Origin: Clostridia bacterium
Lineage (GTDB): Bacteria > Bacillota > Clostridia > Christensenellales > SZUA-584
Reading direction: 5' to 3'
DNA length: 64,000 bases
Assembly (NCBI GenBank): GCA_018648645.1
Contig: JABGQS010000013.1
Coordinates: forward strand, 2,994-66,993
This document shows positions 1 to 64,000 of this stretch, in pieces; positions within the stretch are counted from its first letter, which is position 1; each line of letters starts with the position of its first letter. The translations under genes were made by a program, and so were the position numbers. Below the pieces are notes generated by a model. That model worked only from the letters and a program-made list of their open reading frames with translations. It was not told where the DNA came from and searched no databases.

Positions 1-827
1 CGCAAGGCAATTTGGATGTGCGTGTGCGCTCGAAGCACAGCAACGAAATTGGCGTGCTGGCAGAAAGCTTGAACCAGCTGTCGAGCAATTTGCAAAGCAC
101 AATAGGCGAGCTGGAAGGGGCGAATATTAAGCTGCAGGGCGATATTGACGAGAAGGAAAAGCAAGAGCAGATACGGCGAGAGTTTACCGCCAACGTGTCG
201 CACGATCTAAAAACGCCGCTGGGTGTGATGCGCTGTTATCTTGAGCTGTTGCGCGATGATATTGAGCCGACTAAAAAGGATGCGTATTTTGACATCATGC
301 AAGGCGAAATCGACAAAATGAACAAGATGATTATGCAGATGCTGCAGCTTGCCAAAGCGGAATCCAGAGACACGCAGCTTAATAAAACTAAAGTGGATAT
401 CGAAGGCGTGATGCGCGATGCAGCCGCGATATTTGAGCCGCAAATGCAAGAGAAGCAGCTTACGCTAAGTGTGGGCGGGCGGTTTGAGCGGATGTACGCG
501 GATGAGCAAAGGATGGAGCAGGTCGCTGTGAATCTTATAGGTAACGCAGCGGAATATGCGCTGCCCGGTACACAGATTGAGATTGTTGGTGAAGTGACAA
601 ATGGTGTGTGCAGGGTTTGCGTTGCGAACCGGTGCGAGCCGATATCGCAAGAGCAGGCGGATGAGCTGTTTAAGCGGTTTCACACCTTGGACAAATCGAG
701 AAACATGCGGGGGACCGGTCTTGGGCTTGCTATATGTGCAGCGATATTCGAGCTGCACAAGATAAATTATGGCGTGACAAGCGAAAAAGAGCGCATTTCG
801 TTTTGGTTTGAGTACAGCGCGATATAA
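1..827 (+). CDS. Sensor histidine kinase, C-terminal portion (5' end lies upstream of the window)
   Basis: The frame is open from the window edge; the listed ORF 12..827 only starts at an internal TTG. HAMP-like helix EIGVLAESLNQL, H-box FTANVSHDLKTPL, ATPase G-box GTGLGLAICAAI. Confidence 0.85.
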   Translation, partial: QGNLDVRVRSKHSNEIGVLAESLNQLSSNLQSTIGELEGANIKLQGDIDEKEKQEQIRREFTANVSHDLKTPLGVMRCYLELLRDDIEPTKKDAYFDIMQGEIDKMNKMIMQMLQLAKAESRDTQLNKTKVDIEGVMRDAAAIFEPQMQEKQLTLSVGGRFERMYADEQRMEQVAVNLIGNAAEYALPGTQIEIVGEVTNGVCRVCVANRCEPISQEQADELFKRFHTLDKSRNMRGTGLGLAICAAIFELHKINYGVTSEKERISFWFEYSAI

Positions 828-867
828 CGGGCATTCAGAATATTGCTGTTACTCCAAACCGGCAAGG

Positions 868-944
868 GAACACTAAGGTGTTTGTTTCCTTTCACTAGCT
901 ATACCAATAAAAAGTGCTCTGCAAAACGGGGTACTTTTTTTATA
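868..944 (+). repeat. Copy 1 of a ~75-bp duplicated intergenic module (small hairpin plus terminator-like hairpin)
   Basis: ACACtAAGGTGTTTGTT ... AAAAAGTGCTCTGCAAAAcGGgGTaCTTTTT. A near-identical module recurs at 1852..1927. Confidence 0.7.
909..941 (+). terminator. Rho-independent terminator after the partial histidine kinase
   Basis: Arms AAAAAGTGCTC / GGGGTACTTTTT pair if G-U is allowed, followed by a run of T. Confidence 0.55.
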
Positions 945-1036
945 GCGGGTGAGTGCCATTGAGCCTTGACAGCCTATCCATATGAGCCTATGATGTTACT
1001 GTGCAACCAATAGTTTTGGGAAAGGAGTACAGTACC

Positions 1037-1768
1037 ATGATGACATGTAAACGATACACTCTGAGCACGTGTTTGAGTATAAGGAAGGTTAATTTCGGGA
1101 GAGTGATAATAACCGTAACCCTGGCAGTTGTTCTCGCCTTGACATTGCTCGGTTGCAGCGCGCAGCCCACCCAGACGAGCGTTGCTGCAACAACCCAGAC
1201 GAGCGAAGTTGCAACAACCCAGACGAGCGCGGCTGCAGCAACGCAAACGAGCACCGTGACCGACAAATTGAATGCTATCGTTGTGCCGACTTTTCCTCCC
1301 GATATTCCGGGCTACCTAGAGGTCGATCCCGACACCGGGCTTCACATGACGGGCACGCCGACAGAGGTCGATTTTGACAACTACAGACTCAAGGTGAGCG
1401 GCAGCGTGAATAATGAACTGAGCCTGACCTACGACGAATTGCGTCTTATGCCAAAGGTAACTGCTACCCCGATATTGGAGTGTCCAAGGACCTTCGTGGA
1501 TACTTTTACATGGTCCGGGGTATCGCTTAAGGCGATCCTCGAGATGGCGCAGGTGCAAGATGGGGCAACCAGAGTCGTCATGAAGGGCGCCGATGGTTAT
1601 TCGGCTTCGATAAATCTTGAGGATGCTTTAGCTACCAAGAACTTCTTGGCGTACGAATTCGAGGGAGCAACTCTGCCGGTACTGGCGGGCTTTCCGCTTC
1701 GGGCAGTATTTCCGGGTGAGCCCGGCTACCGCTGGGTAAAGTGGATTTTAGAGATTGTGGTGGAATAG
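1037..1768 (+). CDS. Lipoprotein with a short sulfite-oxidase-family molybdopterin-binding (Oxidored_molyb-like) domain
   Basis: AAGGAG RBS at 1022-1027, then ATG at 1037 (the listed ORF starts at an upstream GTG). Signal peptide with lipobox LTLLGC. Thr/Ala-rich TQTS repeat linker. C-terminal domain ...LECPRTFVDTFTWSGVSL...GFPLRAVFPGEPGYRWVKW, typical of YedY/MsrP-type Mo domains. Confidence 0.75.
   Translation: MMTCKRYTLSTCLSIRKVNFGRVIITVTLAVVLALTLLGCSAQPTQTSVAATTQTSEVATTQTSAAAATQTSTVTDKLNAIVVPTFPPDIPGYLEVDPDTGLHMTGTPTEVDFDNYRLKVSGSVNNELSLTYDELRLMPKVTATPILECPRTFVDTFTWSGVSLKAILEMAQVQDGATRVVMKGADGYSASINLEDALATKNFLAYEFEGATLPVLAGFPLRAVFPGEPGYRWVKWILEIVVE
1169..1252 (+). repeat. In-frame 24-bp tandem repeat (about 4 units) encoding the TQTSxxAx linker
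   Basis: ACCCAGACGAGC recurs at 1169, 1193 and 1217, with a degenerate ACGCAAACGAGC at 1241. Confidence 0.85.
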
Positions 1769-1851
1769 GTGGGAAATTAGGAAGGTCGGTTTCCTCGCTC
1801 CGCATTGCGGTTGGATTATAGCAAATATATAGCGACCCAAAATCTAAGAAG

Positions 1852-1927
1852 AAACACAAAGGTGTTTGTTACCAATCGTCAGCTCCGGCAAAAAAAGTGC
1901 TCTGCAAAATGGAGTGCTTTTTATATA
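1852..1927 (+). repeat. Copy 2 of the duplicated intergenic module
   Basis: ACACaAAGGTGTTTGTT ... AAAAAAGTGCTCTGCAAAAtGGaGTgCTTTTT. Compare 868..944. Confidence 0.7.
1892..1922 (+). terminator. Rho-independent terminator after the Mo-domain lipoprotein gene
   Basis: Arms AAAAAGTGCTC / GAGTGCTTTTT (two G-U pairs) with a T-run, located between convergent genes. Confidence 0.55.
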
Positions 1928-2017
1928 GTGTGCGAGAGTAAGTGAGTTGAATATGAGGTAATCGAGGCTTGACTCACCAGAGATGCGTGATGAAGAGCGC
2001 TTGCGAATATCGCGATA

Positions 2018-3499
2018 TTACAACTTGCCTTTTCGCACTTGCATCCAAAACGTAATCCCATCTGCTTGGTTTTGCACACCGTATCCGCTGCCATCAGCTT
2101 CTTGTATTGCTTTAACAATCGAAAGCCCAAGCCCATGTCCTCCAAGGTTGCGATCTCTCGATTGGTCAACCTTATAAAAGCTATCCCATAGCTTTGGCAA
2201 CTCCTCATCCGGAATGTGACTGCAAGTATTAAACACTTCAATTCGCACATTTTGGTCAGTTTGCGTCATGCGAATACTGATCGTTTTTTGATCATCAACA
2301 TACTTAATTGCGTTATTAACGTAATTGGACAAAACGATATCCACTTTCTGCTGATCTGCAATAACCATTGTTGGCTCTATGGGTTCAAAACTAAACTGAA
2401 TGGACTCTTGCTCAACTCTCTGCTGATACTTTTCTTTTAGACTCCTTATGAATGAAACAATTTCAAATTCAGCCGGATTGAGCACAACATCACCAAATCT
2501 AATTCTGTTGATATCCAGCAAATCGGTGATTAATCTATTCATTTTTTCTGTTTCATCTATAATCACATCGCAATAGTAATCAACCTTATCAAGGTCTTTG
2601 GCGACGTTCGACTTCAAACCGTCTGCATAACTTTGCATCAATGTCAAAGGCGTTTTTAGCTCGTGAGAAACATTGTTGAGCAATTGCTTTCTGTTTTCAT
2701 CTATCTTGATTTTTTCCTTGATTTGATTTTCAAGTTCATTGTTGCGAACATTCAGCGTTCCGATTGCATTCTTTAAGGCGTTTGAAAGAACGTTAATCTT
2801 TTGCGCCAACTGTCCCATTTCGTCTTTAGATTCAACAGGGCACGTTGTTTCAAAATTAAGGTTGCTCAATTCTGTTGCCACTTTGTTCATGGTTATGAGC
2901 GGTCGTGTGAATTTGTTTGAAAGTATGTAAGCGAAAAGCATTCCCGCAAACAACAAAATGATACCGACAATCGGTGCGAATCTGTTTGTGGATACAATAC
3001 TGATTTCCGGCGGGATCAACCTGACCCGAAGGATAACATGATCGCCGTTATTAAGATTACCGATGACGTTCAGCGTTCTGGCGTCAAGTATAGAATCGTT
3101 TGCCCAGAAAAAGCTGACATTGTCATTGATCACTTCCTCCTGTTCTACTTCAAAAAAGGAGGGCAAAGTCTCTGGGTATGTTGGCAGCACTCCAAGTGTT
3201 TCAAGTGCGTCGTTGCTTATTAAATACTCCTTGCTTTGATATTGAAGATCTCCTTGTGAGTCAAGTATAAATACATCAACATTAAAACCTTTATTATACT
3301 TTTCAAATTCCTTGTAGATGCCATCGTATTCTGAGCGCTCAAGTTCATTGATATACCGATATTGATTGAGCAGCTTGTTCTTCGCGACCGCCATATATAT
3401 CGGTTCAAACAAAAGAGAGTAAGCACTCATAAAAAGAACGATAAGCAAAACGATGAGTACACCTATTTGTAGAAACAGTTTAATTCTTATAGATTTCAT
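2018..3499 (-). CDS. Sensor histidine kinase (two TM segments, extracytoplasmic domain, HAMP, HisKA, HATPase_c)
   Basis: H-box NNVSHELKTPLT, N-box LSNYVNNAIKY, G-box GGHGLGLSIV. The ATG overlaps the upstream regulator stop (ATGA). Confidence 0.9.
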   Translation of the reverse strand: MKSIRIKLFLQIGVLIVLLIVLFMSAYSLLFEPIYMAVAKNKLLNQYRYINELERSEYDGIYKEFEKYNKGFNVDVFILDSQGDLQYQSKEYLISNDALETLGVLPTYPETLPSFFEVEQEEVINDNVSFFWANDSILDARTLNVIGNLNNGDHVILRVRLIPPEISIVSTNRFAPIVGIILLFAGMLFAYILSNKFTRPLITMNKVATELSNLNFETTCPVESKDEMGQLAQKINVLSNALKNAIGTLNVRNNELENQIKEKIKIDENRKQLLNNVSHELKTPLTLMQSYADGLKSNVAKDLDKVDYYCDVIIDETEKMNRLITDLLDINRIRFGDVVLNPAEFEIVSFIRSLKEKYQQRVEQESIQFSFEPIEPTMVIADQQKVDIVLSNYVNNAIKYVDDQKTISIRMTQTDQNVRIEVFNTCSHIPDEELPKLWDSFYKVDQSRDRNLGGHGLGLSIVKAIQEADGSGYGVQNQADGITFWMQVRKGKL

Positions 3500-4182
3500 T
3501 GCGTGTCCTCGCCGGCTTTAAATTTATACCCCGATTTTGGAACCGTTTTGATATATATGCTCGCCTTACTTAGTTTTGACCTAAGCCGGTTAATGGTTGT
3601 ATCAACGGTTCGGTCTGTACCATCATATTCGTAGCTCCAAATATTATCCAGCAGCCTCTCTCTGCTTAAAGCCACATTTTCGTGTTTGATCATATACATG
3701 AGCAGCTTAAGCTCAGTGCTGCTAAGCGTTATCGGAACATCGTCAACTGTCAAGCTTTGCTCTTTTACATAAATACGAAGGCTGCCGCGCTGTATGTAAT
3801 CCTTCTCGGGATTGCCGTACACTCGGGTATACAGCGCGTTCACTCTGGCAACCAAAATGCTTGCCTTAAACGGCTTTTTGATATACTCGTCCGCGCCTCG
3901 GCCAAACCCTGTCAGCTCGTCCGGTTCCTCGGTCTTTGCCGTAAGCATAATGATTGGCAGATCGCTGCGTTTTCTTATCTTGCTGCAGACCTCGAATCCG
4001 CTCATATACGGCATCATGACATCGAGGATAACTATTTTTATGGTTGGGTCGGACTCGAATATATCGAAAGCTTCTCGCCCGTCAGCTGCCTCGACAACTT
4101 CATATCCTTCCAGCGTCAGGAAATCAGAGATAACCGACCTGATTCTGCCTTCATCATCCGCAACCAATATCTTTTTGCACAT
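3496..4182 (-). CDS. OmpR-family response regulator
   Basis: Receiver domain KILVADDEG...ILDVMMP...LTAK, and a winged-helix C-terminus ...TVDTTINRLRSKL. I chose the internal ATG at 4182 because it follows GAGGTG; the listed ORF extends to 4242. Confidence 0.9.
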   Translation of the reverse strand: MCKKILVADDEGRIRSVISDFLTLEGYEVVEAADGREAFDIFESDPTIKIVILDVMMPYMSGFEVCSKIRKRSDLPIIMLTAKTEEPDELTGFGRGADEYIKKPFKASILVARVNALYTRVYGNPEKDYIQRGSLRIYVKEQSLTVDDVPITLSSTELKLLMYMIKHENVALSRERLLDNIWSYEYDGTDRTVDTTINRLRSKLSKASIYIKTVPKSGYKFKAGEDTQ

Positions 4183-4344
4183 CTCACACCTCTGTTTACA
4201 GACTAAGATATCCTTCTTTTTATCAATTATATCACAATACAAGTATTTTGTTACGGCTGTTATATTTTTGTGACAACTTTTTTATAAGCTATATCCATAA
4301 TCGATAAGATTAAATTTTGAGTCAGTAAATAAAGGGAGTAGAAA

Positions 4345-5730
4345 ATGAGAAATAAGAAAGAAAAGAAGAAGAAGTCAACTAGCCATATAGTATGGATAAT
4401 AGTAGCATGTGCACTATTTGTGTCAACTATTTGTATAGCTTTCTTCGCGTACATCGAGCCGAGATTACCCGGTGGGCCTCCACATTTTGATTTAGCCGAA
4501 GCTGAAAATAGACAACAATTATATGACAGACATGACGACTTTGAATTGTTGGATATTAATGATGATAATTATTTATCAGTAGATGAGTATTATGGCTTAC
4601 AAAAGATGTTCGATGATATGGATGTAAATGGTGATGGTTTGCTATCATGGGAAGAAGCCAAATATATGATGACATTTGTTGAAATTGAAGCAGGGACATT
4701 TACATTTGGAACAGACGAGGAATTTGCAGCATTCAAGGACCCGCCGGGAGATCAAGGTCCGGCCAGCGAGATTTATTTAGACACATATTTAATGGCTAAG
4801 ACAGAACTAACGATTGCACAATATGTGATGTATTTGAATTCTGCTTTAGAAGCCGGACAAATCGATGTTGTGTTGGGCGACATGATGATCGCAGATAAGA
4901 GATTTAACCGCGCCGTTCCTACATGGGAAATTCATGGTGCAGAGGGTACTACATATGAAGGAATGGTATTTACTAAACTTGTTCAAATGGGCGCGCTATC
5001 TCATAATGCGAATGAAGTGAGTGGAAAGCTGATTCCCGAGAGCCCGTATAATCAGTCGTGGATTAATTATCACGAACCAACAAACAGTTTTTATTCGGAC
5101 CCGGGCATGGAAGAAATGCCGGCTGCATATATGTATTGGTGGGGAGCAATGGCTTTTGCTGAGTACTACGAACTGTCAGTTCCGACAGAAGCAGAATGGG
5201 AAAAAGCTGCTAAAGGCGGTTTAGATTACGATTATGCGACAGTTGACGGTACTAATGCAGCCGACGTTTTGAACTACGGATGCTACAATGCACAGAATTC
5301 ACTATTCTATAGCGGTGTTGATACTCCGGAAGAATATGTTGGCTTCAGGCTGCCGGTTGGCTGCTATGAACCAAACCCATATGGCGTTTACGACATGTCG
5401 GGAAATGTTTGGGAATGGACGATGGATTGGTATAATACAGACTTTCATCAATACCTTATTGATGAAGGCATTACTAAAAATCCATTAAGCCTTGTTGGTG
5501 ATATAGGAATAGAGCCTACACAATACTTCATGGGCGACGAAGTTAAGGGAGGGCCATCGGTTCCGTTATCACATGATTCAATTGTAACAAGAGGCGGAAG
5601 TTATAACTATGGTGGTGGAGTGCAAAGAACCGAATGGAGAATGCCAACATACCAATTTATTGGAAACGACCATTTCGGAACAAGATTTGTTATACGGCCG
5701 GCTACAACAGAGTTTAACGAAAAAGAATAA
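4345..5730 (+). CDS. Membrane-anchored protein with two EF-hand Ca2+ loops and an FGE-sulfatase (SUMF1/formylglycine-generating-enzyme-like) domain
   Basis: AAGGGAG RBS. N-terminal Lys-rich stretch plus a TM helix. Canonical 12-residue loops DINDDNYLSVDE and DVNGDGLLSWEE. FGE-type motifs YGVYDMSGNVWEWTMDWY and RGGSYNY...HFGTRFV. Confidence 0.8.
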   Translation: MRNKKEKKKKSTSHIVWIIVACALFVSTICIAFFAYIEPRLPGGPPHFDLAEAENRQQLYDRHDDFELLDINDDNYLSVDEYYGLQKMFDDMDVNGDGLLSWEEAKYMMTFVEIEAGTFTFGTDEEFAAFKDPPGDQGPASEIYLDTYLMAKTELTIAQYVMYLNSALEAGQIDVVLGDMMIADKRFNRAVPTWEIHGAEGTTYEGMVFTKLVQMGALSHNANEVSGKLIPESPYNQSWINYHEPTNSFYSDPGMEEMPAAYMYWWGAMAFAEYYELSVPTEAEWEKAAKGGLDYDYATVDGTNAADVLNYGCYNAQNSLFYSGVDTPEEYVGFRLPVGCYEPNPYGVYDMSGNVWEWTMDWYNTDFHQYLIDEGITKNPLSLVGDIGIEPTQYFMGDEVKGGPSVPLSHDSIVTRGGSYNYGGGVQRTEWRMPTYQFIGNDHFGTRFVIRPATTEFNEKE

Positions 5731-5768
5731 AACCTGCCGCCGAGAAGACAAGCAACGGAGGAGTAATC

Positions 5769-6116
5769 ATGAAAAGAACAATTGTAACCATTGCAGCTAT
5801 CGTGTTGATAATCGTGCTGGCAATAACGCTGCCCAACATTATGCCGGGCATTGGTACATACACGCAGGATAAACCTGCCGGATTTTTTTCCGGGGTTTGG
5901 CACGGATGGATAGCGCCGGTATCGCTCGTATTTGGAATATTCAACAGCGACATTACGATTTATGAAACGATGAATACGGGTTGGTGGTACAGCTTCGGTT
6001 TCTATATAGCAATCATAAGCGGGTTTGGCGGCATTACACTGTTTAGACGCCCAAGAAAGCTTGTAGCGCAAGAAAGCGGCAGCCAAGAAGACAATAGCGA
6101 AACCCCTGAAAGCTAA
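5769..6116 (+). CDS. Small integral membrane protein (3 predicted TM helices), unknown function
   Basis: GGAGGAG RBS 6 nt upstream. Hydrophobic segments IVTIAAIVLIIVLAITL, WIAPVSLVFGIF and FGFYIAIISGFGGITLF. Acidic C-terminal tail. Confidence 0.6.
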   Translation: MKRTIVTIAAIVLIIVLAITLPNIMPGIGTYTQDKPAGFFSGVWHGWIAPVSLVFGIFNSDITIYETMNTGWWYSFGFYIAIISGFGGITLFRRPRKLVAQESGSQEDNSETPES

Positions 6117-6382
6117 ACGGTGTTTTTATCAATCGGCGCAACGTATCGCAGCTAAAAGGGAGCAGACCAAATAATGAGAAGCGCTCATTTGCTATGGTGG
6201 GTGGCATTGCCGAGTTGATTGTTTTCAACAGCCGCTTATCCACCACGGCGGGTGGGTCGCAGGACGCCTGCTGACAGAACAACTGTCTTTATAGGCAGAC
6301 GGAGCAAGAGTAAAAGATAGGTATCGGTATAATCGAAAGCGAATCGTTTTCGTTATATAAATTAAATTTGGAGGTATTAACT

Positions 6383-6928
6383 ATGTCTAAGGAAATGAAG
6401 GATCTTAGAAAACAAACGCTGCTGCTGGGGCTATGCTTTATCATCGTCGGAATTATACTAGTCAGCATACCGGAGATCACCCTCGCAACGATCGCCATCA
6501 TTGTGGGTATCGCGGCAGCAATCGTCGGTATTGTGAGAGTGGTTGGCTATTTTGTCAAGAAAAATGACGGAGAGGAAAGACCGTCGCTTGCCGGTGGACT
6601 TTTGCTGATTGCACTAGCAATTTTCATATTCACAAAACCCGGATTGATTACAACAATTCTGTATATCATACTTGGATTTGCGATTATTGCCAATGGTGTA
6701 ACGAAGCTGCAGGCCGGCATTACTATGAAGCGTCAAGCCAATAAATACTGGGTTGTGGTACTTATATCCGCCTTGGTTACAATTGCGCTTGGGTTCATTG
6801 TATTGTTTGGCGCATGGGGACCGGCCACACTGATTATTCTGATTGGCATCTTCATGATTATCGGCGGTGTGTTGGATGTAATCGCGGCACTGTTTTTGAA
6901 AAGTGCAGCAAAGAAGATCGAGGAATAA
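6383..6928 (+). CDS. HdeD/DUF308-like membrane protein (6 TM helices)
   Basis: GGAGG RBS, then ATG at 6383. Repeated Gly/Ile-rich helix pairs typical of DUF308. Confidence 0.65.
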   Translation: MSKEMKDLRKQTLLLGLCFIIVGIILVSIPEITLATIAIIVGIAAAIVGIVRVVGYFVKKNDGEERPSLAGGLLLIALAIFIFTKPGLITTILYIILGFAIIANGVTKLQAGITMKRQANKYWVVVLISALVTIALGFIVLFGAWGPATLIILIGIFMIIGGVLDVIAALFLKSAAKKIEE

Positions 6929-6995
6929 CCGACCTATTAAGCTGACGCGTTGCTTTGAAAGAGCGCAACGAAACAAAGAGTGGCATATGCTCACA

Positions 6996-7045
6996 AACTC
7001 CGCACGGTATCTGTTATGACGATGCTGTGCGGAGTTTTTATTATT
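6996..7045 (+). terminator. Rho-independent terminator
   Basis: AACTCCGCAC (6996-7005) pairs with GTGCGGAGTT (7027-7036), followed by TTTTATTATTT. Confidence 0.7.
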
Positions 7046-7106
7046 TGACTTTTATCATAACAAAAAATATAATAAATCATAATCAGTTAAACGAAGGAGT
7101 TTTACC

Positions 7107-7367
7107 ATGGAGCTAAAAAACATAAGCGAATCTATTGAAGTTAAAGTTTATCATATTACACCGGAGATGAAGGTACCTCTGCACGACCACAAAGATAAAG
7201 ACGAAATATTTTATTGCATCAAAGGCTCCGGTTTTGGAGTATTGTCAGACTCGCAAGTGGAGTTGACCGTAGGGAAAGCTTTTATCGTGCGTGCCGGCAA
7301 GATGCATTCGCTTAGAACTGATGACAATTTACATGTTACTTCTTTTATTGTTCCCGTAGTGGACTAA
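7107..7367 (+). CDS. Small cupin-domain protein
   Basis: GAAGGAG RBS. Cupin motif region PLHDHKDKDEIFYCIKGSG...GKMHSL. Confidence 0.7.
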   Translation: MELKNISESIEVKVYHITPEMKVPLHDHKDKDEIFYCIKGSGFGVLSDSQVELTVGKAFIVRAGKMHSLRTDDNLHVTSFIVPVVD

Positions 7368-7757
7368 AGATTGTAATAATCTAAATGAATACATTTTAGT
7401 GCTCATCAGAGTAAACTACAAATAATTGATAATATGATTAACGCATTATATTAAATGTGTTTCACGTGTTTGCTAATGTTCATTTGCGGATTTGTCACTC
7501 TATGTAATTAACAATGTTTCCAAATCCGTCAAAGTTCGCAAAAGAGTTTCTCCTTTGGAAAAACTTCAAAAATGCAAGCTAAATTGAATAACCCCCTTTT
7601 TTTGTAAACATAAAAAGTAACATATTTGATAACACGTTGTAATCCTTTTACTGTTGCATTAACCGCCAAACTATAATATACTCATTCTAATTGAAAAATT
7701 GTTAGTAACGAATAAAAAAGTGCACTCATTTTTTATCAAATATAAGGAGAAATAAAC

Positions 7758-8906
7758 ATGAACTATTTTTTAACTGAAGAACAGGAAATGATACAAGAAC
7801 TCGCCGCGAAAATCGCGGACGAGAAGATAACGCCGGTTGCCATTGAATATGATGAGAAGGGCACGTTCCCTCACGACATCATTAAAATATTAGCGGATAG
7901 CGACCTTTGCGGTGTGTATATCGAAGAGCAGTACGGCGGCCTTGGCGGCGGCATCATGGAAATGTCGCTGGTTGTAGAGCAGCTAAGCCGTGCGTGTGGC
8001 GGCATAGCGCTGGCGTTTGCCGGCACAGGTCTTGGCACATTCCCGATCATACTCTTTGGCAACGAAGAGCAGAAGAAAAAGTATCTCCCCGATATCGCAT
8101 CTGGCAAAAAGCTTGCAGCGTTTGGCTTGACCGAAGCTAACGCGGGCAGCGACGCAGCGGGTGTCGAAACCACAGCCGTTCTTGACGGAGACGAATACAT
8201 CCTTAACGGCACAAAAATGTGGATCACCAACGGTGGCGAGGCCGATATCTACTCGGTTATTGCGTGCACCGACAGAGAACTTGGACCAAGAGGCTTTTCC
8301 GCGTTTATCGTAGAGAAAGACACGCCCGGTTTCACGTTCGGCAAAAAAGAAGACAAAATGGGCATACGCGCTTCTGCCACGGTCGAGCTCGTGTTCGAGG
8401 ATTGCCGTATACCAAAAGAAAACCTGCTCGCGAACGAAGGCATGGGCTTTATCGTTGCTATGAAGACGCTCGACCGGACACGTCCGGGCGTTGCGGCGCA
8501 GGCACTGGGCATAGCGCAGGGCGCGCTTGACGCGGCAGCAAAGTACTCAAAGGAAAGAGAGCAGTTTGGCTCGACCATTTCCACCTTCCAGGCAGTTCAG
8601 CATATGTTGGCGGACATGGCAATACAAATCGAAGCGAGCAGAGCGCTCGTATACCAGACTTGCAGACACGTCGATTCGGGCGCAAAACGCATCTCCAAAG
8701 AGTCGGCGATGTGTAAGGTAATGGCGTCTGACACAGCAATGAAGGTCACAGTCGACGCAGTGCAGGTCATGGGCGGATACGGATACATGAAGGAGTTCCC
8801 TGTCGAGAAAATGATGCGTGACGCGAAGATTACGCAGATCTACGAAGGAACCAACCAGATACAGCGCAATATTATCGCACTTGAAGTGCTGAAAAAATAT
8901 CGCTAG
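7758..8906 (+). CDS. Acyl-CoA dehydrogenase (butyryl-CoA dehydrogenase / CarC-like)
   Basis: AAGGAG RBS. Motifs GLTEANAGSDA, MWITNGGEAD, and C-terminal QIYEGTNQIQR with the catalytic Glu region. Confidence 0.9.
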   Translation: MNYFLTEEQEMIQELAAKIADEKITPVAIEYDEKGTFPHDIIKILADSDLCGVYIEEQYGGLGGGIMEMSLVVEQLSRACGGIALAFAGTGLGTFPIILFGNEEQKKKYLPDIASGKKLAAFGLTEANAGSDAAGVETTAVLDGDEYILNGTKMWITNGGEADIYSVIACTDRELGPRGFSAFIVEKDTPGFTFGKKEDKMGIRASATVELVFEDCRIPKENLLANEGMGFIVAMKTLDRTRPGVAAQALGIAQGALDAAAKYSKEREQFGSTISTFQAVQHMLADMAIQIEASRALVYQTCRHVDSGAKRISKESAMCKVMASDTAMKVTVDAVQVMGGYGYMKEFPVEKMMRDAKITQIYEGTNQIQRNIIALEVLKKYR

Positions 8907-8927
8907 ACGCTGGCAAAATAACAAATA

Positions 8928-8959
8928 AACGACGGCTTCATAACATTGGAGCCGTCGTT
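8928..8959 (+). other. 10-bp perfect stem-loop between the acyl-CoA dehydrogenase and etfB, with no T-run
   Basis: AACGACGGCT (8928-8937) and AGCCGTCGTT (8950-8959) with a 12-nt loop. Followed by AAAGTTTG rather than a U-tract. Confidence 0.6.
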
Positions 8960-8992
8960 AAAGTTTGAAACATAAAACAAGGAGATAGTAAA

Positions 8993-9787
8993 TTGAACAT
9001 TGTAGTATGTGTAAAGCAAGTACCCGGAACTAACGAAGTGAAAATGAACGAGGAAACCAATACCATCATCCGTGAAGGCATGGAGGCCATTATCAATCCT
9101 TTTGACACTTATGCCGTTGAAGAAGGCGTGCGTTTAAAGGAGCAGACGGATGGTAAGGTAACGGCGATAAGCATGGGAATTCCCTCTGTTGCCGACTTGT
9201 TAAAAGAGACGATCGGGCTTGGAGTGGACGAAGCTGTGCTGCTGAGCGATCGGACGTTTGCGGGTGCAGATTCGCTCGCGACCAGCTACGCTCTGGCTAA
9301 GGGTATCGAGAAGATTGGCGGCGTTGACCTCATTATCTGCGGCAAACAAGCAACGGACGGGGACACGGCGCAAGTCGGACCGAGCCTTGCAGAGAAGCTT
9401 GGTATCCCGCACACCACTTACGTGAAAAAGATTGAGGAAATCAGTGAGGGGTATATCCGCTGTGAGCGCATGACCGACGACGGGTACGAAGTGATCGAAA
9501 TGACGCTTCCCGCTGTCATCACTGTGGTCAAAGAGATCAACGAACCGCGGCTGCCCTCCATGAAAGGCATGATGCGCGCCAAAAAAGCGGTTGTGCAAGT
9601 ATGGACAGCGGACGATGTCGGCGCTGATAAAGCGCTTTGCGGTCTTGATGGATCGCCGACCCAGGTCGTCAAAACGTTCGTACCGGTGCACAACGTCAAC
9701 AGCGAAATGATCGAGGGCGAACCAAACGAGCAGGCAAAACGGCTTGCGGACGTGCTCATGTCGATGCAGTTTGAAACCGGCAATTAG
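8993..9787 (+). CDS. etfB: Electron transfer flavoprotein, beta subunit
   Basis: TTG start 8 nt after AAGGAG. N-terminus MNIVVCVKQVPG and DLIICGKQATDGDTAQVG. Confidence 0.9.
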   Translation: MNIVVCVKQVPGTNEVKMNEETNTIIREGMEAIINPFDTYAVEEGVRLKEQTDGKVTAISMGIPSVADLLKETIGLGVDEAVLLSDRTFAGADSLATSYALAKGIEKIGGVDLIICGKQATDGDTAQVGPSLAEKLGIPHTTYVKKIEEISEGYIRCERMTDDGYEVIEMTLPAVITVVKEINEPRLPSMKGMMRAKKAVVQVWTADDVGADKALCGLDGSPTQVVKTFVPVHNVNSEMIEGEPNEQAKRLADVLMSMQFETGN

Positions 9788-9802
9788 TGGAGGATATAAT
9801 AA

Positions 9803-10996
9803 ATGGCTGAAATAAGAATTATTGAAGATAAATGTGTCGGGTGTAAGCTTTGCGTTCCGGCCTGCCCGTATGATGCAATCAAAGTCGAAAACAAGATGGC
9901 AGAGATACTGCCTAATTGTGTTCTGTGCGGCTTGTGTGTACCGGCGTGTAAATTTGACGCGATTGATTTAACAAAGGATGATGCGGATGAGAAGAGCGAT
10001 TTGGACTCGTACACAGGCGTGTGGGTATTCGGAGAGCAAAAGGGCGGCATACTTGCGGGCGTTGGGCTCGAGCTACTCGGCGAGGGCAGAAGGCTTGCTG
10101 ACGAGCTTGGCGAAGAACTATCTGCTGTGCTGATAGGAGAAAATGTAGGTGACGCTGCTAAGCAGATGGTTGCGGGCGGTGCTGATAACGTATACGTCGT
10201 AGACCACGAATCGCTTAAGCTTTTTAACGATGAGTCGTATGCGGACGTCTTCGTGCAGCTTATCCAAAAACACAAACCCGAGATAGTGCTGATGGGAGCC
10301 TCTACCTATGGGCGTTCGCTCGCACCGAGAATCAGCTCGCGCATCAACACGGGATTGACTGCGGACTGCACCAAGCTGGAGATTGATCCTGAAAAGAAGA
10401 TACTTATGCAAACTCGACCTGCTTTTGGCGGCAACCTGATGGCAACGATCATCTGCCCGAACCATCGGCCGCAGATGTCAACCGTGCGACCAAAAGTCAT
10501 GAAACCGCTCGAGCCTGATTTCTCCAGGACGGGCAACATCGTTGCAGAGGATGTAACAATCCCGCAAAACCTTAGCGTCAAAGTTGTTGATGTCGTTTCT
10601 GAATTAACAGAAACGGTTAACTTGACCGAAGCTGATATAATAGTGTCGGGAGGCAGAGGCCTTGGTGACCCGAAGAACTTTGAGCTTCTTCACGAGCTTG
10701 CTATGCTGCTCGGCGGTGCCGTTGGATCTTCGCGTGCGGCGGTTGACGCAGAATGGATTTCGTACAGCCATCAAGTAGGACAAACGGGCAAAACCGTTGG
10801 ACCCAAAGTGTACTTTGCCTGCGGTATATCCGGTGCAATACAGCACCTTGCAGGCATGTCGTCATCCGACACCATCATCGCAATCAACAAAAACCCGGAC
10901 GCGCCTATCTTTAAGATAGCAACGTTCGGTATTGTCGGCGATGTATTGCAAGTCGTGCCAGAGCTAATCAAAGAGTTCAAAGCGCGACTGGGTTAA
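9803..10996 (+). CDS. etfA: Electron transfer flavoprotein, alpha subunit, with an N-terminal 2x[4Fe-4S] ferredoxin domain (CarE-like)
   Basis: GGAGGA RBS. CVGCKLCVPACP and CVLCGLCVPACK lie in the first ~55 aa. The C-terminal FAD site is PKVYFACGISGAIQHLAGM. Confidence 0.9.
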   Translation: MAEIRIIEDKCVGCKLCVPACPYDAIKVENKMAEILPNCVLCGLCVPACKFDAIDLTKDDADEKSDLDSYTGVWVFGEQKGGILAGVGLELLGEGRRLADELGEELSAVLIGENVGDAAKQMVAGGADNVYVVDHESLKLFNDESYADVFVQLIQKHKPEIVLMGASTYGRSLAPRISSRINTGLTADCTKLEIDPEKKILMQTRPAFGGNLMATIICPNHRPQMSTVRPKVMKPLEPDFSRTGNIVAEDVTIPQNLSVKVVDVVSELTETVNLTEADIIVSGGRGLGDPKNFELLHELAMLLGGAVGSSRAAVDAEWISYSHQVGQTGKTVGPKVYFACGISGAIQHLAGMSSSDTIIAINKNPDAPIFKIATFGIVGDVLQVVPELIKEFKARLG

Positions 10997-11010
10997 ACTT
11001 GAGTTAAACG

Positions 11011-11039
11011 GGCAGCGGAGCAAATCTGCTGCCTTTTTT
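11011..11039 (+). terminator. Rho-independent terminator of the acd-etfBA operon
   Basis: GGCAGCGGAGCAAATCTGCTGCC followed by TTTTTTG. Confidence 0.8.
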
Positions 11040-11163
11040 GTTGTCATTTTTTCGGAGTTTTATCGTGGTTCTGGTGTGGTTTGCCGTAACTAGTTAAAAA
11101 ATGTGCCCCAAAGAGGGCGTTTCTTTCAAATGAACACCTCGCGACATCTTGTCTGGGGCTTTC

Positions 11164-12831
11164 TTATGCCCTCTCCAGCGCAAACAACGCTGCGCCAATC
11201 GCGCCGCAAAGCTGCGCGTGCTCGCAGATATAAAGATTCGTCTCCAGTTTATCCTCCAGCGCTTTCACAACGCCGCGATTTTTGGCAACACCGCCGGTCA
11301 TTATGTAACCTTCCTGCGGCGAAACGCGATTCACCAGCCCGCCCACTTTGGATGCGACAGAGCTGTTCAGCCCATGCACAATATCCTCCAGCGCTTTGTT
11401 TTGCGCAACAAGCGAAACCACCTCTGACTCGGCGAATACGGTGCACATGCTGGAAATGGTAATGTCCTCTTCCCAATCAAGCCCGATCTCGCTAATCTGC
11501 TCCAGCGTAAGCCCAAGCGCTCTTGCCATCATCTCCAAAAATCGCCCTGTTCCGGCAGCGCATTTGTCGTTCATCACAAAGTTTTGGACCGCGCCTGTCT
11601 CGTCAATTCGGATGACCTTGCTGTCCTGTCCACCAATGTCGATTACGGTACGCGCCTGCGCAGAGAGAAAATGCGCGCCTGCCGCATGACAGGTAATCTC
11701 TGTTACGCTGTCGTCGCCGTCGGCAATATAATCGCGGCCATAGCCGGTCTTAACGATGACGCGAATGTCACTTCGAGACAGCGCTGCTTTGCTTAGCGCG
11801 TCGCTCAGCGCTTGCTCAGCGCTGTTGTTTGCGCCGCCGCCTGTCGGAGCGATTACGGTAGAGATGATATTCTCCGCAGTATCCATAATGACCACGTCGG
11901 TGCTGGCAGAGCCGCTGTCAATCCCCGCGACATAGCTTGTATTTGCAGGTGTCGGCACTTTTGCGACAACTTGGTTTGTATCAGCAGCGCCGGATAGTGT
12001 TTCCGCAAAGGCTTGTATTCGAGTTCTCAGCTGACCTTCGCTTTGGCGTGTATAATCGGTTTCCAGCTTCAAAATAGGAAGCGTGGTATCGCGCTTAAAA
12101 CCCACATATTCGAATTCATAGTAATCGCAGAACTTAATTGAGTGGTAAATGATTCCCTTCAAGTTCTTATCATCGAACAACTTGCACCGAATCTCTGGCA
12201 TCCCCATTCGCCCGCAAGGGAACTGGCTCAGCAGCGCGACGGCATAGGCGGTAAACATGTCTTCTTCAGACATATCGGCCATGGCCTTCGTGTCACAAGT
12301 AAACTCGCGGTTGCTCACGCAAGTGAGATTCCTTACGGGCAAGGGCATGAGGGAGCTAATCGTCTCCTCCAGCTGTTTGCCGACACGCACTCCTAAAATC
12401 CCCACATACGGCTCGCTCTCACTCGGCGCTGTCGGGGCAAAAGCATTTAGGAACGCTTCCTTATCAAAGGGTATGCCGGAGCTAGCTGCGTATTCGTTTT
12501 TTAAGCGTAGCAGTCTTTTCCCAAGCTCCTGCGCGGCACTATCGCTGTTTTGGTGGGGCAGATCAAGCATAAACAAAAAATCGCAGGCCTTCGTATCATC
12601 GATGACGTCATAAGCTCTGTTCATGGTGTCGCAGCAGTTGATCAAAATGAGCTCCTGCGTATCCTCGCTAAGAGTAGACTCCATCAGCGCCTTGCCAAAA
12701 CCACACAAATTAATGTGAGAAGCGCGTTCGGAAACCTCGAAGTTATCAGCCACTTCATCCAGCAGCGAGCACTCCTGAGAAAACCCGCTGAACAGCTCAA
12801 CCGGGGTATATTTGCACACATATTTTATCAT
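11164..12831 (-). CDS. Fusion protein: 2-hydroxyacyl-CoA-dehydratase-family (HGD-D) subunit plus a C-terminal BcrAD/BadFG-type ATP-dependent activase
   Basis: The N-terminal ~290 aa (MIKYVCKYTPVELF...CDYY) are HgdB-like. The C-terminal ~260 aa have an acetate/sugar-kinase fold (YVAGIDSGSASTDVVIMD, VIDIGGQDSK, NDKCAAGTGRFLE, MTGGVAKN). Its ATG overlaps the upstream stop (TAATG). Confidence 0.85.
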   Translation of the reverse strand: MIKYVCKYTPVELFSGFSQECSLLDEVADNFEVSERASHINLCGFGKALMESTLSEDTQELILINCCDTMNRAYDVIDDTKACDFLFMLDLPHQNSDSAAQELGKRLLRLKNEYAASSGIPFDKEAFLNAFAPTAPSESEPYVGILGVRVGKQLEETISSLMPLPVRNLTCVSNREFTCDTKAMADMSEEDMFTAYAVALLSQFPCGRMGMPEIRCKLFDDKNLKGIIYHSIKFCDYYEFEYVGFKRDTTLPILKLETDYTRQSEGQLRTRIQAFAETLSGAADTNQVVAKVPTPANTSYVAGIDSGSASTDVVIMDTAENIISTVIAPTGGGANNSAEQALSDALSKAALSRSDIRVIVKTGYGRDYIADGDDSVTEITCHAAGAHFLSAQARTVIDIGGQDSKVIRIDETGAVQNFVMNDKCAAGTGRFLEMMARALGLTLEQISEIGLDWEEDITISSMCTVFAESEVVSLVAQNKALEDIVHGLNSSVASKVGGLVNRVSPQEGYIMTGGVAKNRGVVKALEDKLETNLYICEHAQLCGAIGAALFALERA

Positions 12832-14102
12832 TATCGTCTGTCCTCCAACATCTCAAGATATGCTCCAAAGCGGGTAGCCATTTGACCGTCGCTACAGTTG
12901 GCAGGGTCTCCACCGTCGCCGTCAAGTATCAGCGTCGGATAACCCGCTTCCTCAAAGTCGCGCTTAAACAGCGCGGATGCGCCGAGCGTTCCCTTGCAGC
13001 CCCAGTGTGCGAACACGACAATGCCATCAGCCTTTGTCTGCTCTGCGACCTGCTGCGCGCGCTGTGCACGCAATTTATAGTCGCCGTTGTAGCACGAATA
13101 CACCATGCGATGAGCCATCGCTTCATACGGGTTCGTGGGATCGATGTGCATCATGCTGTCATAAACAAGGTCGCAGGCAACAATCCTGGCTCTGTCGGTA
13201 AAGCTCAGATACTTGTTTGCCGAGGGTTGCAAGAAAGGAATCATGTGCAGCCAAACAAGACGAATGGCGTCATTGCCCTTCGCTTTCTTAATGTCAGAGA
13301 GCATGCGACGAGCGTACGTTTCCGCTTTTTTTGTGCCCATCATAATGTGACCTGTGAATACCGCGTAAAGCTCGCTTGCGATATCGCTTTTCATGGCGTG
13401 GTCTGCTTGATATTTTAAGTGTTCCAAGTAATATTCGCTGGTGCGGTGACTTCTCTGCATGGCTTCTTGCAGCATATTGTCGGTAATTTTTTTGCCGGAA
13501 ACATCGGAAATAAACGTGACCATTTCCCTTAGCTGCCCGGCAACGTGCTGCACGGCGTCTTCGCTGCGCTCGTATGGAACCTCGACAAAGAAGCTCGGGA
13601 TCTTGAAGCGATTGATTAGATACGGAAAGCTGGTCATGTTGGCATCGCAAGCAAGATTCGTGTAGATAAGCATTTTTGGATTGGGCACGACGCCGCTGCC
13701 CATTGCCCCATGAAATATCCTATGGAAGGAGCACAGCGTTTTTGACGCGCCGTCCTCTTCCGCAGCGTCCAGGAACACCTGCTCTGCGTGAACACCACCC
13801 AGAAACCCCGAAAGCGCTTCAACAGAAAAAGGCGTAATCCCGGCGACGTTCAAAGGCTCGCTCGGAATGAAAATACTTACCATCGCGGATTTTTCCGGCG
13901 AGGATAGCGCATCGACCATCGTGGCAGTAATTTGCCTCGAGGCATAGCGATGACTAGGCGAGACTTTGCTGCTTGGAAGGACAGAGCCGGCCTGCTGAAT
14001 GCGACACGCGTTAATCAGTATTTTGCGCGCTTTGACCGGATCTTCCAATACAGCTTTCTGTATAAGTTGTCCAAACTTTTCTACTTGCTCTTCTCTATCC
14101 AT
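12831..14102 (-). CDS. 2-hydroxyacyl-CoA-dehydratase-family (HGD-D) large subunit; the double-cubane-cluster-protein family is an alternative
   Basis: AGGAG RBS. 423 aa with the family-typical C-terminus ...GIVVFAHWGCKGTLGASALFK. Translationally coupled to the fusion gene. Confidence 0.75.
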   Translation of the reverse strand: MDREEQVEKFGQLIQKAVLEDPVKARKILINACRIQQAGSVLPSSKVSPSHRYASRQITATMVDALSSPEKSAMVSIFIPSEPLNVAGITPFSVEALSGFLGGVHAEQVFLDAAEEDGASKTLCSFHRIFHGAMGSGVVPNPKMLIYTNLACDANMTSFPYLINRFKIPSFFVEVPYERSEDAVQHVAGQLREMVTFISDVSGKKITDNMLQEAMQRSHRTSEYYLEHLKYQADHAMKSDIASELYAVFTGHIMMGTKKAETYARRMLSDIKKAKGNDAIRLVWLHMIPFLQPSANKYLSFTDRARIVACDLVYDSMMHIDPTNPYEAMAHRMVYSCYNGDYKLRAQRAQQVAEQTKADGIVVFAHWGCKGTLGASALFKRDFEEAGYPTLILDGDGGDPANCSDGQMATRFGAYLEMLEDRR

Positions 14103-14665
14103 AACTGCTACTCCTATTATTCAAATGTGGTTTTGTACAGCTCTTTTTTGCAAGGTCGTTGCCGCTTCATTCGTCAAATAAAATATAAGCACAAATAATT
14201 CAAGCTCTCGATAGAAGAAAAAATGAGATACCCAAACAATTGAACCAACATTAACATAGCGTCCGCAATAGTGCAGCGTTCGCGTTAGTGTCTTGGTTGA
14301 CAATGCACAATATTTACTTTTTGTAGGGAAAGCAAGTTATAAATATAACAGTAATTAATAATAGCGTTTGCAGACTTGCACTTCCCCGTAAAACTTCCTT
14401 AATAGAACAAATTAATATACTTCATAATATCAAAAAAGAATAATATGTGCAAGGCAACAAATGCAAATATGAGTAATTGCAAACTAGATGTATCGTAAAA
14501 AAAGGCAGCTCGAAGGACAAAAAGGCGGTTGCATTAGGTGCAAACTCTCCACCATGAGACACCATTTACATGAACGCCATACAATTAATATGATGTTTAC
14601 CCTATCGTATTTAAGTTGATTCAGACATTATTCAATTTCGTGCATTGAAAGGTAAGCCGGGCTTA

Positions 14666-14694
14666 TTGACGAGCAAACATGATATGTATATAAT
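14666..14694 (+). promoter_or_regulatory. Sigma-70-type promoter for the Zn-ADH operon
   Basis: TTGACG, 17 nt, TATAAT. Implies a ~175-nt leader before ATG 14876. Confidence 0.55.
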
Positions 14695-14804
14695 ATATTC
14701 GGGTCACAAGCCATTTATTAATATGTACAACGAAACGGGGATTTCCCATCCGAAGAGGATTCTTGAAGCAATTGAAAAGCCGTACGATATGAAAACGGAT
14801 CAAG

Positions 14805-14832
14805 GCATGCACAAACCAAAGTATGTGTATGC
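14805..14832 (+). promoter_or_regulatory. Leader stem-loop followed by an A/T-rich tract (possible attenuator)
   Basis: GCATGCACA and TGTGTATGC form 9 bp with one G-U and a 10-nt loop, followed by TTAAATTATATTTTAAAT. Confidence 0.3.
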
Positions 14833-14875
14833 TTAAATTATATTTTAAATAAGCTTGGAGAAGAGGGTAGTTGAA

Positions 14876-15934
14876 ATGAGCAAAACAATGAAGGCGATAC
14901 GGATGTATGCGCCGAGAGATTTAAGGCTGGAGCAAGTGCCTGTGCCGCAGATACGGAAAGATGAAGTGCTGATCAAAGTGATGGCGGTGGGTATCTGTGG
15001 AAGCGACATTCCTCGCATCAACGAGCTGGGCGCATACATTTCGCCCATTACGCCCGGTCACGAGTTTGCCGGCGAAATTGTGCAAGTCGGCAGCGACATC
15101 AAGAATTTCAAAGCGGGCGATAGAGTAACCGTACCGCCGATATTGCCGTGCTTCCGGTGCGAGTATTGCGAGCAGGGGCATTACGCATTGTGCAAAGACT
15201 ACAAGTATTACGGGTCGCGCAACGACGGAGCGTTTGCGCAGTATTTGGCTGTGCCCGAGCCTAATCTATTAAAGATTGCCGACAACGTGACATATGAAGC
15301 GGCAGCAACAACCGACCCGCTTGCAAATGCTTTGCACGGTGTAAAGCGCAGCGGATTCAAACCGGGCGACAGCGCCTGCGTGGTAGGCTGCGGTGCTATC
15401 GGATTGTTTGCGTTGCAGTACATGAAAGCGAAGGGTGCAACAACTGTAGTTGCAGTCGACGTGAACGACAAGAAGCTCGAATCCGCCAAAAACTGCGGTG
15501 CAGACGTTGCGATAAACGGGCTTGACGACGATGTTGTTGAGCAGATAGCGGCGGCGACAGACGGCGGAGCGGACGTTGTAATCGACGCGTCAGGCTTTCC
15601 AATCGCACAGCACAACGCCATCATGGCGACAGCAAAGCACGGCACAACGGTGCTGCTCGGCATTTCGCACAAGCCGCTGGAGCTCTCGGAGAAGTGCGTA
15701 GACCAGCTCATGCGCGGCGAACAAGCGGTTGTCGGTTCGTGGAACTCGTTCAGCAGTCCTTTCCCCGGCTGGGAGTGGACGCACGGTGTAGAGTGCTTGG
15801 CAGACGGCACTATTGACGCAGAGAAAGTCATCACGCACAAGTTGCCGTTGGCGGATGTGCCGGACATATTCGACAAGATATACAAGAAGGAAATTTTCTT
15901 CAACAAGATATTGTTTCTGCCGTGGGTGGACTAA
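14876..15934 (+). CDS. Zn-dependent medium-chain alcohol/polyol dehydrogenase (sorbitol / galactitol-1-P dehydrogenase-like)
   Basis: Zn motifs GICGSDIPR and GHEFAGEIV, structural-Zn Cys cluster CFRCEYCEQGHYALC, Rossmann VVGCGAIGL. Confidence 0.85.
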   Translation: MSKTMKAIRMYAPRDLRLEQVPVPQIRKDEVLIKVMAVGICGSDIPRINELGAYISPITPGHEFAGEIVQVGSDIKNFKAGDRVTVPPILPCFRCEYCEQGHYALCKDYKYYGSRNDGAFAQYLAVPEPNLLKIADNVTYEAAATTDPLANALHGVKRSGFKPGDSACVVGCGAIGLFALQYMKAKGATTVVAVDVNDKKLESAKNCGADVAINGLDDDVVEQIAAATDGGADVVIDASGFPIAQHNAIMATAKHGTTVLLGISHKPLELSEKCVDQLMRGEQAVVGSWNSFSSPFPGWEWTHGVECLADGTIDAEKVITHKLPLADVPDIFDKIYKKEIFFNKILFLPWVD

Positions 15935-15935
15935 T

Positions 15936-16967
15936 ATGAAAGCATTTGTGTATCACGGCGAGACGAGCTTTAGCATGGACGAGGTAGCTGCGCCAACAGC
16001 GGGCAAAGGCGAGGCGGTGGCAAAGATACTGGCTGCGTCAATATGCGGCACGGATCTGCGAACATTCCGTTTTGGCAGCGCCAAGCTAGCTGCGCCGATT
16101 ACGGTTGGACATGAAGCGTGCTACGAGATTACGCAGGTCGGCAACGGCGTTGATCTGGAAGTGGGCGGACGGTATATCATAGCTCCGGCGATTGGCTGCG
16201 GTGGGTGCAAAAGCTGCAAAAAGGGACGCACCAACATGTGCGATACTTTGCAGACGATTGGGTTTCAATACCCGGGAACGTTTGCGGAGTACATCAAAAT
16301 ACCTGCAAAAGCGATTAACGGCGGGTATCTCATCAAAGTGCCGGACAGCGTTTCGGACAAAGCGGCGAGTGTGGTCGAGCCTGTCGCGTGTGCGATAAAT
16401 GCACAGAGCTTTTTGAACATCGAGCAGGGTGACAACGTCGTGATATACGGCGCGGGATACCTTGGGTGCATTCACGCCGAGCTCGCGATGATGCAGGGCG
16501 CAAGCGAAGTCATTATAGCAGAGATTTCCGAAAATCGCCGCAGCAAGGCGAAGCAGCTCGTGCCAAGTGCGCTGATTGTGGACTCGGGCAAACAGGGGTA
16601 TATGGACGAGATTAGAGACATCGTTGGCGACATGGGCGTTGACGTTGTAATCACGGCGTGCCCGGCCGGAATCACTCATAAGCAAGGTCTTGAGCTGTTG
16701 TACAAAAACGGGCGGATTAGCCTTTTCGGCGGGCTGCCGGGCGAGGACAACTATCATCTCGACAGCAACTTGATACATTACAAAGAGCTTGGCGTTTTTG
16801 GCGCACATGCCGGCACAGTAGCACAGAACAAGCAGGCGCTGGAGGCTGTGGAAAGCGGCAAGCTTGATGTGGCGAAGTATATAAGCGCGTTTGCGCTTGG
16901 TGACATAGAGAAAGCGTTTGCAGCGCTGATTGATGAGACTGCCGAGAAAGCGGTTGTTATTCCGTAA
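15936..16967 (+). CDS. Second Zn-dependent medium-chain dehydrogenase
   Basis: ATG lies 1 nt after the upstream stop; the listed ORF 15813 is an out-of-context extension. Motifs SICGTDLR, GHEACYEI, CGGCKSCKKGRTNMC, GAGYLG. Confidence 0.85.
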   Translation: MKAFVYHGETSFSMDEVAAPTAGKGEAVAKILAASICGTDLRTFRFGSAKLAAPITVGHEACYEITQVGNGVDLEVGGRYIIAPAIGCGGCKSCKKGRTNMCDTLQTIGFQYPGTFAEYIKIPAKAINGGYLIKVPDSVSDKAASVVEPVACAINAQSFLNIEQGDNVVIYGAGYLGCIHAELAMMQGASEVIIAEISENRRSKAKQLVPSALIVDSGKQGYMDEIRDIVGDMGVDVVITACPAGITHKQGLELLYKNGRISLFGGLPGEDNYHLDSNLIHYKELGVFGAHAGTVAQNKQALEAVESGKLDVAKYISAFALGDIEKAFAALIDETAEKAVVIP

Positions 16968-17013
16968 AGCAGGCTTGGGCAAAGGAGGATAGTGATTTAC
17001 GGTCTTTACGAGG

Positions 17014-17973
17014 CTAAACTTTTTTGTCGCTTTCTCTGATATTTGTGATTGATTCGTGCGTATTGGTCAGATATTTCTTTGTTTTATCGAAATTTCGCGA
17101 TGCATACATAGCATATAGAACATCAATCACGAGCAGCTGCGATATTTTCGATGTGGTGTTTTCCCACTTGTTTTCCTTTAAAGTATTGATTACGCTGTTG
17201 GATGACAAAAGTGTAATATCTGATATCTTTGCCAAAGGTGAGGAGGGGAAGGCTGTAATTCCGATGGTCCTGATTCCATTGTTCCGCGCGTGACGTATGC
17301 TGTCCAAGACGGTTTTGGAAGTGCCGGAGTTGCTGATGCCGATTACGACATCGTTCTTATTGAGAATGGATGACGAGATTAGCTGAACGTATCCGTCTCT
17401 CGGGAAAACGCACTTTACGCCGGCTCTGGTAAAGCGCATGATTGCCTCTTCTGCAGCAATGGCCGATGAGCCGATACCAGAAAAGACGATGTTTTCTGCC
17501 TGCTCAATTGTTTCTACACCCAGTAAATATTGCTTCGGATCTGCAAGCAGCATTGTTTCGTTAAGCATATTGATATTTCGATATATTAATTTGTCGAAAA
17601 TCATATTCAAATCATCTGTCTTAGATATGTCCTCGTATATATAATCCTGAACTTCTGCAGAGCCGGTACCTTTAGCGTCCTTGAAAGTTTCGGCGATTCT
17701 TATCTTTAGCTGTGGATAATTCGTTAAGCCAATTTCCCTTACAAATCGCGTCACTGTGGATTCGGACACGTCGCAGGCGCTGCTGAGTTGCTTGATTGTC
17801 AAAGATTTGCATTGATTGGGATTCGTGATTATGAAATCAGCGATTTTCTGCAGGGCAGGATTAAGCCCCGACATCCGCCGCTTTATAACGGTAATAACAT
17901 CCGGTTCGGTTGCGACCGCTCTTGAATAATCCTCAAGTATTCTATCGTTATTGACTTCATTCCTACTGTTCAC
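17014..17973 (-). CDS. RpiR-family transcriptional regulator (HTH_6 + SIS domain)
   Basis: GTG start 4 nt after GGAGGTG. HTH region LSSACDVSESTVTRFVREIG. SIS motif GIGSSAIAAEE...GISNSGTSK. Confidence 0.85.
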   Translation of the reverse strand: MNSRNEVNNDRILEDYSRAVATEPDVITVIKRRMSGLNPALQKIADFIITNPNQCKSLTIKQLSSACDVSESTVTRFVREIGLTNYPQLKIRIAETFKDAKGTGSAEVQDYIYEDISKTDDLNMIFDKLIYRNINMLNETMLLADPKQYLLGVETIEQAENIVFSGIGSSAIAAEEAIMRFTRAGVKCVFPRDGYVQLISSSILNKNDVVIGISNSGTSKTVLDSIRHARNNGIRTIGITAFPSSPLAKISDITLLSSNSVINTLKENKWENTTSKISQLLVIDVLYAMYASRNFDKTKKYLTNTHESITNIRESDKKV

Positions 17974-18026
17974 GAAGCACCTCCATAATTCGAATCAAAT
18001 ATTTTTAATAATGCACCATATATCCG

Positions 18027-18063
18027 AAGCAACCGTGCCGAGCCTATATATTTTCGGTTGCTT
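18027..18063. promoter_or_regulatory. 9-bp inverted repeat in the rpiR/transketolase divergent region (candidate operator)
   Basis: AAGCAACCG (18027-18035), 19 nt, CGGTTGCTT (18055-18063). Confidence 0.35.
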
Positions 18064-18115
18064 ATTATATAATATCACAGATTGCAGATAAAATAAAATA
18101 TTATATAAAAATAAA

Positions 18116-18144
18116 TTGACAAAAATAAATATTATATGTATCAT
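18116..18144 (+). promoter_or_regulatory. Sigma-70-type promoter for the split transketolase genes
   Basis: TTGACA, 17 nt, TATCAT. Confidence 0.5.
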
Positions 18145-18210
18145 GGGTATATAGAAGACAGTGGCGTGAACTTTGCACGTACCTCAAATAATTGTTTTAG
18201 GGAGAATGGT

Positions 18211-19044
18211 ATGAAAAGACGAAATGACCTGGAGAAGTTTTGTATTAAGATTCGGATTGAGACACTAAAGCAAATTGGCAACTTGGGATTTGGTCATGTG
18301 GGCGGGTGCATGTCTATCGCAGAAACACTTGCTGTCTTGTACGGCGGCGTGATGAAAACTGACAGTGCGAATCCTAAATGGGAGCAAAGAGACTGGCTGG
18401 TAATCTCGAAGGGGCATGCAGGACCTGCCATATATTCGACTTTGGCGTTGAGAGGGTTTTTCGATATGTCGCTGCTAAAAACGCTAAACAGGGGCGGAAC
18501 CTCGCTGCCGAGCCATTGTGATAAGAACAAAACAATTGGTATTGATGTGACAACAGGGTCACTTGGGCAGGGGATATCTCAGGCGATTGGTATTGCATTG
18601 GGGCATAAGCTGAAGAAGATGGATAATTGGGTGTATTTGATACTTGGTGACGGAGAGCTGCAGGAGGGTCAAGTTTGGGAAGGCGCGATGTTTGCGCCGC
18701 ATCACAATTTGGATAATTTGATTGCGTTTGTAGATAACAATAAGCAGCAGCTGGATGGGTTTACGCAGGATATTTTGAATGTGGAAAGTATTCATAAAAA
18801 GTTTGAGGCGTTTAATTGGCATGTGCAGTCGATTGATGGTCACGATGTAATCGCAATCGAAGAAGCTGTGGAATGTGCAAAGAAAGCGGCAGGCAAGCCA
18901 TCGGTTATTATACTGGAAACGCAAAAGGGCAAGTGTTGCACATACACAGAAGGGGTGCTGGATAATCATCATATCAGTGTATGCGAGCAGGACACAAAGC
19001 GCGCGGTAGCAAAGCTGGAAGCGCAGCTGGCCAAATACGAATAG
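18211..19044 (+). CDS. Transketolase, N-terminal (TPP-binding) subunit
   Basis: GGGAGAA RBS, then ATG 18211. Motifs GHVGGCMSIAE, SKGHAGPAIY, GDGELQEGQVWE. Confidence 0.9.
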   Translation: MKRRNDLEKFCIKIRIETLKQIGNLGFGHVGGCMSIAETLAVLYGGVMKTDSANPKWEQRDWLVISKGHAGPAIYSTLALRGFFDMSLLKTLNRGGTSLPSHCDKNKTIGIDVTTGSLGQGISQAIGIALGHKLKKMDNWVYLILGDGELQEGQVWEGAMFAPHHNLDNLIAFVDNNKQQLDGFTQDILNVESIHKKFEAFNWHVQSIDGHDVIAIEEAVECAKKAAGKPSVIILETQKGKCCTYTEGVLDNHHISVCEQDTKRAVAKLEAQLAKYE

Positions 19045-19055
19045 GGGAGGCAGTG

Positions 19056-20018
19056 ATGAATATAAAATTGGCGGAGAATAGATTATTGGAAGAGACGAGC
19101 TTGGCAGATGCCTACTTGGATACGCTGCTGGAGCTGGCGCGCAGTGACGAGAGCGTCATGTCCTTAGAAGCGGATTTGATGAAATCGATTGGTGTGAAGT
19201 TTATTGAGAAGTTTCCTAAAAGAACGATTAACTGTGGCATTGCTGAGGCGAATATGGTAGGCGTTGCGACCGGTCTTGGAGCGGTAGGAATGAAAGCGTA
19301 TACACATACGTTTGCGCCGTTTTTAACCAGAAGAGCGTATGACCAGATATTTATAACGACAGCGTACGGGAAGGGGAACGTGAAGCTGATAGGCAGCGAC
19401 CCCGGAATAACTGCGGCGTATAACGGCGGAACGCATATGCCGTTTGAAGATGCAGGATTATTGAGGATGGTACCGGACGCAATCGTAATTGACATCTCGG
19501 ATTCGACAATGCTCAAATGCGTGTTAAAAGATATAAAGGATATTTTCGGTGTGCAATATGTGCGAATGCCGCGATGTGCGGTAGACAAAATTTATGCGTG
19601 TGATAGTGTGTTTGATATCGGTAAGGGGATTGTGCTTAAAGACGGGACCGATGCAACGATTATTGCTTCCGGGATTCTGGTGAGCGAGGCGCTTGATGCA
19701 GCGCACCAGCTGGAGCAGGAGGGAATCAGCGCAAGAGTTGTCGATATGTTTACTTGGAAACCGATAGATAAGGATTTGATAGTTAAGTGCGCAAAGGAAA
19801 CGGGTGCGATTGTGACAGCAGAGAACCACAACATAGTTAACGGTCTCGGCTCGGCCGTTGCAGAAGTGTTGGGAGAGAACAGCCCGGTAATCATGAGCAG
19901 GATAGGCTGTAAGGATAGGTTTGGAGAGGTTGGCTCGAAAGAATATTTGATGGACGAGTTTGAGATGACGGCAGATGATATTGCTAAGCAAGTGAAGGTA
20001 GTCTTGAATCAGAAGTGA
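19056..20018 (+). CDS. Transketolase, C-terminal (pyrimidine-binding) subunit
   Basis: GGGGAGG RBS, then ATG 19056. Motifs CGIAEANMVGVATG and THTFAPF. Confidence 0.9.
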   Translation: MNIKLAENRLLEETSLADAYLDTLLELARSDESVMSLEADLMKSIGVKFIEKFPKRTINCGIAEANMVGVATGLGAVGMKAYTHTFAPFLTRRAYDQIFITTAYGKGNVKLIGSDPGITAAYNGGTHMPFEDAGLLRMVPDAIVIDISDSTMLKCVLKDIKDIFGVQYVRMPRCAVDKIYACDSVFDIGKGIVLKDGTDATIIASGILVSEALDAAHQLEQEGISARVVDMFTWKPIDKDLIVKCAKETGAIVTAENHNIVNGLGSAVAEVLGENSPVIMSRIGCKDRFGEVGSKEYLMDEFEMTADDIAKQVKVVLNQK

Positions 20019-20037
20019 TCCGGTTCTTTTAAACAGG

Positions 20038-20060
20038 CGGAAAAAACATTTTCCGTTATT
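20038..20060 (+). terminator. Small terminator hairpin just after transketolase
   Basis: CGGAAAA-aaca-TTTTCCG followed by TTATT. Confidence 0.45.
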
Positions 20061-20112
20061 GATACTAAATTAAGTTGTCTACAGATGCAGACTGCTATAG
20101 ATCCCCGAATCC

Positions 20113-20160
20113 AAGCCCCCTTCAATCGTGATTTCGCGACTAAAGGGGGCTTTGCCATTT
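20113..20160 (+). terminator. Second, G+C-rich hairpin downstream of transketolase
   Basis: AAGCCCCCTT (20113-20122) pairs with AAGGGGGCTT (20143-20152); 20-nt loop. Confidence 0.5.
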
Positions 20161-20483
20161 AATTATGAGTTCAATTGGGATAATGAAATATATCTAATAT
20201 ATGAAAGAGGTTTATATTGCAACAATGAATGTCGGAAAAGAGTAAGTCTGTGAATGCCAGATGTTTTTTTGTTTGTTAGAAGGCTGAGCAGCGTTCAATA
20301 AGTGCAAAGCAATTATTATATTAATTGCATTAAAGGATATGTGATTACAAATCTAGAATAAGTTCATATAAAACGTATTTGTAGCAAAAAGCAAACCTAC
20401 CTTTCTAATTATTATCAAAGCACCAGCCAATTTGCGCATTTTACTGAAACCAAAACTATGCTGATTAAACAAGGAGACGTATT

Positions 20484-21845
20484 ATGAAAAATCCGAAAGT
20501 TGTCATCATTGGGTCCGGCAGCCAATTCACAGAGTTCTTTTTACAGGAGTATTTCAAGTATGAAAAGTTTAAAGGCAGCACGCTTGTTTTTGTAGACAGG
20601 AAACCGGAACGATTAAAAGAGGAATTAAGGCTTGCAAATAAACTTAACGAAGTACTTGAATGGAACGTCAACATTTCGGGCACCGGCGAGAGGCTAGAGG
20701 CGCTTGAGGGCGCAGATTTCGTTTATTGCTTTGTAGCCGTAAATTCAAACGAAGCTTGGGACATGGAGTTTAAGATAAGTCAGAAACATGGGCTCAATCC
20801 TTTTGAAGCATATACCGGGGGTGCTGCCGGTTTAAGTTTTGCTATGAGACACGTTCCGCTTATGCTGGACATTTGTTATGACATAGAGAAAATTTGTCCT
20901 GATGCATGGCTGATTCTGGACAATAATCCACTTGCAAAGATGCTTGCGGCTATTCAGACTTACGCAAACGTAAAATTCATCGGATATTGCAACGGTCACG
21001 AGCTGATGGGAACTGCCTTGGAGCAATTTATGGACATGACCGACAGAGACGAATCGCTAAAAAATGCAGACCCGATTGAGCGCGAGTTTATGGTTCCGTC
21101 AGGCAGTATAGATATTCTTCTCGCGGGGATAAACCACATTCAGTGGGCATTGGAGATAAAGGATTCCAAGACCGGCGAGGACTTATATCCCAAGGTAATG
21201 GAAAAGATATATAGCACAAAAATATCAGATTTCCCTGCAGGATACCGATTCTCTTTTGAAATAGCAAAGGATTTCGGTCTTATACCTTCTCCGGCCGACA
21301 ATCACGCGGGCGACTACATCTGGTGCGTGGACGATAAAATTGCATCGGATGCAGGACTAGAGCCATACCCTGTCAGCTTGTGGTTCGGCGGCAAAGATGC
21401 TTCCGGGTGGAGAAAAGTCGCAGACAAGGTTGACGACAAGCGCTCGGCCCTTCGATACGTTAATGAAAGACGAACGGGCTGGATGAACTTGCTTATAGCG
21501 CACCACATGCTTTCAGACGGTCCTAAGTATTTCCCTGCGATAAACATCCAGAACAACGGAGCAATTTCTAATTTAAGCGACGATATTATTGTAGAAGTTC
21601 CGGCAATTATAGGTCCCGATTTCGTTAGTGCTGTTCAGGTTGGTCCGCTTCCCGAGCCGATTGCAGCAATTTGCGAGCTTCACGGCAGGATCAACAACAT
21701 CGTTGCAGACGCAGCTGCTACAGGCTCAAAAGACATAGCGCTGCAGGCTCTGATGCTAGACCCGTTTATCCATAGTGTCACAAAAGCAAAGGCATTGCTT
21801 GAGGATATTTTGCAGCACAACAAAAAATACGACACGCGGTTTTAG
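20484..21845 (+). CDS. Glycoside hydrolase family 4 (NAD+/Mn2+-dependent alpha-glucosidase/galactosidase-like)
   Basis: AAGGAG RBS. N-terminal Rossmann KVVIIGSGSQF and GYCNGH (the Cys/His metal site region typical of GH4). Confidence 0.8.
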   Translation: MKNPKVVIIGSGSQFTEFFLQEYFKYEKFKGSTLVFVDRKPERLKEELRLANKLNEVLEWNVNISGTGERLEALEGADFVYCFVAVNSNEAWDMEFKISQKHGLNPFEAYTGGAAGLSFAMRHVPLMLDICYDIEKICPDAWLILDNNPLAKMLAAIQTYANVKFIGYCNGHELMGTALEQFMDMTDRDESLKNADPIEREFMVPSGSIDILLAGINHIQWALEIKDSKTGEDLYPKVMEKIYSTKISDFPAGYRFSFEIAKDFGLIPSPADNHAGDYIWCVDDKIASDAGLEPYPVSLWFGGKDASGWRKVADKVDDKRSALRYVNERRTGWMNLLIAHHMLSDGPKYFPAINIQNNGAISNLSDDIIVEVPAIIGPDFVSAVQVGPLPEPIAAICELHGRINNIVADAAATGSKDIALQALMLDPFIHSVTKAKALLEDILQHNKKYDTRF

Positions 21846-21851
21846 CGCATT

Positions 21852-23141
21852 ATGACTGATCCTCATATAGATTATGATGTGTATGCGCAGATGTCTCTTG
21901 GCGAAATTAATATATCGTCGCGGGAGAAGGCGCATCTGCGAGCTCTCGCGTCTACCCTCGCGCAAGTTGCGGCACAGCCAAAGCAGGAGCAGAAGAGAAA
22001 TCTTTGGCTTAAACACAACGCTTTGGAGCAGACCAGACCGCTGGTTTTCTGTTTGCCCGAAAACGCATGGAACGAGATTTTGGACGAAAGCGCGCTTTTC
22101 TGTGAAAACGAAACGGCGAGGTATTTCGAGACCCGCCTGACAAAGGAAATTCTCTGGGCGACTGAGTTTGAAACAGACAGGGTGGCAGTCGCGCAGTTTA
22201 GAGTTCCGTACATCTATAGCAGAACAGGTTGGGGGGTTAAAGAGGAGATTATCGGACAGGGTGGCAATAACGCTTACACATGGAACCCTTCCATTGCGTC
22301 CTTCGATGACATCCATAAACTACGAGCACCCAAAATCCATGTGGACTATATTGCCACGGGCAGACTTTTTGATGCGGCGCAGGACACTTTTGGCGACATA
22401 TTGCAAGTCACAAAAAAGGGACTTTGGTGGTGGAGTCTTGGGCTCACGATGGACTTGATAAAGTTTAGGGGGCTCCAGCAATTTCTTATAGACATGTATG
22501 ACAATCCTGATGGAATTCATGAGCTTATGGCGTTCATTCGCAACGCGAAAATGGAGATGCTGGACTTTCTTGAGCAAAACAATCTCTTGAGCCTAAACAA
22601 CGACAGAACGCATTTGGGTATAGGCGGGCATGGGTTTAGTAATCAACTGCCGCAAAACGATTTTGCCGGGGTTGTACGAACTGCGGACATGTGGGGGTTC
22701 AGCGAAAGTCAGGAGACCGTAGGCGTTTCGGGCGAAATGTTTGCAGAGTTTATACTGCCGTATCAGATACCTTTGGCAGAGCGGTTTGGGCTAAACGCAT
22801 ATGGCTGCTGCGAGCCTTTGGATAACAGGATTGAGCACGTGCTGAACGGCATTCCCAATTTGCGAAAAGTGGCGGTATCGCCTTGGTCAGATTTGAAGAA
22901 CATGGCAGCAAGGCTGCAGGACAAATACATTATTAGCTATAAACCGAACCCGGCAATGCTGGCGGTGGATTGCTTGGACGAAAAAGAGATCCGGAGAAAT
23001 CTAAAAGCCGATATGAAAATCGCGCGCAAACATAACGCCAGACTGGAAGTGTTTATGCAAGACACGTATACGTTGTTTGGAAACAGGGAGAACCTTTCAA
23101 AATGGTGCAGGATAGCCCGGCAAGTGTCAATGGGACTATAA
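21852..23141 (+). CDS. Uncharacterised enzyme, possibly a uroporphyrinogen-decarboxylase-like (URO-D-like) TIM barrel
   Basis: Starts 6 nt after the GH4 stop, so it is probably co-translated. 429 aa with no TM segment. The C-terminal region FGLNAYGCCEPLDNRIEHVL..LRKVAVSPWSD resembles URO-D-like/methyltransferase-like barrels. The gene call is safe; the function is not. Confidence 0.6.
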   Translation: MTDPHIDYDVYAQMSLGEINISSREKAHLRALASTLAQVAAQPKQEQKRNLWLKHNALEQTRPLVFCLPENAWNEILDESALFCENETARYFETRLTKEILWATEFETDRVAVAQFRVPYIYSRTGWGVKEEIIGQGGNNAYTWNPSIASFDDIHKLRAPKIHVDYIATGRLFDAAQDTFGDILQVTKKGLWWWSLGLTMDLIKFRGLQQFLIDMYDNPDGIHELMAFIRNAKMEMLDFLEQNNLLSLNNDRTHLGIGGHGFSNQLPQNDFAGVVRTADMWGFSESQETVGVSGEMFAEFILPYQIPLAERFGLNAYGCCEPLDNRIEHVLNGIPNLRKVAVSPWSDLKNMAARLQDKYIISYKPNPAMLAVDCLDEKEIRRNLKADMKIARKHNARLEVFMQDTYTLFGNRENLSKWCRIARQVSMGL

Positions 23142-23246
23142 TTTGAGCAGATTCCTTAGACATAATATCTACTGAGCTACGCACTTATAGCCGCATCCCC
23201 ATGCGAGAAACAGAGAACTTTAATAAGCTATTCTTTCGCTGCTATG

Positions 23247-23879
23247 TCAAGCCATTGGGTTCTCATCTATGAGCAGAGCACGTACAGGCGCGGCTTCTGC
23301 GCCCGCGATACTCAGAGGAGCCGCTATCAAAAAATATCGCCCCTCGTCGATGTGCGCCAAGCGCAGACCTTCGAGTATCGGGATGTCATTGCCAAGCAAA
23401 GCGATATGCGTTTCGTGATTTGGCTGAGCGCGCTCGATACCAAGCGAGTCGATACCGACACCGATGATGCCGAGATCCGCGAGAAACTGCGCACCGCTCT
23501 TCTCCAAATATACATAGTCGCTGTCAAACTCGTCCTGCAATGAATTTCGTGTCTTGAGAAGCACAAAATCACCCGGCTCAATTTGTTTGTTTTGAAGATC
23601 ACTTTTCGTGATGTAATCATTAACCGAAGTCAAATCGAGAACCTTGCACCACGTGACCACTTTGCTGAGGTCTGTTTGGTCGATGGTTTTGCCGCCTTCA
23701 ATCATGTGCAGCGGCGCGTCCATATGCGTGCCCGTATGCATGTGCATTGCAAGTGCCGATTCATAGGCGTTGCTGCTGCCAAAGTCTCTGTTTACTTGCA
23801 TCTTCGGTTTGTTTTCCGTTCTGTTTTTATACACCTGCATATCGGGTGCAATTGCCATCGAAATGTCGTATATTTTCAT
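23247..23879 (-). CDS. Cyclase-family metal hydrolase (kynurenine/aryl formamidase-like)
   Basis: GAGGT RBS. Signature HxGTHxDxPxH is present as HTGTHMDAPLH. Confidence 0.8.
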   Translation of the reverse strand: MKIYDISMAIAPDMQVYKNRTENKPKMQVNRDFGSSNAYESALAMHMHTGTHMDAPLHMIEGGKTIDQTDLSKVVTWCKVLDLTSVNDYITKSDLQNKQIEPGDFVLLKTRNSLQDEFDSDYVYLEKSGAQFLADLGIIGVGIDSLGIERAQPNHETHIALLGNDIPILEGLRLAHIDEGRYFLIAAPLSIAGAEAAPVRALLIDENPMA

Positions 23880-23891
23880 AATCTACCTCAA

Positions 23892-25361
23892 TTATTGTTT
23901 GTTCCACCACTCGCGTTCGTCGCTGCTCATCAGCTCCTGCGCAGCCTGTGGACCCCAAGTTCCTGCGTCGTAGTTCGGGAAATCCGGCGCATCATTCTGC
24001 CATCGCGCGCTCAACTGGTCAGCAAACGCCCATGAGCTTTTTATCTCGTCCCAGCTCGGGAACAGCGTCGCGTCTCCGTGCATCGCATCATGTAAAAGCC
24101 TCTCGTATGCCTGCGGCGAGTTGAACCCGAAGTGGCAGTGCTGGCAGAAATTCATTTGCACCGGCACGATGTCATCGTTCGTTCCGGGCTTCTTCGCGTT
24201 AAACTCAAAAGCCACGCCCTCTTCGGGGTGTATCTTTATAATCAAACGGTTTGGTCCGCAATCGCCAAACTGACTGGACGGCATAATCTCCGCCTGCTTT
24301 TTAAACTCAATCATAACTTGCGTTGTCTTGGCGGGCATCCGCTTGCCCGTCCTCAGATAAAAGGGAACGCCCCTCCAGCGCTCGTTGTTGATAAACAACT
24401 TCATGGCAGCAAACGTTTCGGTATCCGAATCCTCTGCCACAAGCGATTCGCTCCTATACGCTTTCATCAGCTGCCCGTCATTTTCGCCTTCGCCGTACTG
24501 TCCGCGCACACTTTTCGCCTTTTTGTTGTCAGCTATCAAGTGTTTCAGCACAGCCAGTTTGCGCTCGCGTATGTGCTTCTCGTCAAAGCTTTTTGGCGGC
24601 TCTACGGCAATCAGCATCAGCATCTGCACAAGGTGGTTTTGCACCATGTCACGTAGCGCCCCAAAGCGCTCGTAATACCCACCGCGCGTGCCAACGCCAA
24701 CTGTCTCGCAAGCAGATATCTGCACATGATCGATACTCTCTTTGTTCCACACAGCCTCGAATGCGATGTTCGCAAATCGAATCACTAAAAGGTTTTGCAG
24801 CATCGATTTCCCAAGATAATGATCTACGCGATAAACACTTTCCTCGTCAAACGCGTCGCAGATTCTCTTGTTCAGATACTGCGCCGTTTTAAGGTTTCTG
24901 CCAAACGGCTTTTCGATCACGACCCGCCGCCAAGCCCCCTTTTTGCGCGCCATATCGTGCGCGCCGAGCTTGCCTACAATGGTCTCAAAATATTCGGGCG
25001 AGACGGCTAGATAATACAGCACGTTGCAGTCGCTCGAAAGCGCCGCCAGTTTCTCTTTCAGCACGGCGTAACCGCTGTCATCATCAAAGGTTTGCCGATG
25101 ATAATAAATGCACTTGCTAAACTCGCTCCACGTCACTTCATCTATCGGCAGCTCGTTGCTTTCCTGCACGCTATTATAAATACCCTGCACGTAATCGTCG
25201 TTTGTAAGGTCGCGCCTGCCGACAGCGATAACGTGAAACATCTTTGGCAAAAGGGCATCCATTTTCAGCCGATACAGAGCCGGCATCAGTTTTGTGTGCG
25301 TCAAATCGCCCGTTCCGCCGAATATAACCATGACACATGGCTGCGTGTTGTCTACTTGCAC
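23892..25361 (-). CDS. zwf: Glucose-6-phosphate 1-dehydrogenase
   Basis: Motifs VIFGGTGDLTHTKL, EKPFG, RVDHYLGK. My preferred start is GTG at 25361, 5 nt after AGGAAGGTGG. Alternative starts are ATG 25391 and the listed 25463, which overlap gnd. Confidence 0.9.
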   Translation of the reverse strand: MQVDNTQPCVMVIFGGTGDLTHTKLMPALYRLKMDALLPKMFHVIAVGRRDLTNDDYVQGIYNSVQESNELPIDEVTWSEFSKCIYYHRQTFDDDSGYAVLKEKLAALSSDCNVLYYLAVSPEYFETIVGKLGAHDMARKKGAWRRVVIEKPFGRNLKTAQYLNKRICDAFDEESVYRVDHYLGKSMLQNLLVIRFANIAFEAVWNKESIDHVQISACETVGVGTRGGYYERFGALRDMVQNHLVQMLMLIAVEPPKSFDEKHIRERKLAVLKHLIADNKKAKSVRGQYGEGENDGQLMKAYRSESLVAEDSDTETFAAMKLFINNERWRGVPFYLRTGKRMPAKTTQVMIEFKKQAEIMPSSQFGDCGPNRLIIKIHPEEGVAFEFNAKKPGTNDDIVPVQMNFCQHCHFGFNSPQAYERLLHDAMHGDATLFPSWDEIKSSWAFADQLSARWQNDAPDFPNYDAGTWGPQAAQELMSSDEREWWNKQ

Positions 25362-25374
25362 AGTATCCACCTTC

Positions 25375-26271
25375 CTATTTCTTATCGACATCGTGTCCGC
25401 CAAACTCGCCACGCAGCGCCGCAACCACTTTTGTCGAAAAGGACTCGCTTTGCTGCGAGCCAAAACGAGTAAGCAGCGCGGTTGTAATAACGGGCGTTGG
25501 CACTTTCAGCTCGAGCGCTTCCTGCGTGCTCCAAAGACCTTCGCCCGACGAATGCGCGATGTCCTTGATATCGGAAAGCTGTGCGTCTTTGGAAAACGCG
25601 CTTTGTGCCAGCTCCATCAGCCAGCCCCGAATGACCGAGCCGTTGCTCCACACTTTTGCGACCGCTTCGTTGTCTATGTCGAAACGGCCTTTCTCGAGGA
25701 TATCAAAGCCCTCTCCGATGGCTTGCATCATGCCGTACTCCACGCCGTTGTGCACCATCTTGACGAAATGTCCCGACCCGTTTGCGCCGGTATGCAGGTA
25801 CCCGTTTTCTACGCAGATGTCAGCAAATATCTGCTCGATATGCGCAAAAACTTTATCCTTCGCGCCAATCATTGTGCACGCGCCGTCTCGCGCGCCGCTA
25901 ATGCCGCCGCTTGTGCCCACGTCAACAAAATCGATACCCAGCGCATCAAGTTTTGCAAAACGCCGCAGTGTGTCTTTATAGTTCGAGTTGCCGCCGTCGA
26001 TGATAATGTCGTTTTTATTAAGCAGGGGTATCAGCTGATCGATCAACGAGTCTACCGCATCGCCCGCCGGAACCATCAACCAAATCACGCGCCGCTCACC
26101 GAGAGACTGCACCAGCGCAGGCAAGCTGTGCGCGCCAGTCGCACCGTGCTTCTGCGCGCTCTGCGTTTTGTTCGGTGCCGTGTCGTATGCAACTACCTCG
26201 TGTCCGTGATCCAGCAGATTCAAGGTCAGATTAAACCCCATTTTACCAAGACCAACCATTCCAATTTTCAT
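25375..26271 (-). CDS. gnd: 6-phosphogluconate dehydrogenase, decarboxylating (short, ~300-aa type)
   Basis: GGGAG RBS, then ATG 26271. Motifs MKIGMVGLGKMGFNL and GHFVKMVHNGVEYGMMQ. Confidence 0.9.
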   Translation of the reverse strand: MKIGMVGLGKMGFNLTLNLLDHGHEVVAYDTAPNKTQSAQKHGATGAHSLPALVQSLGERRVIWLMVPAGDAVDSLIDQLIPLLNKNDIIIDGGNSNYKDTLRRFAKLDALGIDFVDVGTSGGISGARDGACTMIGAKDKVFAHIEQIFADICVENGYLHTGANGSGHFVKMVHNGVEYGMMQAIGEGFDILEKGRFDIDNEAVAKVWSNGSVIRGWLMELAQSAFSKDAQLSDIKDIAHSSGEGLWSTQEALELKVPTPVITTALLTRFGSQQSESFSTKVVAALRGEFGGHDVDKK

Positions 26272-26629
26272 GATTTGCACTCCCTTTATTAATCGGTTGA
26301 GCTATTAAGTTCACTCACTTTCAATTATACCATATAACTGTCGCGTTACGCTCTTTTAGATTCTGACGATGCAAAAGTTTCTTTTTCCTTTAAATTGATG
26401 AAGCTGTCAAAAGTATTAACCTTGAGCGGTTCTCTGAAGTGTCGTGTCGCTGCCTGCGTCGCCTATTGCGCAAAAATTCTTGCTCGGATAGAAACTGAAC
26501 CCCGCGGACGTCAATCCTATGGTCATGATATTCGATTACTTCGCAAATTCAAACCCACCAAATAAGCACAAACGAGTTCATATCTGTGCCGATTTGCCCC
26601 ATTTGCAAGCGACAAACACAAAATAACGA

Positions 26630-26658
26630 TTGCTGAAATGCCGAAATTACTGTATAAT
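26630..26658 (+). promoter_or_regulatory. Sigma-70-type promoter for citrate synthase
   Basis: TTGCTG, 17 nt, TATAAT. Implies a ~210-nt leader. Confidence 0.5.
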
Positions 26659-26874
26659 AGTATATATATTCTGAACTGTAGAAGAAATTTGCTGTACCAA
26701 TATTAAAGGGATGGGTTTGTAGGATTAAGACACCATAACACAAATTGATATTATGAAATCTGCAGAAAACCACTTTCGTCAGAGTAGCATTACTCGGCTG
26801 GGTCAGCTTTACAAACTATAAATGCCCCCAAATTAGTATTAGGCTGTGATAAAAAATTATGAAGGAGTACCACT

Positions 26875-28245
26875 ATGGAACATTTCAAAGCTTTAAATGA
26901 AAAAGAAGATAAAATGTTAGATGAACTATGTAAAAAATCAGAGGACAGCAGCTTTATTGACCCTGAGTTTTACAAAAAATATGAAGTAAAAAGAGGGCTG
27001 AGAGACATCAGCGGTAAAGGAGTGCTGGCCGGATTGACCGAGATCGGTGAAGTTCACTCCTATATTATCGACGAGAATGAAATCATTCCTGTAGACGGGA
27101 GATTGATATATCGCGGTATAGATATAAGCGATCTGGTTGAAGGCTTTTGGTCCGAGGATCGGTTTGGGTTCGAGGAAACAACCTATCTCCTTCTTTTTGG
27201 AGAGCTTCCGGATAAAGAAGAATTAGTCGATTTTGAAAAAATGCTCGCGAAATTCAGAAAACTTCCGGAAGGATTCGTTCGCGACATGATAATGAATGCT
27301 CCAAGTAAAGACATGATGAATGTGCTGGCAAGAAGCATTCTTTCCATGTATAGCTTCGATGACAATCCAGACGATATTTCAGTTAAGAATATATTGAGAC
27401 AAAGCCTTCAAATGATCGCATATCTGCCATTGATTGCGGTCTACGGGTATAAAGCTTATATGCACTATCATGGCAAAAGAAGTCTTAGCATAAGAGAGCC
27501 AAAACCGGGGCTAAGCACTGCTGAGAACATCTTAAGGATGCTGAGACCCGACAAACAATACACGAGACTCGAGGCAAAGATTTTGGATCTTGCGCTAGTA
27601 TTACATGCAGAACATGGCGGAGGAAACAATTCTTCCTTTACAACTCACGTTGTTTCATCTTCGGGCACAGATACATACTCGGCTATTGCTGCGGCGCTCG
27701 GGTCTCTAAAAGGTCCTCGGCACGGCGGAGCGAATATAAAAGTAACGCAGATGTTCGAAGAAATAAAAAGCAACGTTGAAGATTGGACAGACGATGAGCA
27801 AGTGTCCGCTTTTTTAGAAAAGATACTCAATAAAGAGGCATTTGATAAATCGGGTTTGATATATGGAATTGGACATGCTGTTTATTCTATATCTGACCCA
27901 AGGGCGCAGATTTTTAAAGCGCAGCTTAAACAGCTTGCAGCCGACAAGGGTATGGAAGATGAATTTAATCTTTACCTAAAAGTAGCAGACCTTGCACCCA
28001 AAGTGATTGGGAAAAAGCGGAAGATTTATAAAGGTGTAAGTCCAAATGTCGATTTCTATTCAGGATTTGTTTACAGCATGATGGGAATACCTCAGGAATT
28101 GTTTACACCAATATTTGCGCTGTCAAGGCTTGTCGGATGGAGCGCTCACCGTATCGAAGAAATCGTTAACAGAGGTAAGATAATAAGACCGGCATACAAG
28201 AGCATCGCAGAGAGGCGTACGTATAGCGCTATTAAAGATAGATAA
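26875..28245 (+). CDS. Citrate synthase
   Basis: GAAGGAG RBS. Motifs LHAEHGGGN, GPRHGGAN, GIGHAVY and the NVDFYSG region. Confidence 0.9.
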   Translation: MEHFKALNEKEDKMLDELCKKSEDSSFIDPEFYKKYEVKRGLRDISGKGVLAGLTEIGEVHSYIIDENEIIPVDGRLIYRGIDISDLVEGFWSEDRFGFEETTYLLLFGELPDKEELVDFEKMLAKFRKLPEGFVRDMIMNAPSKDMMNVLARSILSMYSFDDNPDDISVKNILRQSLQMIAYLPLIAVYGYKAYMHYHGKRSLSIREPKPGLSTAENILRMLRPDKQYTRLEAKILDLALVLHAEHGGGNNSSFTTHVVSSSGTDTYSAIAAALGSLKGPRHGGANIKVTQMFEEIKSNVEDWTDDEQVSAFLEKILNKEAFDKSGLIYGIGHAVYSISDPRAQIFKAQLKQLAADKGMEDEFNLYLKVADLAPKVIGKKRKIYKGVSPNVDFYSGFVYSMMGIPQELFTPIFALSRLVGWSAHRIEEIVNRGKIIRPAYKSIAERRTYSAIKDR

Positions 28246-28338
28246 TCATGGCTTTGGTGTAACAATTATTTTCCGGCTCTACAACTAATAGCCGACCTGA
28301 TTATCCGCATATCTATCTTAAGTCAAACTACCATAACA

Positions 28339-28369
28339 AACACCTTGAAATTTAAGGTGTTTTTTTTTA
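28339..28369 (+). terminator. Rho-independent terminator of citrate synthase
   Basis: AACACCTT-gaaattt-AAGGTGTT followed by T9. Confidence 0.85.
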
Positions 28370-28593
28370 TCGCATTGCTCCGCAAACATAAATCAAAGCC
28401 CAATTGGGCGCATTTTAGATAGCGCCTCCACAGGCTATTGGAAAGCCAATATCGCAACAAGTCCTTTACTCGATAGCCTATCAAACTTACCACAACACTA
28501 ACACCGCATGCGCTTAGAATGCCTAAGTTGCAATAAATATTCGATTTGCAAGTGTCAATATTTCACCAATGTAAAAGAATCGCATTTGTTTTA

Positions 28594-28622
28594 TTGACTT
28601 CATTAAACATTAAATGCATAAT
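28594..28622 (+). promoter_or_regulatory. Sigma-70-type promoter for the nagB-like/oxidoreductase pair
   Basis: TTGACT, 17 nt, CATAAT. Confidence 0.45.
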
Positions 28623-28675
28623 ATATATTATGGTCGATTAATGTGCTAAATGAAGCTTTCACCAGAAGGAGATAT

Positions 28676-29404
28676 ATGCTAAAAGTTTATTCCACAGAGT
28701 ATGATGCATCAAAATATTGCGCGGATACTTTGCAATGCGCGATAGAGAAAAATCCACACCTGACAATCTGCCTTGCTGCAGGGCATACATCATTGGCGTT
28801 TTTCGATATTCTTATAGAAAGAGGCAGGCAAAAGAAAATCGATTTTTCTAATGTTTGCGTGGTGGGCTTGGATGAATGGGTAGGTCTCTCGGGCAAAGAT
28901 GACGGCAGCTGCGAAAACTTCCTGCGAGAAAACATCTTTAACCATATTAATGTTAACGAGAACAATATTAGGCTGTTTGACGGCAAAGCTGCCAATCTTG
29001 AACATGAGTGCAGGCAAATTGACCAGTTCATCAAGGGCAACGGCGGTATAGATTATTTGCTGTTGGGGATGGGAATGAACGGGCATTTGGCATTGAACGA
29101 GCCGGGGGTGGACGAAAGTAAAACTTCTCATGTTGCGGTGCTTGACAGCGTCACAAAAACTGTTGCTGACAAATACTTTAAAGAAACGCCGGACATTACA
29201 GAGGGAATAACACTCGGGATCAAAAATATTGTGGCTGCAAAGAAAATACAACTGCTGATAACAGGTGAAAGAAAAAGAGAAATAGTTAGCAAATTAATTA
29301 TGGAGGAGCAAACCAATATGCTGCCCGGTTCGCTGCTGAAAAAAGTTAAACACGCAGAGTTTGTTTTAGACAGCGAAGCATCAAGTTTACTAAATATTAA
29401 ATAA
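28676..29404 (+). CDS. Glucosamine-6-phosphate deaminase-like protein (NagB / 6-phosphogluconolactonase superfamily)
   Basis: GAAGGAG RBS, then ATG 28676. Motifs LAAGHTS, GLDEWVG, LLGMGMNGHLALNEPG (closer to NagB than to Pgl). Confidence 0.75.
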   Translation: MLKVYSTEYDASKYCADTLQCAIEKNPHLTICLAAGHTSLAFFDILIERGRQKKIDFSNVCVVGLDEWVGLSGKDDGSCENFLRENIFNHINVNENNIRLFDGKAANLEHECRQIDQFIKGNGGIDYLLLGMGMNGHLALNEPGVDESKTSHVAVLDSVTKTVADKYFKETPDITEGITLGIKNIVAAKKIQLLITGERKREIVSKLIMEEQTNMLPGSLLKKVKHAEFVLDSEASSLLNIK

Positions 29405-29416
29405 GGAGAATACATT

Positions 29417-30499
29417 ATGGAAAAAACAAAAGTTGCGATTTTAGGATGCGGGTTTATTGCAAATATCCATATGGAAAGCTATAAGAGATTTGTGCCCGAT
29501 GCGCAGGTTGTTGCGGTTTATGGGCGCAGCGAAGAGAAAGCCAAAGCGTTTGCAAAGGAGCATGGGATAGGGGAGTGCTACAGCGATTTGGACGCTCTTT
29601 TGCAGATGTGCGACTGCGAAGTGGTGGACATTTGCATTCCGAACTACGCGCACTACGAAGCGTGTATTAAAAGCGCAAAAAGCAAGAAACACATTATCAT
29701 TGAAAAGCCTTTAGCGCTTACATTGGAGCAGGCGGACGAAATGATAGAGGTCTGTAAAAGCAACGAGCGAAAACTTATGTATGCCGAAGAGCTATGTTTT
29801 GCACCCAAATACGAAAGGGTTAGAGGCCTCGTTAAATGCGGCGCTGTCGGCGATATCTATATGCTAAAGCAGGCAGAAAAGCATTCGGGACCGCACAGCA
29901 GGTGGTTCTATGAAGAGGATTTGGCAGGTGGTGGAGTGCTAATGGACATGGGATGCCACGCACTTGCTTGGTTTCGTTGGATTCTCGGAGGCAATCCAAA
30001 GGTCATAAGCGTTTATGCTTCTATGTCCACGGTAATGCACGATACCAAGTGTGAAGACAATACTGTATTGCTGGTAGAGTTTGAAAACAATGTGCTCGCT
30101 ATCGCCGAGGACAGTTGGGCAAAGCATGGCGGCATGGACGATAGAATAGAGGTTTACGGCAGTAAAGGCGTTTCGTATGCTGACCTTTTTCGCGGCAACA
30201 GCGCGCTAACATACAGCCTAGACGGTTATGATTACGCCATGGAGAAAGCAGGTTCTTCAAAAGGTTGGAGCTTTACGGGTTATGAGGAAGCGTTCAACCA
30301 AGGGTATCCTCAGGAACTTGCGCATTTTATCGAGTGCGTGCGCAAAGACTTAACGCCAAAAGTTACCGGCGAGGACGGCAGGGCAGTTTTGGGAATGATT
30401 TATGCTGCATACGAGTCAGCAAGAACGGGTAAAAAAGTATCGCTTCCGTTTTCTGCAAAGGTATCAAAACCAATTGATTTGTGGCATAAAGAAGGCTAA
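29417..30499 (+). CDS. Gfo/Idh/MocA-family NAD(P)-dependent oxidoreductase
   Basis: AAGGAG RBS. Rossmann KVAILGCGFIANIH and EKPLALT motif. Confidence 0.85.
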   Translation: MEKTKVAILGCGFIANIHMESYKRFVPDAQVVAVYGRSEEKAKAFAKEHGIGECYSDLDALLQMCDCEVVDICIPNYAHYEACIKSAKSKKHIIIEKPLALTLEQADEMIEVCKSNERKLMYAEELCFAPKYERVRGLVKCGAVGDIYMLKQAEKHSGPHSRWFYEEDLAGGGVLMDMGCHALAWFRWILGGNPKVISVYASMSTVMHDTKCEDNTVLLVEFENNVLAIAEDSWAKHGGMDDRIEVYGSKGVSYADLFRGNSALTYSLDGYDYAMEKAGSSKGWSFTGYEEAFNQGYPQELAHFIECVRKDLTPKVTGEDGRAVLGMIYAAYESARTGKKVSLPFSAKVSKPIDLWHKEG

Positions 30500-30578
30500 A
30501 CCTGGTTGGAATAAGAATAAAACCATAATTTATCTAGCCGTGCCAACGATAAATCGCATCGACACAATACATAATCAA

Positions 30579-31214
30579 TTACAGATACTTCAGCAAATCA
30601 GACAGTTTACCGAGCGAATATGTCGCAGGTGCATAATCGGCGGCGTCTCCAATGGCTGCGCAGTCCATATTGACTGATTTCGCAGCGTCCACACCGGCTT
30701 TCGCATCCTCGACCACAATGCACCACGGCGGATCAATATCTAAGTATTCGCTTGCCAAAAGAAAAACCTCTGGGTCCGGCTTTGTCCTTGTGATATTAGT
30801 GCCGTCAGAAATCGCTTCAAAGAAGCTGAAGAGACCGATTTTATGCAGTATCATTTTAGCGTTTTGACTGGACGAGCCGATGGCCATTTTTATCCCGCGC
30901 GCCCTTATTGCGCTTAGCGTGCTCATCACATCGGGGTCAACGTCAAGCGGTGTCATTGCGTGGAGCAGATCCACATAAATGCTGTTCTTCTTGTCTGTAT
31001 AAAAGAGCTTTTCGTCCTCGCTCATCGCTTTATCATAATTTTCGAGTATAATATCAAAGCTTTGCATTCGCCCAACGCCGCGAAGCCGGTTGTTTATATC
31101 CTCGTTAAATATAATGCCGAGCTCGTCGGCAATTGTTCTCCACGCTTCGTAATGGTACTGGTCTGTGTGGCATATCACGCCGTCCAGATCGAGTATTACT
31201 GCTTTATACTTCAT
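30579..31214 (-). CDS. pgmB: Beta-phosphoglucomutase (HAD superfamily)
   Basis: DLDGVICHTD nucleophile motif; C-terminal VVEDAKAGVDAA. Sits 21 nt downstream of the GH65 gene. Confidence 0.85.
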   Translation of the reverse strand: MKYKAVILDLDGVICHTDQYHYEAWRTIADELGIIFNEDINNRLRGVGRMQSFDIILENYDKAMSEDEKLFYTDKKNSIYVDLLHAMTPLDVDPDVMSTLSAIRARGIKMAIGSSSQNAKMILHKIGLFSFFEAISDGTNITRTKPDPEVFLLASEYLDIDPPWCIVVEDAKAGVDAAKSVNMDCAAIGDAADYAPATYSLGKLSDLLKYL

Positions 31215-31235
31215 CTATTGCTACGCTCCATTTGC

Positions 31236-33515
31236 TTATGCCATTTTAATCGTCAACTTGCTTTCCAGCAAATGCTCTTTGCCATACACTGTGAGGCTCA
31301 CAGCTTTGCCATTTTCCAGATAGAACTTGCACTTTTCCTTGCCCACGTGGATTGCGATGCGTCTCTCATCATAGCATATACTGAACCGATATCCCGTCCA
31401 GCGCTTGGGGAGCATCGGCGCAAAACATATGCCACTCTCTTTGAGACGAAACCCGCCGAATCCATACACAATAGCCATATAGTTTCCGCCCATGTTCGCC
31501 GTGTGTATTCCATCCTTTGTGTTTCGATGCAAGTCCAGCAAATCCAGCTTTGTCGAGCTTCCGAAATACCTGAACGCTTTGTCCCTCTGCCCGATTTTTG
31601 CCGCCACAATGCTGAAGATACAGCCGGACAGCGACGAGTCGTGCGTTGTGCACTTCTCATAGTAGTTAAACGAGTTTCGCATGGTCTCAAGCGACTGCGC
31701 GTCCTCCAGTATAAAATGAGCAAGCACGGTATCCGGCTGTTTGCAAACCTGATAGCGGTACAAGTGGAGCGGATGGTAATGCAAAAGCAGCGGAAAGTTT
31801 CGCTTTGGAATCGTCGCGATATCCCATTGCTTCTTTTGCAGAAACGAATCATCCTGCGGGTTGATTTTCAATTTCTCGTCGTAAGGCAGATACATTTTTG
31901 CCGCAGCTTTTTTAAACTCGCTTATTTCCTCATTCCGCAGCTGTATTTTCTTTTGCATTCGCTTAAACGCGGGCAGCTTTCTTAAGCTGTAGTACAGCTT
32001 TGCCGCCCACTGCAAATGGTATTGCGCAATCGCGTTGGTGTAATAGTTATTGTTGACAAGGCATGTATACTCATCAGGTCCGGTCACATCATTGATATGA
32101 AACGCTCCTTTATAGAAATTACCCGCATCCATCCAAAGTCGCGCCGTTTCAAATATAATCTCTGCACCCTCGCTCGCGATGAAATCAACATCCTTCGTAG
32201 CCAGATAATACTTAACAATCGAATGGGCGATATCGCCGTTTATATGATACTGCGCCGACCCCGCGGGGAAATACCCCGAGCACTCTTTACCCATAATCGT
32301 GCGCCACGGGTACAGCGCGCCTTTTTTGTGCCCCAACCTGCACGCATTCTCCTTTGCCATCTCCAGCGTCTCATACCTGTTCGAAATCAGCTTTTTGCTG
32401 ATGCTGGCGTTGGTAACCGTGAAAAACGGCTGTATATACATTTCCGAATCCCAAAAATACTGCCCTTCATACCCTTCACCGCTAAGCCCCTTTGGACCAA
32501 TGTTTCCGTGCTCGTCCTTGCTGACCGACTGTATCATTTGAAAAAGGTTGTATTTCAGCGCGGTGTTCAGCTCGTCGTCCCCTTCAATCTCAACGCGACA
32601 GTTCGCCCAATACTCAGACAAGTAATCCGCTTGAAGCTGATACAGCTCGCTAAGTGAAACAGACAACGCTTGTTTCATCTGCGCGGCCGCGTGCGCGCTG
32701 ACATCGCTGACCCTAAGCGAGTCTGCAAACACGCAATACTTAATAAGCTTCGCCGTTTCGCCCGACTGCATAGACGTTACCATCTGACAAAGCGCGTTGT
32801 TATCGTCAACAATAAACTGTCGTTCGCTCTCGCCGGACAATAGATTTTTAACGCAGCTGCAAACCTCAAGGTTTGATTTCGAAGTTTTCGCCGTGATATA
32901 CGAAGCGCCGTACTTTATGTTGCACGAATTGGGTTGTAGATAATGAAACCCTTCATCCGCAGTTCGCGGATCAGCCGGGTCGAAGTAGTTGGTCACCTTG
33001 CCGTTGTGGTACGATTCGATCATCACATCGCCGGTGAAGTTTATAGACTTTATCAGAATTTCGATAGTGAACAGCGACAACTGATGAAACGACGCCATCC
33101 GTATTATCGTGATATCCACCTCTTTACCCTGCGGGCTGCGCCAAACAACATGCCTGCCGGTAGTGCCCTTTTCCATGTCGACCCATCGCCTGCTTTTGAT
33201 AACGGTGCCTTCAAACATGCTGAACACCTCGTTGTCAAAGTGTATCAGTATCGTTTGCGTATCCGCCACGTTCAGCATGGTCTGTTTTTCCTGCACCAAT
33301 CCATAAAGGTTTTCCGCCTGCTTGGCTTGCGAGAAGTCGTAGAACCCGTTGATATACTGTCCGCGCACCGAGGAGTAGCCCTGCGGATACCCTTCCTCAA
33401 AAGCGCTGCGCACTCCAATATACCCATTCGCATTATGAAACAAAGATTCATTGAGCAAAAGGCTGTCGTTATCGAGTTTGATATCGCTGCTTACGTAAAT
33501 TACATTTTTGTCCAT
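31236..33515 (-). CDS. GH65 family alpha-glucoside phosphorylase (maltose/trehalose/kojibiose-phosphorylase type; specificity not determinable)
   Basis: 759 aa from ATG 33515 (GAGGGA RBS); the listed ORF extends into the upstream gene. Central (alpha/alpha)6 region with ...GPDEYT... and GGNYMAIVYGFGG, typical of GH65. Confidence 0.85.
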   Translation of the reverse strand: MDKNVIYVSSDIKLDNDSLLLNESLFHNANGYIGVRSAFEEGYPQGYSSVRGQYINGFYDFSQAKQAENLYGLVQEKQTMLNVADTQTILIHFDNEVFSMFEGTVIKSRRWVDMEKGTTGRHVVWRSPQGKEVDITIIRMASFHQLSLFTIEILIKSINFTGDVMIESYHNGKVTNYFDPADPRTADEGFHYLQPNSCNIKYGASYITAKTSKSNLEVCSCVKNLLSGESERQFIVDDNNALCQMVTSMQSGETAKLIKYCVFADSLRVSDVSAHAAAQMKQALSVSLSELYQLQADYLSEYWANCRVEIEGDDELNTALKYNLFQMIQSVSKDEHGNIGPKGLSGEGYEGQYFWDSEMYIQPFFTVTNASISKKLISNRYETLEMAKENACRLGHKKGALYPWRTIMGKECSGYFPAGSAQYHINGDIAHSIVKYYLATKDVDFIASEGAEIIFETARLWMDAGNFYKGAFHINDVTGPDEYTCLVNNNYYTNAIAQYHLQWAAKLYYSLRKLPAFKRMQKKIQLRNEEISEFKKAAAKMYLPYDEKLKINPQDDSFLQKKQWDIATIPKRNFPLLLHYHPLHLYRYQVCKQPDTVLAHFILEDAQSLETMRNSFNYYEKCTTHDSSLSGCIFSIVAAKIGQRDKAFRYFGSSTKLDLLDLHRNTKDGIHTANMGGNYMAIVYGFGGFRLKESGICFAPMLPKRWTGYRFSICYDERRIAIHVGKEKCKFYLENGKAVSLTVYGKEHLLESKLTIKMA

Positions 33516-33526
33516 AGATCCCTCAT

Positions 33527-35725
33527 TTATATACCAAATCCTCTGTCTTCCGTTAGCTTTTTCAGCAGCGTGCGCATCGACTTCCACGACTTCAACCGAT
33601 ACTTAGCATTCGTGCTGCCCGCCCCAATTTTAACCGAGTAGGCACTCTGAGGCAAAGCAGCAAAAAGGTCTTCGTCCGTATGGTCATCGCCCGCGCCCAG
33701 TATAAAATCGTAGTTCTTGTTCTGCAAGAAGAGTGTAGCACTCTGCCCTTTGTCAACGCGGCTGTCCTTCACTTCAAGCACCTTGCTGCCCTCTTGAATC
33801 CCAAGGCTCATCGATTCGGTCACGCTGCTCAGAGCTGCCCGAACCTCACCCAGCTTTACCGAAACCATGTCCGGCTCGCATTGGCGATAGTGAAAAGCCA
33901 GCGAATAATCCTTCTCCTCTATCAGCGCGCCAGGCATTCTGTCCACATACATTTGCATGATACCGGAAACAGTCTCTTTCCAGCTGTTTTCCAATGCGGC
34001 GGTAATCGCCCATTTGCCGTCTTGTTCGCGGCGCCAAAGTCCGTGAGCAGCAAGCATATGCATCCGCAAATCTCCCAGCCACTCTTCCAGCGTATGCCGG
34101 TCTCTGCCCGAAACGATAACCACTGTGTTCTTTGGGTCCTCGGTCAGCTTGAAAAGCAGCTTTTTCAGCTCGGAATCGGGCTTGGCTTTTTGCGGTATAG
34201 ATTTGAAGCCAACCAACGTTCCGTCATAATCAAGAAAAATAATCCGCGTGCTCGCTTTAAGATACGCATCCACAATTATTGAGTTGTTCTTTTCTATATT
34301 GCGGGTCACCATTTGCTCTGATGCCATGACAGGCTGATCAATCGCTTTGATAAACTCATCTGCCCAAAACTGTACATTATAGCGCTTCAGCCTTTTGTGC
34401 AGTATGCTGTTGATTGCCTTTTTCTCTTCAATCGGCATATCCAGCGCCGTTTTGATACCCTCGGATATCGCAAAGCTGTCGTTTGCATTAACCACAACCG
34501 CTTCCCCAAGCTCGCTCGCCGCACCGGCTGTTTCGCTGATTACAACCATACCTTCCTGATCCGTTCTGGCGGCGATATACTCTTTGGCGACAAGGTTCAT
34601 ACCGTCGCGCAGCGGAGTCACCAGCAACACGTCTGAACCTTTATATAATGCGATCAGGCTTTCCTGCGAAAAGCTTTGGAAGTAATACCAAATCGGCATC
34701 CAATCTACCGTCCCATGCTTCCCGTTTATCTCGCTCACCAGCTCTGCAATCTCGCTGCGCAGGTCCTCGTATGAATCCACCGCGATCCGAGACGGCGCAA
34801 CTATAAGATGAAACCGCACTTTGCCGAGGTGCTCGGGATACCTGCACAAAAACTCATCGAACGCACGTATCCGCTCCGGAATACCTTTGGTATAATCAAG
34901 CCTGTCTATCGAGAGTATAACCTTCTCGCCTATTGTACTTTTCTCAATCTGATGCGCTTCGCTTTCAAACTGCTGAGTATTATACTCCATTACAAAGCGG
35001 TCATAATCAATACCCATCGGAAACGCGTCCACCTGCACATAGCGGTCATCGTACGTGATCCTGTTCAGATTGTTCTCGTATCCCAGCAGCCTGCGCACAC
35101 TGCTCAAAAAATGCCGCACATAATCGTACGTATGAAAGCCTATCAGATCCGCGCCAAGCAAACCGTGCAAAATCTGATCGCGCCAGACCAAAAGCCGATA
35201 CACCTCGAATGAAGGAAACGGTATGTGCAGAAAAAATCCGATTTTGGCGTTTGGAAACTTGTCTTTTATCATCTCTGGCAGCAGCATAAGCTGGTAATCG
35301 TGTATCCAGATTGTGTCGTCCTCGCTGATTATCGAAACGACCTTATCAAAAAATCGACGGTTCACATCTTGATACGCTTCCCACAACTCCTCCTCGTATT
35401 CGGTCTTGTTTATGAAGTAGTGAAACAGCGGCCAAATAGTCTTGTTGCAAAACCCATAGTAGAACATCTCTACATCGCATTCGCTTAGAAACACGGGCAG
35501 ACATTTGTACTTCTTCTCAAGTTCTTTGGCCAGCTTCTCCTGCGCTCGCGTGTCAAGCGTGTCGCTGGGTACTCCCGGCCAGCCTATCCACACGTTATCC
35601 GTATTATCGTGATAGTTCTTCAGCCCGGTGGCAAGCCCGCCTATGCTTTTCTCATAGGCAAAATCATCGCCCTCTCTTTTAACCGTTATCGGTAGCCTGT
35701 TAGAAATAAATATTGTCTTACTCAT
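33527..35725 (-). CDS. Bifunctional trehalose-6-phosphate synthase (GT20) / trehalose-6-phosphate phosphatase fusion
   Basis: GGAGGGG RBS, then ATG 35725. N-terminus IFISNRLP...GGLATGL (GT20). C-terminal HAD domain IIFLDYDGTLV...GDDHTDEDLF. Confidence 0.85.
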   Translation of the reverse strand: MSKTIFISNRLPITVKREGDDFAYEKSIGGLATGLKNYHDNTDNVWIGWPGVPSDTLDTRAQEKLAKELEKKYKCLPVFLSECDVEMFYYGFCNKTIWPLFHYFINKTEYEEELWEAYQDVNRRFFDKVVSIISEDDTIWIHDYQLMLLPEMIKDKFPNAKIGFFLHIPFPSFEVYRLLVWRDQILHGLLGADLIGFHTYDYVRHFLSSVRRLLGYENNLNRITYDDRYVQVDAFPMGIDYDRFVMEYNTQQFESEAHQIEKSTIGEKVILSIDRLDYTKGIPERIRAFDEFLCRYPEHLGKVRFHLIVAPSRIAVDSYEDLRSEIAELVSEINGKHGTVDWMPIWYYFQSFSQESLIALYKGSDVLLVTPLRDGMNLVAKEYIAARTDQEGMVVISETAGAASELGEAVVVNANDSFAISEGIKTALDMPIEEKKAINSILHKRLKRYNVQFWADEFIKAIDQPVMASEQMVTRNIEKNNSIIVDAYLKASTRIIFLDYDGTLVGFKSIPQKAKPDSELKKLLFKLTEDPKNTVVIVSGRDRHTLEEWLGDLRMHMLAAHGLWRREQDGKWAITAALENSWKETVSGIMQMYVDRMPGALIEEKDYSLAFHYRQCEPDMVSVKLGEVRAALSSVTESMSLGIQEGSKVLEVKDSRVDKGQSATLFLQNKNYDFILGAGDDHTDEDLFAALPQSAYSVKIGAGSTNAKYRLKSWKSMRTLLKKLTEDRGFGI

Positions 35726-36161
35726 GATTTCCCCTCCAATATTGGGTGAGTATTTGGTGCTCATGCTTCGCTTGTCCTCTGTGCATTCGTATTACAAAAT
35801 CTTTTTACCACTAATAATTAAAAACACCCCAACTCATATTAGAGTTAAGGTATCTGCGCTCTAAATAAAGTTTTCCGGGGATAAACTTTAGCCGATTTGC
35901 CAAAAGACACCGTTGTATAAGACGGTTCAAAACGCTAACTTACATGGCCGCAAAGGCTACTGTTTACCTTAATATTATTATATATGTTTTTAGTTCTATG
36001 TCAAACTTTAGGCTTGCTTTCTTGGGTGGGGTCTGCGTTAATCGTAAAAAAGACAAAATTGTGTTAAAATGGATGTACAACCAAGTGCATCGCATATGAT
36101 TCTCTATCAAACTTATACGTTGCCTTTATTTTCAAGCATATAGGCAGCGCGGGAGGAAATT

Positions 36162-37625
36162 ATGAATATATCCAAATTTACAATTCTTCATTCGAACGAT
36201 ATGCACGGCGACTTTTTGGCAGAAATGAACGAAGGCGGCGGAAAACTCATCGGCGGCGTTTCGCTGCTGTCGGGATATCTGAACAAAGTAAGGAGCGAAG
36301 TCGAGAACGTCATCTACGTAATCTCCGGAGACATGGTTCAAGGCTCTTTGATAGACTCGGAGTATAAAGGTATTTCAACAATCGAGATTATGAACTATTT
36401 ATCGCCCGATGTGGTGACGCTCGGGAATCACGAGCTGGATTATGGTCTGCCGCACCTGCTGTTCCTCGAAAAAATGGCAAACTTCCCAATCGTCAATTCA
36501 AATCTATACATCAAAAAGTATGGCAAACGATTGATGAGACCATATCTTATACTCAGAAAAGCCGGATGCAACATCCTATTTACCGGTGTCATAACCGAGA
36601 AAATCATGGACACACTTTCACGAGCGCATCTTATAGGGACGTTCATCGCGCTCGAAGACGCGGCAACCGAAATCGGCAAAATCTGCAACTCATACAGAGA
36701 CAGCGACATGGACTTAACGATTGCTCTTACACACATTGGGCTGGGTTTTGACAAGAAACTAGCGGCGATGCTCGACCCTGACTGGGGCGTCGACATGATA
36801 ATTGGGGGTCACTCGCATTCAATCCTAGAGCAGCCCGAGCAAGTTAACGACATCCTTATAACTCAAGCAGGCACAGGCACCGACTATATCGGAAGATTTG
36901 ACATCAGCGTAGACACCGACACCAACACAATTGCCGAGTGGAATTGGGAGCTCGTGCCGATTAACGACACTACCGCGCAGCCCGACAAGGAACTCGAGGC
37001 GTTCATACACACTTTTAAAGACGAAGTGGATGCCAAGTATAACAGTGTTGTTACGCGCTTCTCTCAAAAGCTTTTTCATGCCTGCCGAGAGGAAGAGACG
37101 ACTCTTGGTAACCTCGTTGCCGATATTTTGTCAGACGTATCAAGCGCAGACATTGTGATGGTGGGTTCGGGCTCAATTCGCCAAAAAAAGCTGGGGCCTG
37201 TAGTCACTTTGGGCGATTTGAAAGCGTGCTTCCCTTTCGAGGACAGTTTAAGCAAATACTACGTCAGCGGCAAATCATTTTCGCGGATGATAAGCCACAT
37301 AATGCGCATCGAAAACAGAAACGGCGAAGGCGAATTCTATCAGTTCAACAACGGTATTGAAATTGTTTATTCGGACACGAAGAAAGAGGTCATCTCAATA
37401 AAAGTCGGAGGAGAGAGTTTGATAGATGACCAAATATACAGCATTACGCTGCAAGGCTTTCATTACTTAAACTCAAAAGAGTACCTAAATATAACGAACG
37501 AGGAATTGTTGTCGCACAAAAAACCCATTCCGATATCCACATCCCAATATCAGGTTCTCGAGGAATGGCTGAGAAATCATCCGAACGAATCCAGAAAAAT
37601 CGAGGGTCGAATAGTCTTTGTTTAG
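36162..37625 (+). CDS. Bifunctional metallophosphatase / 5'-nucleotidase-family protein with no signal peptide
   Basis: GGGAGGA RBS. Motifs ILHSNDMHGD, GDMVQG, GNHELD, GGHSH. Confidence 0.8.
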   Translation: MNISKFTILHSNDMHGDFLAEMNEGGGKLIGGVSLLSGYLNKVRSEVENVIYVISGDMVQGSLIDSEYKGISTIEIMNYLSPDVVTLGNHELDYGLPHLLFLEKMANFPIVNSNLYIKKYGKRLMRPYLILRKAGCNILFTGVITEKIMDTLSRAHLIGTFIALEDAATEIGKICNSYRDSDMDLTIALTHIGLGFDKKLAAMLDPDWGVDMIIGGHSHSILEQPEQVNDILITQAGTGTDYIGRFDISVDTDTNTIAEWNWELVPINDTTAQPDKELEAFIHTFKDEVDAKYNSVVTRFSQKLFHACREEETTLGNLVADILSDVSSADIVMVGSGSIRQKKLGPVVTLGDLKACFPFEDSLSKYYVSGKSFSRMISHIMRIENRNGEGEFYQFNNGIEIVYSDTKKEVISIKVGGESLIDDQIYSITLQGFHYLNSKEYLNITNEELLSHKKPIPISTSQYQVLEEWLRNHPNESRKIEGRIVFV

Positions 37626-37720
37626 CAGCGCAAAGAGAGTATTCAATTCAAATAACGCCGGCCATATTGCTCAAAGTATTAGGCGATGTTATTCATAGCA
37701 CCGTGCTTTATGAATAGGCA

Positions 37721-39070
37721 CTATATCATATAGTGTATGTCAGAACCAACGCTCGGATATGCAAATATCATTTTTTTAATATCGTCCGCAGCAATATCAA
37801 AAGCAATTGCCATAGTAAATATATTAATCAGCTCGTCTGCGTAGTTGCCGACAGCGTGCGCTCCGACGATTCGATTGGTCTTTTTGTCTACCAAAGTTTT
37901 AATTTTCGAATACCCATCGTTGGTTCGCCTGCTGGTATACCAACCCGAAGTATCCGTAGTCTTAACTTCGCACTCTATCCCGGCATCTGCCGCCTGCTCT
38001 GCACTCAGCCCCACCGCGGCGACTTTTGGCACGCTGTAAACAACGCTCGGGACCGCTTTATAACTCGCTGTTGCGTGGTTGCCGTTCAGCAGGTTGCTTG
38101 CGACAATCGCTGCTTCCATTCCCGCAATCGGCGTCAACGGCAGCCCGTCGGTTGCGGCGGCGTCTCCGGCGCTATAAACCTTTGGGTTGCTCACGCTTTG
38201 CAAAAACTCATTCACCACCACGCCATGCTTGCTTTGCTCAACATTGCCCTTATTAAGCTCCATATTATAAAGCGCAGGTATCCTGCCCGCTCCATGCACC
38301 ACCAAATCACATTCACAGGTTACCTGCTCGCCGTTTCCGATTCCTTTAACCAAAAACTTGTCGCCGCGCGGCTCAATACTGACCACCTGTGTTTGAAGAT
38401 ACAGCTCGATACCGATGTCCCGCGTTTTTTGTGTGAGAACCTCTACCATATCTGCGTCAAAGTTCTTTAGAGGTCTGCTTCCCCGTTCCATAATATGCAC
38501 CTTACTTCCGCTTCTTGCGCAAACATGCGCGAACTCAAACGATATAAACCCGCCGCCAACAAACAATATCTGCTCCGGCAGCTCCTCCAAATCCAAGAAA
38601 TCATTGCTGTACGTGATAAACTCTTCACCATCGATTCCAAGCGGCATTGGTCTGGATCCGCTCGCGATCATGATGTATTTCGCACTTAAATGGTTATCTG
38701 CTACACGAATACTGTCCTCGCTCTCAAAGCTCGCAACCCCGTGATATGCGTCTATGCCGGCCGCGGCAAGCCCTTTCTCCGTGCTTTTTGGCCGCTCCTT
38801 TGTAAAAGTATTCTTAAACGCCATCAGCTTTGACCAATCTACTTTGCTGTCGCCCTCAATACCGACTCCTCGCATACGATTTACTTGGTCCATCACCTCG
38901 GCAGCGCCCACCAAAACCTTTTTAGGGTCGCATCCCCGGTTTGCACAAGTTCCGCCAAAAGGCATGTCGTCAATAACAGCCACACTCCACCCTGCCTGTC
39001 TGCACTCATATGCGGTGGTCAATCCGGCAGAGCCGCTCCCAATTATTATAAGATCGTATGCTTTACTCAT
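37721..39070 (-). CDS. Class-I pyridine-nucleotide-disulfide oxidoreductase (glutathione/lipoamide-reductase fold)
   Basis: GAGGAG RBS. FAD site DLIIIGSGSAG, redox disulfide GGTCANRGCDPKK, NAD site FVGGGFISFE, dimerisation domain ending FAYPSVGSD. Confidence 0.8.
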   Translation of the reverse strand: MSKAYDLIIIGSGSAGLTTAYECRQAGWSVAVIDDMPFGGTCANRGCDPKKVLVGAAEVMDQVNRMRGVGIEGDSKVDWSKLMAFKNTFTKERPKSTEKGLAAAGIDAYHGVASFESEDSIRVADNHLSAKYIMIASGSRPMPLGIDGEEFITYSNDFLDLEELPEQILFVGGGFISFEFAHVCARSGSKVHIMERGSRPLKNFDADMVEVLTQKTRDIGIELYLQTQVVSIEPRGDKFLVKGIGNGEQVTCECDLVVHGAGRIPALYNMELNKGNVEQSKHGVVVNEFLQSVSNPKVYSAGDAAATDGLPLTPIAGMEAAIVASNLLNGNHATASYKAVPSVVYSVPKVAAVGLSAEQAADAGIECEVKTTDTSGWYTSRRTNDGYSKIKTLVDKKTNRIVGAHAVGNYADELINIFTMAIAFDIAADDIKKMIFAYPSVGSDIHYMI

Positions 39071-39311
39071 TGTGTCTCCTCATTGCTTTGCAGCGATAAA
39101 CGTTTGGACATTTGCTGTCCCTGCTCTGGTGCGCGTTTGATTTGCTAATGATTCGAGATTAAGTGGTACTTTCAATCTAGCAGTTGATAACTCATAATAT
39201 CATTCTTTTGGTTTTCCTTCAAACATATTGTGCGAATCGTTTGCTGCAAAGCGGAGCAAACAAAGATGATTGTGCTACAACCGGAAGAAACGAAACAAAC
39301 GCCGATATCGT

Positions 39312-39339
39312 TTGATATTTTGCACAAATCCTGTATAAT
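39312..39339 (+). promoter_or_regulatory. Sigma-70-type promoter for the TIM-barrel gene
   Basis: TTGATA, 16 nt, TATAAT. Confidence 0.45.
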
Positions 39340-39456
39340 TGAATTAACACCATGGATTATATACCAGCCGCTTTCAAACCGCACGACGGTCACTATTTAA
39401 GGTAGTAAGTTTTGCCGCAAAAGGCACATATAAATAAATAAAGGGAGATAAGAAAA

Positions 39457-40299
39457 ATGATGAGATTAGGTATGCACGCAGACAACATGAGAACAATCAG
39501 TCAGTCTTTTGATGCCGCGCTCGACATGGGGCAAAAGCACGGGCTCGAGTTTACAGAAGCCGGATTTACTCAAGGCAATTATTATGTCCAGTGGATGGGA
39601 TACGAACCTTCGGTGTCCTCTATCCAAAACCCAATTGAGATTCGCAGGAAGTGCGAAGCAAAGGGACTTCCTTTTTCTGCGCTCGACTGCGCGTTCCCGA
39701 TGTTTAGTTATGAGGGCGCAAACTACGGCGTACACTACATGCAGCAGGGCATTATGTACGGCAAGCTGCTTGGCTGCACCAAGATTGACAGCACTGACAG
39801 CGCGTTTAAAGACCCGGATTTGACGCTCGACGAGATATGGGACATCACCATACGCAACTATCGCGCTATTCTCAAATGGGCGGAAGATTTCGACATGATT
39901 ATTTGCATAGAGCCGCATGGCGAGCTTACAAATAACGTCGAGTATATGTACAAGCTGTTCTCATACTTCGAAAGCGAACACCTGCGGCTTAACATGGACA
40001 CGGGCAATACTTTCATTGCCGGAAATGACCCGCTGGAGTTTCTAAAACCGCTGCGCAAATACCTTGTACACGCACACATTAAGGACGTAAGCGCAGAACT
40101 TGCTGCTGCTCTGCGGGGCGAGGACACCGGTATCGCCTGCAGCGAATCGCCGATTGGTGAGGGCGTCAACGCACAGAACATAAGCGACATTATCAAATAT
40201 CTAAAAGAAACAAACTGGAGCGGTGACTTATCTATCGAATGTTCGGGCACCGAGGAGAACATACGCAAGAGCGTAGAGTGGTTGCGTCCACAAATATAG
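39457..40299 (+). CDS. Sugar phosphate isomerase/epimerase (xylose-isomerase-like TIM barrel)
   Basis: AAGGGAG RBS. Motifs ICIEPHGE, LNMDTGN, HAHIKDV. Confidence 0.75.
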   Translation: MMRLGMHADNMRTISQSFDAALDMGQKHGLEFTEAGFTQGNYYVQWMGYEPSVSSIQNPIEIRRKCEAKGLPFSALDCAFPMFSYEGANYGVHYMQQGIMYGKLLGCTKIDSTDSAFKDPDLTLDEIWDITIRNYRAILKWAEDFDMIICIEPHGELTNNVEYMYKLFSYFESEHLRLNMDTGNTFIAGNDPLEFLKPLRKYLVHAHIKDVSAELAAALRGEDTGIACSESPIGEGVNAQNISDIIKYLKETNWSGDLSIECSGTEENIRKSVEWLRPQI

Positions 40300-40423
40300 C
40301 AATTCGTATAAATAAGTATAGAGAGCACGTATATGTTTATTTTGTTTGCTTTAAAATGCATCAGCGTTGCTGTATAATTTGGTTAGGTTGAAAAATACAT
40401 GAAAACATTAAGGAGCGGTCAAC

Positions 40424-41275
40424 ATGAAGAGTTTAACAGACACACGCACACTATCAAACGGAGAGCAAATCCCTTGTTTGGGTTTTGGCACATGGCAAAC
40501 CCCAAACGGCAAAACGACTGTTAACGCAGTGGCGCAAGCGATTACGGCAGGGTATCGCCATATTGACGCCGCCGCGATTTATGGAAACGAAGTTAGCGTT
40601 GGAGAAGGCATCGCGCAGTCCGGCATCAACAGAGCCGACCTGTTTGTGACAAGCAAGCTTTGGAACAGCGAGAGGGGGCAAGAACGCACGATAGCCGCGT
40701 ATGAGAAAACGCTGAGTGACTTGAAGCTCGATTATCTCGACCTATACCTCGTCCACTGGCCGGCAGCAATCGGCACAACGAAAAACTGGGAAGAAGTGAA
40801 CGCGGACACATGGCGGGGGATGGAAAAGTTGTATCACGACGGGCGCGTAAAGGCAATCGGCGTCAGTAACTTTCTCCCGCACCATTTGACAGCGCTGATG
40901 GACATGAGCAATATCGCACCGATGGTTAATCAAATCGAGTTTCACCCGGGGCAGATGCAGCACGAAACGATGGCTTTCTGCAAACAGCACGATATATTGA
41001 TAGAGGCATGGAGTCCGCTCGGCACAGGAAAGATGCTGCGCAGCGAATCTCTGCGGACGATCGCAGGCAAATACAACAAATCGGTTGCGCAATTGTGCAT
41101 TCGCTGGTGCCTGCAAAACGACACTGTACCGCTGCCAAAATCCGCAACGCCCAGCCGAATAATAGAAAACGCGCAGGTTTTCGATTTTGAGATCTCGCCC
41201 GACGACATGGCACAGATCAACGCGATGCCGTATTTTGGCGGCTCGGGACTAAATCCCGATGAAATTCGGTTTTAG
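40424..41275 (+). CDS. Aldo/keto reductase (2,5-diketo-D-gluconate reductase-like)
   Basis: AAGGAG RBS. Motifs GFGTWQ, YRHIDAAAIYGNE, SKLWNS, LVHWP, EAWSPLG. Confidence 0.9.
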   Translation: MKSLTDTRTLSNGEQIPCLGFGTWQTPNGKTTVNAVAQAITAGYRHIDAAAIYGNEVSVGEGIAQSGINRADLFVTSKLWNSERGQERTIAAYEKTLSDLKLDYLDLYLVHWPAAIGTTKNWEEVNADTWRGMEKLYHDGRVKAIGVSNFLPHHLTALMDMSNIAPMVNQIEFHPGQMQHETMAFCKQHDILIEAWSPLGTGKMLRSESLRTIAGKYNKSVAQLCIRWCLQNDTVPLPKSATPSRIIENAQVFDFEISPDDMAQINAMPYFGGSGLNPDEIRF

Positions 41276-41340
41276 CAGCCGACGCAAACAGGCGGATACT
41301 CGAAACTTGAGCTGATTGAAAAGAGAAAGCGAGAGCTGCA

Positions 41341-42123
41341 ATGAAGTTTATCAAACGGATATTTAAAAGGCTGTTCGGTCGCAAGCTTGCTCTAAATAGA
41401 CGCACTTTTTGCAGCCCGCCGTCAAAGTACAGCAAGAAGATAGCGCGAATCGCCGGGTCGATTGATTCGGATAATACCGCCGATGGTGAAGTCGAGCTGA
41501 AAACTTTGAAGTTACTCGGATTTAAGCAAGAGAACATTCAGATATTCGCTCAGGAGTCTGATACGATCATCCTTGCCGAGAAGCAAATTGATATAAAAAG
41601 AAATGCAGTAACGCTAAAGGTAATCTCAATCCGCGGGTCAGACGTCGCATTTACTGAAAACGCCTTTAAGGATTGGATAAGCAACTTTGACGTAGGAAAG
41701 CTTTTTAAAGGCGCAGAGCACAAAGGCTTTGCGCAATCCACCGATCTCATAACGAGCAGTCGCGAATTTCAAAATTTCATAAAAAACCGAAAAGACACAA
41801 TTTTTCTTGTGACCGGTCACAGTCGCGGCGGCGCGATTGCTGCCGAAATAATGAACCATATGCTCAAAGAATTGGACTTTCCCGGCGACAATATTTATGG
41901 CTACACCTTTGGTGCACCAAGCACAATCAGGGGAGAGGACGAAGTGGACACCCGCATTGGCGAACTTGTGGGACTGCACCAAATTGAAAACGAGAATGAC
42001 AATGTTCCAAAGCTTCCGCCGCAAGCCTGGGGCTGGTCAAACCGCGGGACTGTGCATACAATATCATTTCCGGGAAAGATGTTCGAAGCGCATTCATTGA
42101 AAAGCTACGTGCGCTTCTTATAG
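41341..42123 (+). CDS. Class-3 lipase-like alpha/beta hydrolase
   Basis: Nucleophile elbow VTGHSRGGAIA, then YTFGAPS. Basic N-terminus and no clear signal peptide. Confidence 0.7.
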   Translation: MKFIKRIFKRLFGRKLALNRRTFCSPPSKYSKKIARIAGSIDSDNTADGEVELKTLKLLGFKQENIQIFAQESDTIILAEKQIDIKRNAVTLKVISIRGSDVAFTENAFKDWISNFDVGKLFKGAEHKGFAQSTDLITSSREFQNFIKNRKDTIFLVTGHSRGGAIAAEIMNHMLKELDFPGDNIYGYTFGAPSTIRGEDEVDTRIGELVGLHQIENENDNVPKLPPQAWGWSNRGTVHTISFPGKMFEAHSLKSYVRFL

Positions 42124-42879
42124 CGCGGGCTCTTTTTTTCGCAGCAAAAAAGGCAATATAGTGATCGTGACAATCGCCATCATAAAGCTGACCATCACTA
42201 TAAAGTGCCACGGCTGAGGCAGATTGATATTGACATGTGTCGGCAGATAATTCACATAGAAATAGTTACTGCCGATCAAGACGTTTGCACCAAACATAAC
42301 AACCCCCAAGGCTAAAACAGCGGTCAACAGCACCCACAATTTTACGCGAGGTCGGAATTTGTCGCCAAACACCCACAGCAGCGGCACCAGCGCCAGCACA
42401 AAATGACAGATGATATAACGCAGGTAAAAGAAGCTCATTATCGGGTAGTTTCCAAACGTGGGCATCACAAAAGCCAGCAGCGCGCCCGGCAGCCCAAAAG
42501 TGTAGCAGAATGTTTTTAGCTTGGCGTTTTGGGTTAATATCGCGATTGGCTGCAAGAACAGCATTATGCGGCATATTTGCAGCGGAAGATCTTCAGCCGT
42601 ATAAAACTGCCCAACAGCAAGCTTCCATATAATTCTGCTGATTTCCAGCAGCGGCATCATTATCGCCAGCGCTATCATCAGCCGCTTGCGGTGTTTTGCA
42701 CTCATTTTCCGATAAATCAATATCAGTAAAACAAACGCAACGAGCATCAGCGCAATCGTCACGAGATACTGCCACCCAAGGTTGTTGCCAATGCCTTTTG
42801 GCAAATTGATTTCGTGTTTCCAAAAATACTGAAAGATCATAGCGTTTGCCTCGATGTAAATCAACATATGCCTGCACAT
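42118..42879 (-). CDS. Polytopic integral membrane protein (about 7 TM helices; possibly YwaF/TMEM164-like)
   Basis: Strongly hydrophobic throughout. The start is uncertain (ATG at 42879, 42867 or 42840). Its stop overlaps the convergent lipase stop (TTATAG). Confidence 0.6.
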   Translation of the reverse strand: MCRHMLIYIEANAMIFQYFWKHEINLPKGIGNNLGWQYLVTIALMLVAFVLLILIYRKMSAKHRKRLMIALAIMMPLLEISRIIWKLAVGQFYTAEDLPLQICRIMLFLQPIAILTQNAKLKTFCYTFGLPGALLAFVMPTFGNYPIMSFFYLRYIICHFVLALVPLLWVFGDKFRPRVKLWVLLTAVLALGVVMFGANVLIGSNYFYVNYLPTHVNINLPQPWHFIVMVSFMMAIVTITILPFLLRKKEPAL

Positions 42880-43012
42880 CTAATGAGCAATACAGTGAGT
42901 TTATTTGATACACAATAATTCTACATCAGTTTACCGCATTTTTCAATTGTGACTGGTTCATAAATCAAAAATATGCTATAATCCAAACCAACTATAATAT
43001 AAGGGAGAACCC

Positions 43013-44275
43013 ATGTCGCACATCGTAGCAAAATCCGCATACAAAAACCTGCAAGAGCGAATCAACCGCTTTCCGCAAGGCGCTGCGCCCACGCAAACAC
43101 TGTACAAAATCTTAGGGCTGCTGTTTTCAGAGAAGGAAGCGCAGCTCGTGGCACAGCTGCCAATAAAGCCGTTCAAACCGAAAACGGCGTCAAAAATCTG
43201 GGGCACATCTTTTTCGGAGACAGTGAAAATTCTAGACACTCTGGCAAGCCGCTGCATACTCTTCGACATGGAAACAAACGGAGAAAAGCGTTACGTGCTG
43301 CCGCCGCCGATGGTCGGGTTTTTCGAGTTCGCTATGATGCGCGTTAGGGGCGACGTCGACCAAAAGCTGTTGAGCGAACTTTTTTATCAATACCTCATCG
43401 TCGAAGAGGACTTCATCAAAGACTTGTTTGACGGCTGCGAAACGCGATTCGGCAGAACGCTTGTCAACGAGAGCGTGCTTTCTACCGAGCAGTCCGCATA
43501 CGTGCTCGACTACGAGCGCGCGACGCACATCATAGAAACAGCAACCGACATCGGGGTCAGCCTGTGCTACTGCCGCCACGTCAAGGCGCACCTAGGCACA
43601 AATTGCGACGCTCCGCTCGAGATATGCCTTACCTTGGGTCAGTCTGCGTCCACGTTGATTCGCCACGAGTACGCGCGTCAAATCGACACAAGCGAGGGTC
43701 TTGAGCTGCTTGATGAAGCACGCGAGCGTGGTCTGGTTCAGTTCGCAGAAAACACTCGCAGCGATGTATCGTTTCTGTGCAGCTGCTGCGGATGCTGCTG
43801 CGAGGCTTTGAACGCCGCCAAGAACTTTGGTAACCTGCACCCGATACAGACCAGCAATTACTTACCGACGCTAAACGAAATCTCATGCATAAGCTGCGGC
43901 AATTGCGAGAAGGCTTGCCCCATTGATGTGATAACGATGACAATGGGCGACAAGAAGCTCCCCGACATCGAGAAGCAATACTGCCTCGGTTGCGGCGTTT
44001 GCGTACGCTCGTGCCCCAACAAATCGCTAACGCTGATAGAGCGAGACAGCAAAATCATCACTCCGGCAAACTCTGTGCACCGCACCGTGCTTATCGCAAT
44101 AGAGAAAGGTATGCTTGCCGACTTGCTGTTCGACAACAAGGCTTTGGCGAGCCACCGCGCGCTGGCCGCCGTCCTTTCTGCCATCCTAAAGCTGTCTCCT
44201 GTGCAAAAGCTGATGGCGAGCAAGCAGATGAAATCGGTGTACCTCGACAAACTGCTCGGTAAAATGAAGCTATAG
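43013..44275 (+). CDS. Uncharacterised Fe-S protein: Cys-rich CSCCGCCC motif plus a 2x[4Fe-4S] ferredoxin domain
   Basis: AAGGGAG RBS. Motifs CYCRH...C, FLCSCCGCCCE, CISCGNCEKACP, CLGCGVCVRSCP. Confidence 0.7.
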   Translation: MSHIVAKSAYKNLQERINRFPQGAAPTQTLYKILGLLFSEKEAQLVAQLPIKPFKPKTASKIWGTSFSETVKILDTLASRCILFDMETNGEKRYVLPPPMVGFFEFAMMRVRGDVDQKLLSELFYQYLIVEEDFIKDLFDGCETRFGRTLVNESVLSTEQSAYVLDYERATHIIETATDIGVSLCYCRHVKAHLGTNCDAPLEICLTLGQSASTLIRHEYARQIDTSEGLELLDEARERGLVQFAENTRSDVSFLCSCCGCCCEALNAAKNFGNLHPIQTSNYLPTLNEISCISCGNCEKACPIDVITMTMGDKKLPDIEKQYCLGCGVCVRSCPNKSLTLIERDSKIITPANSVHRTVLIAIEKGMLADLLFDNKALASHRALAAVLSAILKLSPVQKLMASKQMKSVYLDKLLGKMKL

Positions 44276-44290
44276 CGAAACTGCGAAACA

Positions 44291-44325
44291 AAAAAAGACC
44301 CCATAACAATACGGGTGTCTTTTTA
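44291..44325. terminator. Bidirectional terminator between convergent genes
   Basis: AAAGACCCC and GGGTGTCTTT (one bulge), flanked by an A-run on one side and a T-run on the other. Confidence 0.65.
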
Positions 44326-44386
44326 TTATATTTCACTATCCGCAAACTTGCTTAGCTGTGTACGTGCCGGTGAGTGAGCAATCCGG

Positions 44387-44854
44387 CTACTCCGTGGAGT
44401 AAACAAACGAACCGGCTCCGCTATATTCGGCGGTAAACACCAGATGCTCTCCGGGCTTGCTGCAGGTAACGATTTTGCCAATCTCATCGTTTAGTGTTTT
44501 ATATTCCCAATCCGCGCGCTTTAACTGCTCGATGTACATTTTCGCTGTGTCGTCATTGCCGCCCTCATAAGTGAGCGATACGCCGTCCTCGGTGTCGGTA
44601 ATGTCGGTAATCGTTATACCTTTTAATTGCGGAACGCTGCCGAGCTTATCCTTAGGCCAAGTCAGCTTAATCTTTACTGTAGTCTCTACATCAGCCTCTG
44701 CATCAGTTTCTACATCAGCCTCTGTATCAGTCTCTGCATTAGCCACGGCTGTAGTCTCTGCACTAGTCTCTGCAGTTGTTGAAACTGAAGCCGCACATGC
44801 GACAAGCAACAGTGACAATATTATCGCAAGCAAAATAAAAAATGTTTTTTTCAT
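44387..44854 (-). CDS. Small lipoprotein with an acidic Thr/Glu/Asp/Ala repeat linker
   Basis: GGAGG RBS. Signal peptide with lipobox LLVAC. Linker ETSAETTAVANAETDTEADVETDAEADVETT, then a ~95-aa globular domain. Confidence 0.75.
   Translation of the reverse strand: MKKTFFILLAIILSLLLVACAASVSTTAETSAETTAVANAETDTEADVETDAEADVETTVKIKLTWPKDKLGSVPQLKGITITDITDTEDGVSLTYEGGNDDTAKMYIEQLKRADWEYKTLNDEIGKIVTCSKPGEHLVFTAEYSGAGSFVYSTE
44683..44778 (-). repeat. In-frame 24/12-bp tandem repeat encoding the acidic linker
   Basis: + strand TCTCTACATCAGCCTCTGCATCAG / TTTCTACATCAGCCTCTGTATCAG, followed by degenerate TCTCTGCA units. Confidence 0.8.
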
Positions 44855-45059
44855 ATCTTCGCCTCCAAAAGTTTATTATCTACTTGAATTATACTATAAT
44901 AGCAGCGAATTGTATATATTACAGAGTCTTAAAGCCCGCGGCGCTCTCTCTGTGGGCGTATTTGCGCGCACGCATACATCTTGCCCTCATTATATAGAGA
45001 CAAAGAAGTGCAAGTATGATATTATTTTTGTATAGTTAAACATCAAAGGGGAGCATCTT

Positions 45060-45542
45060 ATGACGGGCTGCACAAAGAATAAAAATCAATTGCTATATGA
45101 CGAGCTGGCTCACTTCATTGCCGATTTGCCGGAGCGCAAGGGCGCGCTTATTTCGGTGCTGCACAAAGCGCAGAGCATATTCGGATATCTGCCGCGCGAG
45201 GTTCAGGAGTTTGTGGCAGGTCAGTTAAAAATACCTGTATCAAAAGTGTACGGCGTTGTCGAGTTTTACGCATTTTTTACTATGAAACCAAAAGGGCAGA
45301 TCCCGATTTCAATCTGCCTAGGGACGGCGTGTTTTATAAAAGGCGCAAAGGACGTGCTCAGCGAACTAAAGCAGATTTTGTCAATCGATGTCGGCGAGGT
45401 AACGCCGGACGGCAGGTTTTCAATCGACACGCTGCGGTGCGTAGGCACGTGCGCAATGGCGCCGGTAATTATGATTGACGAAAAAGTTTACGGCAATGTC
45501 GAGCGCAAAGACGTAAAAAAGATTATTCGCGAGCACCAATAG
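45060..45542 (+). CDS. NuoE/HydC/FdsG-like [2Fe-2S] thioredoxin-fold subunit
   Basis: AAGGGGAG RBS. Cys ligands CLGTAC ... CVGTCAMAP. Confidence 0.9.
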   Translation: MTGCTKNKNQLLYDELAHFIADLPERKGALISVLHKAQSIFGYLPREVQEFVAGQLKIPVSKVYGVVEFYAFFTMKPKGQIPISICLGTACFIKGAKDVLSELKQILSIDVGEVTPDGRFSIDTLRCVGTCAMAPVIMIDEKVYGNVERKDVKKIIREHQ

Positions 45543-45551
45543 GGAGCAGCT

Positions 45552-47048
45552 ATGGACGTTGTCACATCACTAAACAACATGACGTTTTACAAAAAGCAGC
45601 GGCGCATCGCGCTACGTAACTGCGGCGTTATCGACCCCGAAAATATCGACGAGTACATCGCATTCGACGGGTACAAAGCGCTCGCCACAGTGTTTGAGCA
45701 GCTGTCGCCCGACCAAGTGATTGATAACGTAAAACAATCTGGACTGCGAGGACGCGGAGGCGGCGGTTTCCCGACAGGGCGCAAGTGGGAGCTGGCAAGC
45801 GCGAAACAGTCGGACATCAAATACGTAATCTGCAACGCGGACGAAGGCGACCCCGGCGCTTTCATGGACAGGTCGATTCTCGAAGGCGACCCGCACAGCG
45901 TAATCGAAGCCATGACTATCTGCGGCTATGCCATCGGCGCAAACGAGGGCAAAATATACATCCGGGCGGAGTACCCGCTGGCGATTCACAGGCTGGAGAG
46001 GGCGATAGCCGACGCGAGGGAATACGGATTCATCGGCAAGAACTGCAACGGCAACGGCTTCGATTTCGACATCGAAATCAAGTACGGCGCAGGCTCGTTC
46101 GTGTGCGGCGAGGAAACGGCGCTCATCCGCTCGATGGAAGGCGAGAGGGGCGAGCCGACAATGCGACCTCCGTATCCTGCGGACGAAGGGTATTGGGGCA
46201 AGCCGACCAACGTTAACAACGTCGAAACGTTCGCAAACATCCCAAGCATAATACTAAACGGCGCGAAGTGGTTTGCCGACATTGGAACCGACAAATCAAA
46301 AGGCACAAAAGTGTTTTCACTCGCGGGCAAAGTCAATAACGTCGGGCTGATAGAAGTGCCGATGGGCATCACCCTGCGTGAAGTGATATACGACATCGGC
46401 GGCGGCATTGCGGGCGGCAAAGCATTCAAAGCCGTACAAACGGGCGGACCGTCAGGCGGGTGCCTCACGGCGGACGACCTTAACACCCCGATAGATTATG
46501 AAAACCTGCTGGCGGTGGGTTCAATGATGGGCAGCGGTGGCATGATCGTGATGGACGAAAGTGACTGCATGGTAGACTTTGCGAAATTCTACATGGAGTT
46601 TCTCGTGGAAGAATCGTGCGGAAAATGCACACCCTGCCGCGAGGGCACAAAGCGGCTGCACGAGCTGCTTGCAAAAATTACGCAGGGTGAAGCGGCTTTA
46701 AAAGACTTGCAAACCATACGGCAGTTGTGCGAAGTCGTCAAAGACTCGTCTCTTTGCGGTCTCGGGCAAACAGCACCCAATCCTGTTCTTTCCACGATGA
46801 CAAAGTTCAGCAAGGAGTATCTTGCGCACATCACAGACCATAAATGTCCCGCAGGCAAGTGCACGGCTTTGCTGCGTTTCAGCGTTGATGAGGGCAACTG
46901 CACTGGCTGCACGCTCTGTAAAAAAGCGTGCCCGACGCAAGCAATAACCGGCGAGGTCAAGCAAGTTCATTACATAGAGCAGAGCAAATGCATACGTTGC
47001 GATGCGTGCTATAAAGTCTGCAAATTTGACGCAATCATAAAGAAGTAG
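45552..47048 (+). CDS. NuoF/HydB/FdsB-like NAD(P)H- and FMN-binding subunit with a C-terminal 2x[4Fe-4S] ferredoxin domain
   Basis: AGGGAG RBS. Motifs [29 protein letters not shown]-terminal [12 protein letters not shown] and [12 protein letters not shown]. Confidence 0.9.
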
Positions 47049-47058
47049 GAGAGCCGAT

Positions 47059-49752
47059 ATGGGCACAGTGAACATCACGATAAACGACAAGCAAATAAAA
47101 GCGCAGCTCGGCAGCAGCGTGCTTAGCGCCGCCGCAAAGAACGGCATCCATATTCCCGCACTGTGCGACAACGAGCTGTTGGACGCCAAAAACGGTGCAG
47201 CCTGCCGAATCTGCGTGGTGGAGATTGACGGACGCAAAACTCTGTCGCCCTCCTGCGCAACGGCGGTAAGCGAGGGTATGGGTATCCGTACCGACACCGA
47301 CAGAGTAATCAAAACCCGCAAAATGCTTCTCGAGCTTATCATAGCGAACCATCCGCTCGATTGCGATACATGCGAGAAGAACAATCGCTGCGCATTGCAA
47401 ACTTACTGCTCCGACTACGGAGTAGAGGATTCAAGATTCGCAGGCGGCGAGACCAAGAATTACGCTCCCGACACCAGCAACAAGTTCTACGACTACGACG
47501 CGAACAAGTGCATACTGTGCGGCAACTGCACACGGGTCTGTGGCGAGCTTCAAGTAAACGGCGCTATCGGGCGCGCAGGCAGAGGCTTCGAAACACGCGT
47601 AGCTGCTGCGTTCGACGAGTCTCTGGACAAATCGGTTTGCGTTTCCTGCGGCAACTGCGTATCGGCATGCCCTGTGGACGCATTGCTGCCAAAGCCAAAA
47701 GGTAAACGGCGCTCGTCCGAAACCGGAAAAGTGAAAACAACGTGTCCATATTGCGGCGTCGGCTGCCAAATGAACCTAATTATCGATGACAATCACGTCA
47801 TAGATGTAGAGCCGGTAAATGGCCTCGCCAACCGCGGTCTGCTTTGCGTGAAAGGCAAGTTCGGCATGGAGTTTATCGACAAGCCGGACAGGTTGACGGT
47901 GCCGCTTATCAAGCGGAACGGCGAGTTTGTCGAGTCAACATGGGAGCAGGCACTAAGCCTTATCGCAGACAAAATCACCGATGTAAGAGACAAACACGGC
48001 GCGGATGCTATCGCAGGGCTTTCCTCCGCCAGAGTCACCAACGAGGAAAACTATCTGTTCCAAAAATTTATAAGAATGCTCGGCACAAACAATGTAGACC
48101 ATTGCGCGCGGTTGTGCCACGCGTCTACAGTCACGGGGCTTGGCACAACGCTCGGCAGCGGCGCCATGACAAACAGCAACGCCGAAATTCTCGGTGCCGA
48201 TGTAATACTCGTCAGCGGATCAAACACCACCAAAACGCATCCGGTTTTGGGCTCATTCATGAAGCAGGCGCAAACGCGCGGCGCAAAACTCATCGTCATC
48301 GAGCCGCGCAGAATCGAGCTTGCACAAACGGCGGATGTGTTTTTGCAGATTAACCCGGGGACAAACGTCGCCGTGTACAACGCGATGATGCACGTCATTA
48401 TCGAAGAAGGACTCCAAGACAAAAACTATATCGCGCAGAAAACCGAGAACTATGACGCGCTTAAAGCGCTGGTTGCGCAGTGCCCGCCCGAAATCGCTGC
48501 AAAAATCTGCGACGTACACGCGGACGATATACGAGCTGCTGCGCGGCTGTACGCAAGCGCAGACAAAGCGGGCATATTCTACAGCATGGGCGTCACCCAG
48601 CACACGAGCGGCACGGACGGCGTCAAGAGCGTCAGCAACTTAGCGCTGCTGTGCGGTAACGTTGGTATCGAGTCAGGCGGCGTCAACCCACTGCGCGGAC
48701 AAAACAACGTGCAGGGCGCTTGCGACATCGGCGCGCTTCCAAACGTGTTCACAGGCTATCAAAAAGTTACCGACGAGCAGGCAAGGGCTAAATTTAGCAA
48801 GGCGTGGGGAGCCAAGCTGTCCGACAAAAACGGACTTACGCTAACCGAAATTATCCGAAAGAGCGGCGAAGGCGACATCAAATTCCTGTACATCATGGGC
48901 GAAAATCCGATGGTTTCCGACCCCGATTTAAACCACGTAGAGCAAGCTCTAAATGACAGCGAATTCATTGTTGTGCAGGACATCTTTATGACGGAAACAA
49001 CGGCGTTTGCCGATGTGATTCTTCCCGCCACTTCGTTTGCAGAAAAGGACGGAACATTCACTAACACAGAGCGCAGGGTACAGCGCGTGCGCAAAGCGAT
49101 AGAACCGATAGGACAAAGTAAAGCTGATTGGCAGATTATCATGGCGTTGATGAGCAAAATGGGTCTTGCGCAAACCTACAATCACCCAAATGAAATCATG
49201 GACGAAATTTGCCAGCTTACACCGCTTTACGGCGGCATCAGCTTCGAGCGAATCGAGGACGAAGGTCTGCAGTGGCCGTGTCCCGATGCGTCGCACCCCG
49301 GCACGAAATATCTGCACAAAGACAAAATCGCACGCGGCAAAGGGCTTTTCGCACCCGCGCCGTACGTGCCCAGCGACGAACTTCCGGACAGCGAGTACCC
49401 GTTCTATTTCTCCACAGGTCGTATACTGTATCACTATCACACCGCTACCATGACTAAACGGGTGGAGGGAATCAGAAAGATGTTTCCCAAATCGTTTGTG
49501 CAGATTCATCCGAAGGACGCAGACAAACTCAGCATAAGAAACGGTGACAAACTAATCGTTGCGTCTCGGCGCGGAGAGGTGACGACCACCGCTAAAGTCA
49601 CCGACATGGTCAAGCAAGGGCTGCTGTTTATGCCGTTCCACTTTGCTGACGGACCTGCAAACATGCTAACGAACCCCGCACTCGACCCGGTTGCAAAGAT
49701 ACCCGAGCTGAAAGTTTGCGCTGCAAAAATCAAAAAAGTATCGCAGACTTGA
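47059..49752 (+). CDS. fdhA: Formate dehydrogenase alpha subunit (Mo/W-bisPGD, Cys-type, with NuoG-like N-terminal Fe-S domains)
   Basis: AGGAGAG RBS. Motifs CRICVVE, HPLDCDTCEKNNRC, CILCGNCTRVC, CVSCGNCVSACP, TTCPYCGVGCQ. Active-site region VDHCARLCHAST uses a TGC codon (48115-48117) where Sec-type enzymes have TGA. Confidence 0.9.
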   Translation: MGTVNITINDKQIKAQLGSSVLSAAAKNGIHIPALCDNELLDAKNGAACRICVVEIDGRKTLSPSCATAVSEGMGIRTDTDRVIKTRKMLLELIIANHPLDCDTCEKNNRCALQTYCSDYGVEDSRFAGGETKNYAPDTSNKFYDYDANKCILCGNCTRVCGELQVNGAIGRAGRGFETRVAAAFDESLDKSVCVSCGNCVSACPVDALLPKPKGKRRSSETGKVKTTCPYCGVGCQMNLIIDDNHVIDVEPVNGLANRGLLCVKGKFGMEFIDKPDRLTVPLIKRNGEFVESTWEQALSLIADKITDVRDKHGADAIAGLSSARVTNEENYLFQKFIRMLGTNNVDHCARLCHASTVTGLGTTLGSGAMTNSNAEILGADVILVSGSNTTKTHPVLGSFMKQAQTRGAKLIVIEPRRIELAQTADVFLQINPGTNVAVYNAMMHVIIEEGLQDKNYIAQKTENYDALKALVAQCPPEIAAKICDVHADDIRAAARLYASADKAGIFYSMGVTQHTSGTDGVKSVSNLALLCGNVGIESGGVNPLRGQNNVQGACDIGALPNVFTGYQKVTDEQARAKFSKAWGAKLSDKNGLTLTEIIRKSGEGDIKFLYIMGENPMVSDPDLNHVEQALNDSEFIVVQDIFMTETTAFADVILPATSFAEKDGTFTNTERRVQRVRKAIEPIGQSKADWQIIMALMSKMGLAQTYNHPNEIMDEICQLTPLYGGISFERIEDEGLQWPCPDASHPGTKYLHKDKIARGKGLFAPAPYVPSDELPDSEYPFYFSTGRILYHYHTATMTKRVEGIRKMFPKSFVQIHPKDADKLSIRNGDKLIVASRRGEVTTTAKVTDMVKQGLLFMPFHFADGPANMLTNPALDPVAKIPELKVCAAKIKKVSQT

Positions 49753-49763
49753 AGGAGAGTCCC

Positions 49764-50534
49764 ATGGACGTGACCAAACAGTTTGATATAATTAATTATT
49801 CGGGCGGCGAACTTGAGTCGGTCGCCGACAGCGTGGTGGTCGAATACTCTTTAACGGTTTTTTTGAACGGAGATGAACTCGTCACAATGCTGTGCACACC
49901 AAAATCGCTGCAAAGCCTTGTGGTTGGCTTTCTTTACTCAGAAGGAATAATCGAATCGTTTTCGCAGATTTCGGACATTTTTATATGCCACAAGGACGGC
50001 ATTGCGCTCGTCACGCTGACAAAAAAGCGCATGAAAGCAATTGGGGATATCGACTTTAGAAAAACGATCACCAGCGGCTGCGCAAGCGGCAAGTCTGTCG
50101 AGAATGTATCAGCGGCGGACTATAAGAAAATCGAGACAACCATCAAGATAGACCAGCTCAAAGTTTTAGAGCTCATCAAACAGTTCAATAAAAAATCGGA
50201 AATATTCCTCAAAACGGGGGGTGTGCACAGTTGCGCATTGTGCTCGCAGGACGAGATTATTCTATTCGAAGAAGATATCGGGCGCCATAACGCGCTGGAA
50301 AAAATCCTCGGACAAGCATTGCAGGACAACATTGACCTAAGCGACAAGATGATACTCACATCCGGGCGGATATCCAGCGAGATAATCAAAAAAGCGGCAA
50401 AGCGGCGCATTCCTGTCGTGGTGTCAAGATCAGCGCCGACGGATGCAGCTATCGACCTGGCTAAATCGCTCGGCATCACGTTGATAGGGTTCGCCAGAGG
50501 AGCGCGGATGAACATATACACGCAATATCCATAA
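49764..50534 (+). CDS. fdhD: FdhD/FdsC-type formate dehydrogenase accessory sulfurtransferase
   Basis: GAAGGAGAG RBS, then ATG 49764. Motifs EDIGRHNALEK, TSGRISSE, VVVSRSAPT. Confidence 0.85.
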   Translation: MDVTKQFDIINYSGGELESVADSVVVEYSLTVFLNGDELVTMLCTPKSLQSLVVGFLYSEGIIESFSQISDIFICHKDGIALVTLTKKRMKAIGDIDFRKTITSGCASGKSVENVSAADYKKIETTIKIDQLKVLELIKQFNKKSEIFLKTGGVHSCALCSQDEIILFEEDIGRHNALEKILGQALQDNIDLSDKMILTSGRISSEIIKKAAKRRIPVVVSRSAPTDAAIDLAKSLGITLIGFARGARMNIYTQYP

Positions 50535-50682
50535 AAGCGTTTACCGCATTTGCTACGCAGGGAAAGTCAACTTAATTTTACAATTTATCATACTTTTGTG
50601 CTATATACCCGGCGGTAATAAAATATACAATAATATCATATGAAAACAAAACGAACACAAAACGTGAAAGGGAACTGTACTT

Positions 50683-51012
50683 ATGAAAATTAGCATTGAG
50701 AAAAACGTTGTAAATCTTGTGCCTGAAAGCACACACGAAAAGGCAGAGCTTGAAGCGCTGTGGAGACTAATGATCGACTGCAACGACCAAAGCAGAAAAA
50801 TGGTGCCGATTGGCGAATTTGTCCCGGCAAAGAATAACTCCGGCGCATCATTTCATATTGAAGGTCTGCCGCAGACAAAGCAGGAGTATACCGCAATTGC
50901 TGTAGATGAAGACAGCAGATGCTACTGTGCAACCTGCAACAACTTTGTGGATGTTAAAAAGGGATCGCCCATACCGCTGTGCTGCGGCAAATTGATGGAA
51001 GTCATAGACTAA
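50683..51012 (+). CDS. Hypothetical protein with a C-terminal desulforedoxin-like Cys4 motif
   Basis: AAAGGGA RBS. The C-terminus CATCNNFVDVKKGSPIPLCCGKLMEV matches the Dx/Dfx-N pattern CxxC-x14/15-CCGxxM. The N-terminal ~75 aa match nothing I recognise. Confidence 0.6.
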   Translation: MKISIEKNVVNLVPESTHEKAELEALWRLMIDCNDQSRKMVPIGEFVPAKNNSGASFHIEGLPQTKQEYTAIAVDEDSRCYCATCNNFVDVKKGSPIPLCCGKLMEVID

Positions 51013-51096
51013 TCTATCTGGTAAGCAAAGCGGATTCATGACGAAACCGATAGAGCGTTTACGTTTAGTTAAAGTATCGGGCTTTTTGATTCATTA

Positions 51097-51155
51097 GCAA
51101 CCAAATACATGTTGCTGTTCATATAGGATAGCAGCATGTTTTTTTTGTTGGTTGC
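51097..51155. terminator. Bidirectional terminator hairpin between convergent genes
   Basis: Outer stem GCAACCAA / TTGGTTGC, inner stem ACATGTTGCTG / GCAGCATGT, with a T8 run on the + strand. Confidence 0.65.
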
Positions 51156-51182
51156 AACTGCTGTCGCAATAGCTGAGGGAGC

Positions 51183-51515
51183 CTACTCAGTACCAACCAG
51201 CACATCCCCGTCCTGTGTTTTGACGGGATAAGCGATTGCGTCACCCACCTTAAATTTGATGAAAGCCAGTTTGCCTCCGTGCACAGCTTTGCCCGTTCTC
51301 ACATCGAACGCAGACCCGTGACGCGGACATACGATGTTGCCGCCATTTAGATTACCGTCCGAGAGTGAACCACCCATGTGAGGACACTTGTTATCAAGGG
51401 CATAATATGCACCGTCCAGCTTTGCCAGCATCAGCGTTTTGCCGTTTACAACGACCTTCATTTTGCCGCCGTCACTCAACTCTGACGCACTGTCAATTTT
51501 CACATATTCCATCAT
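51183..51515 (-). CDS. Small soluble Rieske [2Fe-2S] ferredoxin-like protein
   Basis: AGGAAGAGGTG RBS, then ATG 51515 (the listed ORF is longer). Rieske boxes CPHMGGSL and CPRHGSAF. Confidence 0.85.
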   Translation of the reverse strand: MMEYVKIDSASELSDGGKMKVVVNGKTLMLAKLDGAYYALDNKCPHMGGSLSDGNLNGGNIVCPRHGSAFDVRTGKAVHGGKLAFIKFKVGDAIAYPVKTQDGDVLVGTE

Positions 51516-51652
51516 AATGCACCTCTTCCTTATTAATGGTTCTATCATAACACTAATACCAATATGACACAAAACGCGAGTGCCAATATATATCTGTAAT
51601 GCCAATATCAAAGCAAGTTTATGATTTTTTTGTGGTCCTTATGACTTTTATG

Positions 51653-51681
51653 TTGACAATTTGGCGTGTGTACATTATCAT
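51653..51681 (+). promoter_or_regulatory. Sigma-70-type promoter for the hydrogenase operon
   Basis: TTGACA, 17 nt, TATCAT. About 210 nt upstream of ATG 51892. Confidence 0.5.
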
Positions 51682-51740
51682 GATAAATGAGCTCAAACAC
51701 AACAGCATTTACACTTTGTCTGTTTTGAGTTTAGGCATAA

Positions 51741-51758
51741 ATGTGAAATATTTCACAT
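51741..51758. promoter_or_regulatory. Perfect 18-bp palindrome matching the Rex operator (TTGTGAA-N4-TTCACAA), which also fits a CRP/FNR-type TGTGA-N6-TCACA box
   Basis: ATGTGAAATATTTCACAT is an exact reverse-complement palindrome. It lies between the predicted promoter and the first hydrogenase gene. Confidence 0.6.
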
Positions 51759-51891
51759 GAACCGTACGACAAAAAGACCTTTTTTTACAGCACGTGATGA
51801 AACCACCGACACCAAGGAATTTTACTTTAGAGATTTAAAAAAACATAGTGATTTAATGAACTGACACATACACAATATAGCGAGGTAGAAT

Positions 51892-52926
51892 ATGGAACAG
51901 TATCTTATTCTTTTCAAAAACGATTTCGACGACTTTGTTGAAAGGCTGGCTAAGATCCAAAAACTTGTTGCGCCTGTTAAGCGCGGCAGCAAGAGCTTTG
52001 CGTTCGATGAGGTGACCGCTGCGGAGGACGTGTCGCTGAACTACATACCGACAATACTCCCGCCCAAAAAGTATTTTATGCCGCAAAACGAAACCATCGT
52101 AGAATACGAGAAAAAGCAGAACAAGTGGGAAGCCATACTTTATTCTGAGGCAATCACGCTCTTTGGCGTGCACACGTGCGATCTTGCAGGCATTCAATGC
52201 CTCAACCTCGTGTTTTCTGACCGACCAAACGACGTCCACTACATTATCAGAAAGAAGAGAATACTTATCATCGGGCTCGAGTGCAACGATTACTGCGACG
52301 AATACGCCACCTGCGGATTGATGGACAACCACAACGCAAACGGCGGCTACGACCTGCTTATGACAGAGCTAGAGGACCGATTCGTCATTCATGTAAACAC
52401 TGTAGACGGCGAAGAGCTGATGGGCAAACTCGCAATGGTAAAGCCGGCTGACGCAGAGTCTATGACAATGCTCAACAAAATGCGCAACAAGAAAAGAGAA
52501 GTATTCCAGCCGGAAATCGATATAGAGCGCAAGGAGCTAAAGCCCCTGTTCGAAGAGTCATTCCAAGCCGAGGTTTGGGACAGTATTCACGAGAAATGCC
52601 TCTCATGCGGCAACTGCACAAACGTGTGCCCAACCTGCTATTGTTATGACGTTGAGGACGAAATTGACCTTGATTTTAACAAAGGCAAGATGGTACGCAA
52701 GTGGGACTCCTGCCAAAGCAGGCCGTTTGCAATGATCTCGGGCGGCGAGAACTTCCGGCCGGAGCGCGGCGGGCGGCAGCGCCACAGATACATGCGCAAA
52801 TTCAACTACCCATTCGAAAAATACAACCGTTATTTTTGCACAGGCTGTGGTCGGTGCTCAAGAACGTGTATGGCAAAAATCAACCTTAAAGAAACAATAG
52901 AAACATTAATTGAAGAGAAAAAATAG
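51892..52926 (+). CDS. hyhB: [NiFe] hydrogenase group-3b-type beta subunit (AsrA-like Fe-S protein)
   Basis: Motifs CLSCGNCTNVCPTCYCYD and CTGCGRCSRTC. First gene of a beta-gamma-delta-alpha order. Confidence 0.8.
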   Translation: MEQYLILFKNDFDDFVERLAKIQKLVAPVKRGSKSFAFDEVTAAEDVSLNYIPTILPPKKYFMPQNETIVEYEKKQNKWEAILYSEAITLFGVHTCDLAGIQCLNLVFSDRPNDVHYIIRKKRILIIGLECNDYCDEYATCGLMDNHNANGGYDLLMTELEDRFVIHVNTVDGEELMGKLAMVKPADAESMTMLNKMRNKKREVFQPEIDIERKELKPLFEESFQAEVWDSIHEKCLSCGNCTNVCPTCYCYDVEDEIDLDFNKGKMVRKWDSCQSRPFAMISGGENFRPERGGRQRHRYMRKFNYPFEKYNRYFCTGCGRCSRTCMAKINLKETIETLIEEKK

Positions 52927-52961
52927 GAACGCAACATTCCAAGAATACATCGAGGTGTAAA

Positions 52962-53798
52962 ATGGAAAGAACAGTACTATTAAAATCGCCGTATGTGGCA
53001 AGTGAAGGAAGAATCATCGAGAGCCGATTCCTAACTAAGGAAGAAAAATACTTCAAAATTGCGCTCAAAGGCGGCAAGCTGCTGGACTTTGTTCCGGGGC
53101 AGTTCGTTATGGTGGCAATCCCCGGTGCGGGCGAGGCACCCATATCGATAAGCTCGTCGCCGTCCCAAGTAGGGTATTTTGAAATCGTCGTGCGCAAAGT
53201 CGGCACATTTACTTCGGCCATCCACATGCTCGAAGAAGGCGACATGATTGGCATTCGTGGACCGTTTGGCTCGGGTTTTCCTGTCCGTATGCTCGAAGGA
53301 AACGACATGCTGTTTATCGCAGGCGGTCTTGGAATCATTCCGCTGCGCTCGCTCATCAACTACGTCATCGACAACAGACGCGATTACGGTAAAGTAAGCA
53401 TACTGCTCGGCTGCAAGTCGCCCGAGAACCTTCTGTTTTCCGACGAGCTTGACGAGTGGCAGCAACGTCTCGACGTCAACCTTGCATGCACGGTAGACAG
53501 AGCCGCGCCCGATTGGGACGGAAACGTCGGCCTCATCACATCGCTTATTCCGGGCGTCACGCTCGACAGCCATATGACATACGCAATTGTTGTCGGTCCG
53601 CCGGTAATGTACAAATACGTGCTCACTGAGCTCGTAAAAAAAGAAGTTCCGGAATCACAGATTTACGTATCGTTCGAGCGGCATATGAAATGCGGCGTCG
53701 GGCATTGCGGACACTGCCAGATGGGCAGCCTATATTGCTGCAAAGAAGGTCCGGTGTTCAACTACGCAAAGATCAAAGACAATATCGAAGCTTTATAG
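52962..53798 (+). CDS. hyhG: [NiFe] hydrogenase group-3b-type gamma subunit (FNR/PyrK/AsrB-like FAD-NAD(P) protein with [2Fe-2S])
   Basis: GAGGTG RBS. Motifs RFLTKEEKYF..GQFVMV, MLFIAGGLGIIPLRS, C-terminal CGVGHCGHCQMG...C. Confidence 0.8.
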   Translation: MERTVLLKSPYVASEGRIIESRFLTKEEKYFKIALKGGKLLDFVPGQFVMVAIPGAGEAPISISSSPSQVGYFEIVVRKVGTFTSAIHMLEEGDMIGIRGPFGSGFPVRMLEGNDMLFIAGGLGIIPLRSLINYVIDNRRDYGKVSILLGCKSPENLLFSDELDEWQQRLDVNLACTVDRAAPDWDGNVGLITSLIPGVTLDSHMTYAIVVGPPVMYKYVLTELVKKEVPESQIYVSFERHMKCGVGHCGHCQMGSLYCCKEGPVFNYAKIKDNIEAL

Positions 53799-53828
53799 TT
53801 TCAGCAAAATGATAGGAGTGTATCATTT

Positions 53829-54578
53829 ATGAAAAGGAAAACGGTAGCATTTTTTGACTTCACTTGCTGCGAAGGGTGCCAATTGCAGGTTGCCAACTTC
53901 GGAGAAGAGCTTCTGGATATTTTGGCGGCTATAGATGTTGTTATGTTCAGAGAAGTTATGTCCGAGAAAAGCGACGAATACGATGTCGCGATTATTGAAG
54001 GCAGCATCACAACCCCGCACGATGTCGAGCGTATCAAGGAAATCAGAGAGACAGCAACAACGGTGATTGCTCTTGGGTCGTGCGCCAGTATAGGCGGCAT
54101 CAACGGCATGAAGAACAGCTTTAAGCTCGAAGACGTGCAATCATACGTTTATGGCGAGGATGGCAAAAACTATTTCGAAACGATACCGACAATGGCGGTG
54201 CACCAAGTGGTCGATGTAGACTACTTCGTCCACGGATGCCCAATTTATCCGCCGGAGTTTGTAAAAATACTAAAGTACGCTTTGCAAGGGTTGCCCTACA
54301 CTGTCAAGGACGAAGCTGTATGCGTGGAATGCAAGCTCAACGAGAACGAATGCATGTATGAAAAGGGCTTAACGTGTCTCGGTCCAATCACCAAAGCGGG
54401 CTGCAACTCGTGGTGTATCAACTACGGAAACATATGCTACGGCTGCCGCGGTATGGTCAAAGAAACAACCAAAAACGCCAGCATAGATGTTATCAAGAAG
54501 TACGACATACCAATGGATTGGATTATGGGCAAGTTTGATATGTATAACAAAGCGACTGAGTCGGAGGAGAAAAAATAA
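53829..54578 (+). CDS. hyhS: [NiFe] hydrogenase small (delta) subunit
   Basis: AGGAG RBS. Motifs FDFTCCEGCQ, GSCASIGG, HGCP and C-terminal Cys clusters. Confidence 0.85.
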   Translation: MKRKTVAFFDFTCCEGCQLQVANFGEELLDILAAIDVVMFREVMSEKSDEYDVAIIEGSITTPHDVERIKEIRETATTVIALGSCASIGGINGMKNSFKLEDVQSYVYGEDGKNYFETIPTMAVHQVVDVDYFVHGCPIYPPEFVKILKYALQGLPYTVKDEAVCVECKLNENECMYEKGLTCLGPITKAGCNSWCINYGNICYGCRGMVKETTKNASIDVIKKYDIPMDWIMGKFDMYNKATESEEKK

Positions 54579-54580
54579 TC

Positions 54581-55912
54581 ATGGCAAGATCAGTTAATGT
54601 AGATGTTAAATATCTGACGCGCGTTGAAGGACACGGAAACATCGTCGTCAATGTAAAAGACGGAATAGTCGAAGAATGTAGGCTCGATATCGTTGAAGCA
54701 CCACGCTTTTTCGAAGCGATGCTGCGAGGTCGCTCCATTTTCGAAGCCCAGCATATCACCTCAAGAATATGCGGTATCTGTGCATGCGGTCACACAATCT
54801 CGTCCATTGCAGCTGCAGAGGATGCTATTGGCTTCACGCCGTCCGAGCAAACCACCAAGCTGCGCAAAATACTTCTCTATCAAGAGATGCTAGACAGCCA
54901 CATACTGCATATCTATCTGCTTGTAGCGCCCGATTTGCTGGGTGTGCCAAGCTTTGTACCTTTGATAGATACTCACGGCAACGTGGTTAAACGCGCGCTG
55001 CGCATGAAAAAAGCGTGCAACGATGTCTGCGCAGTTCTTGCAGGCAGACACATACACCCGATTTCTTCAATCGTCGGCGGGTTCACCAAAATTCCCGGCG
55101 AAAAAGAGCTCGACGCTATGCTCGATATTCTTTACGATATGCGTCCGGATATGGATTCGACAGTAGAGCTTATCAAAACTTTGGCACCGGCCATTCCCGT
55201 GTTCGAACGCGAAACAGAATACGTCGCTTTGGTCACCGATGATGACGAGTACCCAACGCTCGAAGGCGATTTGGGTTCTTCCGACGGTCTGCGTCTCGAC
55301 AAAAGCGAGTACTTAAAAATAACGAACGAGTTTGTAATGCCGCACTCATCGGCAAAGCACGCAAAAGCCAGCAGAAAATCGTACATGACGGGCGCACTAG
55401 CGCGCTTCAATATCAATTCCGAAAAACTGAACCCGAAAGCCAAAGCTGTTGCAGACGCGCTTGGCATGAAGCCGCCAATCATCAACCCATATATGAACAC
55501 CGCGGCGCAATTGGTAGAGTGCATGCACTACATGGAAGAGTCTATCGCGATTCTCGAAGACCTTAAGGCAAACGGCACCGACCAAAGCGAAGCGATTACT
55601 GTCGGGCTTAACGAGCGTAATGATATAAAAGTTAATAAGGGTCTTGGCGTAGGCGCAGTTGAAGTACCGCGCGGTCTGTTGTTCCACAGCTACGAAGTGG
55701 ACGAAACCGGCAAAATCGAGAACGCAAACTGCATCATCCCGACCAGCCAAAACGTCAATAACATCGAACACGATATGAGCAAATTGATACACGAGATTCT
55801 CGACAAACCGGACGAGGAAATCACGTTGATGTTCGAAATGCTCGTACGTGCGTACGACCCGTGCATTTCGTGCAGCGCACATTTCTTGGATGTAGAGTTC
55901 ATCAATCGCTGA
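54581..55912 (+). CDS. hyhL: [NiFe] hydrogenase large (alpha) subunit
   Basis: L1 motif RICGICACGH and L2 motif DPCISCSAH, followed by a 9-aa tail (FLDVEFINR) as expected for endopeptidase processing. Confidence 0.9.
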   Translation: MARSVNVDVKYLTRVEGHGNIVVNVKDGIVEECRLDIVEAPRFFEAMLRGRSIFEAQHITSRICGICACGHTISSIAAAEDAIGFTPSEQTTKLRKILLYQEMLDSHILHIYLLVAPDLLGVPSFVPLIDTHGNVVKRALRMKKACNDVCAVLAGRHIHPISSIVGGFTKIPGEKELDAMLDILYDMRPDMDSTVELIKTLAPAIPVFERETEYVALVTDDDEYPTLEGDLGSSDGLRLDKSEYLKITNEFVMPHSSAKHAKASRKSYMTGALARFNINSEKLNPKAKAVADALGMKPPIINPYMNTAAQLVECMHYMEESIAILEDLKANGTDQSEAITVGLNERNDIKVNKGLGVGAVEVPRGLLFHSYEVDETGKIENANCIIPTSQNVNNIEHDMSKLIHEILDKPDEEITLMFEMLVRAYDPCISCSAHFLDVEFINR

Positions 55913-55914
55913 CC

Positions 55915-56463
55915 ATGCAAAGGGGAAACCGACACGACAATATTGAAAAGTCTTTGATTGCGCCACTGCAAAAACTCGACCGGTACGGACTGCTGTCGGG
56001 GCGTTGCAATGGCGCTTTTGTAATGGCGGGAAACACGTTTCGCAGCGACGACGGCGTTGGCCCATACATCGCGCAACAGCTCGCACCCATACTTGACAAC
56101 CATCCCGCGCTTCGCCTTGTCGATGCCCACACCAACCCGGAAAACCACATCGACGAGTTGATTGCTTTTTCTCCCGCGCTCGTGGTCTTTATAGACGCCG
56201 CGAACTTTGGAGGGCTGCCGGGTGAGTTCATACTCATAGAAGACGAAGCGGCATTTGCGGCAAGCAGTGCAAGCACGCACACGATACCGCTTGGGGTCAT
56301 CGCGTCATTGATCAAATCGGAATGCGGCTGTGCTGTGATGTACATCGGCATACAAGCGGAGAATTTCTCTCTTGGAGAAACGCTTTCAGAAAGTGTGAAA
56401 AAGGCAGCAGATTTGTTTGTAAAAGCAATCCGCACCAGATTGTCGGGTACGCAACATGCATGA
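55915..56463 (+). CDS. Hydrogenase maturation endopeptidase (HycI/HoxW/FrhD family)
   Basis: Core AFVMAGNTFRSDDGVGPYIA...VFIDAA...STHTIPL. ATG 55915 lies 2 nt after the hyhL stop and gives a ~35-aa N-terminal extension. The alternative ATG 56023 would remove the first beta-strand. Confidence 0.75.
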   Translation: MQRGNRHDNIEKSLIAPLQKLDRYGLLSGRCNGAFVMAGNTFRSDDGVGPYIAQQLAPILDNHPALRLVDAHTNPENHIDELIAFSPALVVFIDAANFGGLPGEFILIEDEAAFAASSASTHTIPLGVIASLIKSECGCAVMYIGIQAENFSLGETLSESVKKAADLFVKAIRTRLSGTQHA

Positions 56464-56797
56464 GTACGCAGTAACGGAAAACATACTAAAGATTGTTATA
56501 GAGCAAGCAGCCAAAGCAGACGCCAAAAAGGTGCTCGCGATACGTCTCACAATCGGCGCGCTTTCCGGCTTCGAGCAAGACTGCATCCAAATGTACTATG
56601 AGGAGCTTTCAAAGGATACGATTGCGGCGGGTGCAAAGCTGATTGTAACAAAGGTCGAGGCACAGCTTCATTGCCGCAACTGCGACACAGATTTTGCCCT
56701 GACACACACCGACTACAACTGCCCAACGTGCGGAGTGGCGGGCGTGTATAACGATGACGGTCGCGATTTTATGATTGAGAGCATCGAGATCGAATGA
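56456..56797 (+). CDS. hypA: Hydrogenase nickel-insertion protein HypA
   Basis: N-terminal MHE; Zn site CRNCDTDF...CPTCG. Confidence 0.9.
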   Translation: MHEYAVTENILKIVIEQAAKADAKKVLAIRLTIGALSGFEQDCIQMYYEELSKDTIAAGAKLIVTKVEAQLHCRNCDTDFALTHTDYNCPTCGVAGVYNDDGRDFMIESIEIE

Positions 56798-56809
56798 GAG
56801 GATATATTC

Positions 56810-57478
56810 ATGGAGATTAAAGTTCAAAAGAACATAATGAACCGCAACAACGAGATTGCGGCAGAAAATCGCCAACGATTTATTGACGACGGCATATTTA
56901 CAGTCAACGTTCTGGCGTCACCGGGTGCGGGCAAAACGAGCGTGCTGCTAAAGATTATCGAGACAATCGACGGCAAAATCGACATGGCGATTCTCGAGGG
57001 CGACATTGCGTCGCAGATAGACACCGACAAAATCCGCAAGCGCGGCATCCCCGTCATGCAAATCAACACGGGCGGCGGCTGCCACCTCGACGCCAACATG
57101 ATACGCGTATCGCTGAGCGAGCTAAAGCCCGCAAAAAACGCCATTTTCCTCATCGAGAACGTCGGCAACCTCGTGTGCCCGTCTTCTCATGACCTCGGCG
57201 AAAACATGAAGCTACTCATCGCCAGCGTCCCCGAAGGTCACGACAAACCGTACAAATACACATCCATGTTTGCAGCAGCAGACGCGATAATACTCAACAA
57301 GACCGACCTGCTGCCGTATATTGATTTTGATAAAGAGGTTTTCTACAAAGGCGTGCATGCACTAAAACCGGACGTGCCGGTGTTCGAGATGTCATGCAAA
57401 ACCGGCGACGGCGTAGCGGACTTTGTTAATTGGCTAAAGGATAAAAGAAAACTATGGCAGACTCAGCATACAAAATAG
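56810..57478 (+). CDS. hypB: Hydrogenase nickel-incorporation GTPase HypB (no His-rich N-terminus)
   Basis: P-loop ASPGAGKTS, metal site GGGCHLDA, and NKTDL. Confidence 0.9.
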   Translation: MEIKVQKNIMNRNNEIAAENRQRFIDDGIFTVNVLASPGAGKTSVLLKIIETIDGKIDMAILEGDIASQIDTDKIRKRGIPVMQINTGGGCHLDANMIRVSLSELKPAKNAIFLIENVGNLVCPSSHDLGENMKLLIASVPEGHDKPYKYTSMFAAADAIILNKTDLLPYIDFDKEVFYKGVHALKPDVPVFEMSCKTGDGVADFVNWLKDKRKLWQTQHTK

Positions 57479-59727
57479 ATATTACAGGGATTGTTCAGGG
57501 GGTGGGTTTCCGGCCTTTCATATATCGGCTCGCAAAGAAATTCGAGCTTAACGGCTATGTCACTAACACGTTGATGGGCGTGCACGTTTATGTCGAGGGC
57601 GCTCAGCATGCACTCGACAACTTTGCGAAGTCAATCGAGCCACAGAGTCCAAACATTTCGTCCATCGAGGATATGCAAATCCTTAAAGTAGCCCCCATTG
57701 GCGCAAAATCCTTCACAATAGAAAAAAGCGAAAAACTCTCAGGAAACGAGATTTTTATCTCGCCAGATTTGTCAACTTGCGCCGACTGTAAAAGCGATAT
57801 TCTGGACGAAAGCAACCGCCGATATCGCTATCCTTTCACCACCTGCACATACTGCGGACCCAGATACTCGATTATCCGCGACGTTCCATATGACAGGAGC
57901 AGCACCGTCATGGATGAATTCACAATGTGCCCGGCTTGCCAAAGCGAGTATGACGACCCAAATGACAGGCGCTACCACAGCCAGCCAAACGCCTGCGCAG
58001 TTTGCGGACCAAAGCTCTCTTTGTATAACACCAAAGACAAAGCATGTGTGCAAGTCGGCGATGGCGACTATATTTCGCTTATCGCAGATGCGCTGAAACG
58101 CGGACAAATCGTCGCGCTAAAGGGTCTTGGGGGCTACCAGCTTTGCTGCGACGCAAGCAACTCGGACGCGCTCGCAGCTCTGCGAGAGCGAAAGCATCGC
58201 GAAGCAAAACCGTTCGCCGTCATGTGCAAAGACGTTTTGGCAGCGCAAAACCATTGCCACATCTCGCCCGAAGAAACGGAATTGCTACTCAGCCCGCACA
58301 ACCCAATCGTGCTTATGGAAAAACGGAAAGCAAGCACAATCGCAGACAACGTGTCAAGCGACAACGATTATCTCGGCGTCATGCTTCCCTACACACCCAT
58401 TCACATTCTGCTTATGGAGATAGTGGACACATTGGTGATGACCAGCGCCAATATATCGGACATGCCAATCATCAGCGACGATGAGGATGCCAAAGCAAAT
58501 CTTGCGGATATCGCCGACTATATATTGATGCACAACAGAAAAATTCACCGCAGAGTAGACGACTCGGTGTACAAAGTAACCAACGAATTACCGCAGGCAA
58601 TCAGAAGAGCGCGGGGATACGCGCCCGGCATTGTGAAAGCAGACAAATTGAAAACGCCTATTCTGGCGGTTGGCGCAGAGCTTAAAAACACCTTTGCAGT
58701 CAGCCGCGGCAGCAACATCTTCGTCAGCCCGCACATCGGCGATTTGAAATACGCGCAAACGTACGAGTTGTTCAAGCAAAGCATTCACGAGTTCAAACAG
58801 CTTTTTGGCGTATCGCCGAAAGTGGTCGCGTGCGATATGCACCCGGGTTACCTGTCAACAAAATGGGCGAGCGAATCCGGGCACCGGGTGATAAAAGTAC
58901 AGCACCACCATGCGCATTTGGCAGCCACCCTTCTCGAGTACGGCATAATGGACGAGCCTGCAATCGGCTTCTGCATGGACGGCACGGGCTACGGTACCGA
59001 CGGCGCAATTTGGGGCTGCGAAGCCGGCATCGTCTCTTTCAAGCAGTTCAAGCGCATCTCTCACTTAGGTTATTTCGCTCTTCCCGGAGGCGACATATGC
59101 GCCAAAGACGTATACAGATGCGGCGTTTCGCTGATTAATCAAGCGGTAGGTCGTGTGGATGCAAACCAATACGAATTTCTTCAAGATATCGCCTCGCAAA
59201 ACATACAAGTTATTCAAGAGATGATAGAGCAAAACATCAACACCGTGCCGACCTCCAGCATGGGCAGACTCTTCGACGGCGTCTCCAGCATCATTGGGCT
59301 GGGTAGCTCTTCGCTTTACGAGGCCGGCGCCGCGATACGGCTGGAAAGCGTCGCAGACAAGAGTATTACCGATGCATATACAGTCTCGCTCCGTGAATAT
59401 GACGGGCTTCATTTGTGGATGTGGGAGAGCATGATTGGCGAAATACTGCTGGATTTAGAAGAAAAGACGCCAATCGGTACGATAAGCGCAAAATTCCACA
59501 ACAGTGTGATAGAATACATTATAAAAATGACACAGATTATAAGCCGGCAGAGCGGAATTACAAAAGTGGCTTTGTCAGGCGGCGTTTTCAACAACTCGCT
59601 CATCAGCGACAGGGCAGAAGCGCTGCTCAGGGGAAACGGGTATGAAGTATACCTTCAAAGAACTTTCCCCGCAGGCGACGGCGGGCTGTGTATCGGACAA
59701 CTAATAGCAGCAAACGAGGTGATTTAA
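57454..59727 (+). CDS. hypF: Carbamoyltransferase HypF
   Basis: Acylphosphatase domain GIVQGVGFRPFIY. Zn fingers CADCKSD..CTYCGPRYS and CPACQSEY..CAVCGP. YrdC and Kae1-like domains. Overlaps hypB by 25 nt. Confidence 0.9.
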   Translation: MADSAYKIDITGIVQGVGFRPFIYRLAKKFELNGYVTNTLMGVHVYVEGAQHALDNFAKSIEPQSPNISSIEDMQILKVAPIGAKSFTIEKSEKLSGNEIFISPDLSTCADCKSDILDESNRRYRYPFTTCTYCGPRYSIIRDVPYDRSSTVMDEFTMCPACQSEYDDPNDRRYHSQPNACAVCGPKLSLYNTKDKACVQVGDGDYISLIADALKRGQIVALKGLGGYQLCCDASNSDALAALRERKHREAKPFAVMCKDVLAAQNHCHISPEETELLLSPHNPIVLMEKRKASTIADNVSSDNDYLGVMLPYTPIHILLMEIVDTLVMTSANISDMPIISDDEDAKANLADIADYILMHNRKIHRRVDDSVYKVTNELPQAIRRARGYAPGIVKADKLKTPILAVGAELKNTFAVSRGSNIFVSPHIGDLKYAQTYELFKQSIHEFKQLFGVSPKVVACDMHPGYLSTKWASESGHRVIKVQHHHAHLAATLLEYGIMDEPAIGFCMDGTGYGTDGAIWGCEAGIVSFKQFKRISHLGYFALPGGDICAKDVYRCGVSLINQAVGRVDANQYEFLQDIASQNIQVIQEMIEQNINTVPTSSMGRLFDGVSSIIGLGSSSLYEAGAAIRLESVADKSITDAYTVSLREYDGLHLWMWESMIGEILLDLEEKTPIGTISAKFHNSVIEYIIKMTQIISRQSGITKVALSGGVFNNSLISDRAEALLRGNGYEVYLQRTFPAGDGGLCIGQLIAANEVI

Positions 59728-59955
59728 ATGTGTTTGGCAGCACCGGCAAGAATTACAAAAATAATTGACAAGGACAACGCGTTTGTAGATATCAGAGGCG
59801 TTACGCAAAAAACCAACATTTCTCTGGTCGATATCAATGTCGGCGACTGGGTGTTGATTCACGCAGGCATCGCTATCAACACCATCGACGAAGAGCTTGC
59901 GGCCGATGCGCTCAAGATTATAGACGAATTGGATGTGGACGCCAATGAACTTTGA
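59728..59955 (+). CDS. hypC: Hydrogenase assembly chaperone HypC
   Basis: N-terminal MCLAAPARI. ATG immediately follows the hypF stop. Confidence 0.9.
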   Translation: MCLAAPARITKIIDKDNAFVDIRGVTQKTNISLVDINVGDWVLIHAGIAINTIDEELAADALKIIDELDVDANEL

Positions 59956-61042
59956 CCAATTCAGAACGCCCGGCGAGGGCATAGAAAAACTCAAACACCT
60001 GATTGCCAAAACGGCAGACAGAGACATAACAATTATGGAAGTGTGCGGAACACACACAATGGCGCTTTTCCGTCACGGCATCAGAGACATGATTCCGACC
60101 GGCATCAAATTGCTTTCGGGTCCCGGATGCCCGGTTTGCGTAACGGAGAATTCTGTAATAGACAAAATGATATGGCTGGCGGGTCAGAGTGATGTCATAG
60201 TCGCAACCTTTGGCGACATGCTTCGAGTGCCGGGGAGCTACAGTTCGCTGAATCTGCAAAAAGCAAACGGTGCAAATGTGCAGGTAGTATACTCGCCGCT
60301 TTTGGCGTTAGAGCTTGCCAAAAAGCATCCGGACAAAAAGGTCGTATTCATCGCAGTCGGTTTCGAGACAACAATACCGGCTATCGCGGTCGCACTTAAA
60401 AGCGCCAAACAGCGCGGCATCAACAATTTCTTCGTACTGTGTGCGCACAAAACGGTTCCAATAGCGCTCGAAGCAATTGCGGGCATGGACAACAATGTAG
60501 ACGGTCTGCTTCTGCCCGGGCACGTCTCCTCAATTATCGGCGCAAACGCGTACCGCTTTCTGGCAGAGCAATATTCACTTCCGGGTGTCATCGCCGGGTT
60601 CGAGCCGCTCGATTTATTGAAAGCGATATACATGATTGTAGACATGATTACGAGCTCCAAAATTGCGATTGTAAACGCGTACGAGCGCGTTGTGTCTGAC
60701 ACCGGCAACATAAAAGCGCAGCAGGTCATTGCGCAGGTTTTCGAGCCTTGCGACGCATCATGGCGGGGGATGGGGACAATCGCCGGTTCAGGGCTTAAGC
60801 TTAACGAGGATTACGTAGCGTTTGATATAGAAAGCATCATGCGCATCGACATCGCGCCGCCGATAGAGCCCGCTGGCTGCCTGTGCGGGCAGATACTGTG
60901 CGGAACCAAAACGCCGCCCGACTGCGCCCACTTCGCAAGCAAATGCGTGCCCGAAAACCCTGTCGGACCGTGCATGGTCTCGACCGAAGGAACGTGCGCA
61001 GCATATTACAAATATAGAAACATCGGAGGCAGCGACTCATGA
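59945..61042 (+). CDS. hypD: Hydrogenase maturation protein HypD
   Basis: Motifs EVCGTHTMA, GPGCPVCV, and a C-terminal Cys cluster. The start is ATG 59945 or 59933; both overlap hypC. Confidence 0.9.
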   Translation: MNFDQFRTPGEGIEKLKHLIAKTADRDITIMEVCGTHTMALFRHGIRDMIPTGIKLLSGPGCPVCVTENSVIDKMIWLAGQSDVIVATFGDMLRVPGSYSSLNLQKANGANVQVVYSPLLALELAKKHPDKKVVFIAVGFETTIPAIAVALKSAKQRGINNFFVLCAHKTVPIALEAIAGMDNNVDGLLLPGHVSSIIGANAYRFLAEQYSLPGVIAGFEPLDLLKAIYMIVDMITSSKIAIVNAYERVVSDTGNIKAQQVIAQVFEPCDASWRGMGTIAGSGLKLNEDYVAFDIESIMRIDIAPPIEPAGCLCGQILCGTKTPPDCAHFASKCVPENPVGPCMVSTEGTCAAYYKYRNIGGSDS

Positions 61043-62043
61043 AAAACGAGCTGATTCTGCTCGCTCACGGAAGCGGCGGCAAACAAATGCGAAAATTGAT
61101 TGAAGGATTTGCGGGTAAATATTTCTCTAACCCTATTCTAGACAAAATGAACGATTTTGCGCAGATAGACGGTGGCAGCAAGACAATCGTTTCCACCGAT
61201 TCGTTTGTAATAAAACCATACAAATTCCCGGGCGGAGACATAGGCAAATTAGCGGTCTGCGGCACGGTCAACGACGTTGCCTGCAGCGGTGCAGATGTGA
61301 AATACTTAACGCTTGCTCTCATCATCGAGGAGGGTTTGCCGATTGCCGACCTTGAGGACATATGCAAGTCCATCAAAAAGGCAAGCGAGGAAGCCGGCGT
61401 GCTGGTTATCGCGGGCGATACAAAGGTGGTAGAGCACGGCGCGGCAGACGGCATATACATCAACACGACGGGTATAGGGATAAAGAGCATTGACGCGGAC
61501 ATCGGCGGCGAGTTTGTGCAGCCCGGCGACAAAATCATAATCAACGGCAACATAGGCGATCACGCCGCAGCAATTCTTGCATGTCGAGAAGGGCTTTCGT
61601 TCACAACGCCGAGCGTAAGCGACTGCGCGCCCCTAAACGGAATGGTGAAGGAGCTACTTGCACAGTGCAGCAATGTGCGATGCATGAGAGACCCGACAAG
61701 AGGCGGCGTAGCAACGGTAGCAGGTGAGATTGCCCGCCAGTCTAAAGTCGGGATAAATATCTTCGAGCAGGCTTTACCGATAGAGCAAAGCGTGCTCGGT
61801 GCGTGCGAGCTTTTCGGTATGGACCCGCTCTACATGGCAAACGAAGGCAAGCTGCTGATTTTTATCGCCGCAGAGGAAGCAGACAAAGCGATAGAAGTTC
61901 TGCGAGGGAATAAGTACGGCAAAAACGCTGCCATTATCGGCGAGGTCACGGACAAGAAGCAGGGTGTAGTGCTGCAAACCGCTATCGGCAGCAGCAGAAT
62001 TTTGGACGAGTTGACCGGAGAGATACTGCCAAGAATATGCTAG
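61039..62043 (+). CDS. hypE: Hydrogenase maturation protein HypE
   Basis: ATGA overlap with hypD. PurM-like fold. The C-terminal ...LPRIC carries the Cys that bears thiocyanate. Confidence 0.9.
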   Translation: MKNELILLAHGSGGKQMRKLIEGFAGKYFSNPILDKMNDFAQIDGGSKTIVSTDSFVIKPYKFPGGDIGKLAVCGTVNDVACSGADVKYLTLALIIEEGLPIADLEDICKSIKKASEEAGVLVIAGDTKVVEHGAADGIYINTTGIGIKSIDADIGGEFVQPGDKIIINGNIGDHAAAILACREGLSFTTPSVSDCAPLNGMVKELLAQCSNVRCMRDPTRGGVATVAGEIARQSKVGINIFEQALPIEQSVLGACELFGMDPLYMANEGKLLIFIAAEEADKAIEVLRGNKYGKNAAIIGEVTDKKQGVVLQTAIGSSRILDELTGEILPRIC

Positions 62044-62265
62044 TGAGTTTCCTGTTCGCATGCAGAAATCACAAACTTGCGTCCTCGCCAAGCTCGCTTA
62101 TCAGGCTTAGAAGCTCAACTCATTTTGATAGCGTCTCAAACAAAAACCATCAAACAACTTACCATGCTGCAAAAATTTAAATTGCATTTTTTGCACGGTT
62201 GTCATATATTAAAACTCGAAGCTAATAAAAAAACAACCAATATTTATAGATGAAAGGCACATGAA

Positions 62266-64000
62266 ATGAAAATCGGGCTGGGTATTGACACCGGAGGCAC
62301 GTACACGGACGCAGTGCTATATGAATTTACGGGCAAGAAAATTCTGCTCACAGCAAAAGCACTAACGACAAAAGAGGATTTGTCCATCGGCATCAGCAAC
62401 GCTATAGACGAGTTCGACAAAGAGTGGCTAAGCAAAATCGACTTTGTTTCGCTGTCCACAACGCTCGCCACAAACGCCTGCGTCGAAGACAAAGGCTGGC
62501 GTGCAAAGCTGATTTATCTCGGGGTCGAAGACAAACTAATCGAGAAGTTCGGCGCGCCTTACGGGCTGCCGGACAGCAGCGAGATTTATTTTCTAAACGG
62601 CGGCGTCGATATGAAAGGCGCCATCAAAGAAGAGCCTGATTGGCAGGCTTTGCGTGAAGATATGCCGGGTTTTCTAAGCGATGCCGACGCGGTCGCTATC
62701 GTAGAGCTTTTTGGCAGCCTAAACCCGACATCCGAAAAGAAGGCGCAGGAGTACATCAGCAACGAGTTTGGCATTCCCGCTATCTGCGGGCACGAGCTTT
62801 TTACCGATCTTAACGCACTCAAGCGCGGTGCCAGCACAATTCTTAACGCGCGCCTCATCCCAATCATCGAAGATTTTATCGACGCAATCAAGAAATCACT
62901 AAAACAGCGCGATATAAACGCGCCGCTGGTCATCGTGCGAAGCGACTGTACGCTGATGAGCGAGTCATACACTTCGGTGCGCCCGGTAGACACACTGCTG
63001 TGCGGACCTGCCGCCAGCGTTATGGGCGGGGTCAAGCTTACTGGCGAGAAAGACAGCATTGTAATCGACATGGGCGGAACAACCACCGACATCGCGATAG
63101 TGCAGGACGGCGTTCCGCTAAAGGCGAAAGATGGCGTAAACATCGGCAAATGGCAGACCTTTGTGAAAGCGGTGCAGGTAGATACGATCGGGCTTGGGGG
63201 CGACAGCCAAATTCGCTTCGATAGCTTAGATAAGCTGGTCCTTGGTCCAACACGCGTTATGCCGCTTTGCATTGCGGCACATCGTTGGCCGAGCGTAACA
63301 TCCAGCCTCAAAAAGCTCTCAGAGCAGCAGAAAATCTCAGCCATGCCCATGCACGAGTTCGTTTGCTTGATGAGCAATATTGGCGACGAGTCTCTATACT
63401 CGCAACAGGAGATAAAGCTGTGTGCAGCGCTTGCGAACGGTCCGCTGATATTGGGCGAAGCCGCAAAAGCCGCGGGCACGGATGTCTATAATTTTAATAT
63501 CAACAGGCTTGAGAGGGAAGGTGTTGTAGCGCGGGCAGGGCTTACTCCAACCGACTTGATGCACATAAACGGCGATTTTAATGAGTTCGATGCAGATGCA
63601 GCAAAGCTCGGCGCGGCGGTTGTAGCGCGCTCTAAAGACACAACAACGCAGGCGCTAATCGAGCTGGTGTACGACCGCATCAAGCAAACCATGTACACGA
63701 CCATAGTCAGCGCAATTTTGAAAAAAACACACCAGAAATTTAAGCTGCACGGACTCGGCGACCGGCTGGAGCTGCTCGTGGAAGAAAGCTGGGCACGTGC
63801 GAAGCTGCCGCAGAGCACCGACCTAGTGGACTTTAAATTCTCGACCGGCTTCGCGCTGGTGGGTCTTGGTGCTCCTATTCACATATTCCTGCCGGACGTC
63901 GCGGATGCGCTTGGTGCGTCATATGTGATTCCAAAGCACGCAAACGTCGCCAACGCACTCGGCGCAATAGTCGGCAACGTCAGCGCGATAAGCGAAATAC
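62266..64000 (+). CDS. Hydantoinase/oxoprolinase-family protein (3' end outside the window)
   Basis: Not in the ORF track because no stop occurs before the window edge; I translated frame 1 from ATG 62266 to 63999 and found none. Motifs MKIGLGIDTGGTYTDAV, LCGPAASVMGG, IDMGGTTTDIA, GLTPTDLMHI. Confidence 0.75.
   Translation, partial: MKIGLGIDTGGTYTDAVLYEFTGKKILLTAKALTTKEDLSIGISNAIDEFDKEWLSKIDFVSLSTTLATNACVEDKGWRAKLIYLGVEDKLIEKFGAPYGLPDSSEIYFLNGGVDMKGAIKEEPDWQALREDMPGFLSDADAVAIVELFGSLNPTSEKKAQEYISNEFGIPAICGHELFTDLNALKRGASTILNARLIPIIEDFIDAIKKSLKQRDINAPLVIVRSDCTLMSESYTSVRPVDTLLCGPAASVMGGVKLTGEKDSIVIDMGGTTTDIAIVQDGVPLKAKDGVNIGKWQTFVKAVQVDTIGLGGDSQIRFDSLDKLVLGPTRVMPLCIAAHRWPSVTSSLKKLSEQQKISAMPMHEFVCLMSNIGDESLYSQQEIKLCAALANGPLILGEAAKAAGTDVYNFNINRLEREGVVARAGLTPTDLMHINGDFNEFDADAAKLGAAVVARSKDTTTQALIELVYDRIKQTMYTTIVSAILKKTHQKFKLHGLGDRLELLVEESWARAKLPQSTDLVDFKFSTGFALVGLGAPIHIFLPDVADALGASYVIPKHANVANALGAIVGNVSAISEI

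Follow-up and report, generated by a model that had tools for sequence, protein, structure and literature searches.

The genes acd, etfB and etfA form an operon within the window, as we call the whole 64,000-nucleotide (64-kb) stretch analysed from a Clostridia bacterium contig. Its products probably form a three-subunit flavoprotein complex, mechanistically of the Bcd-EtfAB/CarCDE type, that acts as a bifurcating-type enoyl-thioester reductase. Its physiological role may lie in fatty-acid synthesis, for which the chances appear roughly even, and a similarly balanced judgement holds for enzyme type and role taken together. The gene content, the cofactor-binding signatures and the clade membership of the catalytic subunit are direct observations. 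The fatty-acid role is proposed because Acd belongs to a clade, distinct from Bcd, whose other members lie in plsX-fabH-fabD-fabG-acpP-fabF operons or under FapR, which represses fatty-acid synthesis genes. Since fab neighbours and a FapR box are both missing at the window operon and its nearest relatives are free-standing, this link rests on orthology.

The gene order, the TTG start of etfB and the gene positions given in the initial annotation were confirmed by the ORF list (Table 1). These reading frames are real coding sequences, as identical proteins are found on independent public contigs together with hundreds of homologues at 70-95% identity. The TTG start of etfB has an AAGGAG motif 8 nt upstream, and the alignment with CarD begins at residue 1 (MRILVCAKQVP versus (M)NIVVCVKQVP); one public gene call, starting at an ATG further on, would lose this conserved strand. 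Upstream of acd, the TTGCAT/TATACT element is a candidate promoter by conservation. The TTGCA(t/c)-N17-TATACT layout recurs 5′ of acd in related Clostridia loci and is also found 5′ of fapR in three loci (L012, L017, L088). A generic sigma-70 scan missed the element because its −35 hexamer has only 3 of 6 consensus bases. The stem-loop between acd and etfB (MFE −24.7 kcal/mol, z = −5.45; 0/200 shuffles as stable) has counterparts in about 17 related loci, where the acd-etfB spacers also fold at z ≤ −5, and it might act in mRNA processing, stability or partial termination. The clean terminator first noticed at 11011 was recovered as a stem of 10 bp, six of them GC pairs, capped by a 5-nt loop (folding −19.2 kcal/mol, z = −3.0), followed by a T-run.

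Table 1. Features of the acd-etfB-etfA operon and its convergent neighbour (window positions).
Feature	Positions	Strand	Description
Promoter-like element	7654-7682	+	TTGCAT 7654-7659, 17-nt spacer, TATACT 7677-7682, in TATAATATACT; sequence reading
AAGGAG 5′ of acd	7744-7749	+	
acd	7758-8906	+	ATG start, 382 aa; ORF list
Intercistronic stem-loop acd/etfB	8922-8967	+	13-bp core stem, no T-run after
etfB	8993-9787	+	TTG start, 264 aa; ORF list
etfA	9803-10996	+	ATG start, 397 aa; ORF list
Ferredoxin-like domain of EtfA	9803-9997	+	about residues 1-65; cysteine motifs 9833-9865 and 9917-9949
Intrinsic terminator, operon end	11010-11040	+	stem 11010-11034, then TTTTTT; TTTTTTGTTGT
Dehydratase-family pair	11164-14102	-	2-hydroxyacyl-CoA-dehydratase family, HGD-D domains, fused BcrAD/BadFG activase

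On the basis of its three ACAD domains (Pfam), Acd is a flavoprotein of the acyl-CoA dehydrogenase family and the catalytic (δ-FAD) subunit. Glu363, in an IYEGT motif of which the YEGT glutamate is conserved, is the candidate catalytic residue. The best matches among solved structures are the Bcd proteins of C. difficile (439 bits, 55% identity) and A. fermentans (418 bits), whereas CarC comes at rank 21 with 320 bits. For this subunit, the CarCDE-like label of the initial annotation had to be given up. In a neighbour-joining tree (200 bootstraps), the window Acd belongs to a core clade (B) recovered in 200/200 replicates, which stands apart from the canonical Bcd clade (187/200) and shows a Clostridia subclade, also at 200/200.

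EtfB, with its ETF domain (Pfam), is by sequence the small Etf subunit, with the β-FAD and the NADH site. Its matches to solved structures are CarD (233 bits), LctB (224 bits) and T. maritima EtfB (220 bits). An alignment check for the bifurcating signature had been suggested at the outset. All three conserved segments defined for bifurcating EtfBs (PMC9232219) are present, R87TFAG91 (RxFxG), D122GDTAQVGP130 and S221PT223, with no AMP-type signature, which favours bifurcation. However, motif presence is no proof of bifurcation, because the C. propionicum Etf is a close relative of the bifurcating Etfs and yet is non-bifurcating (PMC9232219).

EtfA contains Fer4/Fer4_7, ETF and ETF_alpha domains (Pfam) and is thereby assigned as the large Etf subunit, its Etf-α core with the α-FAD. 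It had been described as beginning with two complete CxxCxxCxxxCP motifs. All eight cysteines are indeed found, in C11-x2-C14-x2-C17-x3-C21-P and C39-x2-C42-x2-C45-x3-C49-K, although CK and not CP closes the second motif. The best solved-structure match is CarE (447 bits, 52.6% identity over residues 4-392, eight cysteines aligned), and the conserved arginine R205 aligns with CarE R203 and LctC R205. As an architecture, ACAD, EtfB and EtfA with a 2x[4Fe-4S]-type domain are thus CarCDE-like, as proposed, and CarE and CarD are the best structural matches of the Etf subunits. These subunits are only marginally nearer to CarDE than to the remaining bifurcating Etfs: identity of the EtfA core is 54.5% with CarE versus 49.5% with C. 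difficile EtfA, and that of EtfB is 46.5% with CarD versus 45.0% with LctB.

The view that the ferredoxin domain distinguishes CarE could not be maintained. Ferredoxin-fused EtfAs number thousands of proteins, with a relative encoded in more than 570 species genomes, and both cysteine motifs occur in 120/120 homologues listed and in 78/78 EtfAs of related loci. Such EtfAs have other partners too, namely canonical Bcd in loci preceded by Rex, and GlcD-type dehydrogenases; the combination with canonical Bcd was seen in Geosporobacter, Thermotalea and Anaeromonas. In Bcd-EtfAB, the EtfAs of known structure lack this domain (PMC9232219).

From these sequences, we infer bifurcation itself, the reaction direction and the substrate as follows. 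NADH would reduce the β-FAD, held between EtfB and EtfA, where the electron pair would be split. One electron would travel through the mobile α-FAD domain of EtfA and arrive at the Acd FAD, where a trans-2-enoyl thioester would be reduced. The other electron, at low potential, would reach ferredoxin by way of the two [4Fe-4S] clusters in the N-terminal domain of EtfA. In the most economical reading, enoyl-ACP would be the substrate, or else an equivalent enoyl thioester from the fatty-acid pathway, and reduced ferredoxin would conserve some of the ample free energy that the enoyl-reduction step releases. It counts against a role with ACP that the sequence of Acd resembles that of acyl-CoA enzymes, the best matches in NCBIfam and the PDB being CoA-dependent.

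The genomic context of the relatives points to the fatty-acid pathway. Where at least 3 kb of sequence flanks the locus on either side, same-strand fab genes lie within 6 kb in 18 of the 41 loci at 59-75% Acd identity and in 1 of 12 below 59%, this last locus being basal to the clade. Of these 18 fab-embedded loci, some are on genome records whose titles name at least six phyla and the others on unclassified metagenome contigs. The acd/etf genes are placed after fabF (L035, L036, L044, L078), after fabF-rnc (L027, L032, L037, L097) or between fabH and fabD (L038, L112, L142), and acd is found without etf in the arrangement plsX-acd-fabD-fabG-acpP-fabF (L123, L126-L128, L130). In these assignments, FabF, FabD, FabG, FabH and PlsX scored above their NCBIfam cut-offs and acpP was recognised by its translation. 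No crotonase, hbd or thiolase was found among the annotated recurrent neighbour clusters of the relatives' loci. The canonical Bcd clade is preceded instead by the redox regulator Rex.

Closer relatives carry putative FapR operators. A weight matrix built from three fapR-promoter operators scored 17.7-24.8 bits before acd in 11 Clostridia loci (L008, L011-L019, L054). These are stand-alone operons at 80-85% Acd identity to the window, the fab-embedded group being at 60-75% (59-75% in the locus count). The site always lies 8-14 nt past the TTGCA-N17-TATACT promoter, and 0/300 shuffles reach its score. Only two other sites at that score occur in the 1.27 Mb scanned, and fapR promoters outside the training set score 22.9 bits. 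In B. subtilis, the FapR regulon consists of fatty-acid and phospholipid genes, with the operator in or just past the promoter (PMC5052256). Two of the FapR-box genomes have the fab operon fapR-plsX-fabH-fabD-fabG-acpP-fabF-rnc, and no FabI/FabK gene is present within that operon. At the window operon, no FapR-like site exceeds 10 bits, and no fab gene lies within the 64 kb; the nearest relatives (L003, L005, L006, L083, L085) are also free-standing operons, with variable neighbours.

Relatives of the window genes occupy the usual places of the FabI, FabK, FabL and FabV enoyl-ACP reductases, either a fab operon or a separate FapR-controlled unit. These reductases are SDR or TIM-barrel NAD(P)H enzymes with no kinship of sequence or fold to Acd-Etf, whereas the proposed enzyme would require an Etf and yield reduced ferredoxin. 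In other bacteria, fabK is found inside fab operons, a position comparable to that of acd in the relatives, and B. subtilis fabI is a separate FapR-controlled gene. If the proposal is true, it hints at an unrecognised way to run the last reduction step of lipid synthesis. A 2023 review counts only the four families FabI, FabK, FabL and FabV (PMC10054515). The complex need not be the sole reductase, since some relatives have a further gene of such a kind, FabI-like in L071 and FabK-like in L038, where the score of 170 bits falls short of the 453 cut-off.

Several other readings may be envisaged. An unlikely, but not negligible, one is an ordinary bifurcating butyryl-CoA dehydrogenase/Etf, reducing crotonyl-CoA in the fermentation to butyrate or another short-chain acid; thiolase, hbd and crotonase would then be encoded elsewhere in the genome, and the ferredoxin domain would be a common accessory. 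The catalytic subunit of Bcd-EtfAB (C. difficile, A. fermentans; PDB 5OL2, 4KPU, 4L1F) is the closest characterised one, and the three-FAD logic and the EtfB and EtfA signatures are common to both systems. The free-standing window operon and the ferredoxin-fused EtfAs found with canonical Bcd agree with this reading. Homologues are named butyryl-CoA dehydrogenase by some public sources. The reading is opposed by the tree, in which full bootstrap support separates Acd from the canonical Bcd clade, by the fab genes as annotated recurrent neighbours in related loci, and by sister lineages having FapR operators and not Rex. In addition, the early remark that no crotonase, hbd or thiolase gene lies nearby was borne out across the full 64 kb of the window, which holds no butyrate-pathway genes; a Rex context is likewise absent.

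It is improbable that the complex works in the oxidative direction (confurcation), NAD+ being reduced by an acyl substrate together with reduced ferredoxin while the acyl thioester is dehydrogenated, either in anaerobic β-oxidation or in a FabX-like formation of trans-2/cis-3 enoyl-ACP for unsaturated fatty acids. Under standard conditions, the reaction strongly favours reduction, analogous reactions releasing about 36 kJ/mol or more (PMC5861303), and isomerase, desaturase and β-oxidation genes do not recur beside the clade in the related loci. Precedents nevertheless exist, as Ldh-EtfAB is physiologically confurcating and requires its ferredoxin domain (PMC9232219), and as FabX backtracking dehydrogenates acyl-ACP within fatty-acid synthesis (PMC8626469); the fab-operon and FapR context is equally compatible with a lipid-modifying dehydrogenase.

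Rather improbable too is a non-bifurcating NADH-dependent enoyl-CoA reductase resembling AcrABC of Anaerotignum (Clostridium) propionicum, also made of an ACAD and an Etf, in which the Etf would merely relay NADH electrons to the dehydrogenase. The top NCBIfam models are AcrC for Acd (473 bits) and AcrA for EtfA (383 bits), and AcrB (225 bits) comes second for EtfB behind the generic EtfB model (298 bits), but all three scores are far under the curated cut-offs (640 for AcrC, 475 and 600 for the others). The AcrA model (360 positions) aligns from residue 199 of the window EtfA onwards, leaving the ferredoxin region uncovered. Its match is split in two stretches, which weakly suggests that the window EtfA lacks an Acr-specific insertion. 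Bifurcating-type sequence features can persist in a non-bifurcating Etf (PMC9232219), yet a 2x[4Fe-4S] domain kept in every relative would have no role in a simple NADH-to-enoyl route.

The convergent dehydratase-family pair, overlooked in the initial annotation, lies 168 bp past the etfA stop codon. That it supplies a 2-enoyl-CoA as substrate, as in clostridia that ferment amino acids, whose had/fld/lcd clusters encode a 2-hydroxyacyl-CoA dehydratase working in series with an Acd-Etf, appears very improbable. The activase would require low-potential electrons such as those of the complex, but the pairing recurs in 0/80 genome loci (tblastn), the closest relative at 90% Acd identity included. 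The two units are convergent and not co-transcribed, CoA-transferase and 2-hydroxyacid dehydrogenase genes are absent nearby, and characterised dehydratases are matched only weakly (53 bits for HadB, whose cut-off is 750).

Finally, a true CarCDE orthologue, a caffeyl-CoA/phenylacrylyl-CoA reductase for phenylacrylate respiration as the initial title implied, is largely refuted at the sequence level: the window shares with A. woodii CarCDE (PDB 6FAH) the gene order, the two N-terminal CxxCxxCxxxC motifs, the bifurcating-type EtfB segments and the EtfA arginine, but Acd is not CarC-like (CarC lying 120 bits under Bcd), CarE and CarD identities are only 53% and 47%, carA/carB-type, CoA-transferase or CoA-ligase genes do not accompany the operon, relatives have links to fatty-acid synthesis and not to phenylacrylate respiration, and the family is far too widespread and conserved across phyla for a niche substrate.

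Compared with confurcating Ldh-EtfAB (LctBCD of A. woodii, PDB 7QH2), the window operon has in common a ferredoxin-fused EtfA and a bifurcating-type EtfB, with identically numbered RxFxG and DGDTAQVGP segments. LctBCD differs by its GlcD-type partner and one-cluster ferredoxin domain, whereas the window has an ACAD partner and both cluster motifs complete. Ldh-type loci, a different arrangement, also occur among the relatives (L021, L042, L070).

The acd, etfB and etfA genes, which encode an acyl-CoA dehydrogenase family subunit (Acd) and the two Etf subunits, lie in a single operon. The initial annotation had read the gene order as that of CarCDE, the caffeyl-CoA reductase of Acetobacterium woodii, and the open reading frames, the spacers (86 nt between acd and etfB, 15 nt between etfB and etfA) and the one terminator agree with this. 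The promoter before acd retains a TTGCAT-N17-TATACT layout. The TTG start of etfB, also proposed earlier, is credible: an AAGGAG sequence is found 8 nt upstream, and the alignment with CarD starts at residue 1 and spans the conserved first strand. Proteins identical to those of the trio are encoded elsewhere too, on independent public contigs, among them the MAG GCA_018693675.1. A spacer hairpin with z <= -5 is also observed between acd and etfB in some 17 related loci of different phyla, mostly without a T-run (L003, L005, L013, L022-L024, L049, L051, L056, L057, L085, L088-L092; L-numbers designate loci from other genomes or metagenome contigs). This stem-loop may determine how much Acd is made relative to Etf, or stabilize the upstream transcript.

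Positions and assignments of the features discussed in the text
Feature	Positions	Strand	Description
FGE-sulfatase protein	4345-5730		461 aa; EF-hand calcium-binding motif and FGE-sulfatase (formylglycine-generating enzyme-like) domain
TTAG-containing element	7700-7730		just after the -10 of the acd promoter; TTAGTA half-site at 7706
acd	7758-8906	+	382 aa; three ACAD domains (Pfam)
Stem-loop, acd-etfB spacer	8922-8967	+	-24.7 kcal/mol, z = -5.45
etfB	8993-9787	+	TTG start, 264 aa; ETF (Pfam)
etfA	9803-10996	+	397 aa; Fer4/Fer4_7, ETF and ETF_alpha (Pfam)
Terminator	11010-11040	+	10-bp GC-rich stem, then T-run; end of the operon
Dehydratase-family pair	14102-11164	-	423-aa HGD-D protein and 555-aa HGD-D protein fused to BcrAD/BadFG activase (Pfam, NCBIfam)
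Redox cluster with FdhD	45060-50534		NuoE-like [2Fe-2S] protein, NuoF-like FMN/[4Fe-4S] protein, 897-aa NuoG-type/molybdopterin formate-dehydrogenase fusion, FdhD
Soluble [NiFe]-hydrogenase, sulfhydrogenase type	51892-62043		four genes (Fer4_22 protein, FAD/NAD-binding protein, small and large subunits), then hypB, hypF, hypD, hypE

Structural study of the Ldh-EtfAB complex identified three conserved EtfB segments, RxFxG at the NAD site, DGDTAQVGP at the β-FAD and SPT as anchor of the EtfB arm, whose mutation abolishes activity (PMC9232219). An arginine of EtfA contacts the N5 atom of the bifurcating FAD (PMC9232219; R203 in CarE, PMC5861303). In the window, EtfB has the three segments, as R87TFAG91, D122GDTAQVGP130 and S221PT223, and all three are present in 56 of the 70 related EtfBs. 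R205 of EtfA, within TRPAFGGN, aligns with CarE R203 and LctC R205, the arginine that hydrogen-bonds N5 of the β-FAD. An AMP-type EtfB had been named as the outcome that would speak against bifurcation; by the EtfB segments and EtfA R205, the comparison favours a bifurcating-type Etf. Such signatures are necessary but not sufficient, hence not a proof, because the C. propionicum Etf is a close kin of the bifurcating Etfs and yet is non-bifurcating (PMC9232219). At the level of sequence, there is good support for the mechanistic type, a bifurcating Acd-Etf complex acting on an enoyl thioester. In this scheme, electrons from NADH would be taken up by the β-FAD, from which one electron would pass via the α-FAD to the Acd flavin for reduction of the enoyl thioester, the other electron travelling through two [4Fe-4S] clusters to ferredoxin.

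These two clusters are predicted from the ferredoxin domain of EtfA, in which C11/14/17/21 and C39/42/45/49 all match CarE cysteines in the alignment. Two complete CxxCxxCxxxCP motifs had been described at first sight. The eight cysteines are indeed present, but the motifs read C11xxC14xxC17xxxC21P and C39xxC42xxC45xxxC49K, so that the second ends with CK instead of CP. The fusion had moreover been considered a hallmark of CarE, a view that does not hold since the fused EtfA is widespread and also occurs beside canonical Bcd and GlcD-type dehydrogenases. Among 5.8 billion proteins, at least 8000 candidate relatives of EtfA were found, and the 120 matches listed are all 395-438 aa long with Fer4. 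With one genome scanned per species, the relatives found number more than 570 and come from Clostridia, Omnitrophota, Planctomycetota, Nitrospirota and other groups. Both cysteine motifs are kept in 78 of 78 related EtfAs and in 120 of the 120 database proteins listed. Canonical Bcd accompanies EtfA of the two-cluster type behind the redox regulator Rex, in the order rex-bcd-etfB-etfA, in Clostridiaceae 35-E11, Anaeromonas, Geosporobacter and Thermotalea (L048, L058, L059, L073). In Clostridium ganghwense, C. homopropionicum and a Clostridia MAG (L021, L042, L070), a GlcD-like FAD dehydrogenase (524 aa) is encoded directly upstream of etfB and the fused etfA; this arrangement is of the Ldh-EtfAB type, yet both cluster motifs are present in its EtfA, against a single one in A. 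woodii LctC. As a machine, the window complex is a familiar one, one more bifurcating-type Acd-Etf complex with a very common ferredoxin-fused EtfA.

Comparison with characterized complexes gives different answers for the Etf and Acd subunits. In the PDB, the best solved-structure matches of the Etf subunits are CarE (447 bits) and CarD (233 bits). The lead of CarDE over other bifurcating Etfs is small: the EtfA core shares 54.5% identity with CarE and 49.5% with C. difficile EtfA, and EtfB shares 46.5% with CarD and 45.0% with LctB. For Acd, the best phmmer matches in the PDB are the Bcds of C. difficile (439 bits, 55% identity) and A. fermentans (418 bits), whereas CarC is found at rank 21 with 320 bits. 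A fab-linked relative behaves alike, and a CarC identity for Acd was rejected. The CarCDE reading is correct in part: it stands for the type of Etf and for the presence of a ferredoxin wire, but the wire is not specific to CarE and, by PDB scores, the dehydrogenase is not CarC-like. The car operon includes genes for a CoA-transferase (carA) and a CoA-ligase (carB); no gene of either kind was found among the scanned neighbours of the window operon. As in Bcd, Acd has an ACAD fold, and E363 in its IYEGT sequence, a candidate catalytic glutamate, aligns with the motif of C. difficile Bcd. The top NCBIfam models for Acd and EtfA are those of acryloyl-CoA reductase, AcrB being second for EtfB. All three scores lie below the AcrABC equivalog cut-offs (AcrC 473 against 640, AcrB 225 against 475, AcrA 383 against 600). 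Finally, the window complex differs from Ldh-EtfAB (LctBCD) by its ACAD partner, in place of a GlcD-type one, and by having both cluster motifs complete instead of one; the GlcD-linked relatives represent a distinct arrangement.

The position of Acd was further examined in a neighbour-joining tree of 64 Acd sequences (200 bootstraps), with C. difficile Bcd as the sole characterized reference and CarC not included. A core clade, recovered in 200 of 200 bootstraps, groups the window with the loci carrying FapR boxes (see below) and all the copies embedded in fatty-acid synthesis (fab) operons. Within it, a Clostridia subclade uniting the window and the FapR-box loci is found equally often (200/200). 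The canonical Bcd clade (187/200) contains C. difficile Bcd together with L048, L058, L059, L073 and L080, among them the Rex-linked copies. The window Acd is outside this clade in the tree, in the separate 200/200 clade, where it clusters with the Christensenellales-type MAGs L003, L005 and L006, nested among the FapR-box lineages. Conservation is stronger in Acd than in the Etf subunits, the identity of Acd being 80-87% among Clostridia and 60-75% for other phyla, and the acd-etfB-etfA order is kept in most related loci. The window complex belongs to a large, uncharacterized clade of Acd-Etf complexes, which is found widely, shows strong conservation and comes mostly from uncultured organisms.

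When neighbouring ORFs were clustered without bias, the genes that recur beside the trio in its relatives proved to be those of fatty-acid synthesis. NCBIfam identified FabF (score 650, cut-off 494), FabD (322, cut-off 261), FabG (340, cut-off 298), FabH (432, cut-off 292) and PlsX (367, cut-off 243); RNase III and FapR, the repressor of fatty-acid synthesis genes, were also recognized, and acpP was found via translation. The trio occupies several positions in these operons: after fabF (L035, L036, L044, L078), after fabF-rnc (L027, L032, L037), between fabH and fabD (L038) or directly before fabD (L075, L082). The embedding was found again in an independent metagenome sample. Considering the loci flanked by 3 kb or more on both sides, same-strand fab genes occur within 6 kb in 18 of 41 loci with 59-75% Acd identity and in one of 12 below 59%. 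The fab-embedded relatives belong to Omnitrophota, Planctomycetota, Nitrospirota, Margulisiibacteriota and others. Among the clusters of recurrent neighbours that were annotated in the related loci, none corresponds to crotonase, hbd, thiolase or Rex. Rex precedes only the genes of the canonical Bcd clade, directly, in contrast to the FapR/fab context of the window's clade.

The metagenome sample further contributed contigs that have acd alone in the fab operon, with no etf genes beside it, for example as plsX-acd-fabD-fabG-acpP-fabF (L123, L126-L128, L130) or as fabF-(rnc)-acd (L100, L120, L121, L131). In the plsX-acd-fabD type, fabH was not detected between plsX and fabD. A further candidate arrangement, accB-fabZ-accC-acd in L109, L113 and L155, was discarded on the Pfam result for L109, where the genes proved unrelated.

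In Clostridia the trio is free-standing, and a FapR operator was for this reason looked for. This operator is located within or just after the promoters that it controls, and the promoter of fapR itself has a conserved one (PMC5052256). With a weight matrix built from three fapR-promoter sites (L012, L017, L088), sites of 17.7-24.8 bits are predicted upstream of acd in 11 Clostridia loci of the window's subclade (L008, L011-L019, L054), always 8-14 nt past a TTGCA-N17-TATACT promoter. None of 300 shuffles per region reaches such scores, only two other sites as high occur in the 1.27 Mb of loci, and fapR promoters not used in training (L094, L095) score 22.9. In two of the FapR-box genomes, the fab operon fapR-plsX-fabH-fabD-fabG-acpP-fabF-rnc is without a FabI or FabK gene, and the trio lies 2.5 kb from it in the opposite direction. 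The presence of a divergent fapR-plsX-fabH-fabD operon 2.5-4 kb from acd (L012, L017, L088-L094) was not retained as an argument of its own. Taken alone it is weak evidence, because rimO and pgsA intervene and the rimO-pgsA...recA neighbourhood is itself conserved.

In the window itself, no FapR-like site scores above 10 bits with the weight matrix across the whole 64 kb. The promoter region has a TTAGTA half-site only, and no FapR-type palindrome is shared by its closest relatives. TTAG-containing elements just after the -10 are observed in the window (TGTTAGTAACGAAT) and in two of its closest relatives, L083 (GGTTAGCGAATCTAAC) and L005 (TTAGCAATGCTAA). They are unlike the FapR operator found in the sister lineages, which is 17-19 bp long, and may correspond to a diverged or different operator. 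Pfam analysis of about 58 ORFs showed no fab gene in the 64 kb, and no crotonase, hbd or thiolase either. Two independent lines, the embedding in operons at several positions across phyla and the control by FapR in Clostridia, point to fatty-acid synthesis. A role of the window complex in lipid synthesis is likely and would be new to the accessible literature; since fab neighbours and FapR-like sites above 10 bits are absent from the 64 kb, the link rests for the window on orthology.

As to the reaction, the enoyl-ACP step is the sole carbon-carbon double-bond reduction in fatty-acid synthesis. FabI, FabK, FabL and FabV are simple NAD(P)H enzymes, which waste about 300 mV of driving force. The enoyl reduction of fatty-acid synthesis has been assigned to these four families (PMC10054515). 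It is tempting to imagine, and we propose it tentatively, that the clade might represent a fifth, unrecognized kind of enoyl-ACP reductase, an ACAD flavoprotein fed by a bifurcating Etf with a two-cluster wire, under FapR control in Clostridia and within fab operons elsewhere. Per elongation cycle, 2 NADH would be used and 2 reduced ferredoxins returned, allowing strict anaerobes to conserve energy during lipid synthesis. Against this proposal, Acd resembles by its sequence an enzyme of CoA esters. ACAD-family enzymes acting on carrier-protein-bound substrates do exist (MbtN, PigA/RedW), but the NCBIfam models of the MbtN and PigA/RedW types match Acd more weakly than the CoA-type models. As a further caveat, genes resembling known reductases were found, though within only two of the loci: a FabI-like gene beside the trio in L071 and a FabK-like gene in L038. 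It may also be envisaged that the complex could run in the reverse direction.

The FabK-like protein of L038 (11223-12221, 170 bits against a cut-off of 453) is encoded between acpP and fabF, in the Margulisiibacteriota fab operon that contains the trio. It has a cysteine cluster in its C-terminal part (CPYQCLKSCNRVYC) and, instead of being a standard FabK, could be an iron-sulfur relative of the FabX kind.

In the full-text literature, no paper was found that connects Acd-Etf complexes with the reduction of enoyl-ACP or with fab operons; subscription journals were outside this scope, and a prior description is possible. In the same literature, a single paper contains both 'enoyl-ACP reductase' and 'electron bifurcation', and its topic is unrelated. 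If the enoyl-ACP role were true, electron bifurcation would extend from catabolism into core biosynthesis, and estimates of the energy available to anaerobes would have to be revised. It might also explain anaerobe genomes without a recognizable enoyl-ACP reductase, should such genomes exist, and the clade would be a reductase possibly out of reach of the present inhibitors of FabI and FabK.

Turning to the surroundings of the operon, the dehydratase-family pair is convergent with it, 168 bp past the etfA stop codon. In amino-acid fermenters, 2-hydroxyacyl-CoA dehydratases feed Acd-Etf complexes, which makes a coupling attractive at first. The pair gives weak matches, about 50 bits, to characterized 2-hydroxyacyl-CoA dehydratases and benzoyl-CoA reductases. 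A conserved coupling between operon and pair was rejected, as tblastn with both proteins gave no match beside the Acd-Etf genes in any of 80 related genome loci; the closest relative carries unrelated small ORFs at this position. From these comparisons, the proximity of the pair to the trio is treated as coincidental. Plasmalogen synthase (PlsA/PlsR), judged by description only, was also set aside for the pair, the published enzyme having two activator and two reductase domains against one activator here. The G+C content is 0.51-0.525 over the etf operon and the dehydratase genes (8001-14000), compared with 0.41 in the upstream 6 kb (2001-8000), and ranges from 0.41 to 0.54 across the whole window.

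Upstream, the neighbours are a cupin, a DUF308 protein, the FGE-sulfatase protein and a two-component system, divergent and beside the latter protein. Farther downstream, the cluster with FdhD has a layout that resembles those of NAD- and ferredoxin-linked formate dehydrogenases, possibly bifurcating. Taken with the hydrogenase cluster, it reveals an organism with many redox modules linked to ferredoxin and NAD.

Follow-up and report, generated by a model that had tools for sequence, protein, structure and literature searches.

A gene pair in a 64,000-nucleotide stretch of a Clostridia bacterium genome (GCA_018648645.1, JABGQS010000013.1:2994-66993; this whole analysed stretch is referred to below as the window) raises the question of which reaction is carried out by a two-subunit HGD-D enzyme with an ATP-dependent activase fused to one of its subunits. 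Two answers were offered by the initial annotation: a compact radical 2-hydroxyacyl-CoA dehydratase feeding the adjacent enoyl-CoA reductase, or an ATP-driven low-potential reductase resembling the double-cubane cluster proteins (DCCP). It rightly noted that the activator of the characterised dehydratases is a protein in its own right.

The gene structure was recovered as it had been described. Both ORFs were found on the minus strand as two translationally coupled genes, and the junction, read from the sequence, is ...CGA TAATG ATA... with a one-base overlap (Table 1). ORF A was located immediately 5' of ORF B on the same strand in 62/62 related loci with ORF A called; the overlap was 4 bp in 44 and 1 bp in 3 of them. 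The genes for Acd, EtfB, and EtfA lie on the opposing side of the pair, and the 167-bp spacer between the two convergent units contains one terminator-like hairpin per unit. Neither a CoA-transferase nor a 2-hydroxyacid dehydrogenase adjoins the pair in the window, as had been noted, and no second ATPase gene adjoins it either.

Table 1. Positions of the features of the ORF A/ORF B pair and its surroundings in the window.
Feature	Position	Strand	Description
ORF A	12831-14102	-	423 aa; alpha-type (predicted catalytic) HGD-D subunit
ORF B	11164-12831	-	555 aa; short HGD-D domain, ~20-residue linker and complete BcrAD/BadFG ATPase
ORF B residues 1-280	11992-12831	-	compact beta-type HGD-D domain; predicted [8Fe-9S] double-cubane site
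ORF B residues 281-300	11932-11991	-	linker, variable length, weak conservation
ORF B residues 301-555 and stop codon	11164-11931	-	complete archerase-type ASKHA ATPase domain
Translational-coupling junction	12829-12846	-	GGAGGA 12846-12841; ORF A TAA 12833-12831; ORF B ATG 12831-12829
ORF A C124; C152; C369	13731-13733; 13647-13649; 12996-12998	-	codons checked
ORF B C6; C43; C66/C67	12814-12816; 12703-12705; 12631-12636	-	
ORF B C171; C206; C235	12319-12321; 12214-12216; 12127-12129	-	
ORF B C424; C463	11560-11562; 11443-11445	-	predicted bridging [4Fe-4S] ligands
Divergent intergenic region	14103-14854	.	752 bp; separates ORF A from a gene for a Zn-dependent alcohol/polyol dehydrogenase
ORF A ribosome-binding site	14115-14111		AGGAG, within the 752-bp gap
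Interrupted inverted repeat	~14290-14400		conserved; within the 752-bp gap
Terminator-like hairpin of ORF B	11105-11118	-	GCCCTCTTTGGGGC with a T-rich tail, past the stop codon of ORF B; consensus scan
Hairpin of the Etf operon	11010-11034	+	stronger than the ORF B hairpin
Acyl-CoA dehydrogenase (Acd)	7758-8906		convergent with the pair
EtfB	8993-9787		convergent with the pair
EtfA	9803-10996		convergent with the pair

The fusion in ORF B is genuine. All 120 homologues among the matches listed (53-100% identity) had the PF01869 + PF06050 architecture, the ATPase fusion was present in 34-37 of 40 divergent representatives sharing 50% identity or less, and the fused protein was 547-613 aa long in most loci. 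An assembly or frameshift artefact was ruled out, since fused architecture and length are the same across hundreds of assemblies and isolates that are independent of each other; with domain E-values of 1e-30 to 1e-77, the probability that the fusion is such an artefact or that the ORFs arose by chance is practically nil. Fusions within this superfamily were noted previously (PMC7317905), and the ATPase fusions of PlsA and Ger are functional.

ORF A matched the Pfam HGD-D family (PF06050) over positions 2-342 of the 342-position profile (E 7e-60), in agreement with its first assignment. Its best PDB sequence matches were BzdO (1.9e-13) and HadB (1.3e-9). The AF2 model (pLDDT 91.8) had BzdO (8s02_A) and HadB (3o3o_A) as top folds with TM 0.75-0.83; by fold, HadB (TM 0.78/0.83, rmsd 2.9) was at least as close as BzdO. 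The N-terminal arm and the helical domain are retained. Among 31 homologues, no Cys other than C124, C152, and C369 is invariant; these three correspond to BzdO C95, C128, and C380, with C124 aligned to C95 and C369 to C380. At the sequence level, ORF A has the three-Cys set of the catalytic alpha subunit of dehydratases, consistent with its HadB-like fold. S76 and E95 are also invariant and fit BzdO Ser44 and Glu65 by spacing, with the local alignment ambiguous by one residue. Three residues past Cys152, the invariant Asn155 takes by spacing the place of BzdO His131, which together with Glu65 makes up the active-site acid/base pair of BzdO, the alignment here again being ambiguous by one residue; the active site may therefore not be benzoyl-CoA reductase-like in detail.

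The first part of ORF B had been described as an HgdB-like domain. The fusion with an activase stood, and the description of the domain could be refined: it is shortened (~280 aa) and has the Cys pattern of a double cubane. It matched HGD-D with an E-value of 1.4e-30, the best stretch being residues 166-279, which correspond to the C-terminal part of the profile. The hhalign comparison with ORF A and the structural model revealed that, relative to known subunits, it has lost its N-terminal helix and the greater part of the helical middle domain. Seven Cys (C6, C43, C66, C67, C171, C206, and C235) did not vary among 26 homologues and are kept in 40/40 representatives at 50% identity or less. 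Searches of the PDB with the domain profile yielded DCCP (7yyl/6eno, 7e-16), HadC (2e-9), and BzdN (6e-6), and DCCP was also the best fold match. An alignment of the Cys ligands, with HgdAB/LcdAB versus the double-cubane protein, had been proposed as a check. In the comparisons made here the two subunits differed: ORF B Cys match DCCP at 6/6 ligand positions, whereas ORF A is of the three-Cys type and retains only the proximal three of the six cluster positions of ORF B, the distal three being missing (hhalign). Two of the ORF B Cys aligned directly to BzdN C36 and C327; by alignment and spacing together, C6, C43, C66/67, C171, C206, and C235 correspond to BzdN C36, C73, C100, C263, C293, and C327, as compared with the published ligand list of the BzdN [8Fe-9S] cluster (PMC11971306). 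The C171-x3-R175 spacing equals that reported for BzdN C263/Arg267 and is likewise found in DCCP. Judging from Cys conservation and alignment, the domain most likely harbours an [8Fe-9S] double cubane. In BzdN, this cluster is thought to store at least two electrons (PMC11971306).

The following linker showed no conservation and contained insertions (P0029 is ~55 aa longer than the others); in the model, residues 282-295 had pLDDT below 50. The C-terminal part matched BcrAD_BadFG at residues 303-551 (E 6e-59) and the TIGR00241 model "acyl-CoA dehydratase activase" (E 8.7e-77, 258 bits vs. a cut-off of 125). All of the motifs quoted by the initial annotation were found, GIDSGSASTD at 303-312, DIGGQDSK at 398-405, and KCAAGTGRF at 423-431. 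In the homologue alignment, the ATP motifs (GIDSGSASTD, DIGGQDSK, and TGGVAKN) were invariant, as were C424 and C463, which align to HgdC C127 and C166. The best PDB sequence matches were HadI (7e-69), MbdQ (2.5e-64), HgdC (6e-58), and DCCP-R (5e-39), and the fold matched MbdQ with TM 0.90. The pair combines two co-encoded paralogous PF06050 subunits with an ASKHA ATPase bearing two cluster Cys, the features by which members of this superfamily are recognized.

We consider it slightly more likely than not that the pair is a stand-alone, complete ATP-driven low-potential iron-sulfur reductase of the BCR/HAD ("archerase-dependent") superfamily, similar to BzdNO but with a fused ATPase. ORF A would bind the substrate and hold a [4Fe-4S] cluster by three Cys, with one iron kept open to water or a substrate carbonyl. 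ORF B would provide a shortened partner domain, with the [8Fe-9S] double cubane as an electron store, and the ATPase on a flexible linker. The [4Fe-4S] cluster between subunits would draw just two Cys from each ATPase domain, so that a pair of ORF B chains is required, and the oligomer is probably (alpha-beta)2. Electrons would pass from reduced ferredoxin or flavodoxin to the [4Fe-4S] cluster of the ATPase, then upon ATP hydrolysis to the [8Fe-9S] cluster of ORF B, and from there via the [4Fe-4S] cluster of ORF A to the substrate. An ATPase fused one-to-one, together with the putative multi-electron store, points to a net ATP-consuming reduction, possibly of a hard-to-reduce carbonyl or thioester, comparable to those of benzoyl-CoA reductase or of the lipid ester reductases PlsA/Ger, and not to a redox-neutral dehydration of a 2-hydroxyacyl-CoA. 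By analogy, the known relatives with fused ATPases, PlsA and Ger, being net reductases, also favour a reductase.

The closest parallel is class I benzoyl-CoA reductase Bzd/Mbd (BzdNO + BzdPQ; PDB 8S02, 9GAI), likewise a heterodimer of two HGD-D paralogues. It consists of a three-Cys [4Fe-4S]-OH2 subunit and a six-Cys [8Fe-9S] subunit, a layout that ORF A and ORF B appear to share at the level of sequence. BzdNO is the only solved heterodimer of such composition; its double cubane passes on electrons, and its three-Cys cluster is catalytic (PMC11971306). Both systems have an ASKHA ATPase with a bridging [4Fe-4S] cluster, predicted in our case, and the ATPase of ORF B gave 220 bits and 44% identity (structural alignment) with MbdQ. 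However, the ATPase of class I enzymes is a separate two-subunit protein (BzdPQ or BcrAD), whereas here it is a single domain within the double-cubane subunit. ORF B has an HGD domain ~90 residues shorter than BzdN, and the scores with the Bzd equivalog models were 52 bits for BzdO (cut-off 449) and 24 bits for BzdN (cut-off 454). An aromatic-degradation gene context was not found near the pair in the window or among the flanking proteins of 30 loci, and none of the surveyed contexts contained a candidate substrate, CoA ligase, or CoA transferase.

The dehydratases HadBC+HadI, HgdAB+HgdC, FldBC+FldI, and LcdAB+LcdC belong to the same superfamily and share the logic of an alpha-beta enzyme with an activator. 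HadI and HgdC are 42% identical to the ATPase of ORF B (structural alignment) with the cluster Cys in common, and ORF A resembles HadB no less than BzdO. Moreover, the Acd, EtfB, and EtfA proteins of the window had the acryloyl-CoA reductase models AcrC/B/A as their top-scoring matches, all three under the curated cut-offs. In the acrylate pathway, acryloyl-CoA reductase acts downstream of lactoyl-CoA dehydratase. It is nevertheless unlikely that the pair is a compact 2-hydroxyacyl-CoA dehydratase carrying its own activator, with an enoyl-CoA product reduced by the adjoining Acd/EtfBA. No BLAST match to the Acd, EtfB, or EtfA of the window (E<1e-10) was found in 76 other loci carrying the fused gene, not even beside the closest relatives L004 and L001 (ORF A 82-85% identical), and the two convergent units have separate terminator-like hairpins. 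The link between the pair and the neighbouring Acd-Etf operon is incidental, and the proposal that the pair feeds this operon is not supported. The survey of fusion frequency and companion genes, suggested earlier, gave no conserved neighbours: 92 flanking proteins from 30 dereplicated loci matched 102 Pfam families, none more than two times. CoA-transferases and 2-hydroxyacid dehydrogenases, encoded in dehydratase operons often along with Acd/Etf, were missing among the 25 of these families that were listed, as were the acyl-CoA dehydrogenase and ETF families. The beta subunit of dehydratases carries a single cubane, [4Fe-4S] or [4Fe-5S], on three Cys and lacks the three "distal" Cys; ORF B, in contrast, keeps all six double-cubane positions. 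Both double cubanes were lost in dehydratases, and HadC, the BzdN-like subunit, retains only a [4Fe-5S] remnant (PMC11971306). With the equivalog models, 53 bits were obtained for HadB (cut-off 750) and 35 bits for HadC (cut-off 700). The activator of dehydratases is separate and catalytic, whereas here it is fused, hence one-to-one. A fused activator alone would not exclude a dehydratase.

The second proposal of the initial annotation was borne out in part. The six double-cubane positions are present and, of the solved proteins, DCCP comes closest to the ORF B domain in sequence as well as in fold; the pair, however, is not a DCCP, as its partner subunit is of the three-Cys HadB/BzdO type. 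DCCP/DCCP-R (C. hydrogenoformans CHY_0487/0488, E. coli YjiM/YjiL; NF040772) has the six ligand Cys in common with ORF B, and DCCP-R is an archerase-type ATPase driving reduction with ATP, like that of ORF B. ORF B lacks the seventh Cys of the DCCP motif, which is not a ligand, as does "class III" (PMC7317905). DCCP with its ATPase partner reduces acetylene, azide, and hydrazine (PMC7317905, PMC9351452). Loss of the N-terminal helix and middle domain could make the ORF B cluster more exposed, and a small-molecule reductase in which this double cubane is catalytic and ORF A serves as an accessory or relays electrons can be envisaged, but it appears improbable. A DCCP consists of two copies of a single 380-420-aa protein, and its reductase is separate, whereas the 280-aa domain of ORF B is fused to its ATPase and is strictly co-conserved with an obligate, full-length three-Cys paralogue. 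This paralogue keeps the arm and helical domain from which the CoA channel of BzdO and HadB is built, and in the solved BzdNO the double cubane is the relay and the three-Cys cluster is catalytic. With NF040772 (cut-off 350), ORF B scored 63 bits and ORF A scored 43. Even less probable, and indeed very doubtful, is a lipid ester reductase representing an alternative form of the anaerobic plasmalogen/ether-lipid synthase PlsA/PlsR/Ger. These BCR/HAD-family proteins with fused ATPases are self-sufficient one- or two-gene units of anaerobes catalysing net reductions; PlsAR, in particular, is a stand-alone two-gene system that has no dedicated partner genes and is found in the same groups of anaerobes. 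Nevertheless, PlsA and Ger have two tandem BcrAD_BadFG domains and DUF2229 (PF09989), whereas ORF B has one ATPase domain, C-terminal to HGD-D, and no DUF2229 was found in ORF A or ORF B (Pfam). Similarity between their catalytic parts and ORF A/B was not detectable: with the 1335-aa PlsA/Ger-type protein of locus L081, only the ATPase domain was alike (26-29% identity), and ORF A gave no significant match (best E-value 0.63). At this locus the PlsA/Ger-type protein is encoded 2.4 kb from the pair in the same genome; therefore, the two are not mutual substitutes.

A relative is encoded in 557 of 185,579 species genomes, and some homologue clusters have as many as 10,778 members. The hosts are anaerobic fermenters of the gut. 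Blautia, Dorea, Roseburia, and Desulfosporosinus are among the independent assemblies and isolates with the fused architecture. A few database relatives are visibly frameshifted or truncated. Within the preferred reading of an ATP-driven reductase, we tentatively suggest, with somewhat less than even confidence, a reaction new to the superfamily, namely a two-electron reduction of a common metabolite at very low potential by a self-sufficient (alpha-beta)2 enzyme with the double cubane as an electron store. This would be neither 2-hydroxyacyl-CoA dehydration, nor arene dearomatisation, nor lipid ester reduction. The pair is prevalent in Blautia, Dorea, Roseburia, Agathobacter, Oscillospiraceae, and Eggerthellaceae; if the suggestion holds, the human gut microbiota would therefore have a widespread activity that has been overlooked, and BzdNO would no longer be the sole case in which a physiological role of the double-cubane cluster is defined.

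The AT-rich region of about 750 bp noted upstream of the pair is 752 bp long and has 35% GC compared to 52% for ORF A and ORF B. It gave no Rfam match. Promoter-like sites numbered 15 vs. 4.8 expected at positions 10900-14900, the majority of them within this gap. The conserved block of the gap is common only to L001 and L004.

The pair is a two-gene enzyme that is real, widespread, and uncharacterised, and its architecture is a new variant in a known superfamily. The gene-level observations of the initial annotation were borne out in every point by the ORFs, domains, junction, gap, and neighbours. The two genes meet at the reported TAATG coupling, a one-base overlap, with GGAGGA located ten bases 5' of the ORF B start codon. 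ORF B consists of an HGD-D domain (E 1.4e-30; best stretch residues 166-279, the C-terminal part of the Pfam profile), ~20 unconserved residues, and a complete ATPase (PF01869, E 6e-59; TIGR00241 'acyl-CoA dehydratase activase', 258 bits vs. a cut-off of 125). The three motifs quoted earlier, GIDSGSASTD, DIGGQDSK, and KCAAGTGRF, are present in ORF B. The AT-rich region of ~750 bp described upstream corresponds to a gap of 752 bp with 35% GC vs. 52% in the genes. The pair is convergent, as had been noted, with the genes of acyl-CoA dehydrogenase (Acd), EtfB, and EtfA located downstream; in the 167-bp spacer, a strong hairpin with a T-run serves the etf operon and a weaker hairpin serves ORF B. 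At its N-terminus, EtfA has a ferredoxin domain (Fer4, residues ~4-53) for two [4Fe-4S] clusters, in which it resembles CarE of caffeyl-CoA reductase.

Table. Location of the pair, its conserved sites, and other genes (positions in the window unless a locus or residue is named; DCCP, double-cubane cluster protein)
Feature	Position	Strand	Description
ORF A + ORF B	11164-14102	minus	two ORFs
ORF A	12831-14102	minus	423 aa; whole Pfam HGD-D profile matched, E 7e-60
ORF B	11164-12831	minus	555 aa; three parts
Gap 5' of ORF A	14103-14854
Conserved inverted-repeat block	~14290-14400	minus	sequence comparison
Conserved inverted-repeat block	L001 8467-8511		sequence comparison
Conserved inverted-repeat block	L004 8477-8525		sequence comparison
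ORF B C6	residue 6		pairs with DCCP 'fCvyvP' and BzdN C36 (profile alignment)
ORF B C43	residue 43		pairs with DCCP 'nlCpl' (profile alignment)
ORF B C67	residue 67		pairs with DCCP 'ttCdg' (profile alignment)
ORF B C171	residue 171		pairs with DCCP 'etCiGeR' (profile alignment)
ORF B C206	residue 206		pairs with DCCP 'caCft' (profile alignment)
ORF B C235	residue 235		pairs with DCCP 'qfCqpyg' and BzdN C327 (profile alignment)
EF-hand/FGE-sulfatase protein	4345-5730	plus	461 aa
EtfA	9803-10996	plus
Zn-dependent polyol/threonine-type dehydrogenases	14855-15934, 15813-16967	plus	tandem; called ORFs overlap ~120 bp
RpiR/SIS regulator	17014-17973	minus
Split transketolase	18136-20018	plus	N- and C-terminal halves in separate genes
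GH65 phosphorylase	31236-33587	minus	called ORF overlaps the trehalose fusion by ~60 bp
Trehalose-6-phosphate synthase/phosphatase	33527-35764	minus	GT20 + Trehalose_PPase, 745 aa
NuoF-like flavoprotein, molybdopterin oxidoreductase	45552-49752	plus	oxidoreductase 897 aa
HypF	57454-59727	plus	hydrogenase maturation
PlsA/Ger-type protein	L081 3590-7597	minus	1335 aa; two BcrAD_BadFG + DUF2229
Radical SAM/BATS protein, Nitro_FeMo-Co/FKBP protein	L084 3437-5351	plus	5' of the pair, same strand

The fusion is real and represents the usual form in this family. Both Pfam domains were detected in 120/120 ORF B homologues among the matches listed (53-100% identity; length mostly 549-587 aa), which rules out the artefact considered in the initial annotation. 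Some 90%-identity clusters comprised thousands of metagenomic members (e.g., 10,778 in the homologue cluster P0080). In a pattern scan with one genome per species, a relative was present in 557 of 185,579 species. The carriers were mainly Lachnospiraceae (Blautia, Dorea, Roseburia, Agathobacter, Lachnospira), Oscillospiraceae, Christensenellaceae, Eggerthellaceae/Coriobacteriaceae, Desulfosporosinus, and Peptococcaceae. The nearest relative was a Christensenellaceae MAG with identities of 73% (ORF B domain) and 85% (ORF A). Queried on its own in an exhaustive HMMER search, the HGD domain of ORF B yielded a small family, with 80 clusters (50% identity) at E<1e-30 and 395 at E<1e-10. Among 40 representatives with a complete domain, the ATPase was intact in 28 and truncated or frameshifted in six, three carried other tails, and three stopped shortly after the HGD domain. 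These counts answer the earlier call for a survey of fusion frequency. Shorter 'unfused' database relatives were rejected as a separate form, most of them being fusions with a frameshift or truncation. Plasmids searched with the ORF B domain gave no match. Many long members of the InterPro family are fusions of a catalytic subunit with an archerase, the BcrAD/BadFG-type ATPase (PMC7317905), so the existence of fusions is not new. A literature search for a characterised fused family found nothing beyond that remark; the family of this fused pair is uncharacterised so far.

Across 31 homologues of ORF A with identities as low as 43%, only C124, C152, and C369 were invariant among the cysteines. 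In the HMMER alignment, C124 pairs with BzdO C95, C369 with BzdO C380, and C152 is positioned at the C128/C129 pair of BzdO. C95, C128, and C380 of BzdO bind the catalytic [4Fe-4S]-OH2 cluster, with identical coordination in HadB (PMC11971306). According to the profile-profile alignment, the three cysteines pair with C43, C67, and C235 of ORF B, so ORF A has kept just the site's 'proximal' half; its invariant Ser76 occupies the position of ORF B C6. C309, C336, and C402 of ORF A were also considered as remnants of a distal cluster and were dropped, being variable among the homologues.

Seven invariant cysteines (C6, C43, C66, C67, C171, C206, and C235) were found in the HGD domain of ORF B, all of them kept, as was R208, in 40/40 representatives of no more than 50% mutual identity. 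Against solved relatives, the domain profile matched DCCP (7YYL/6ENO) at E 7e-16, HadC at E 2e-9, and BzdN at E 6e-6. An arginine four residues past C171 is also conserved, matching the reported C263 and Arg267 of BzdN, and the spacing C6-X36-C43-X22/23-C66/67 resembles C36-X36-C73-X26-C100 of BzdN. The [8Fe-9S] ligands of BzdN are C36, C73, C100, C263, C293, and C327, and this double cubane probably holds at least two electrons; in the dehydratases both double cubanes are lost, and HadC, the BzdN-like subunit, keeps only a [4Fe-5S] remnant (PMC11971306). The suggested Cys-ligand alignment thus gave a three-Cys site in ORF A and, in ORF B, a six- to seven-Cys site covering all six double-cubane positions. 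The ligand comparison of both ORFs suggests that the cofactor pattern is that of BzdNO and not of HadBC.

The ORF A model (high confidence, pLDDT 91.8) matched catalytic subunits best in the PDB, namely, BzdO (E 1.5e-17), HadB (E 4e-17; TM 0.78/0.83), and MbdO. In the ORF B model (pLDDT 77.8; residues 282-295 disordered), the fold of the N-terminal half matched DCCP first, followed by HadC, BzdN, and MbdN, and that of the C-terminal half resembled MbdQ, HadI, HgdC, and the DCCP reductase (DCCP-R), with TM up to 0.91. The N-terminal helix of ORF A and the solved subunits is missing from the ORF B domain, as is most of their helical middle domain. C424 and C463 of the ATPase pair with HgdC C127 and C166.

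Conserved neighbours were sought in 77 loci with a called fused gene, whose ORFs were called and clustered by all-against-all BLAST; in 92 proteins flanking the pair in 30 dereplicated loci, which were subjected to a Pfam census; and in the precomputed Pfam annotation of six long contigs. An ORF A homologue was located directly 5' of the fused gene on the same strand in 62/62 of the 77 loci where it was called, with an overlap of 4 bp in 44 of the 62. No other family was found in more than 11 of the 77 loci, and the recurrent ones (GH51 arabinofuranosidase, aldo-keto reductase, ThiM) reflect lineage synteny. In the census, 102 families were matched, each at most twice, and the six long contigs agreed. 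Because the survey of accompanying genes proposed earlier revealed no conserved neighbour but ORF A, we regard the pair as an autonomous bicistronic module and its adjacency to the Etf operon as incidental. Acd, EtfB, and EtfA of the window had no BLAST match at E<1e-10 in the other loci, closest relatives included. They scored best against the acryloyl-CoA reductase AcrC/B/A models, yet all three were below the curated cut-offs, and these scores provide no independent support for an acrylate-type route. The dehydratase feeding the neighbouring enoyl-CoA reductase that the initial annotation had offered is not supported. No genomic context examined gave a pointer to the substrate.

The upstream gap was searched for riboswitch or leader RNA, and nothing in Rfam matched it, even with E values up to 1 allowed. 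A conserved block is located 230-300 nt 5' of ORF A: GGGAAnnGCAAGTCT, ~30 nt, and then ACTTGCTTTyCCT, forming an interrupted inverted repeat. It is common only to L001 and L004, the closest, Christensenellaceae-like relatives, and absent from the other 81 loci compared. The block may act as an operator or form a leader hairpin; being limited to the two closest relatives, it is uninformative on the ligand. Only in L084, a Lachnospiraceae-type contig, are a radical SAM/BATS protein and a Nitro_FeMo-Co (NifX/NafY-like) plus FKBP protein situated 5' of the pair; these might be cluster-maturation helpers.

The pair comprises two co-translated subunits, and its ATPase domain is complete with ATP motifs and bridging-cluster cysteines. 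Each ATPase domain supplies only two cysteines, as in HgdC, HadI, and DCCP-R, so two ORF B chains would dimerise via these domains around one [4Fe-4S]. Reduced ferredoxin or flavodoxin would charge this bridging cluster, and ATP binding and hydrolysis would push the electron onto the predicted double cubane of ORF B. From there, electrons would be handed to the cluster of ORF A, the presumed binding site of a carbonyl or thioester substrate. Judging from the sequence, the pair is, with modest confidence, an ATP-driven net reductase. Class I benzoyl-CoA reductases (BCR) use one ATP per electron, whereas the dehydratases have a separate activator, catalytic amounts of which suffice. A net reductase is favoured over a dehydratase because a multi-electron store, lost in dehydratases, is predicted and because the ATPase is fused one-to-one, in line with BCR stoichiometry and with the fused anaerobic plasmalogen synthase and glycerol ester reductase (PlsA/Ger). 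Counted against the reductase are the likeness of ORF A to HadB, at least as great as that to BzdO, and the apparent replacement of BzdO His131 by an invariant Asn. The same likeness to HadB is what a 2-hydroxyacyl-CoA dehydratase would explain, but this is unlikely: ORF B keeps the double-cubane cysteines, the beta-subunit cluster site of the dehydratases is not matched, the ATPase is fused instead of being a separate activator, and the operon partners are absent.

A DCCP-like enzyme in which ORF B does the catalysis appears quite unlikely as well. The DCCP-like ATP-driven reductase proposed initially is partly supported, since ORF B keeps the six double-cubane cysteines and its HGD domain matches DCCP best among solved relatives, but the pair does not fit the DCCP definition: it is not a homodimer, the ORF B domain is too short, and NF040772 gave 63 bits vs. 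a cut-off of 350. A lipid ester reductase would share the fused ATPase with PlsA/Ger but is very unlikely, the latter having two ATPase domains and DUF2229, an arrangement the pair lacks. The plasmalogen synthase PlsA/PlsR itself was rejected owing to its different architecture and no similarity outside the ATPase domain. In L081, an Eggerthellaceae MAG, a PlsA/Ger-type gene is located 2.4 kb upstream of the pair, divergent, with a LysR regulator in between; both systems thus coexist in one genome. As a net reductase, the pair would work most like the class I BCR of the Bzd/Mbd type without being a member: its ATPase is single and fused, its double-cubane subunit is truncated, equivalog scores are ~ten-fold under the cut-offs, and the aromatic-degradation context is absent.

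To our knowledge, a physiological role of the double-cubane [8Fe-9S] cluster has so far been defined only in BzdNO; the family of the pair would give this cofactor a third architectural setting. Together with the predicted double cubane, the architecture makes these proteins attractive for the search for new enzymes in gut anaerobes. The pair should be easy to express, being small (two genes, ~2.9 kb) and self-contained, and the question is open to experiment because the pair is common in cultivable gut commensals. The annotation as '2-hydroxyacyl-CoA dehydratase' and 'acyl-CoA dehydratase activase' needs correction, since these labels invite wrong pathway calls in gut metagenomes (e.g., acrylate or Stickland). 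Pfam-domain screens for 'plasmalogen-positive' organisms could also be misled.

Several other genes of the window were recorded. Divergent from the pair, the tandem dehydrogenases are followed by the RpiR/SIS regulator and the split transketolase, an arrangement resembling a gene cluster for the use of a sugar or polyol, with no relation to the pair. The NuoF-like flavoprotein gene precedes that of a molybdopterin oxidoreductase whose N-terminus is of the NuoG type (2Fe-2S and 4Fe-4S domains), and the two look like an NAD-linked formate dehydrogenase; hypF is located farther along. The trehalose-6-phosphate synthase and phosphatase are fused and adjoined by the GH65 phosphorylase. One protein has both an EF-hand and a domain of the FGE-sulfatase type (formylglycine-generating enzyme-like), an unusual combination.

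Follow-up and report, generated by a model that had tools for sequence, protein, structure and literature searches.

Neighbouring gene clusters for a predicted Bfu-type formate dehydrogenase and a group 3b [NiFe] hydrogenase in a Clostridia bacterium

Genes of the two clusters

The analysed window, a stretch of 64,000 nucleotides from a 'Clostridia bacterium' MAG (a Firmicute, as the first-pass annotation had it), carries genes for a formate dehydrogenase (FDH), a [NiFe] hydrogenase and hydrogenase maturation. All the genes of these three kinds that had been annotated are present, with unchanged coordinates, spacing and + strand. The features of the locus are as follows.

45060-45542, + strand: bfuC, NuoE-like [2Fe-2S] subunit, 160 aa (PF01257, 1.6e-48)
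45552-47048, + strand: bfuB, NuoF-like FMN-NAD(P)H subunit, 498 aa (Complex1_51K, NADH_4Fe-4S, Fer4 at 445-495)
47059-49752, + strand: fdhA, Mo/W-bis-PGD FDH catalytic subunit with NuoG-like N-terminus, Cys-type, 897 aa (TIGR01591)
49764-50534, + strand: fdhD, FDH cofactor-maturation sulfurtransferase (TIGR00129, PF02634)
50683-51012, + strand: Cys-rich ORF, 109 aa, family unassigned (gene call in five same-species contigs)
51107-51149, + strand: intrinsic-terminator-like hairpin (stem-loop 51107-51139, 14-bp stem) and T-run
51183-51548, - strand: Rieske-type [2Fe-2S] ferredoxin gene (PF00355)
51653-51681, + strand: sigma-70-like promoter candidate of the hydrogenase operon (consensus match only)
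51892-52926, + strand: hyhB, AsrA-like Fe-S beta subunit (sulfhyd_HydB, ShyB)
52962-53798, + strand: hyhG, AsrB-like FAD/NAD(P)-binding [2Fe-2S] gamma subunit (FAD_binding_6, NAD_binding_1, DHODB_Fe-S_bind)
53829-54578, + strand: hyhS, small (delta) subunit (PF01058)
54581-55912, + strand: hyhL, [NiFe] large (alpha) subunit, group 3b (sulfhyd_HydA, ShyA)
55915-56463, + strand: hydrogenase maturation endopeptidase (TIGR00072)
56456-56797, + strand: hypA
56810-57478, + strand: hypB
57454-59727, + strand: hypF
59728-59955, + strand: hypC (sequence reading, MCLAAPARI...)
59933-61042, + strand: hypD
61039-62043, + strand: hypE

The FDH genes are separated by 9 bp (NuoE-like/NuoF-like), 10 bp (NuoF-like/FdhA) and 11 bp (FdhA/FdhD), and 1357 bp lie between the end of fdhD and the start of hyhB on the same (+) strand. 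The catalytic subunit FdhA scores 875 bits against TIGR01591 (cut-off 666), and profile searches find in it the domains Fer2_4, NADH-G_4Fe-4S_3, Fer4, Molybdop_Fe4S4, Molybdopterin and Molydop_binding. Its top solved relatives are the alpha subunit of the M. extorquens W-FDH (772 bits) and R. capsulatus FdsA (731 bits). Read from the sequence, the active-site motif is HCARLCHAST, in which Cys353 is followed by His354, and an in-frame TGA is absent. The proposed Cys-type alpha subunit of FdsA-like architecture is therefore borne out. FdhD, called as 256 aa in public gene calls on identical contigs, reaches 218 bits against TIGR00129 (cut-off 141) and 2.2e-78 against PF02634.

Classification of the hydrogenase large subunit agrees with the proposed group 3b. 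Among solved structures, HyhL scores 250 bits against the alpha subunits of T. kodakarensis and P. furiosus SHI (3b), compared with 173 bits for group 3c, 129 for 3d and 96-138 for 3a; among profiles, sulfhyd_HydA (285 bits) and ShyA (264) stand above VhuA (158) and FrhA (151). The L1 motif RICGICACGH occupies residues 62-71 and the L2 motif DPCISCSAH residues 426-434, with a C-terminal extension of 9 aa beyond His434. The beta, gamma and delta subunits likewise match SHI/SHII best. The top NCBIfam matches of HyhB are sulfhyd_HydB (245 bits) and ShyB (238), both under the equivalog cut-offs, and its sole PDB match is the P. furiosus SHI beta subunit (9nez_B, 222 bits). HyhG has its best PDB match in the SHI gamma subunit (9nez_C, 206 bits), and HyhS, which contains 13 Cys, matches sulfhyd_HydD (162 bits) and ShyD (159), followed by VhuG (111). 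These affinities make the four-subunit hydrogenase a member of a known enzyme family, group 3b.

As had been claimed, no component of the maturation set is missing. The endopeptidase scores 94 bits against TIGR00072 (cut-off 47), and the Hyp profiles TIGR00100, TIGR00073, TIGR00143, TIGR00075 and TIGR02124 all exceed their cut-offs. The endopeptidase gene directly follows hyhL in 15 of 16 related genome loci, and the hypABFCDE order recurs in an 80% relative (L021). Across the related genome loci, the hyhBGSL-protease core is conserved between phyla, without an FDH.

The flavin module of the formate dehydrogenase

The homology to FdsGBA enzymes suggested earlier fails for the NAD-side module. 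The NuoF-like subunit scores 734 bits against A. woodii HydB, 721 against StnB and 713 against NiFe-HydB, compared with 414 (C. necator) and 370 bits against FdsB. Beyond its own small clade, its nearest relatives are Clostridia HydB/HndC proteins of 590-600 aa (70-72% identity). For the NuoE-like subunit, which retains Cys86/91/127/131, the closest matches among solved structures are the HydC subunits of T. kivui (141 bits) and A. woodii (140 bits), with FdsG at 74-80 bits; its score against the FdsG equivalog NF004638, 118.6, lies under the cut-off of 198. The NuoF-like subunit has the B1 ligands Cys356/359/362/402, the Zn/B2 residues C339, H426, C432 and C437, and eight Cys within 450-490, forming the B3/B4 clusters of the C-terminal 2x[4Fe-4S] ferredoxin-side domain. 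An identity as FdsG and FdsB was rejected on the basis of these scores and this retained domain. The Zn/B2 site and the eight B3/B4 Cys are also kept in relatives at 83-84% identity (P0122 and P0123), which argues for selection and not decay. In the HydB alignment, residue 6 of the 498-aa subunit aligns with HydB residue 105, and the N-terminal thioredoxin-like (B5) domain is absent.

Fds, Nqo and SH are non-bifurcating homologues that lack the B2-B5 sites (PMC9304861). In bifurcating enzymes, the minimal site consists of B1-FMN-C1, and deletion of B3/B4 abolishes bifurcation (PMC11829005); in characterised Bfu enzymes, access to ferredoxin requires the C-terminal 2x[4Fe-4S] domain (PMC11829005, PMC10021017). 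Because this domain is retained, the exclusive NAD(P)(H) partnership claimed for both enzymes is doubtful for the FDH. Because the B3/B4 domain and the Zn/B2 site are kept together with HydB/HydC affinity, a "type 1 Fdh-Bfu" that probably works with ferredoxin besides NAD(P) is the better reading of the FDH. Such enzymes, in which BfuA bears the pterin, are a prediction, none having been biochemically characterised by the time of Schut et al. 2022 (PMC9304861), and the FDH reaction proposed here is therefore an extrapolation. The same authors describe the thioredoxin-like domain as conserved across all Bfu enzymes (PMC9304861), and in Csac NfnABC it contributes to a ferredoxin-binding trap (PMC11829005). 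Since B5 is missing, the FDH might not bifurcate; N-terminally truncated T. kivui HydB still does so, at about one tenth of the wild-type rate (PMC10021017).

The region between the clusters and its conservation

The gap between fdhD and hyhB is not empty, but contains two previously overlooked genes, a terminator and a promoter-like site. The Cys-rich ORF has no Pfam or NCBIfam match, and among 116 fetched loci it has homologues in same-species contigs only. It lies upstream of the sole strong terminator in the gap and may be the gene with which the FDH transcript ends. The terminator hairpin, with 5 G-C pairs in its stem and followed by TTTTTTTTGTT, stands between the convergent Cys-rich ORF and Rieske gene. 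The Rieske protein (110-121 aa in same-species gene calls) matches PF00355 at 1.3e-17, as well as Rieske_2, Rieske_4 and NCBIfam ferredoxin-subunit models. The promoter candidate TTGACA-17-TATCAT, about 210 bp upstream of hyhB, has 11/12 matches and is the top site within 44200-52000. Because the terminator, the Rieske gene on the other strand and the near-consensus promoter intervene, we infer two separate transcription units in place of the single formate/H2 module proposed earlier; the terminator and promoter calls are consensus matches only, and read-through from fdhD into hyhB may still occur.

The order fdhA-fdhD-ORF-Rieske-hyhB occurs in contigs of at least five separate samples or assemblies carrying identical HyhB, which rules out an assembly artefact at the junction. 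Its conservation in related genomes, however, was not found in close or distant relatives. No FDH lies upstream of the hyh genes in HyhL relatives at 80%, 82% and 86% identity, and no hydrogenase downstream of the FDH in its 84% relative. Likewise, hyh/hyp genes are downstream of the FDH in 0 of 37 loci with at least 4 kb of downstream sequence and upstream in 0 of 30 with at least 6 kb of upstream sequence. The adjacency is thus real yet specific to this species, and it does not point to a dedicated formate/H2 unit. In a distant Saganbacteria MAG (L004), hyhBGSL is immediately preceded, on the same strand, by fdhA and by molybdate-transport and Moco-biosynthesis genes. Thermococci have NAD(P)/ferredoxin-dependent nfd (FDH) operons that adjoin sh (group 3b) operons (PMC10025317, PMC8965080, PMC4463584), a precedent for a pairing that had been thought uncharacterised in a Firmicute. 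These cases hint that FDH and group 3b genes meet more often than chance.

Two soluble redox enzymes and their relation

Rather probably, the locus consists of two neighbouring, separate operons for soluble enzymes of redox balancing, both from known families, the FDH being of Bfu type and the hydrogenase of group 3b. Operon 1 (45060-50534, perhaps extending to the terminator at 51139) would produce a three-subunit formate dehydrogenase/CO2 reductase of "type 1 Fdh-Bfu" design. Electrons would pass from the FdsA-like Mo/W Cys-type subunit through its own NuoG-like clusters to the HydB/HydC-type flavin module, predicted to hold FMN, B1, C1, Zn/B2 and the C-terminal B3/B4. The most likely reaction would be reversible, 2 formate + NAD(P)+ + oxidised ferredoxin <-> 2 CO2 + NAD(P)H + reduced ferredoxin; an NAD+-only reaction is less likely, and the coupling efficiency without the thioredoxin-like N-terminus is uncertain. 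Operon 2 (51892-62043), with its own putative promoter, would supply a heterotetrameric (beta-gamma-delta-alpha) hydrogenase with its protease and HypABFCDE, interconverting H2 and NAD(P)H via the FAD/NAD-binding gamma subunit. Both enzymes would draw on one NAD(P)H pool and could meet there, which holds for any pair of such enzymes within a cell. Thus, group 3b, complete maturation and a Cys-type FdsA-like FDH stand from the first-pass annotation, but not the Fds flavin module or the single unit; the adjacency that it proposed to look for in related genomes is missing there, and the pairing has a precedent.

A simple, non-bifurcating NAD+-dependent enzyme of FdsGBA type, whose beta-subunit ferredoxin-like domain is a vestige or an extra electron store, appears unlikely. 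The gamma-beta-alpha-fdhD order, the FdsA-like alpha subunit and the missing B5 domain would fit it, and NuoF-like subunits without any ferredoxin domain occur beside related FdhA (L053, L057, L062, L063, L089). Against it speak the intact Zn/B2 site and B3/B4 Cys, their retention in the 83-84% relatives, and a sequence far closer to HydB, StnB and NfnB, which bifurcate, than to FdsB.

Decidedly less plausible is a dedicated soluble module in which both enzymes use NAD(P)(H) only and run formate -> NAD(P)H -> H2 or H2-driven CO2 reduction. The standard potentials of NAD(P)H (-320 mV) and H2 (-414 mV) make the step from NAD(P)H to H2 uphill unless H2 is very low, and the route from formate would squander its low potential. 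The intervening terminator, opposite-strand gene and promoter, the missing adjacency in relatives and the ferredoxin-side B3/B4, with which NAD(P) is probably not the sole partner, also argue against it. On its side are the ~1.36 kb same-strand spacing, stable within the species, the nucleotide-binding domains of both the gamma and NuoF-like subunits, and L004 as a second bacterial case. The Thermococci nfd/sh neighbours (PMC10025317, PMC8965080) point the same way, as does the H2-dependent formate production of Thermococcales (Le Guellec et al. 2021, as cited in those two papers). A single physical complex (HDCR- or C. autoethanogenum Fdh-Hyt-like), with direct electron transfer between the active sites, is very improbable. 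To our knowledge, a single operon encodes each FDH-hydrogenase complex, and its hydrogenase module is of [FeFe] type. In this locus, both enzymes have a complete nucleotide-binding electron-exit module of their own, and the separated operons are found independently in relatives. Proximity is the only local argument for it, besides the existence of such complexes elsewhere, described in passages of PMC9304861 and PMC8965080.

Compared with known systems, the FDH shares the order fdsG-B-A, then fdhD, with FdsGBA enzymes, and of the domains of HydB its NuoF-like subunit lacks only the thioredoxin-like N-terminus, with FMN, clusters, Zn/B2 and B3/B4 kept. All four hydrogenase subunits are closest to Pyrococcus/Thermococcus sulfhydrogenase I. 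Whereas HDCR and the C. autoethanogenum Fdh-Hyt are [FeFe] systems encoded in one operon, the locus described here combines a [NiFe] group 3b hydrogenase and an FDH in what appear to be separate operons.

Gene content of the two operons and of the region between them

ORF mapping and profile searches confirmed every gene that the first-pass annotation had listed, both in position and in spacing, and the gene identities and family assignments are close to certain. One operon encodes the formate dehydrogenase (FDH), and the other encodes the hydrogenase subunits (hyhB-G-S-L), a maturation protease, and hypABFCDE. The region between them is not empty, and it contains a cysteine-rich ORF, a hairpin, a Rieske gene, and a promoter-like site, all of which had been overlooked.

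Genes and features of the two operons and of the intervening region
45060-45542, + strand: nuoE-like gene, 9 bp before the nuoF-like gene
45552-47048, + strand: nuoF-like gene, 10 bp before fdhA
47059-49752, + strand: fdhA, 11 bp before fdhD
49764-50534, + strand: fdhD, the last listed gene of the FDH block, 1357 bp before hyhB
50683-51012, + strand: Cys-rich ORF of 109 aa, without a Pfam or NCBIfam family
51107-51149: hairpin resembling an intrinsic terminator, with a 14-bp stem and a T-run
51183-51548, - strand: Rieske [2Fe-2S] ferredoxin gene
51653-51681: sigma-70-like site TTGACA-17-TATCAT, the best of the region, about 210 bp upstream of hyhB
ending at 62043: hyhB, hyhG, hyhS, hyhL, maturation protease, and hypA-B-F-C-D-E, with gaps of 0-35 bp or overlaps
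59728-59955: hypC (MCLAAPARI...), read straight from the sequence

The Cys-rich ORF carries a C-terminal CxC-x2-C...CC pattern. It was called as a gene in five contigs of the same species and is missing from all other loci fetched from related genomes and metagenomes (L-numbers below). Lying between fdhD and the sole strong terminator, it may be co-transcribed with the FDH genes. No FdsD was recognised, and the only small ORF after fdhD is this one, which has no match in Pfam or NCBIfam. A 105-aa ORF downstream of the FDH operon of locus L104 was considered as its counterpart and rejected as unrelated. The Rieske gene encodes a soluble ferredoxin with no obvious oxygenase partner in the vicinity. 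Outside the same-species contigs, neither gene was found travelling with FDH or hydrogenase, save for one weak Rieske-like match (30% identity) in L080, located downstream of fdhA on the opposite strand.

Over positions 50001-52000 the G+C content falls to 0.43, from 0.52-0.54 in the FDH genes on one side and 0.49 in the hydrogenase genes on the other; such a dip is consistent with a recombination or rearrangement seam joining the two operons. Scanning the entire window with Rfam at gathering thresholds gave zero matches, so neither operon is preceded by a Moco or other riboswitch.

Several genes elsewhere in the window describe the host. The interval 7758-14102 encodes an AcrC-like acyl-CoA dehydrogenase, EtfB, and an EtfA of 397 aa; the D-component of a 2-hydroxyacyl-CoA dehydratase and a protein of 555 aa with a dehydratase activase domain follow on the minus strand. 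The region looks like a 2-hydroxyacid or acrylate-type fermentation module, and the presence of Bcd/EtfBA and of the dehydratase with its activase fits an anaerobic Firmicute. On the minus strand at 23892-25463 and 31236-35764 lie zwf, for glucose-6-phosphate dehydrogenase, and genes for a GH65 glycoside hydrolase and for a trehalose-6-phosphate synthase/phosphatase fusion; the region is rich in sugar and trehalose metabolism. Additionally, a 461-aa protein with an EF-hand motif and an FGE-sulfatase (formylglycine-generating enzyme-like) domain is encoded at 4345-5730 (+). Along the window, G+C swings between 0.41 and 0.53.

Subunits of the formate dehydrogenase

The first-pass annotation had described the enzyme as FdsGBA-ordered, its gene order mirroring that of the NAD-dependent FDHs of Cupriavidus and Rhodobacter. 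The likeness to Fds holds for the gene order, the architecture of the alpha subunit, and the cysteine active site. FdhA scores 772 bits against the alpha subunit of the M. extorquens W-FDH and 731 against R. capsulatus FdsA. It retains a [2Fe-2S] cluster, a His-ligated [4Fe-4S] cluster, two further [4Fe-4S] clusters, and a pterin-proximal one, and its active site reads HCARLCHAST (Cys353-His354), without an in-frame TGA.

The likeness fails for the beta and gamma subunits, which are of the HydB/HydC type by their scores and, in the beta subunit, by the presence of a C-terminal ferredoxin domain; HydB and HydC are NuoF- and NuoE-like subunits of the bifurcating (Bfu) kind. The NuoF-like protein scores highest against A. 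woodii HydB (734 bits), S. ovata StnB (721), and A. mobile NiFe-HydB (713), followed by NfnB (676), T. kivui HydB (644), and T. maritima HydB (599), while FdsB of C. necator and R. capsulatus gave 414 and 370 bits. Similarly, the NuoE-like protein reaches 140-141 bits against HydC and only 74-80 against FdsG in PDB. Its score with the FdsG equivalog NF004638 (118.6) lies under the cut-off of 198, and the HoxE and NuoE models outscore it.

The features that define the NuoF-like subunit BfuB (B1, B2/Zn, B3/B4) were taken from PMC9304861 and PMC11829005. The FMN/NADH domain, the B1 ligands (Cys356/359/362/402), the His/Cys site occupied by Zn or the "B2" cluster in solved Bfu enzymes (C339, H426, C432, C437), and the full set of eight cysteines for the B3/B4 dicluster at the C-terminus (Fer4 445-495) are kept. 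The remaining features of the class called type 1 Fdh-Bfu are also present, namely a BfuC with the C1 [2Fe-2S] cluster and a BfuA in which NuoG-like clusters are fused to the catalytic pterin domain. What is missing is the N-terminal thioredoxin-like (B5) domain of about 100 residues: residue 6 of the query aligns to residue 105 of A. woodii HydB, and there is no coding room for the domain, as nuoE stops 9 bp upstream of the nuoF-like gene. In a search of 5.8 billion proteins, the 498-aa form was represented by only three proteins (100%, 84%, and 83% identity), and the next matches were HydB/HndC proteins of Clostridia with 590-600 aa and 70-72% identity.

Published work bears on both what is kept and what is lost. 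B2-B5 are lacking in the homologues that do not bifurcate, namely R. capsulatus Fds, Nqo, the soluble NiFe hydrogenase, and the S. wolfei hydrogenase (PMC9304861). B1-FMN-C1 was identified as the minimal site for bifurcation, Zn can occupy the B5 site, deletion of B3/B4 in T. kivui HydABC abolishes bifurcation, and the N-terminal thioredoxin domain contributes to the ferredoxin trap (Li et al., PMC11829005). Removal of the N-terminal domain from T. kivui HydB left about one tenth of the bifurcating activity, which was thus not abolished (Katsyv et al., PMC10021017). The preferred reading, somewhat more likely than not, is that the FDH is a Bfu-type enzyme using ferredoxin besides NAD(P), with uncertain coupling efficiency.

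If the enzyme does couple formate to NAD(P) and ferredoxin, it would offer an accessible bacterial example of the predicted, uncharacterised type 1 Fdh-Bfu class and, moreover, a natural test of whether the BfuB N-terminal domain is dispensable for electron bifurcation. There is also a practical consequence for annotation: in any NuoE-NuoF-FdhA operon, the C-terminal ferredoxin domain of NuoF should be checked before the label "NAD-dependent Fds-type" is applied.

The arrangement nuoE-nuoF (with ferredoxin domain)-fdhA(-fdhD) is common among 80 related metagenome loci encoding FdhA (L023-L102), and the NuoF-like partner occurs there in at least four forms. The form found in the window also occurs in other FdhA loci and therefore is not unique. 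The truncated BfuB is a minor variant.

Forms of the NuoF-like partner among 80 FdhA loci
Form 1: long, with both N- and C-terminal extra domains
Form 2: N-terminally short with B3/B4 kept, as in the window (e.g., L040, L046, L047, L050, L059, L061)
Form 3: short, without B3/B4 and with the His/Cys Zn-site motif kept (L053, L057, L062, L063, L089)
Form 4: fused to NuoE (L083, L084, L086)

Gene order varies among these loci between nuoE-nuoF-fdhA and nuoF-fdhA-(fdhD)-nuoE, and a separate NuoG-like gene is inserted before fdhA in L029, L040, L043, L044, L059, and L061. In the closest FDH relatives, L104 (1-4000) and L105 (1145-6178) with 83-84% identity, genes for an ECF/CbiQ-type transporter, small proteins with an Oxidored_molyb domain, and MobB precede the operon, and a MobA-like gene comes after it. 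The FDH of the window has none of these genes for cofactor supply at its flanks.

The group 3b hydrogenase

The assignment of the hydrogenase to group 3b, proposed in the first-pass annotation, is supported by the ranking of scores in PDB and NCBIfam, by the four-subunit architecture, and by the L1 and L2 motifs. Among PDB entries, the large subunit HyhL ranks the group 3b enzymes of T. kodakarensis (5yxy, 250 bits) and P. furiosus (SHI, 9nez, 248 bits; range over both, 246-250) above those of group 3c (156-173 bits for 5odc and 9sw2, with Mvh at 173), Bfu-type NiFe (150), group 3a (96-138), and group 3d (129). The NCBIfam ranking places HydA (285) and ShyA (264) before VhuA (158) and FrhA (151). 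For the AsrA-like Fe-S beta subunit (hyhB), the SHI beta subunit is the sole PDB match (222 bits); for the AsrB-like gamma subunit (hyhG), which binds FAD and NAD(P), the SHI gamma subunit is the best one (206 bits); and for the delta subunit (hyhS), HydD/ShyD are the top NCBIfam matches. HyhL carries RICGICACGH at 62-71 (L1) and DPCISCSAH at 426-434 (L2), the latter followed by 9 residues, and the gene for the maturation protease lies directly downstream of hyhL. The predicted role of such an enzyme is NAD(P)H-linked H2 turnover.

All four subunits miss the cut-offs of the archaeal sulfhydrogenase equivalogs (NF040832 and related models) by a wide margin, with 285 of 880 for alpha, 245 of 750 for beta, 219 of 650 for gamma, and 162 of 500 for delta. 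The enzyme therefore belongs to a bacterial branch of group 3b and is not an orthologue of the Pyrococcus/Thermococcus sulfhydrogenases SHI or SHII. Relatives of the enzyme with 69-77% identity come from Omnitrophota, Margulisiibacteriota/Saganbacteria, Elusimicrobia, Spirochaetota, and Desulfobacteraceae, all retaining the hyhBGSL-protease core. Group 3b enzymes were noted earlier in Saganbacteria, Margulisbacteria, and others (PMC6349859).

Two of the fetched loci show peculiarities of their own. In L108 (4393-5129), an 82% relative, the protease gene matches in two pieces and no call was made for HycI, which is intact in the sister contigs L109 and L110; the split may reflect a frameshift or faulty assembly. 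In L007 (12682-20403), a Spirochaetota MAG, an NfnAB-like pair and an [FeFe] hydrogenase lie downstream of the group 3b hydrogenase, the HydB of the latter enzyme pair being a 1030-aa fusion with a GltD-like NADPH/FAD domain. The NuoE/NuoF/NuoG-like matches in this locus were considered as an FDH and rejected, as they represent the [FeFe] hydrogenase (HydC, HydB-GltD fusion, and HydA) and the NfnAB-like pair. The region looks like a cluster of several redox-balancing enzymes.

Neighbourhood conservation, joint function, and known systems

Eight contigs in JGI, ENA, NCBI, and Logan assemblies matched HyhB in an exact-sequence look-up, and every contig reaching far enough has the order fdhA-fdhD-ORF-Rieske(-)-hyhB. 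This order recurs in independent contigs, so the adjacency is real in this species and not chimeric. A HyhL scan of genome contigs yielded no genome of the same species (the best match had 77% identity), and the context of close relatives was drawn from exact-protein look-ups. Among these, L017 (96% HyhL) and L103 (100% NuoF-like, 99.97% nucleotide identity to the window) stop before the junction and are uninformative on the adjacency.

The first-pass annotation had proposed that the FDH and the hydrogenase could form an NAD(P)-coupled formate/H2 module, and it had held that a non-conserved adjacency would speak against this. The adjacency is confined to the same-species contigs, being absent in L021, L106, L111, and L104, and thus the proposal loses ground on its own terms. 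The operon hyhBGSL-protease-hypABFCDE is identical in L021 (80% HyhL), where it is preceded by aldo-keto reductase, URO-D-like, and EamA genes. Upstream of hyh lie divergent ABC-transporter genes in L106 (86% HyhL) and a UPF0236 gene in L111 (82% HyhL), and the 79% relative L018 has neither hyp genes nor an FDH nearby. In L104 (84% FDH), the genes after nuoE-nuoF-fdhA-fdhD-mobA are for LacI, aldehyde dehydrogenase, and other proteins, none of them a hydrogenase. No hyh or hyp genes occur in the 80 FdhA loci, either in the 37 with at least 4 kb downstream or in the 30 with at least 6 kb upstream.

FDH-associated genes were found upstream of hyh in one of 16 distant genome loci, L004 of Saganbacteria; in this phylogenetically distant lineage, too, FDH-related genes adjoin a group 3b hydrogenase. 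In this Saganbacteria/WOR-1 MAG (MEUE01000001.1), positions 1-8410 of the locus contain, all on one strand, the end of fdhA, a porin, a molybdate/tungstate-type ABC transporter (PBP, ABC+TOBE), MoeA, MoaA, MoaC, a MOSC protein, and a MogA/MoaB-like protein, and then directly hyhBGSL.

Taken together, the lack of conservation, the predicted terminator, the gene on the reverse strand, and the promoter-like site ahead of hyhB favour two independent operons that became neighbours in this lineage, and two transcription units are, on these sequence predictions, quite probable. The first-pass interpretation is thus partly supported. A dedicated formate/H2 module working through NAD(P) only is unlikely. 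A physical complex of the FDH with the hydrogenase is improbable in the extreme. In energetic terms, formate (-420 to -430 mV) is able to reduce both ferredoxin and NAD(P)+, and the step from NAD(P)H (-320 mV) to H2 (-414 mV) runs uphill except at very low H2, as judged by standard potentials. The more natural joint direction, if there is any, would run from H2 to NAD(P)H via the 3b enzyme, and NAD(P)H together with reduced ferredoxin would then yield formate.

A broader joint reading takes the FDH as a naturally minimised Bfu enzyme that still bifurcates after loss of the thioredoxin-like domain from its flavin subunit, the smallest working BfuBC core, paired with the 3b hydrogenase as a bacterial two-enzyme H2-dependent CO2 reductase or formate-to-H2 valve. 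The enzymes would be connected by NAD(P)H as a shuttle, and ferredoxin would supply or take the extra low-potential electrons, in a bacterial counterpart of the nfd-sh pairing of Thermococci; this reading is very unlikely. Gene adjacency in a single species is weak evidence for a functional module. For now, the locus adds one member to each of two well-populated enzyme families and opens no new question.

Among known systems, the closest description of the FDH is type 1 Fdh-Bfu, which was defined within the Bfu family by a pterin site on BfuA and has a predicted example in Carboxydothermus hydrogenoformans (Schut et al. 2022, PMC9304861). At the time of the family description, the only characterised type 1 enzyme was Nfn, and the reaction of type 1 Fdh-Bfu was a prediction (PMC9304861). 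The window shares with this class the NuoE-like BfuC, a BfuB with C-terminal 2x[4Fe-4S] and the Zn/B2 His/Cys site, and the NuoG-pterin BfuA, but its BfuB is without the thioredoxin-like B5 domain, which is invariant according to the family description. FdsGBA(C)D of R. capsulatus and C. necator (PDB 6TGA, 6VW7) is alike in the gamma-beta-alpha-FdhD/FdsC order, the alpha architecture, and the Cys active site, whereas the window's beta subunit has a C-terminal ferredoxin domain that FdsB does not have and is without FdsB's N-terminal extension. The nearest solved relatives of the beta and gamma subunits are HydB and HydC of the HydABC enzymes (A. woodii 7Q4V, T. kivui 8A6T, T. maritima 7P5H), with FMN, B1, C1, the Zn site, and B3/B4 all conserved. 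Unlike in HydABC, the catalytic subunit is a pterin FDH rather than an H-cluster protein, and the N-terminal [2Fe-2S] domain of HydB is missing.

The hydrogenase has the same beta-gamma-delta-alpha order as P. furiosus SHI (9NEZ) and T. kodakarensis Hyh (5YXY), and each subunit best matches its SHI counterpart. In comparison with other group 3b loci, a full hypABFCDE set is appended in the window and in the 80% relative, whereas it is absent from most distant relatives.

For the pair as a whole, the precedent comes from Thermococci, in which operons for a soluble NAD(P)/ferredoxin-dependent FDH (nfd) adjoin operons for a soluble group 3b hydrogenase (sh) (PMC10025317). In T. onnurineus, Sulf-I corresponds to TON_0534-0537 and fdh3 to TON_0538-0543 (PMC4463584, PMC8965080), and the Fdh3 enzyme, once purified, works with NADP+ and ferredoxin (PMC8965080). 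The disposal of reducing equivalents by H2-dependent formate production in Thermococci is credited to Le Guellec et al. 2021 in the accounts of PMC10025317 and PMC8965080. Given this precedent, the idea that nucleotides connect a soluble FDH to a group 3b hydrogenase is not new. The window and nfd-sh share a soluble group 3b operon beside a soluble FDH operon, with the use of NAD(P) and ferredoxin established for the Thermococci FDH. However, in T. onnurineus Fdh3 the NAD(P)-binding subunit that accompanies FdhA is unrelated and the Fe-S proteins are separate, in place of a NuoEF/HydBC module (PMC8965080). Moreover, the archaeal operons diverge from a common intergenic region, whereas those of the window, whose host is a bacterium, point the same way and are separated by a terminator-like hairpin and a gene on the reverse strand.
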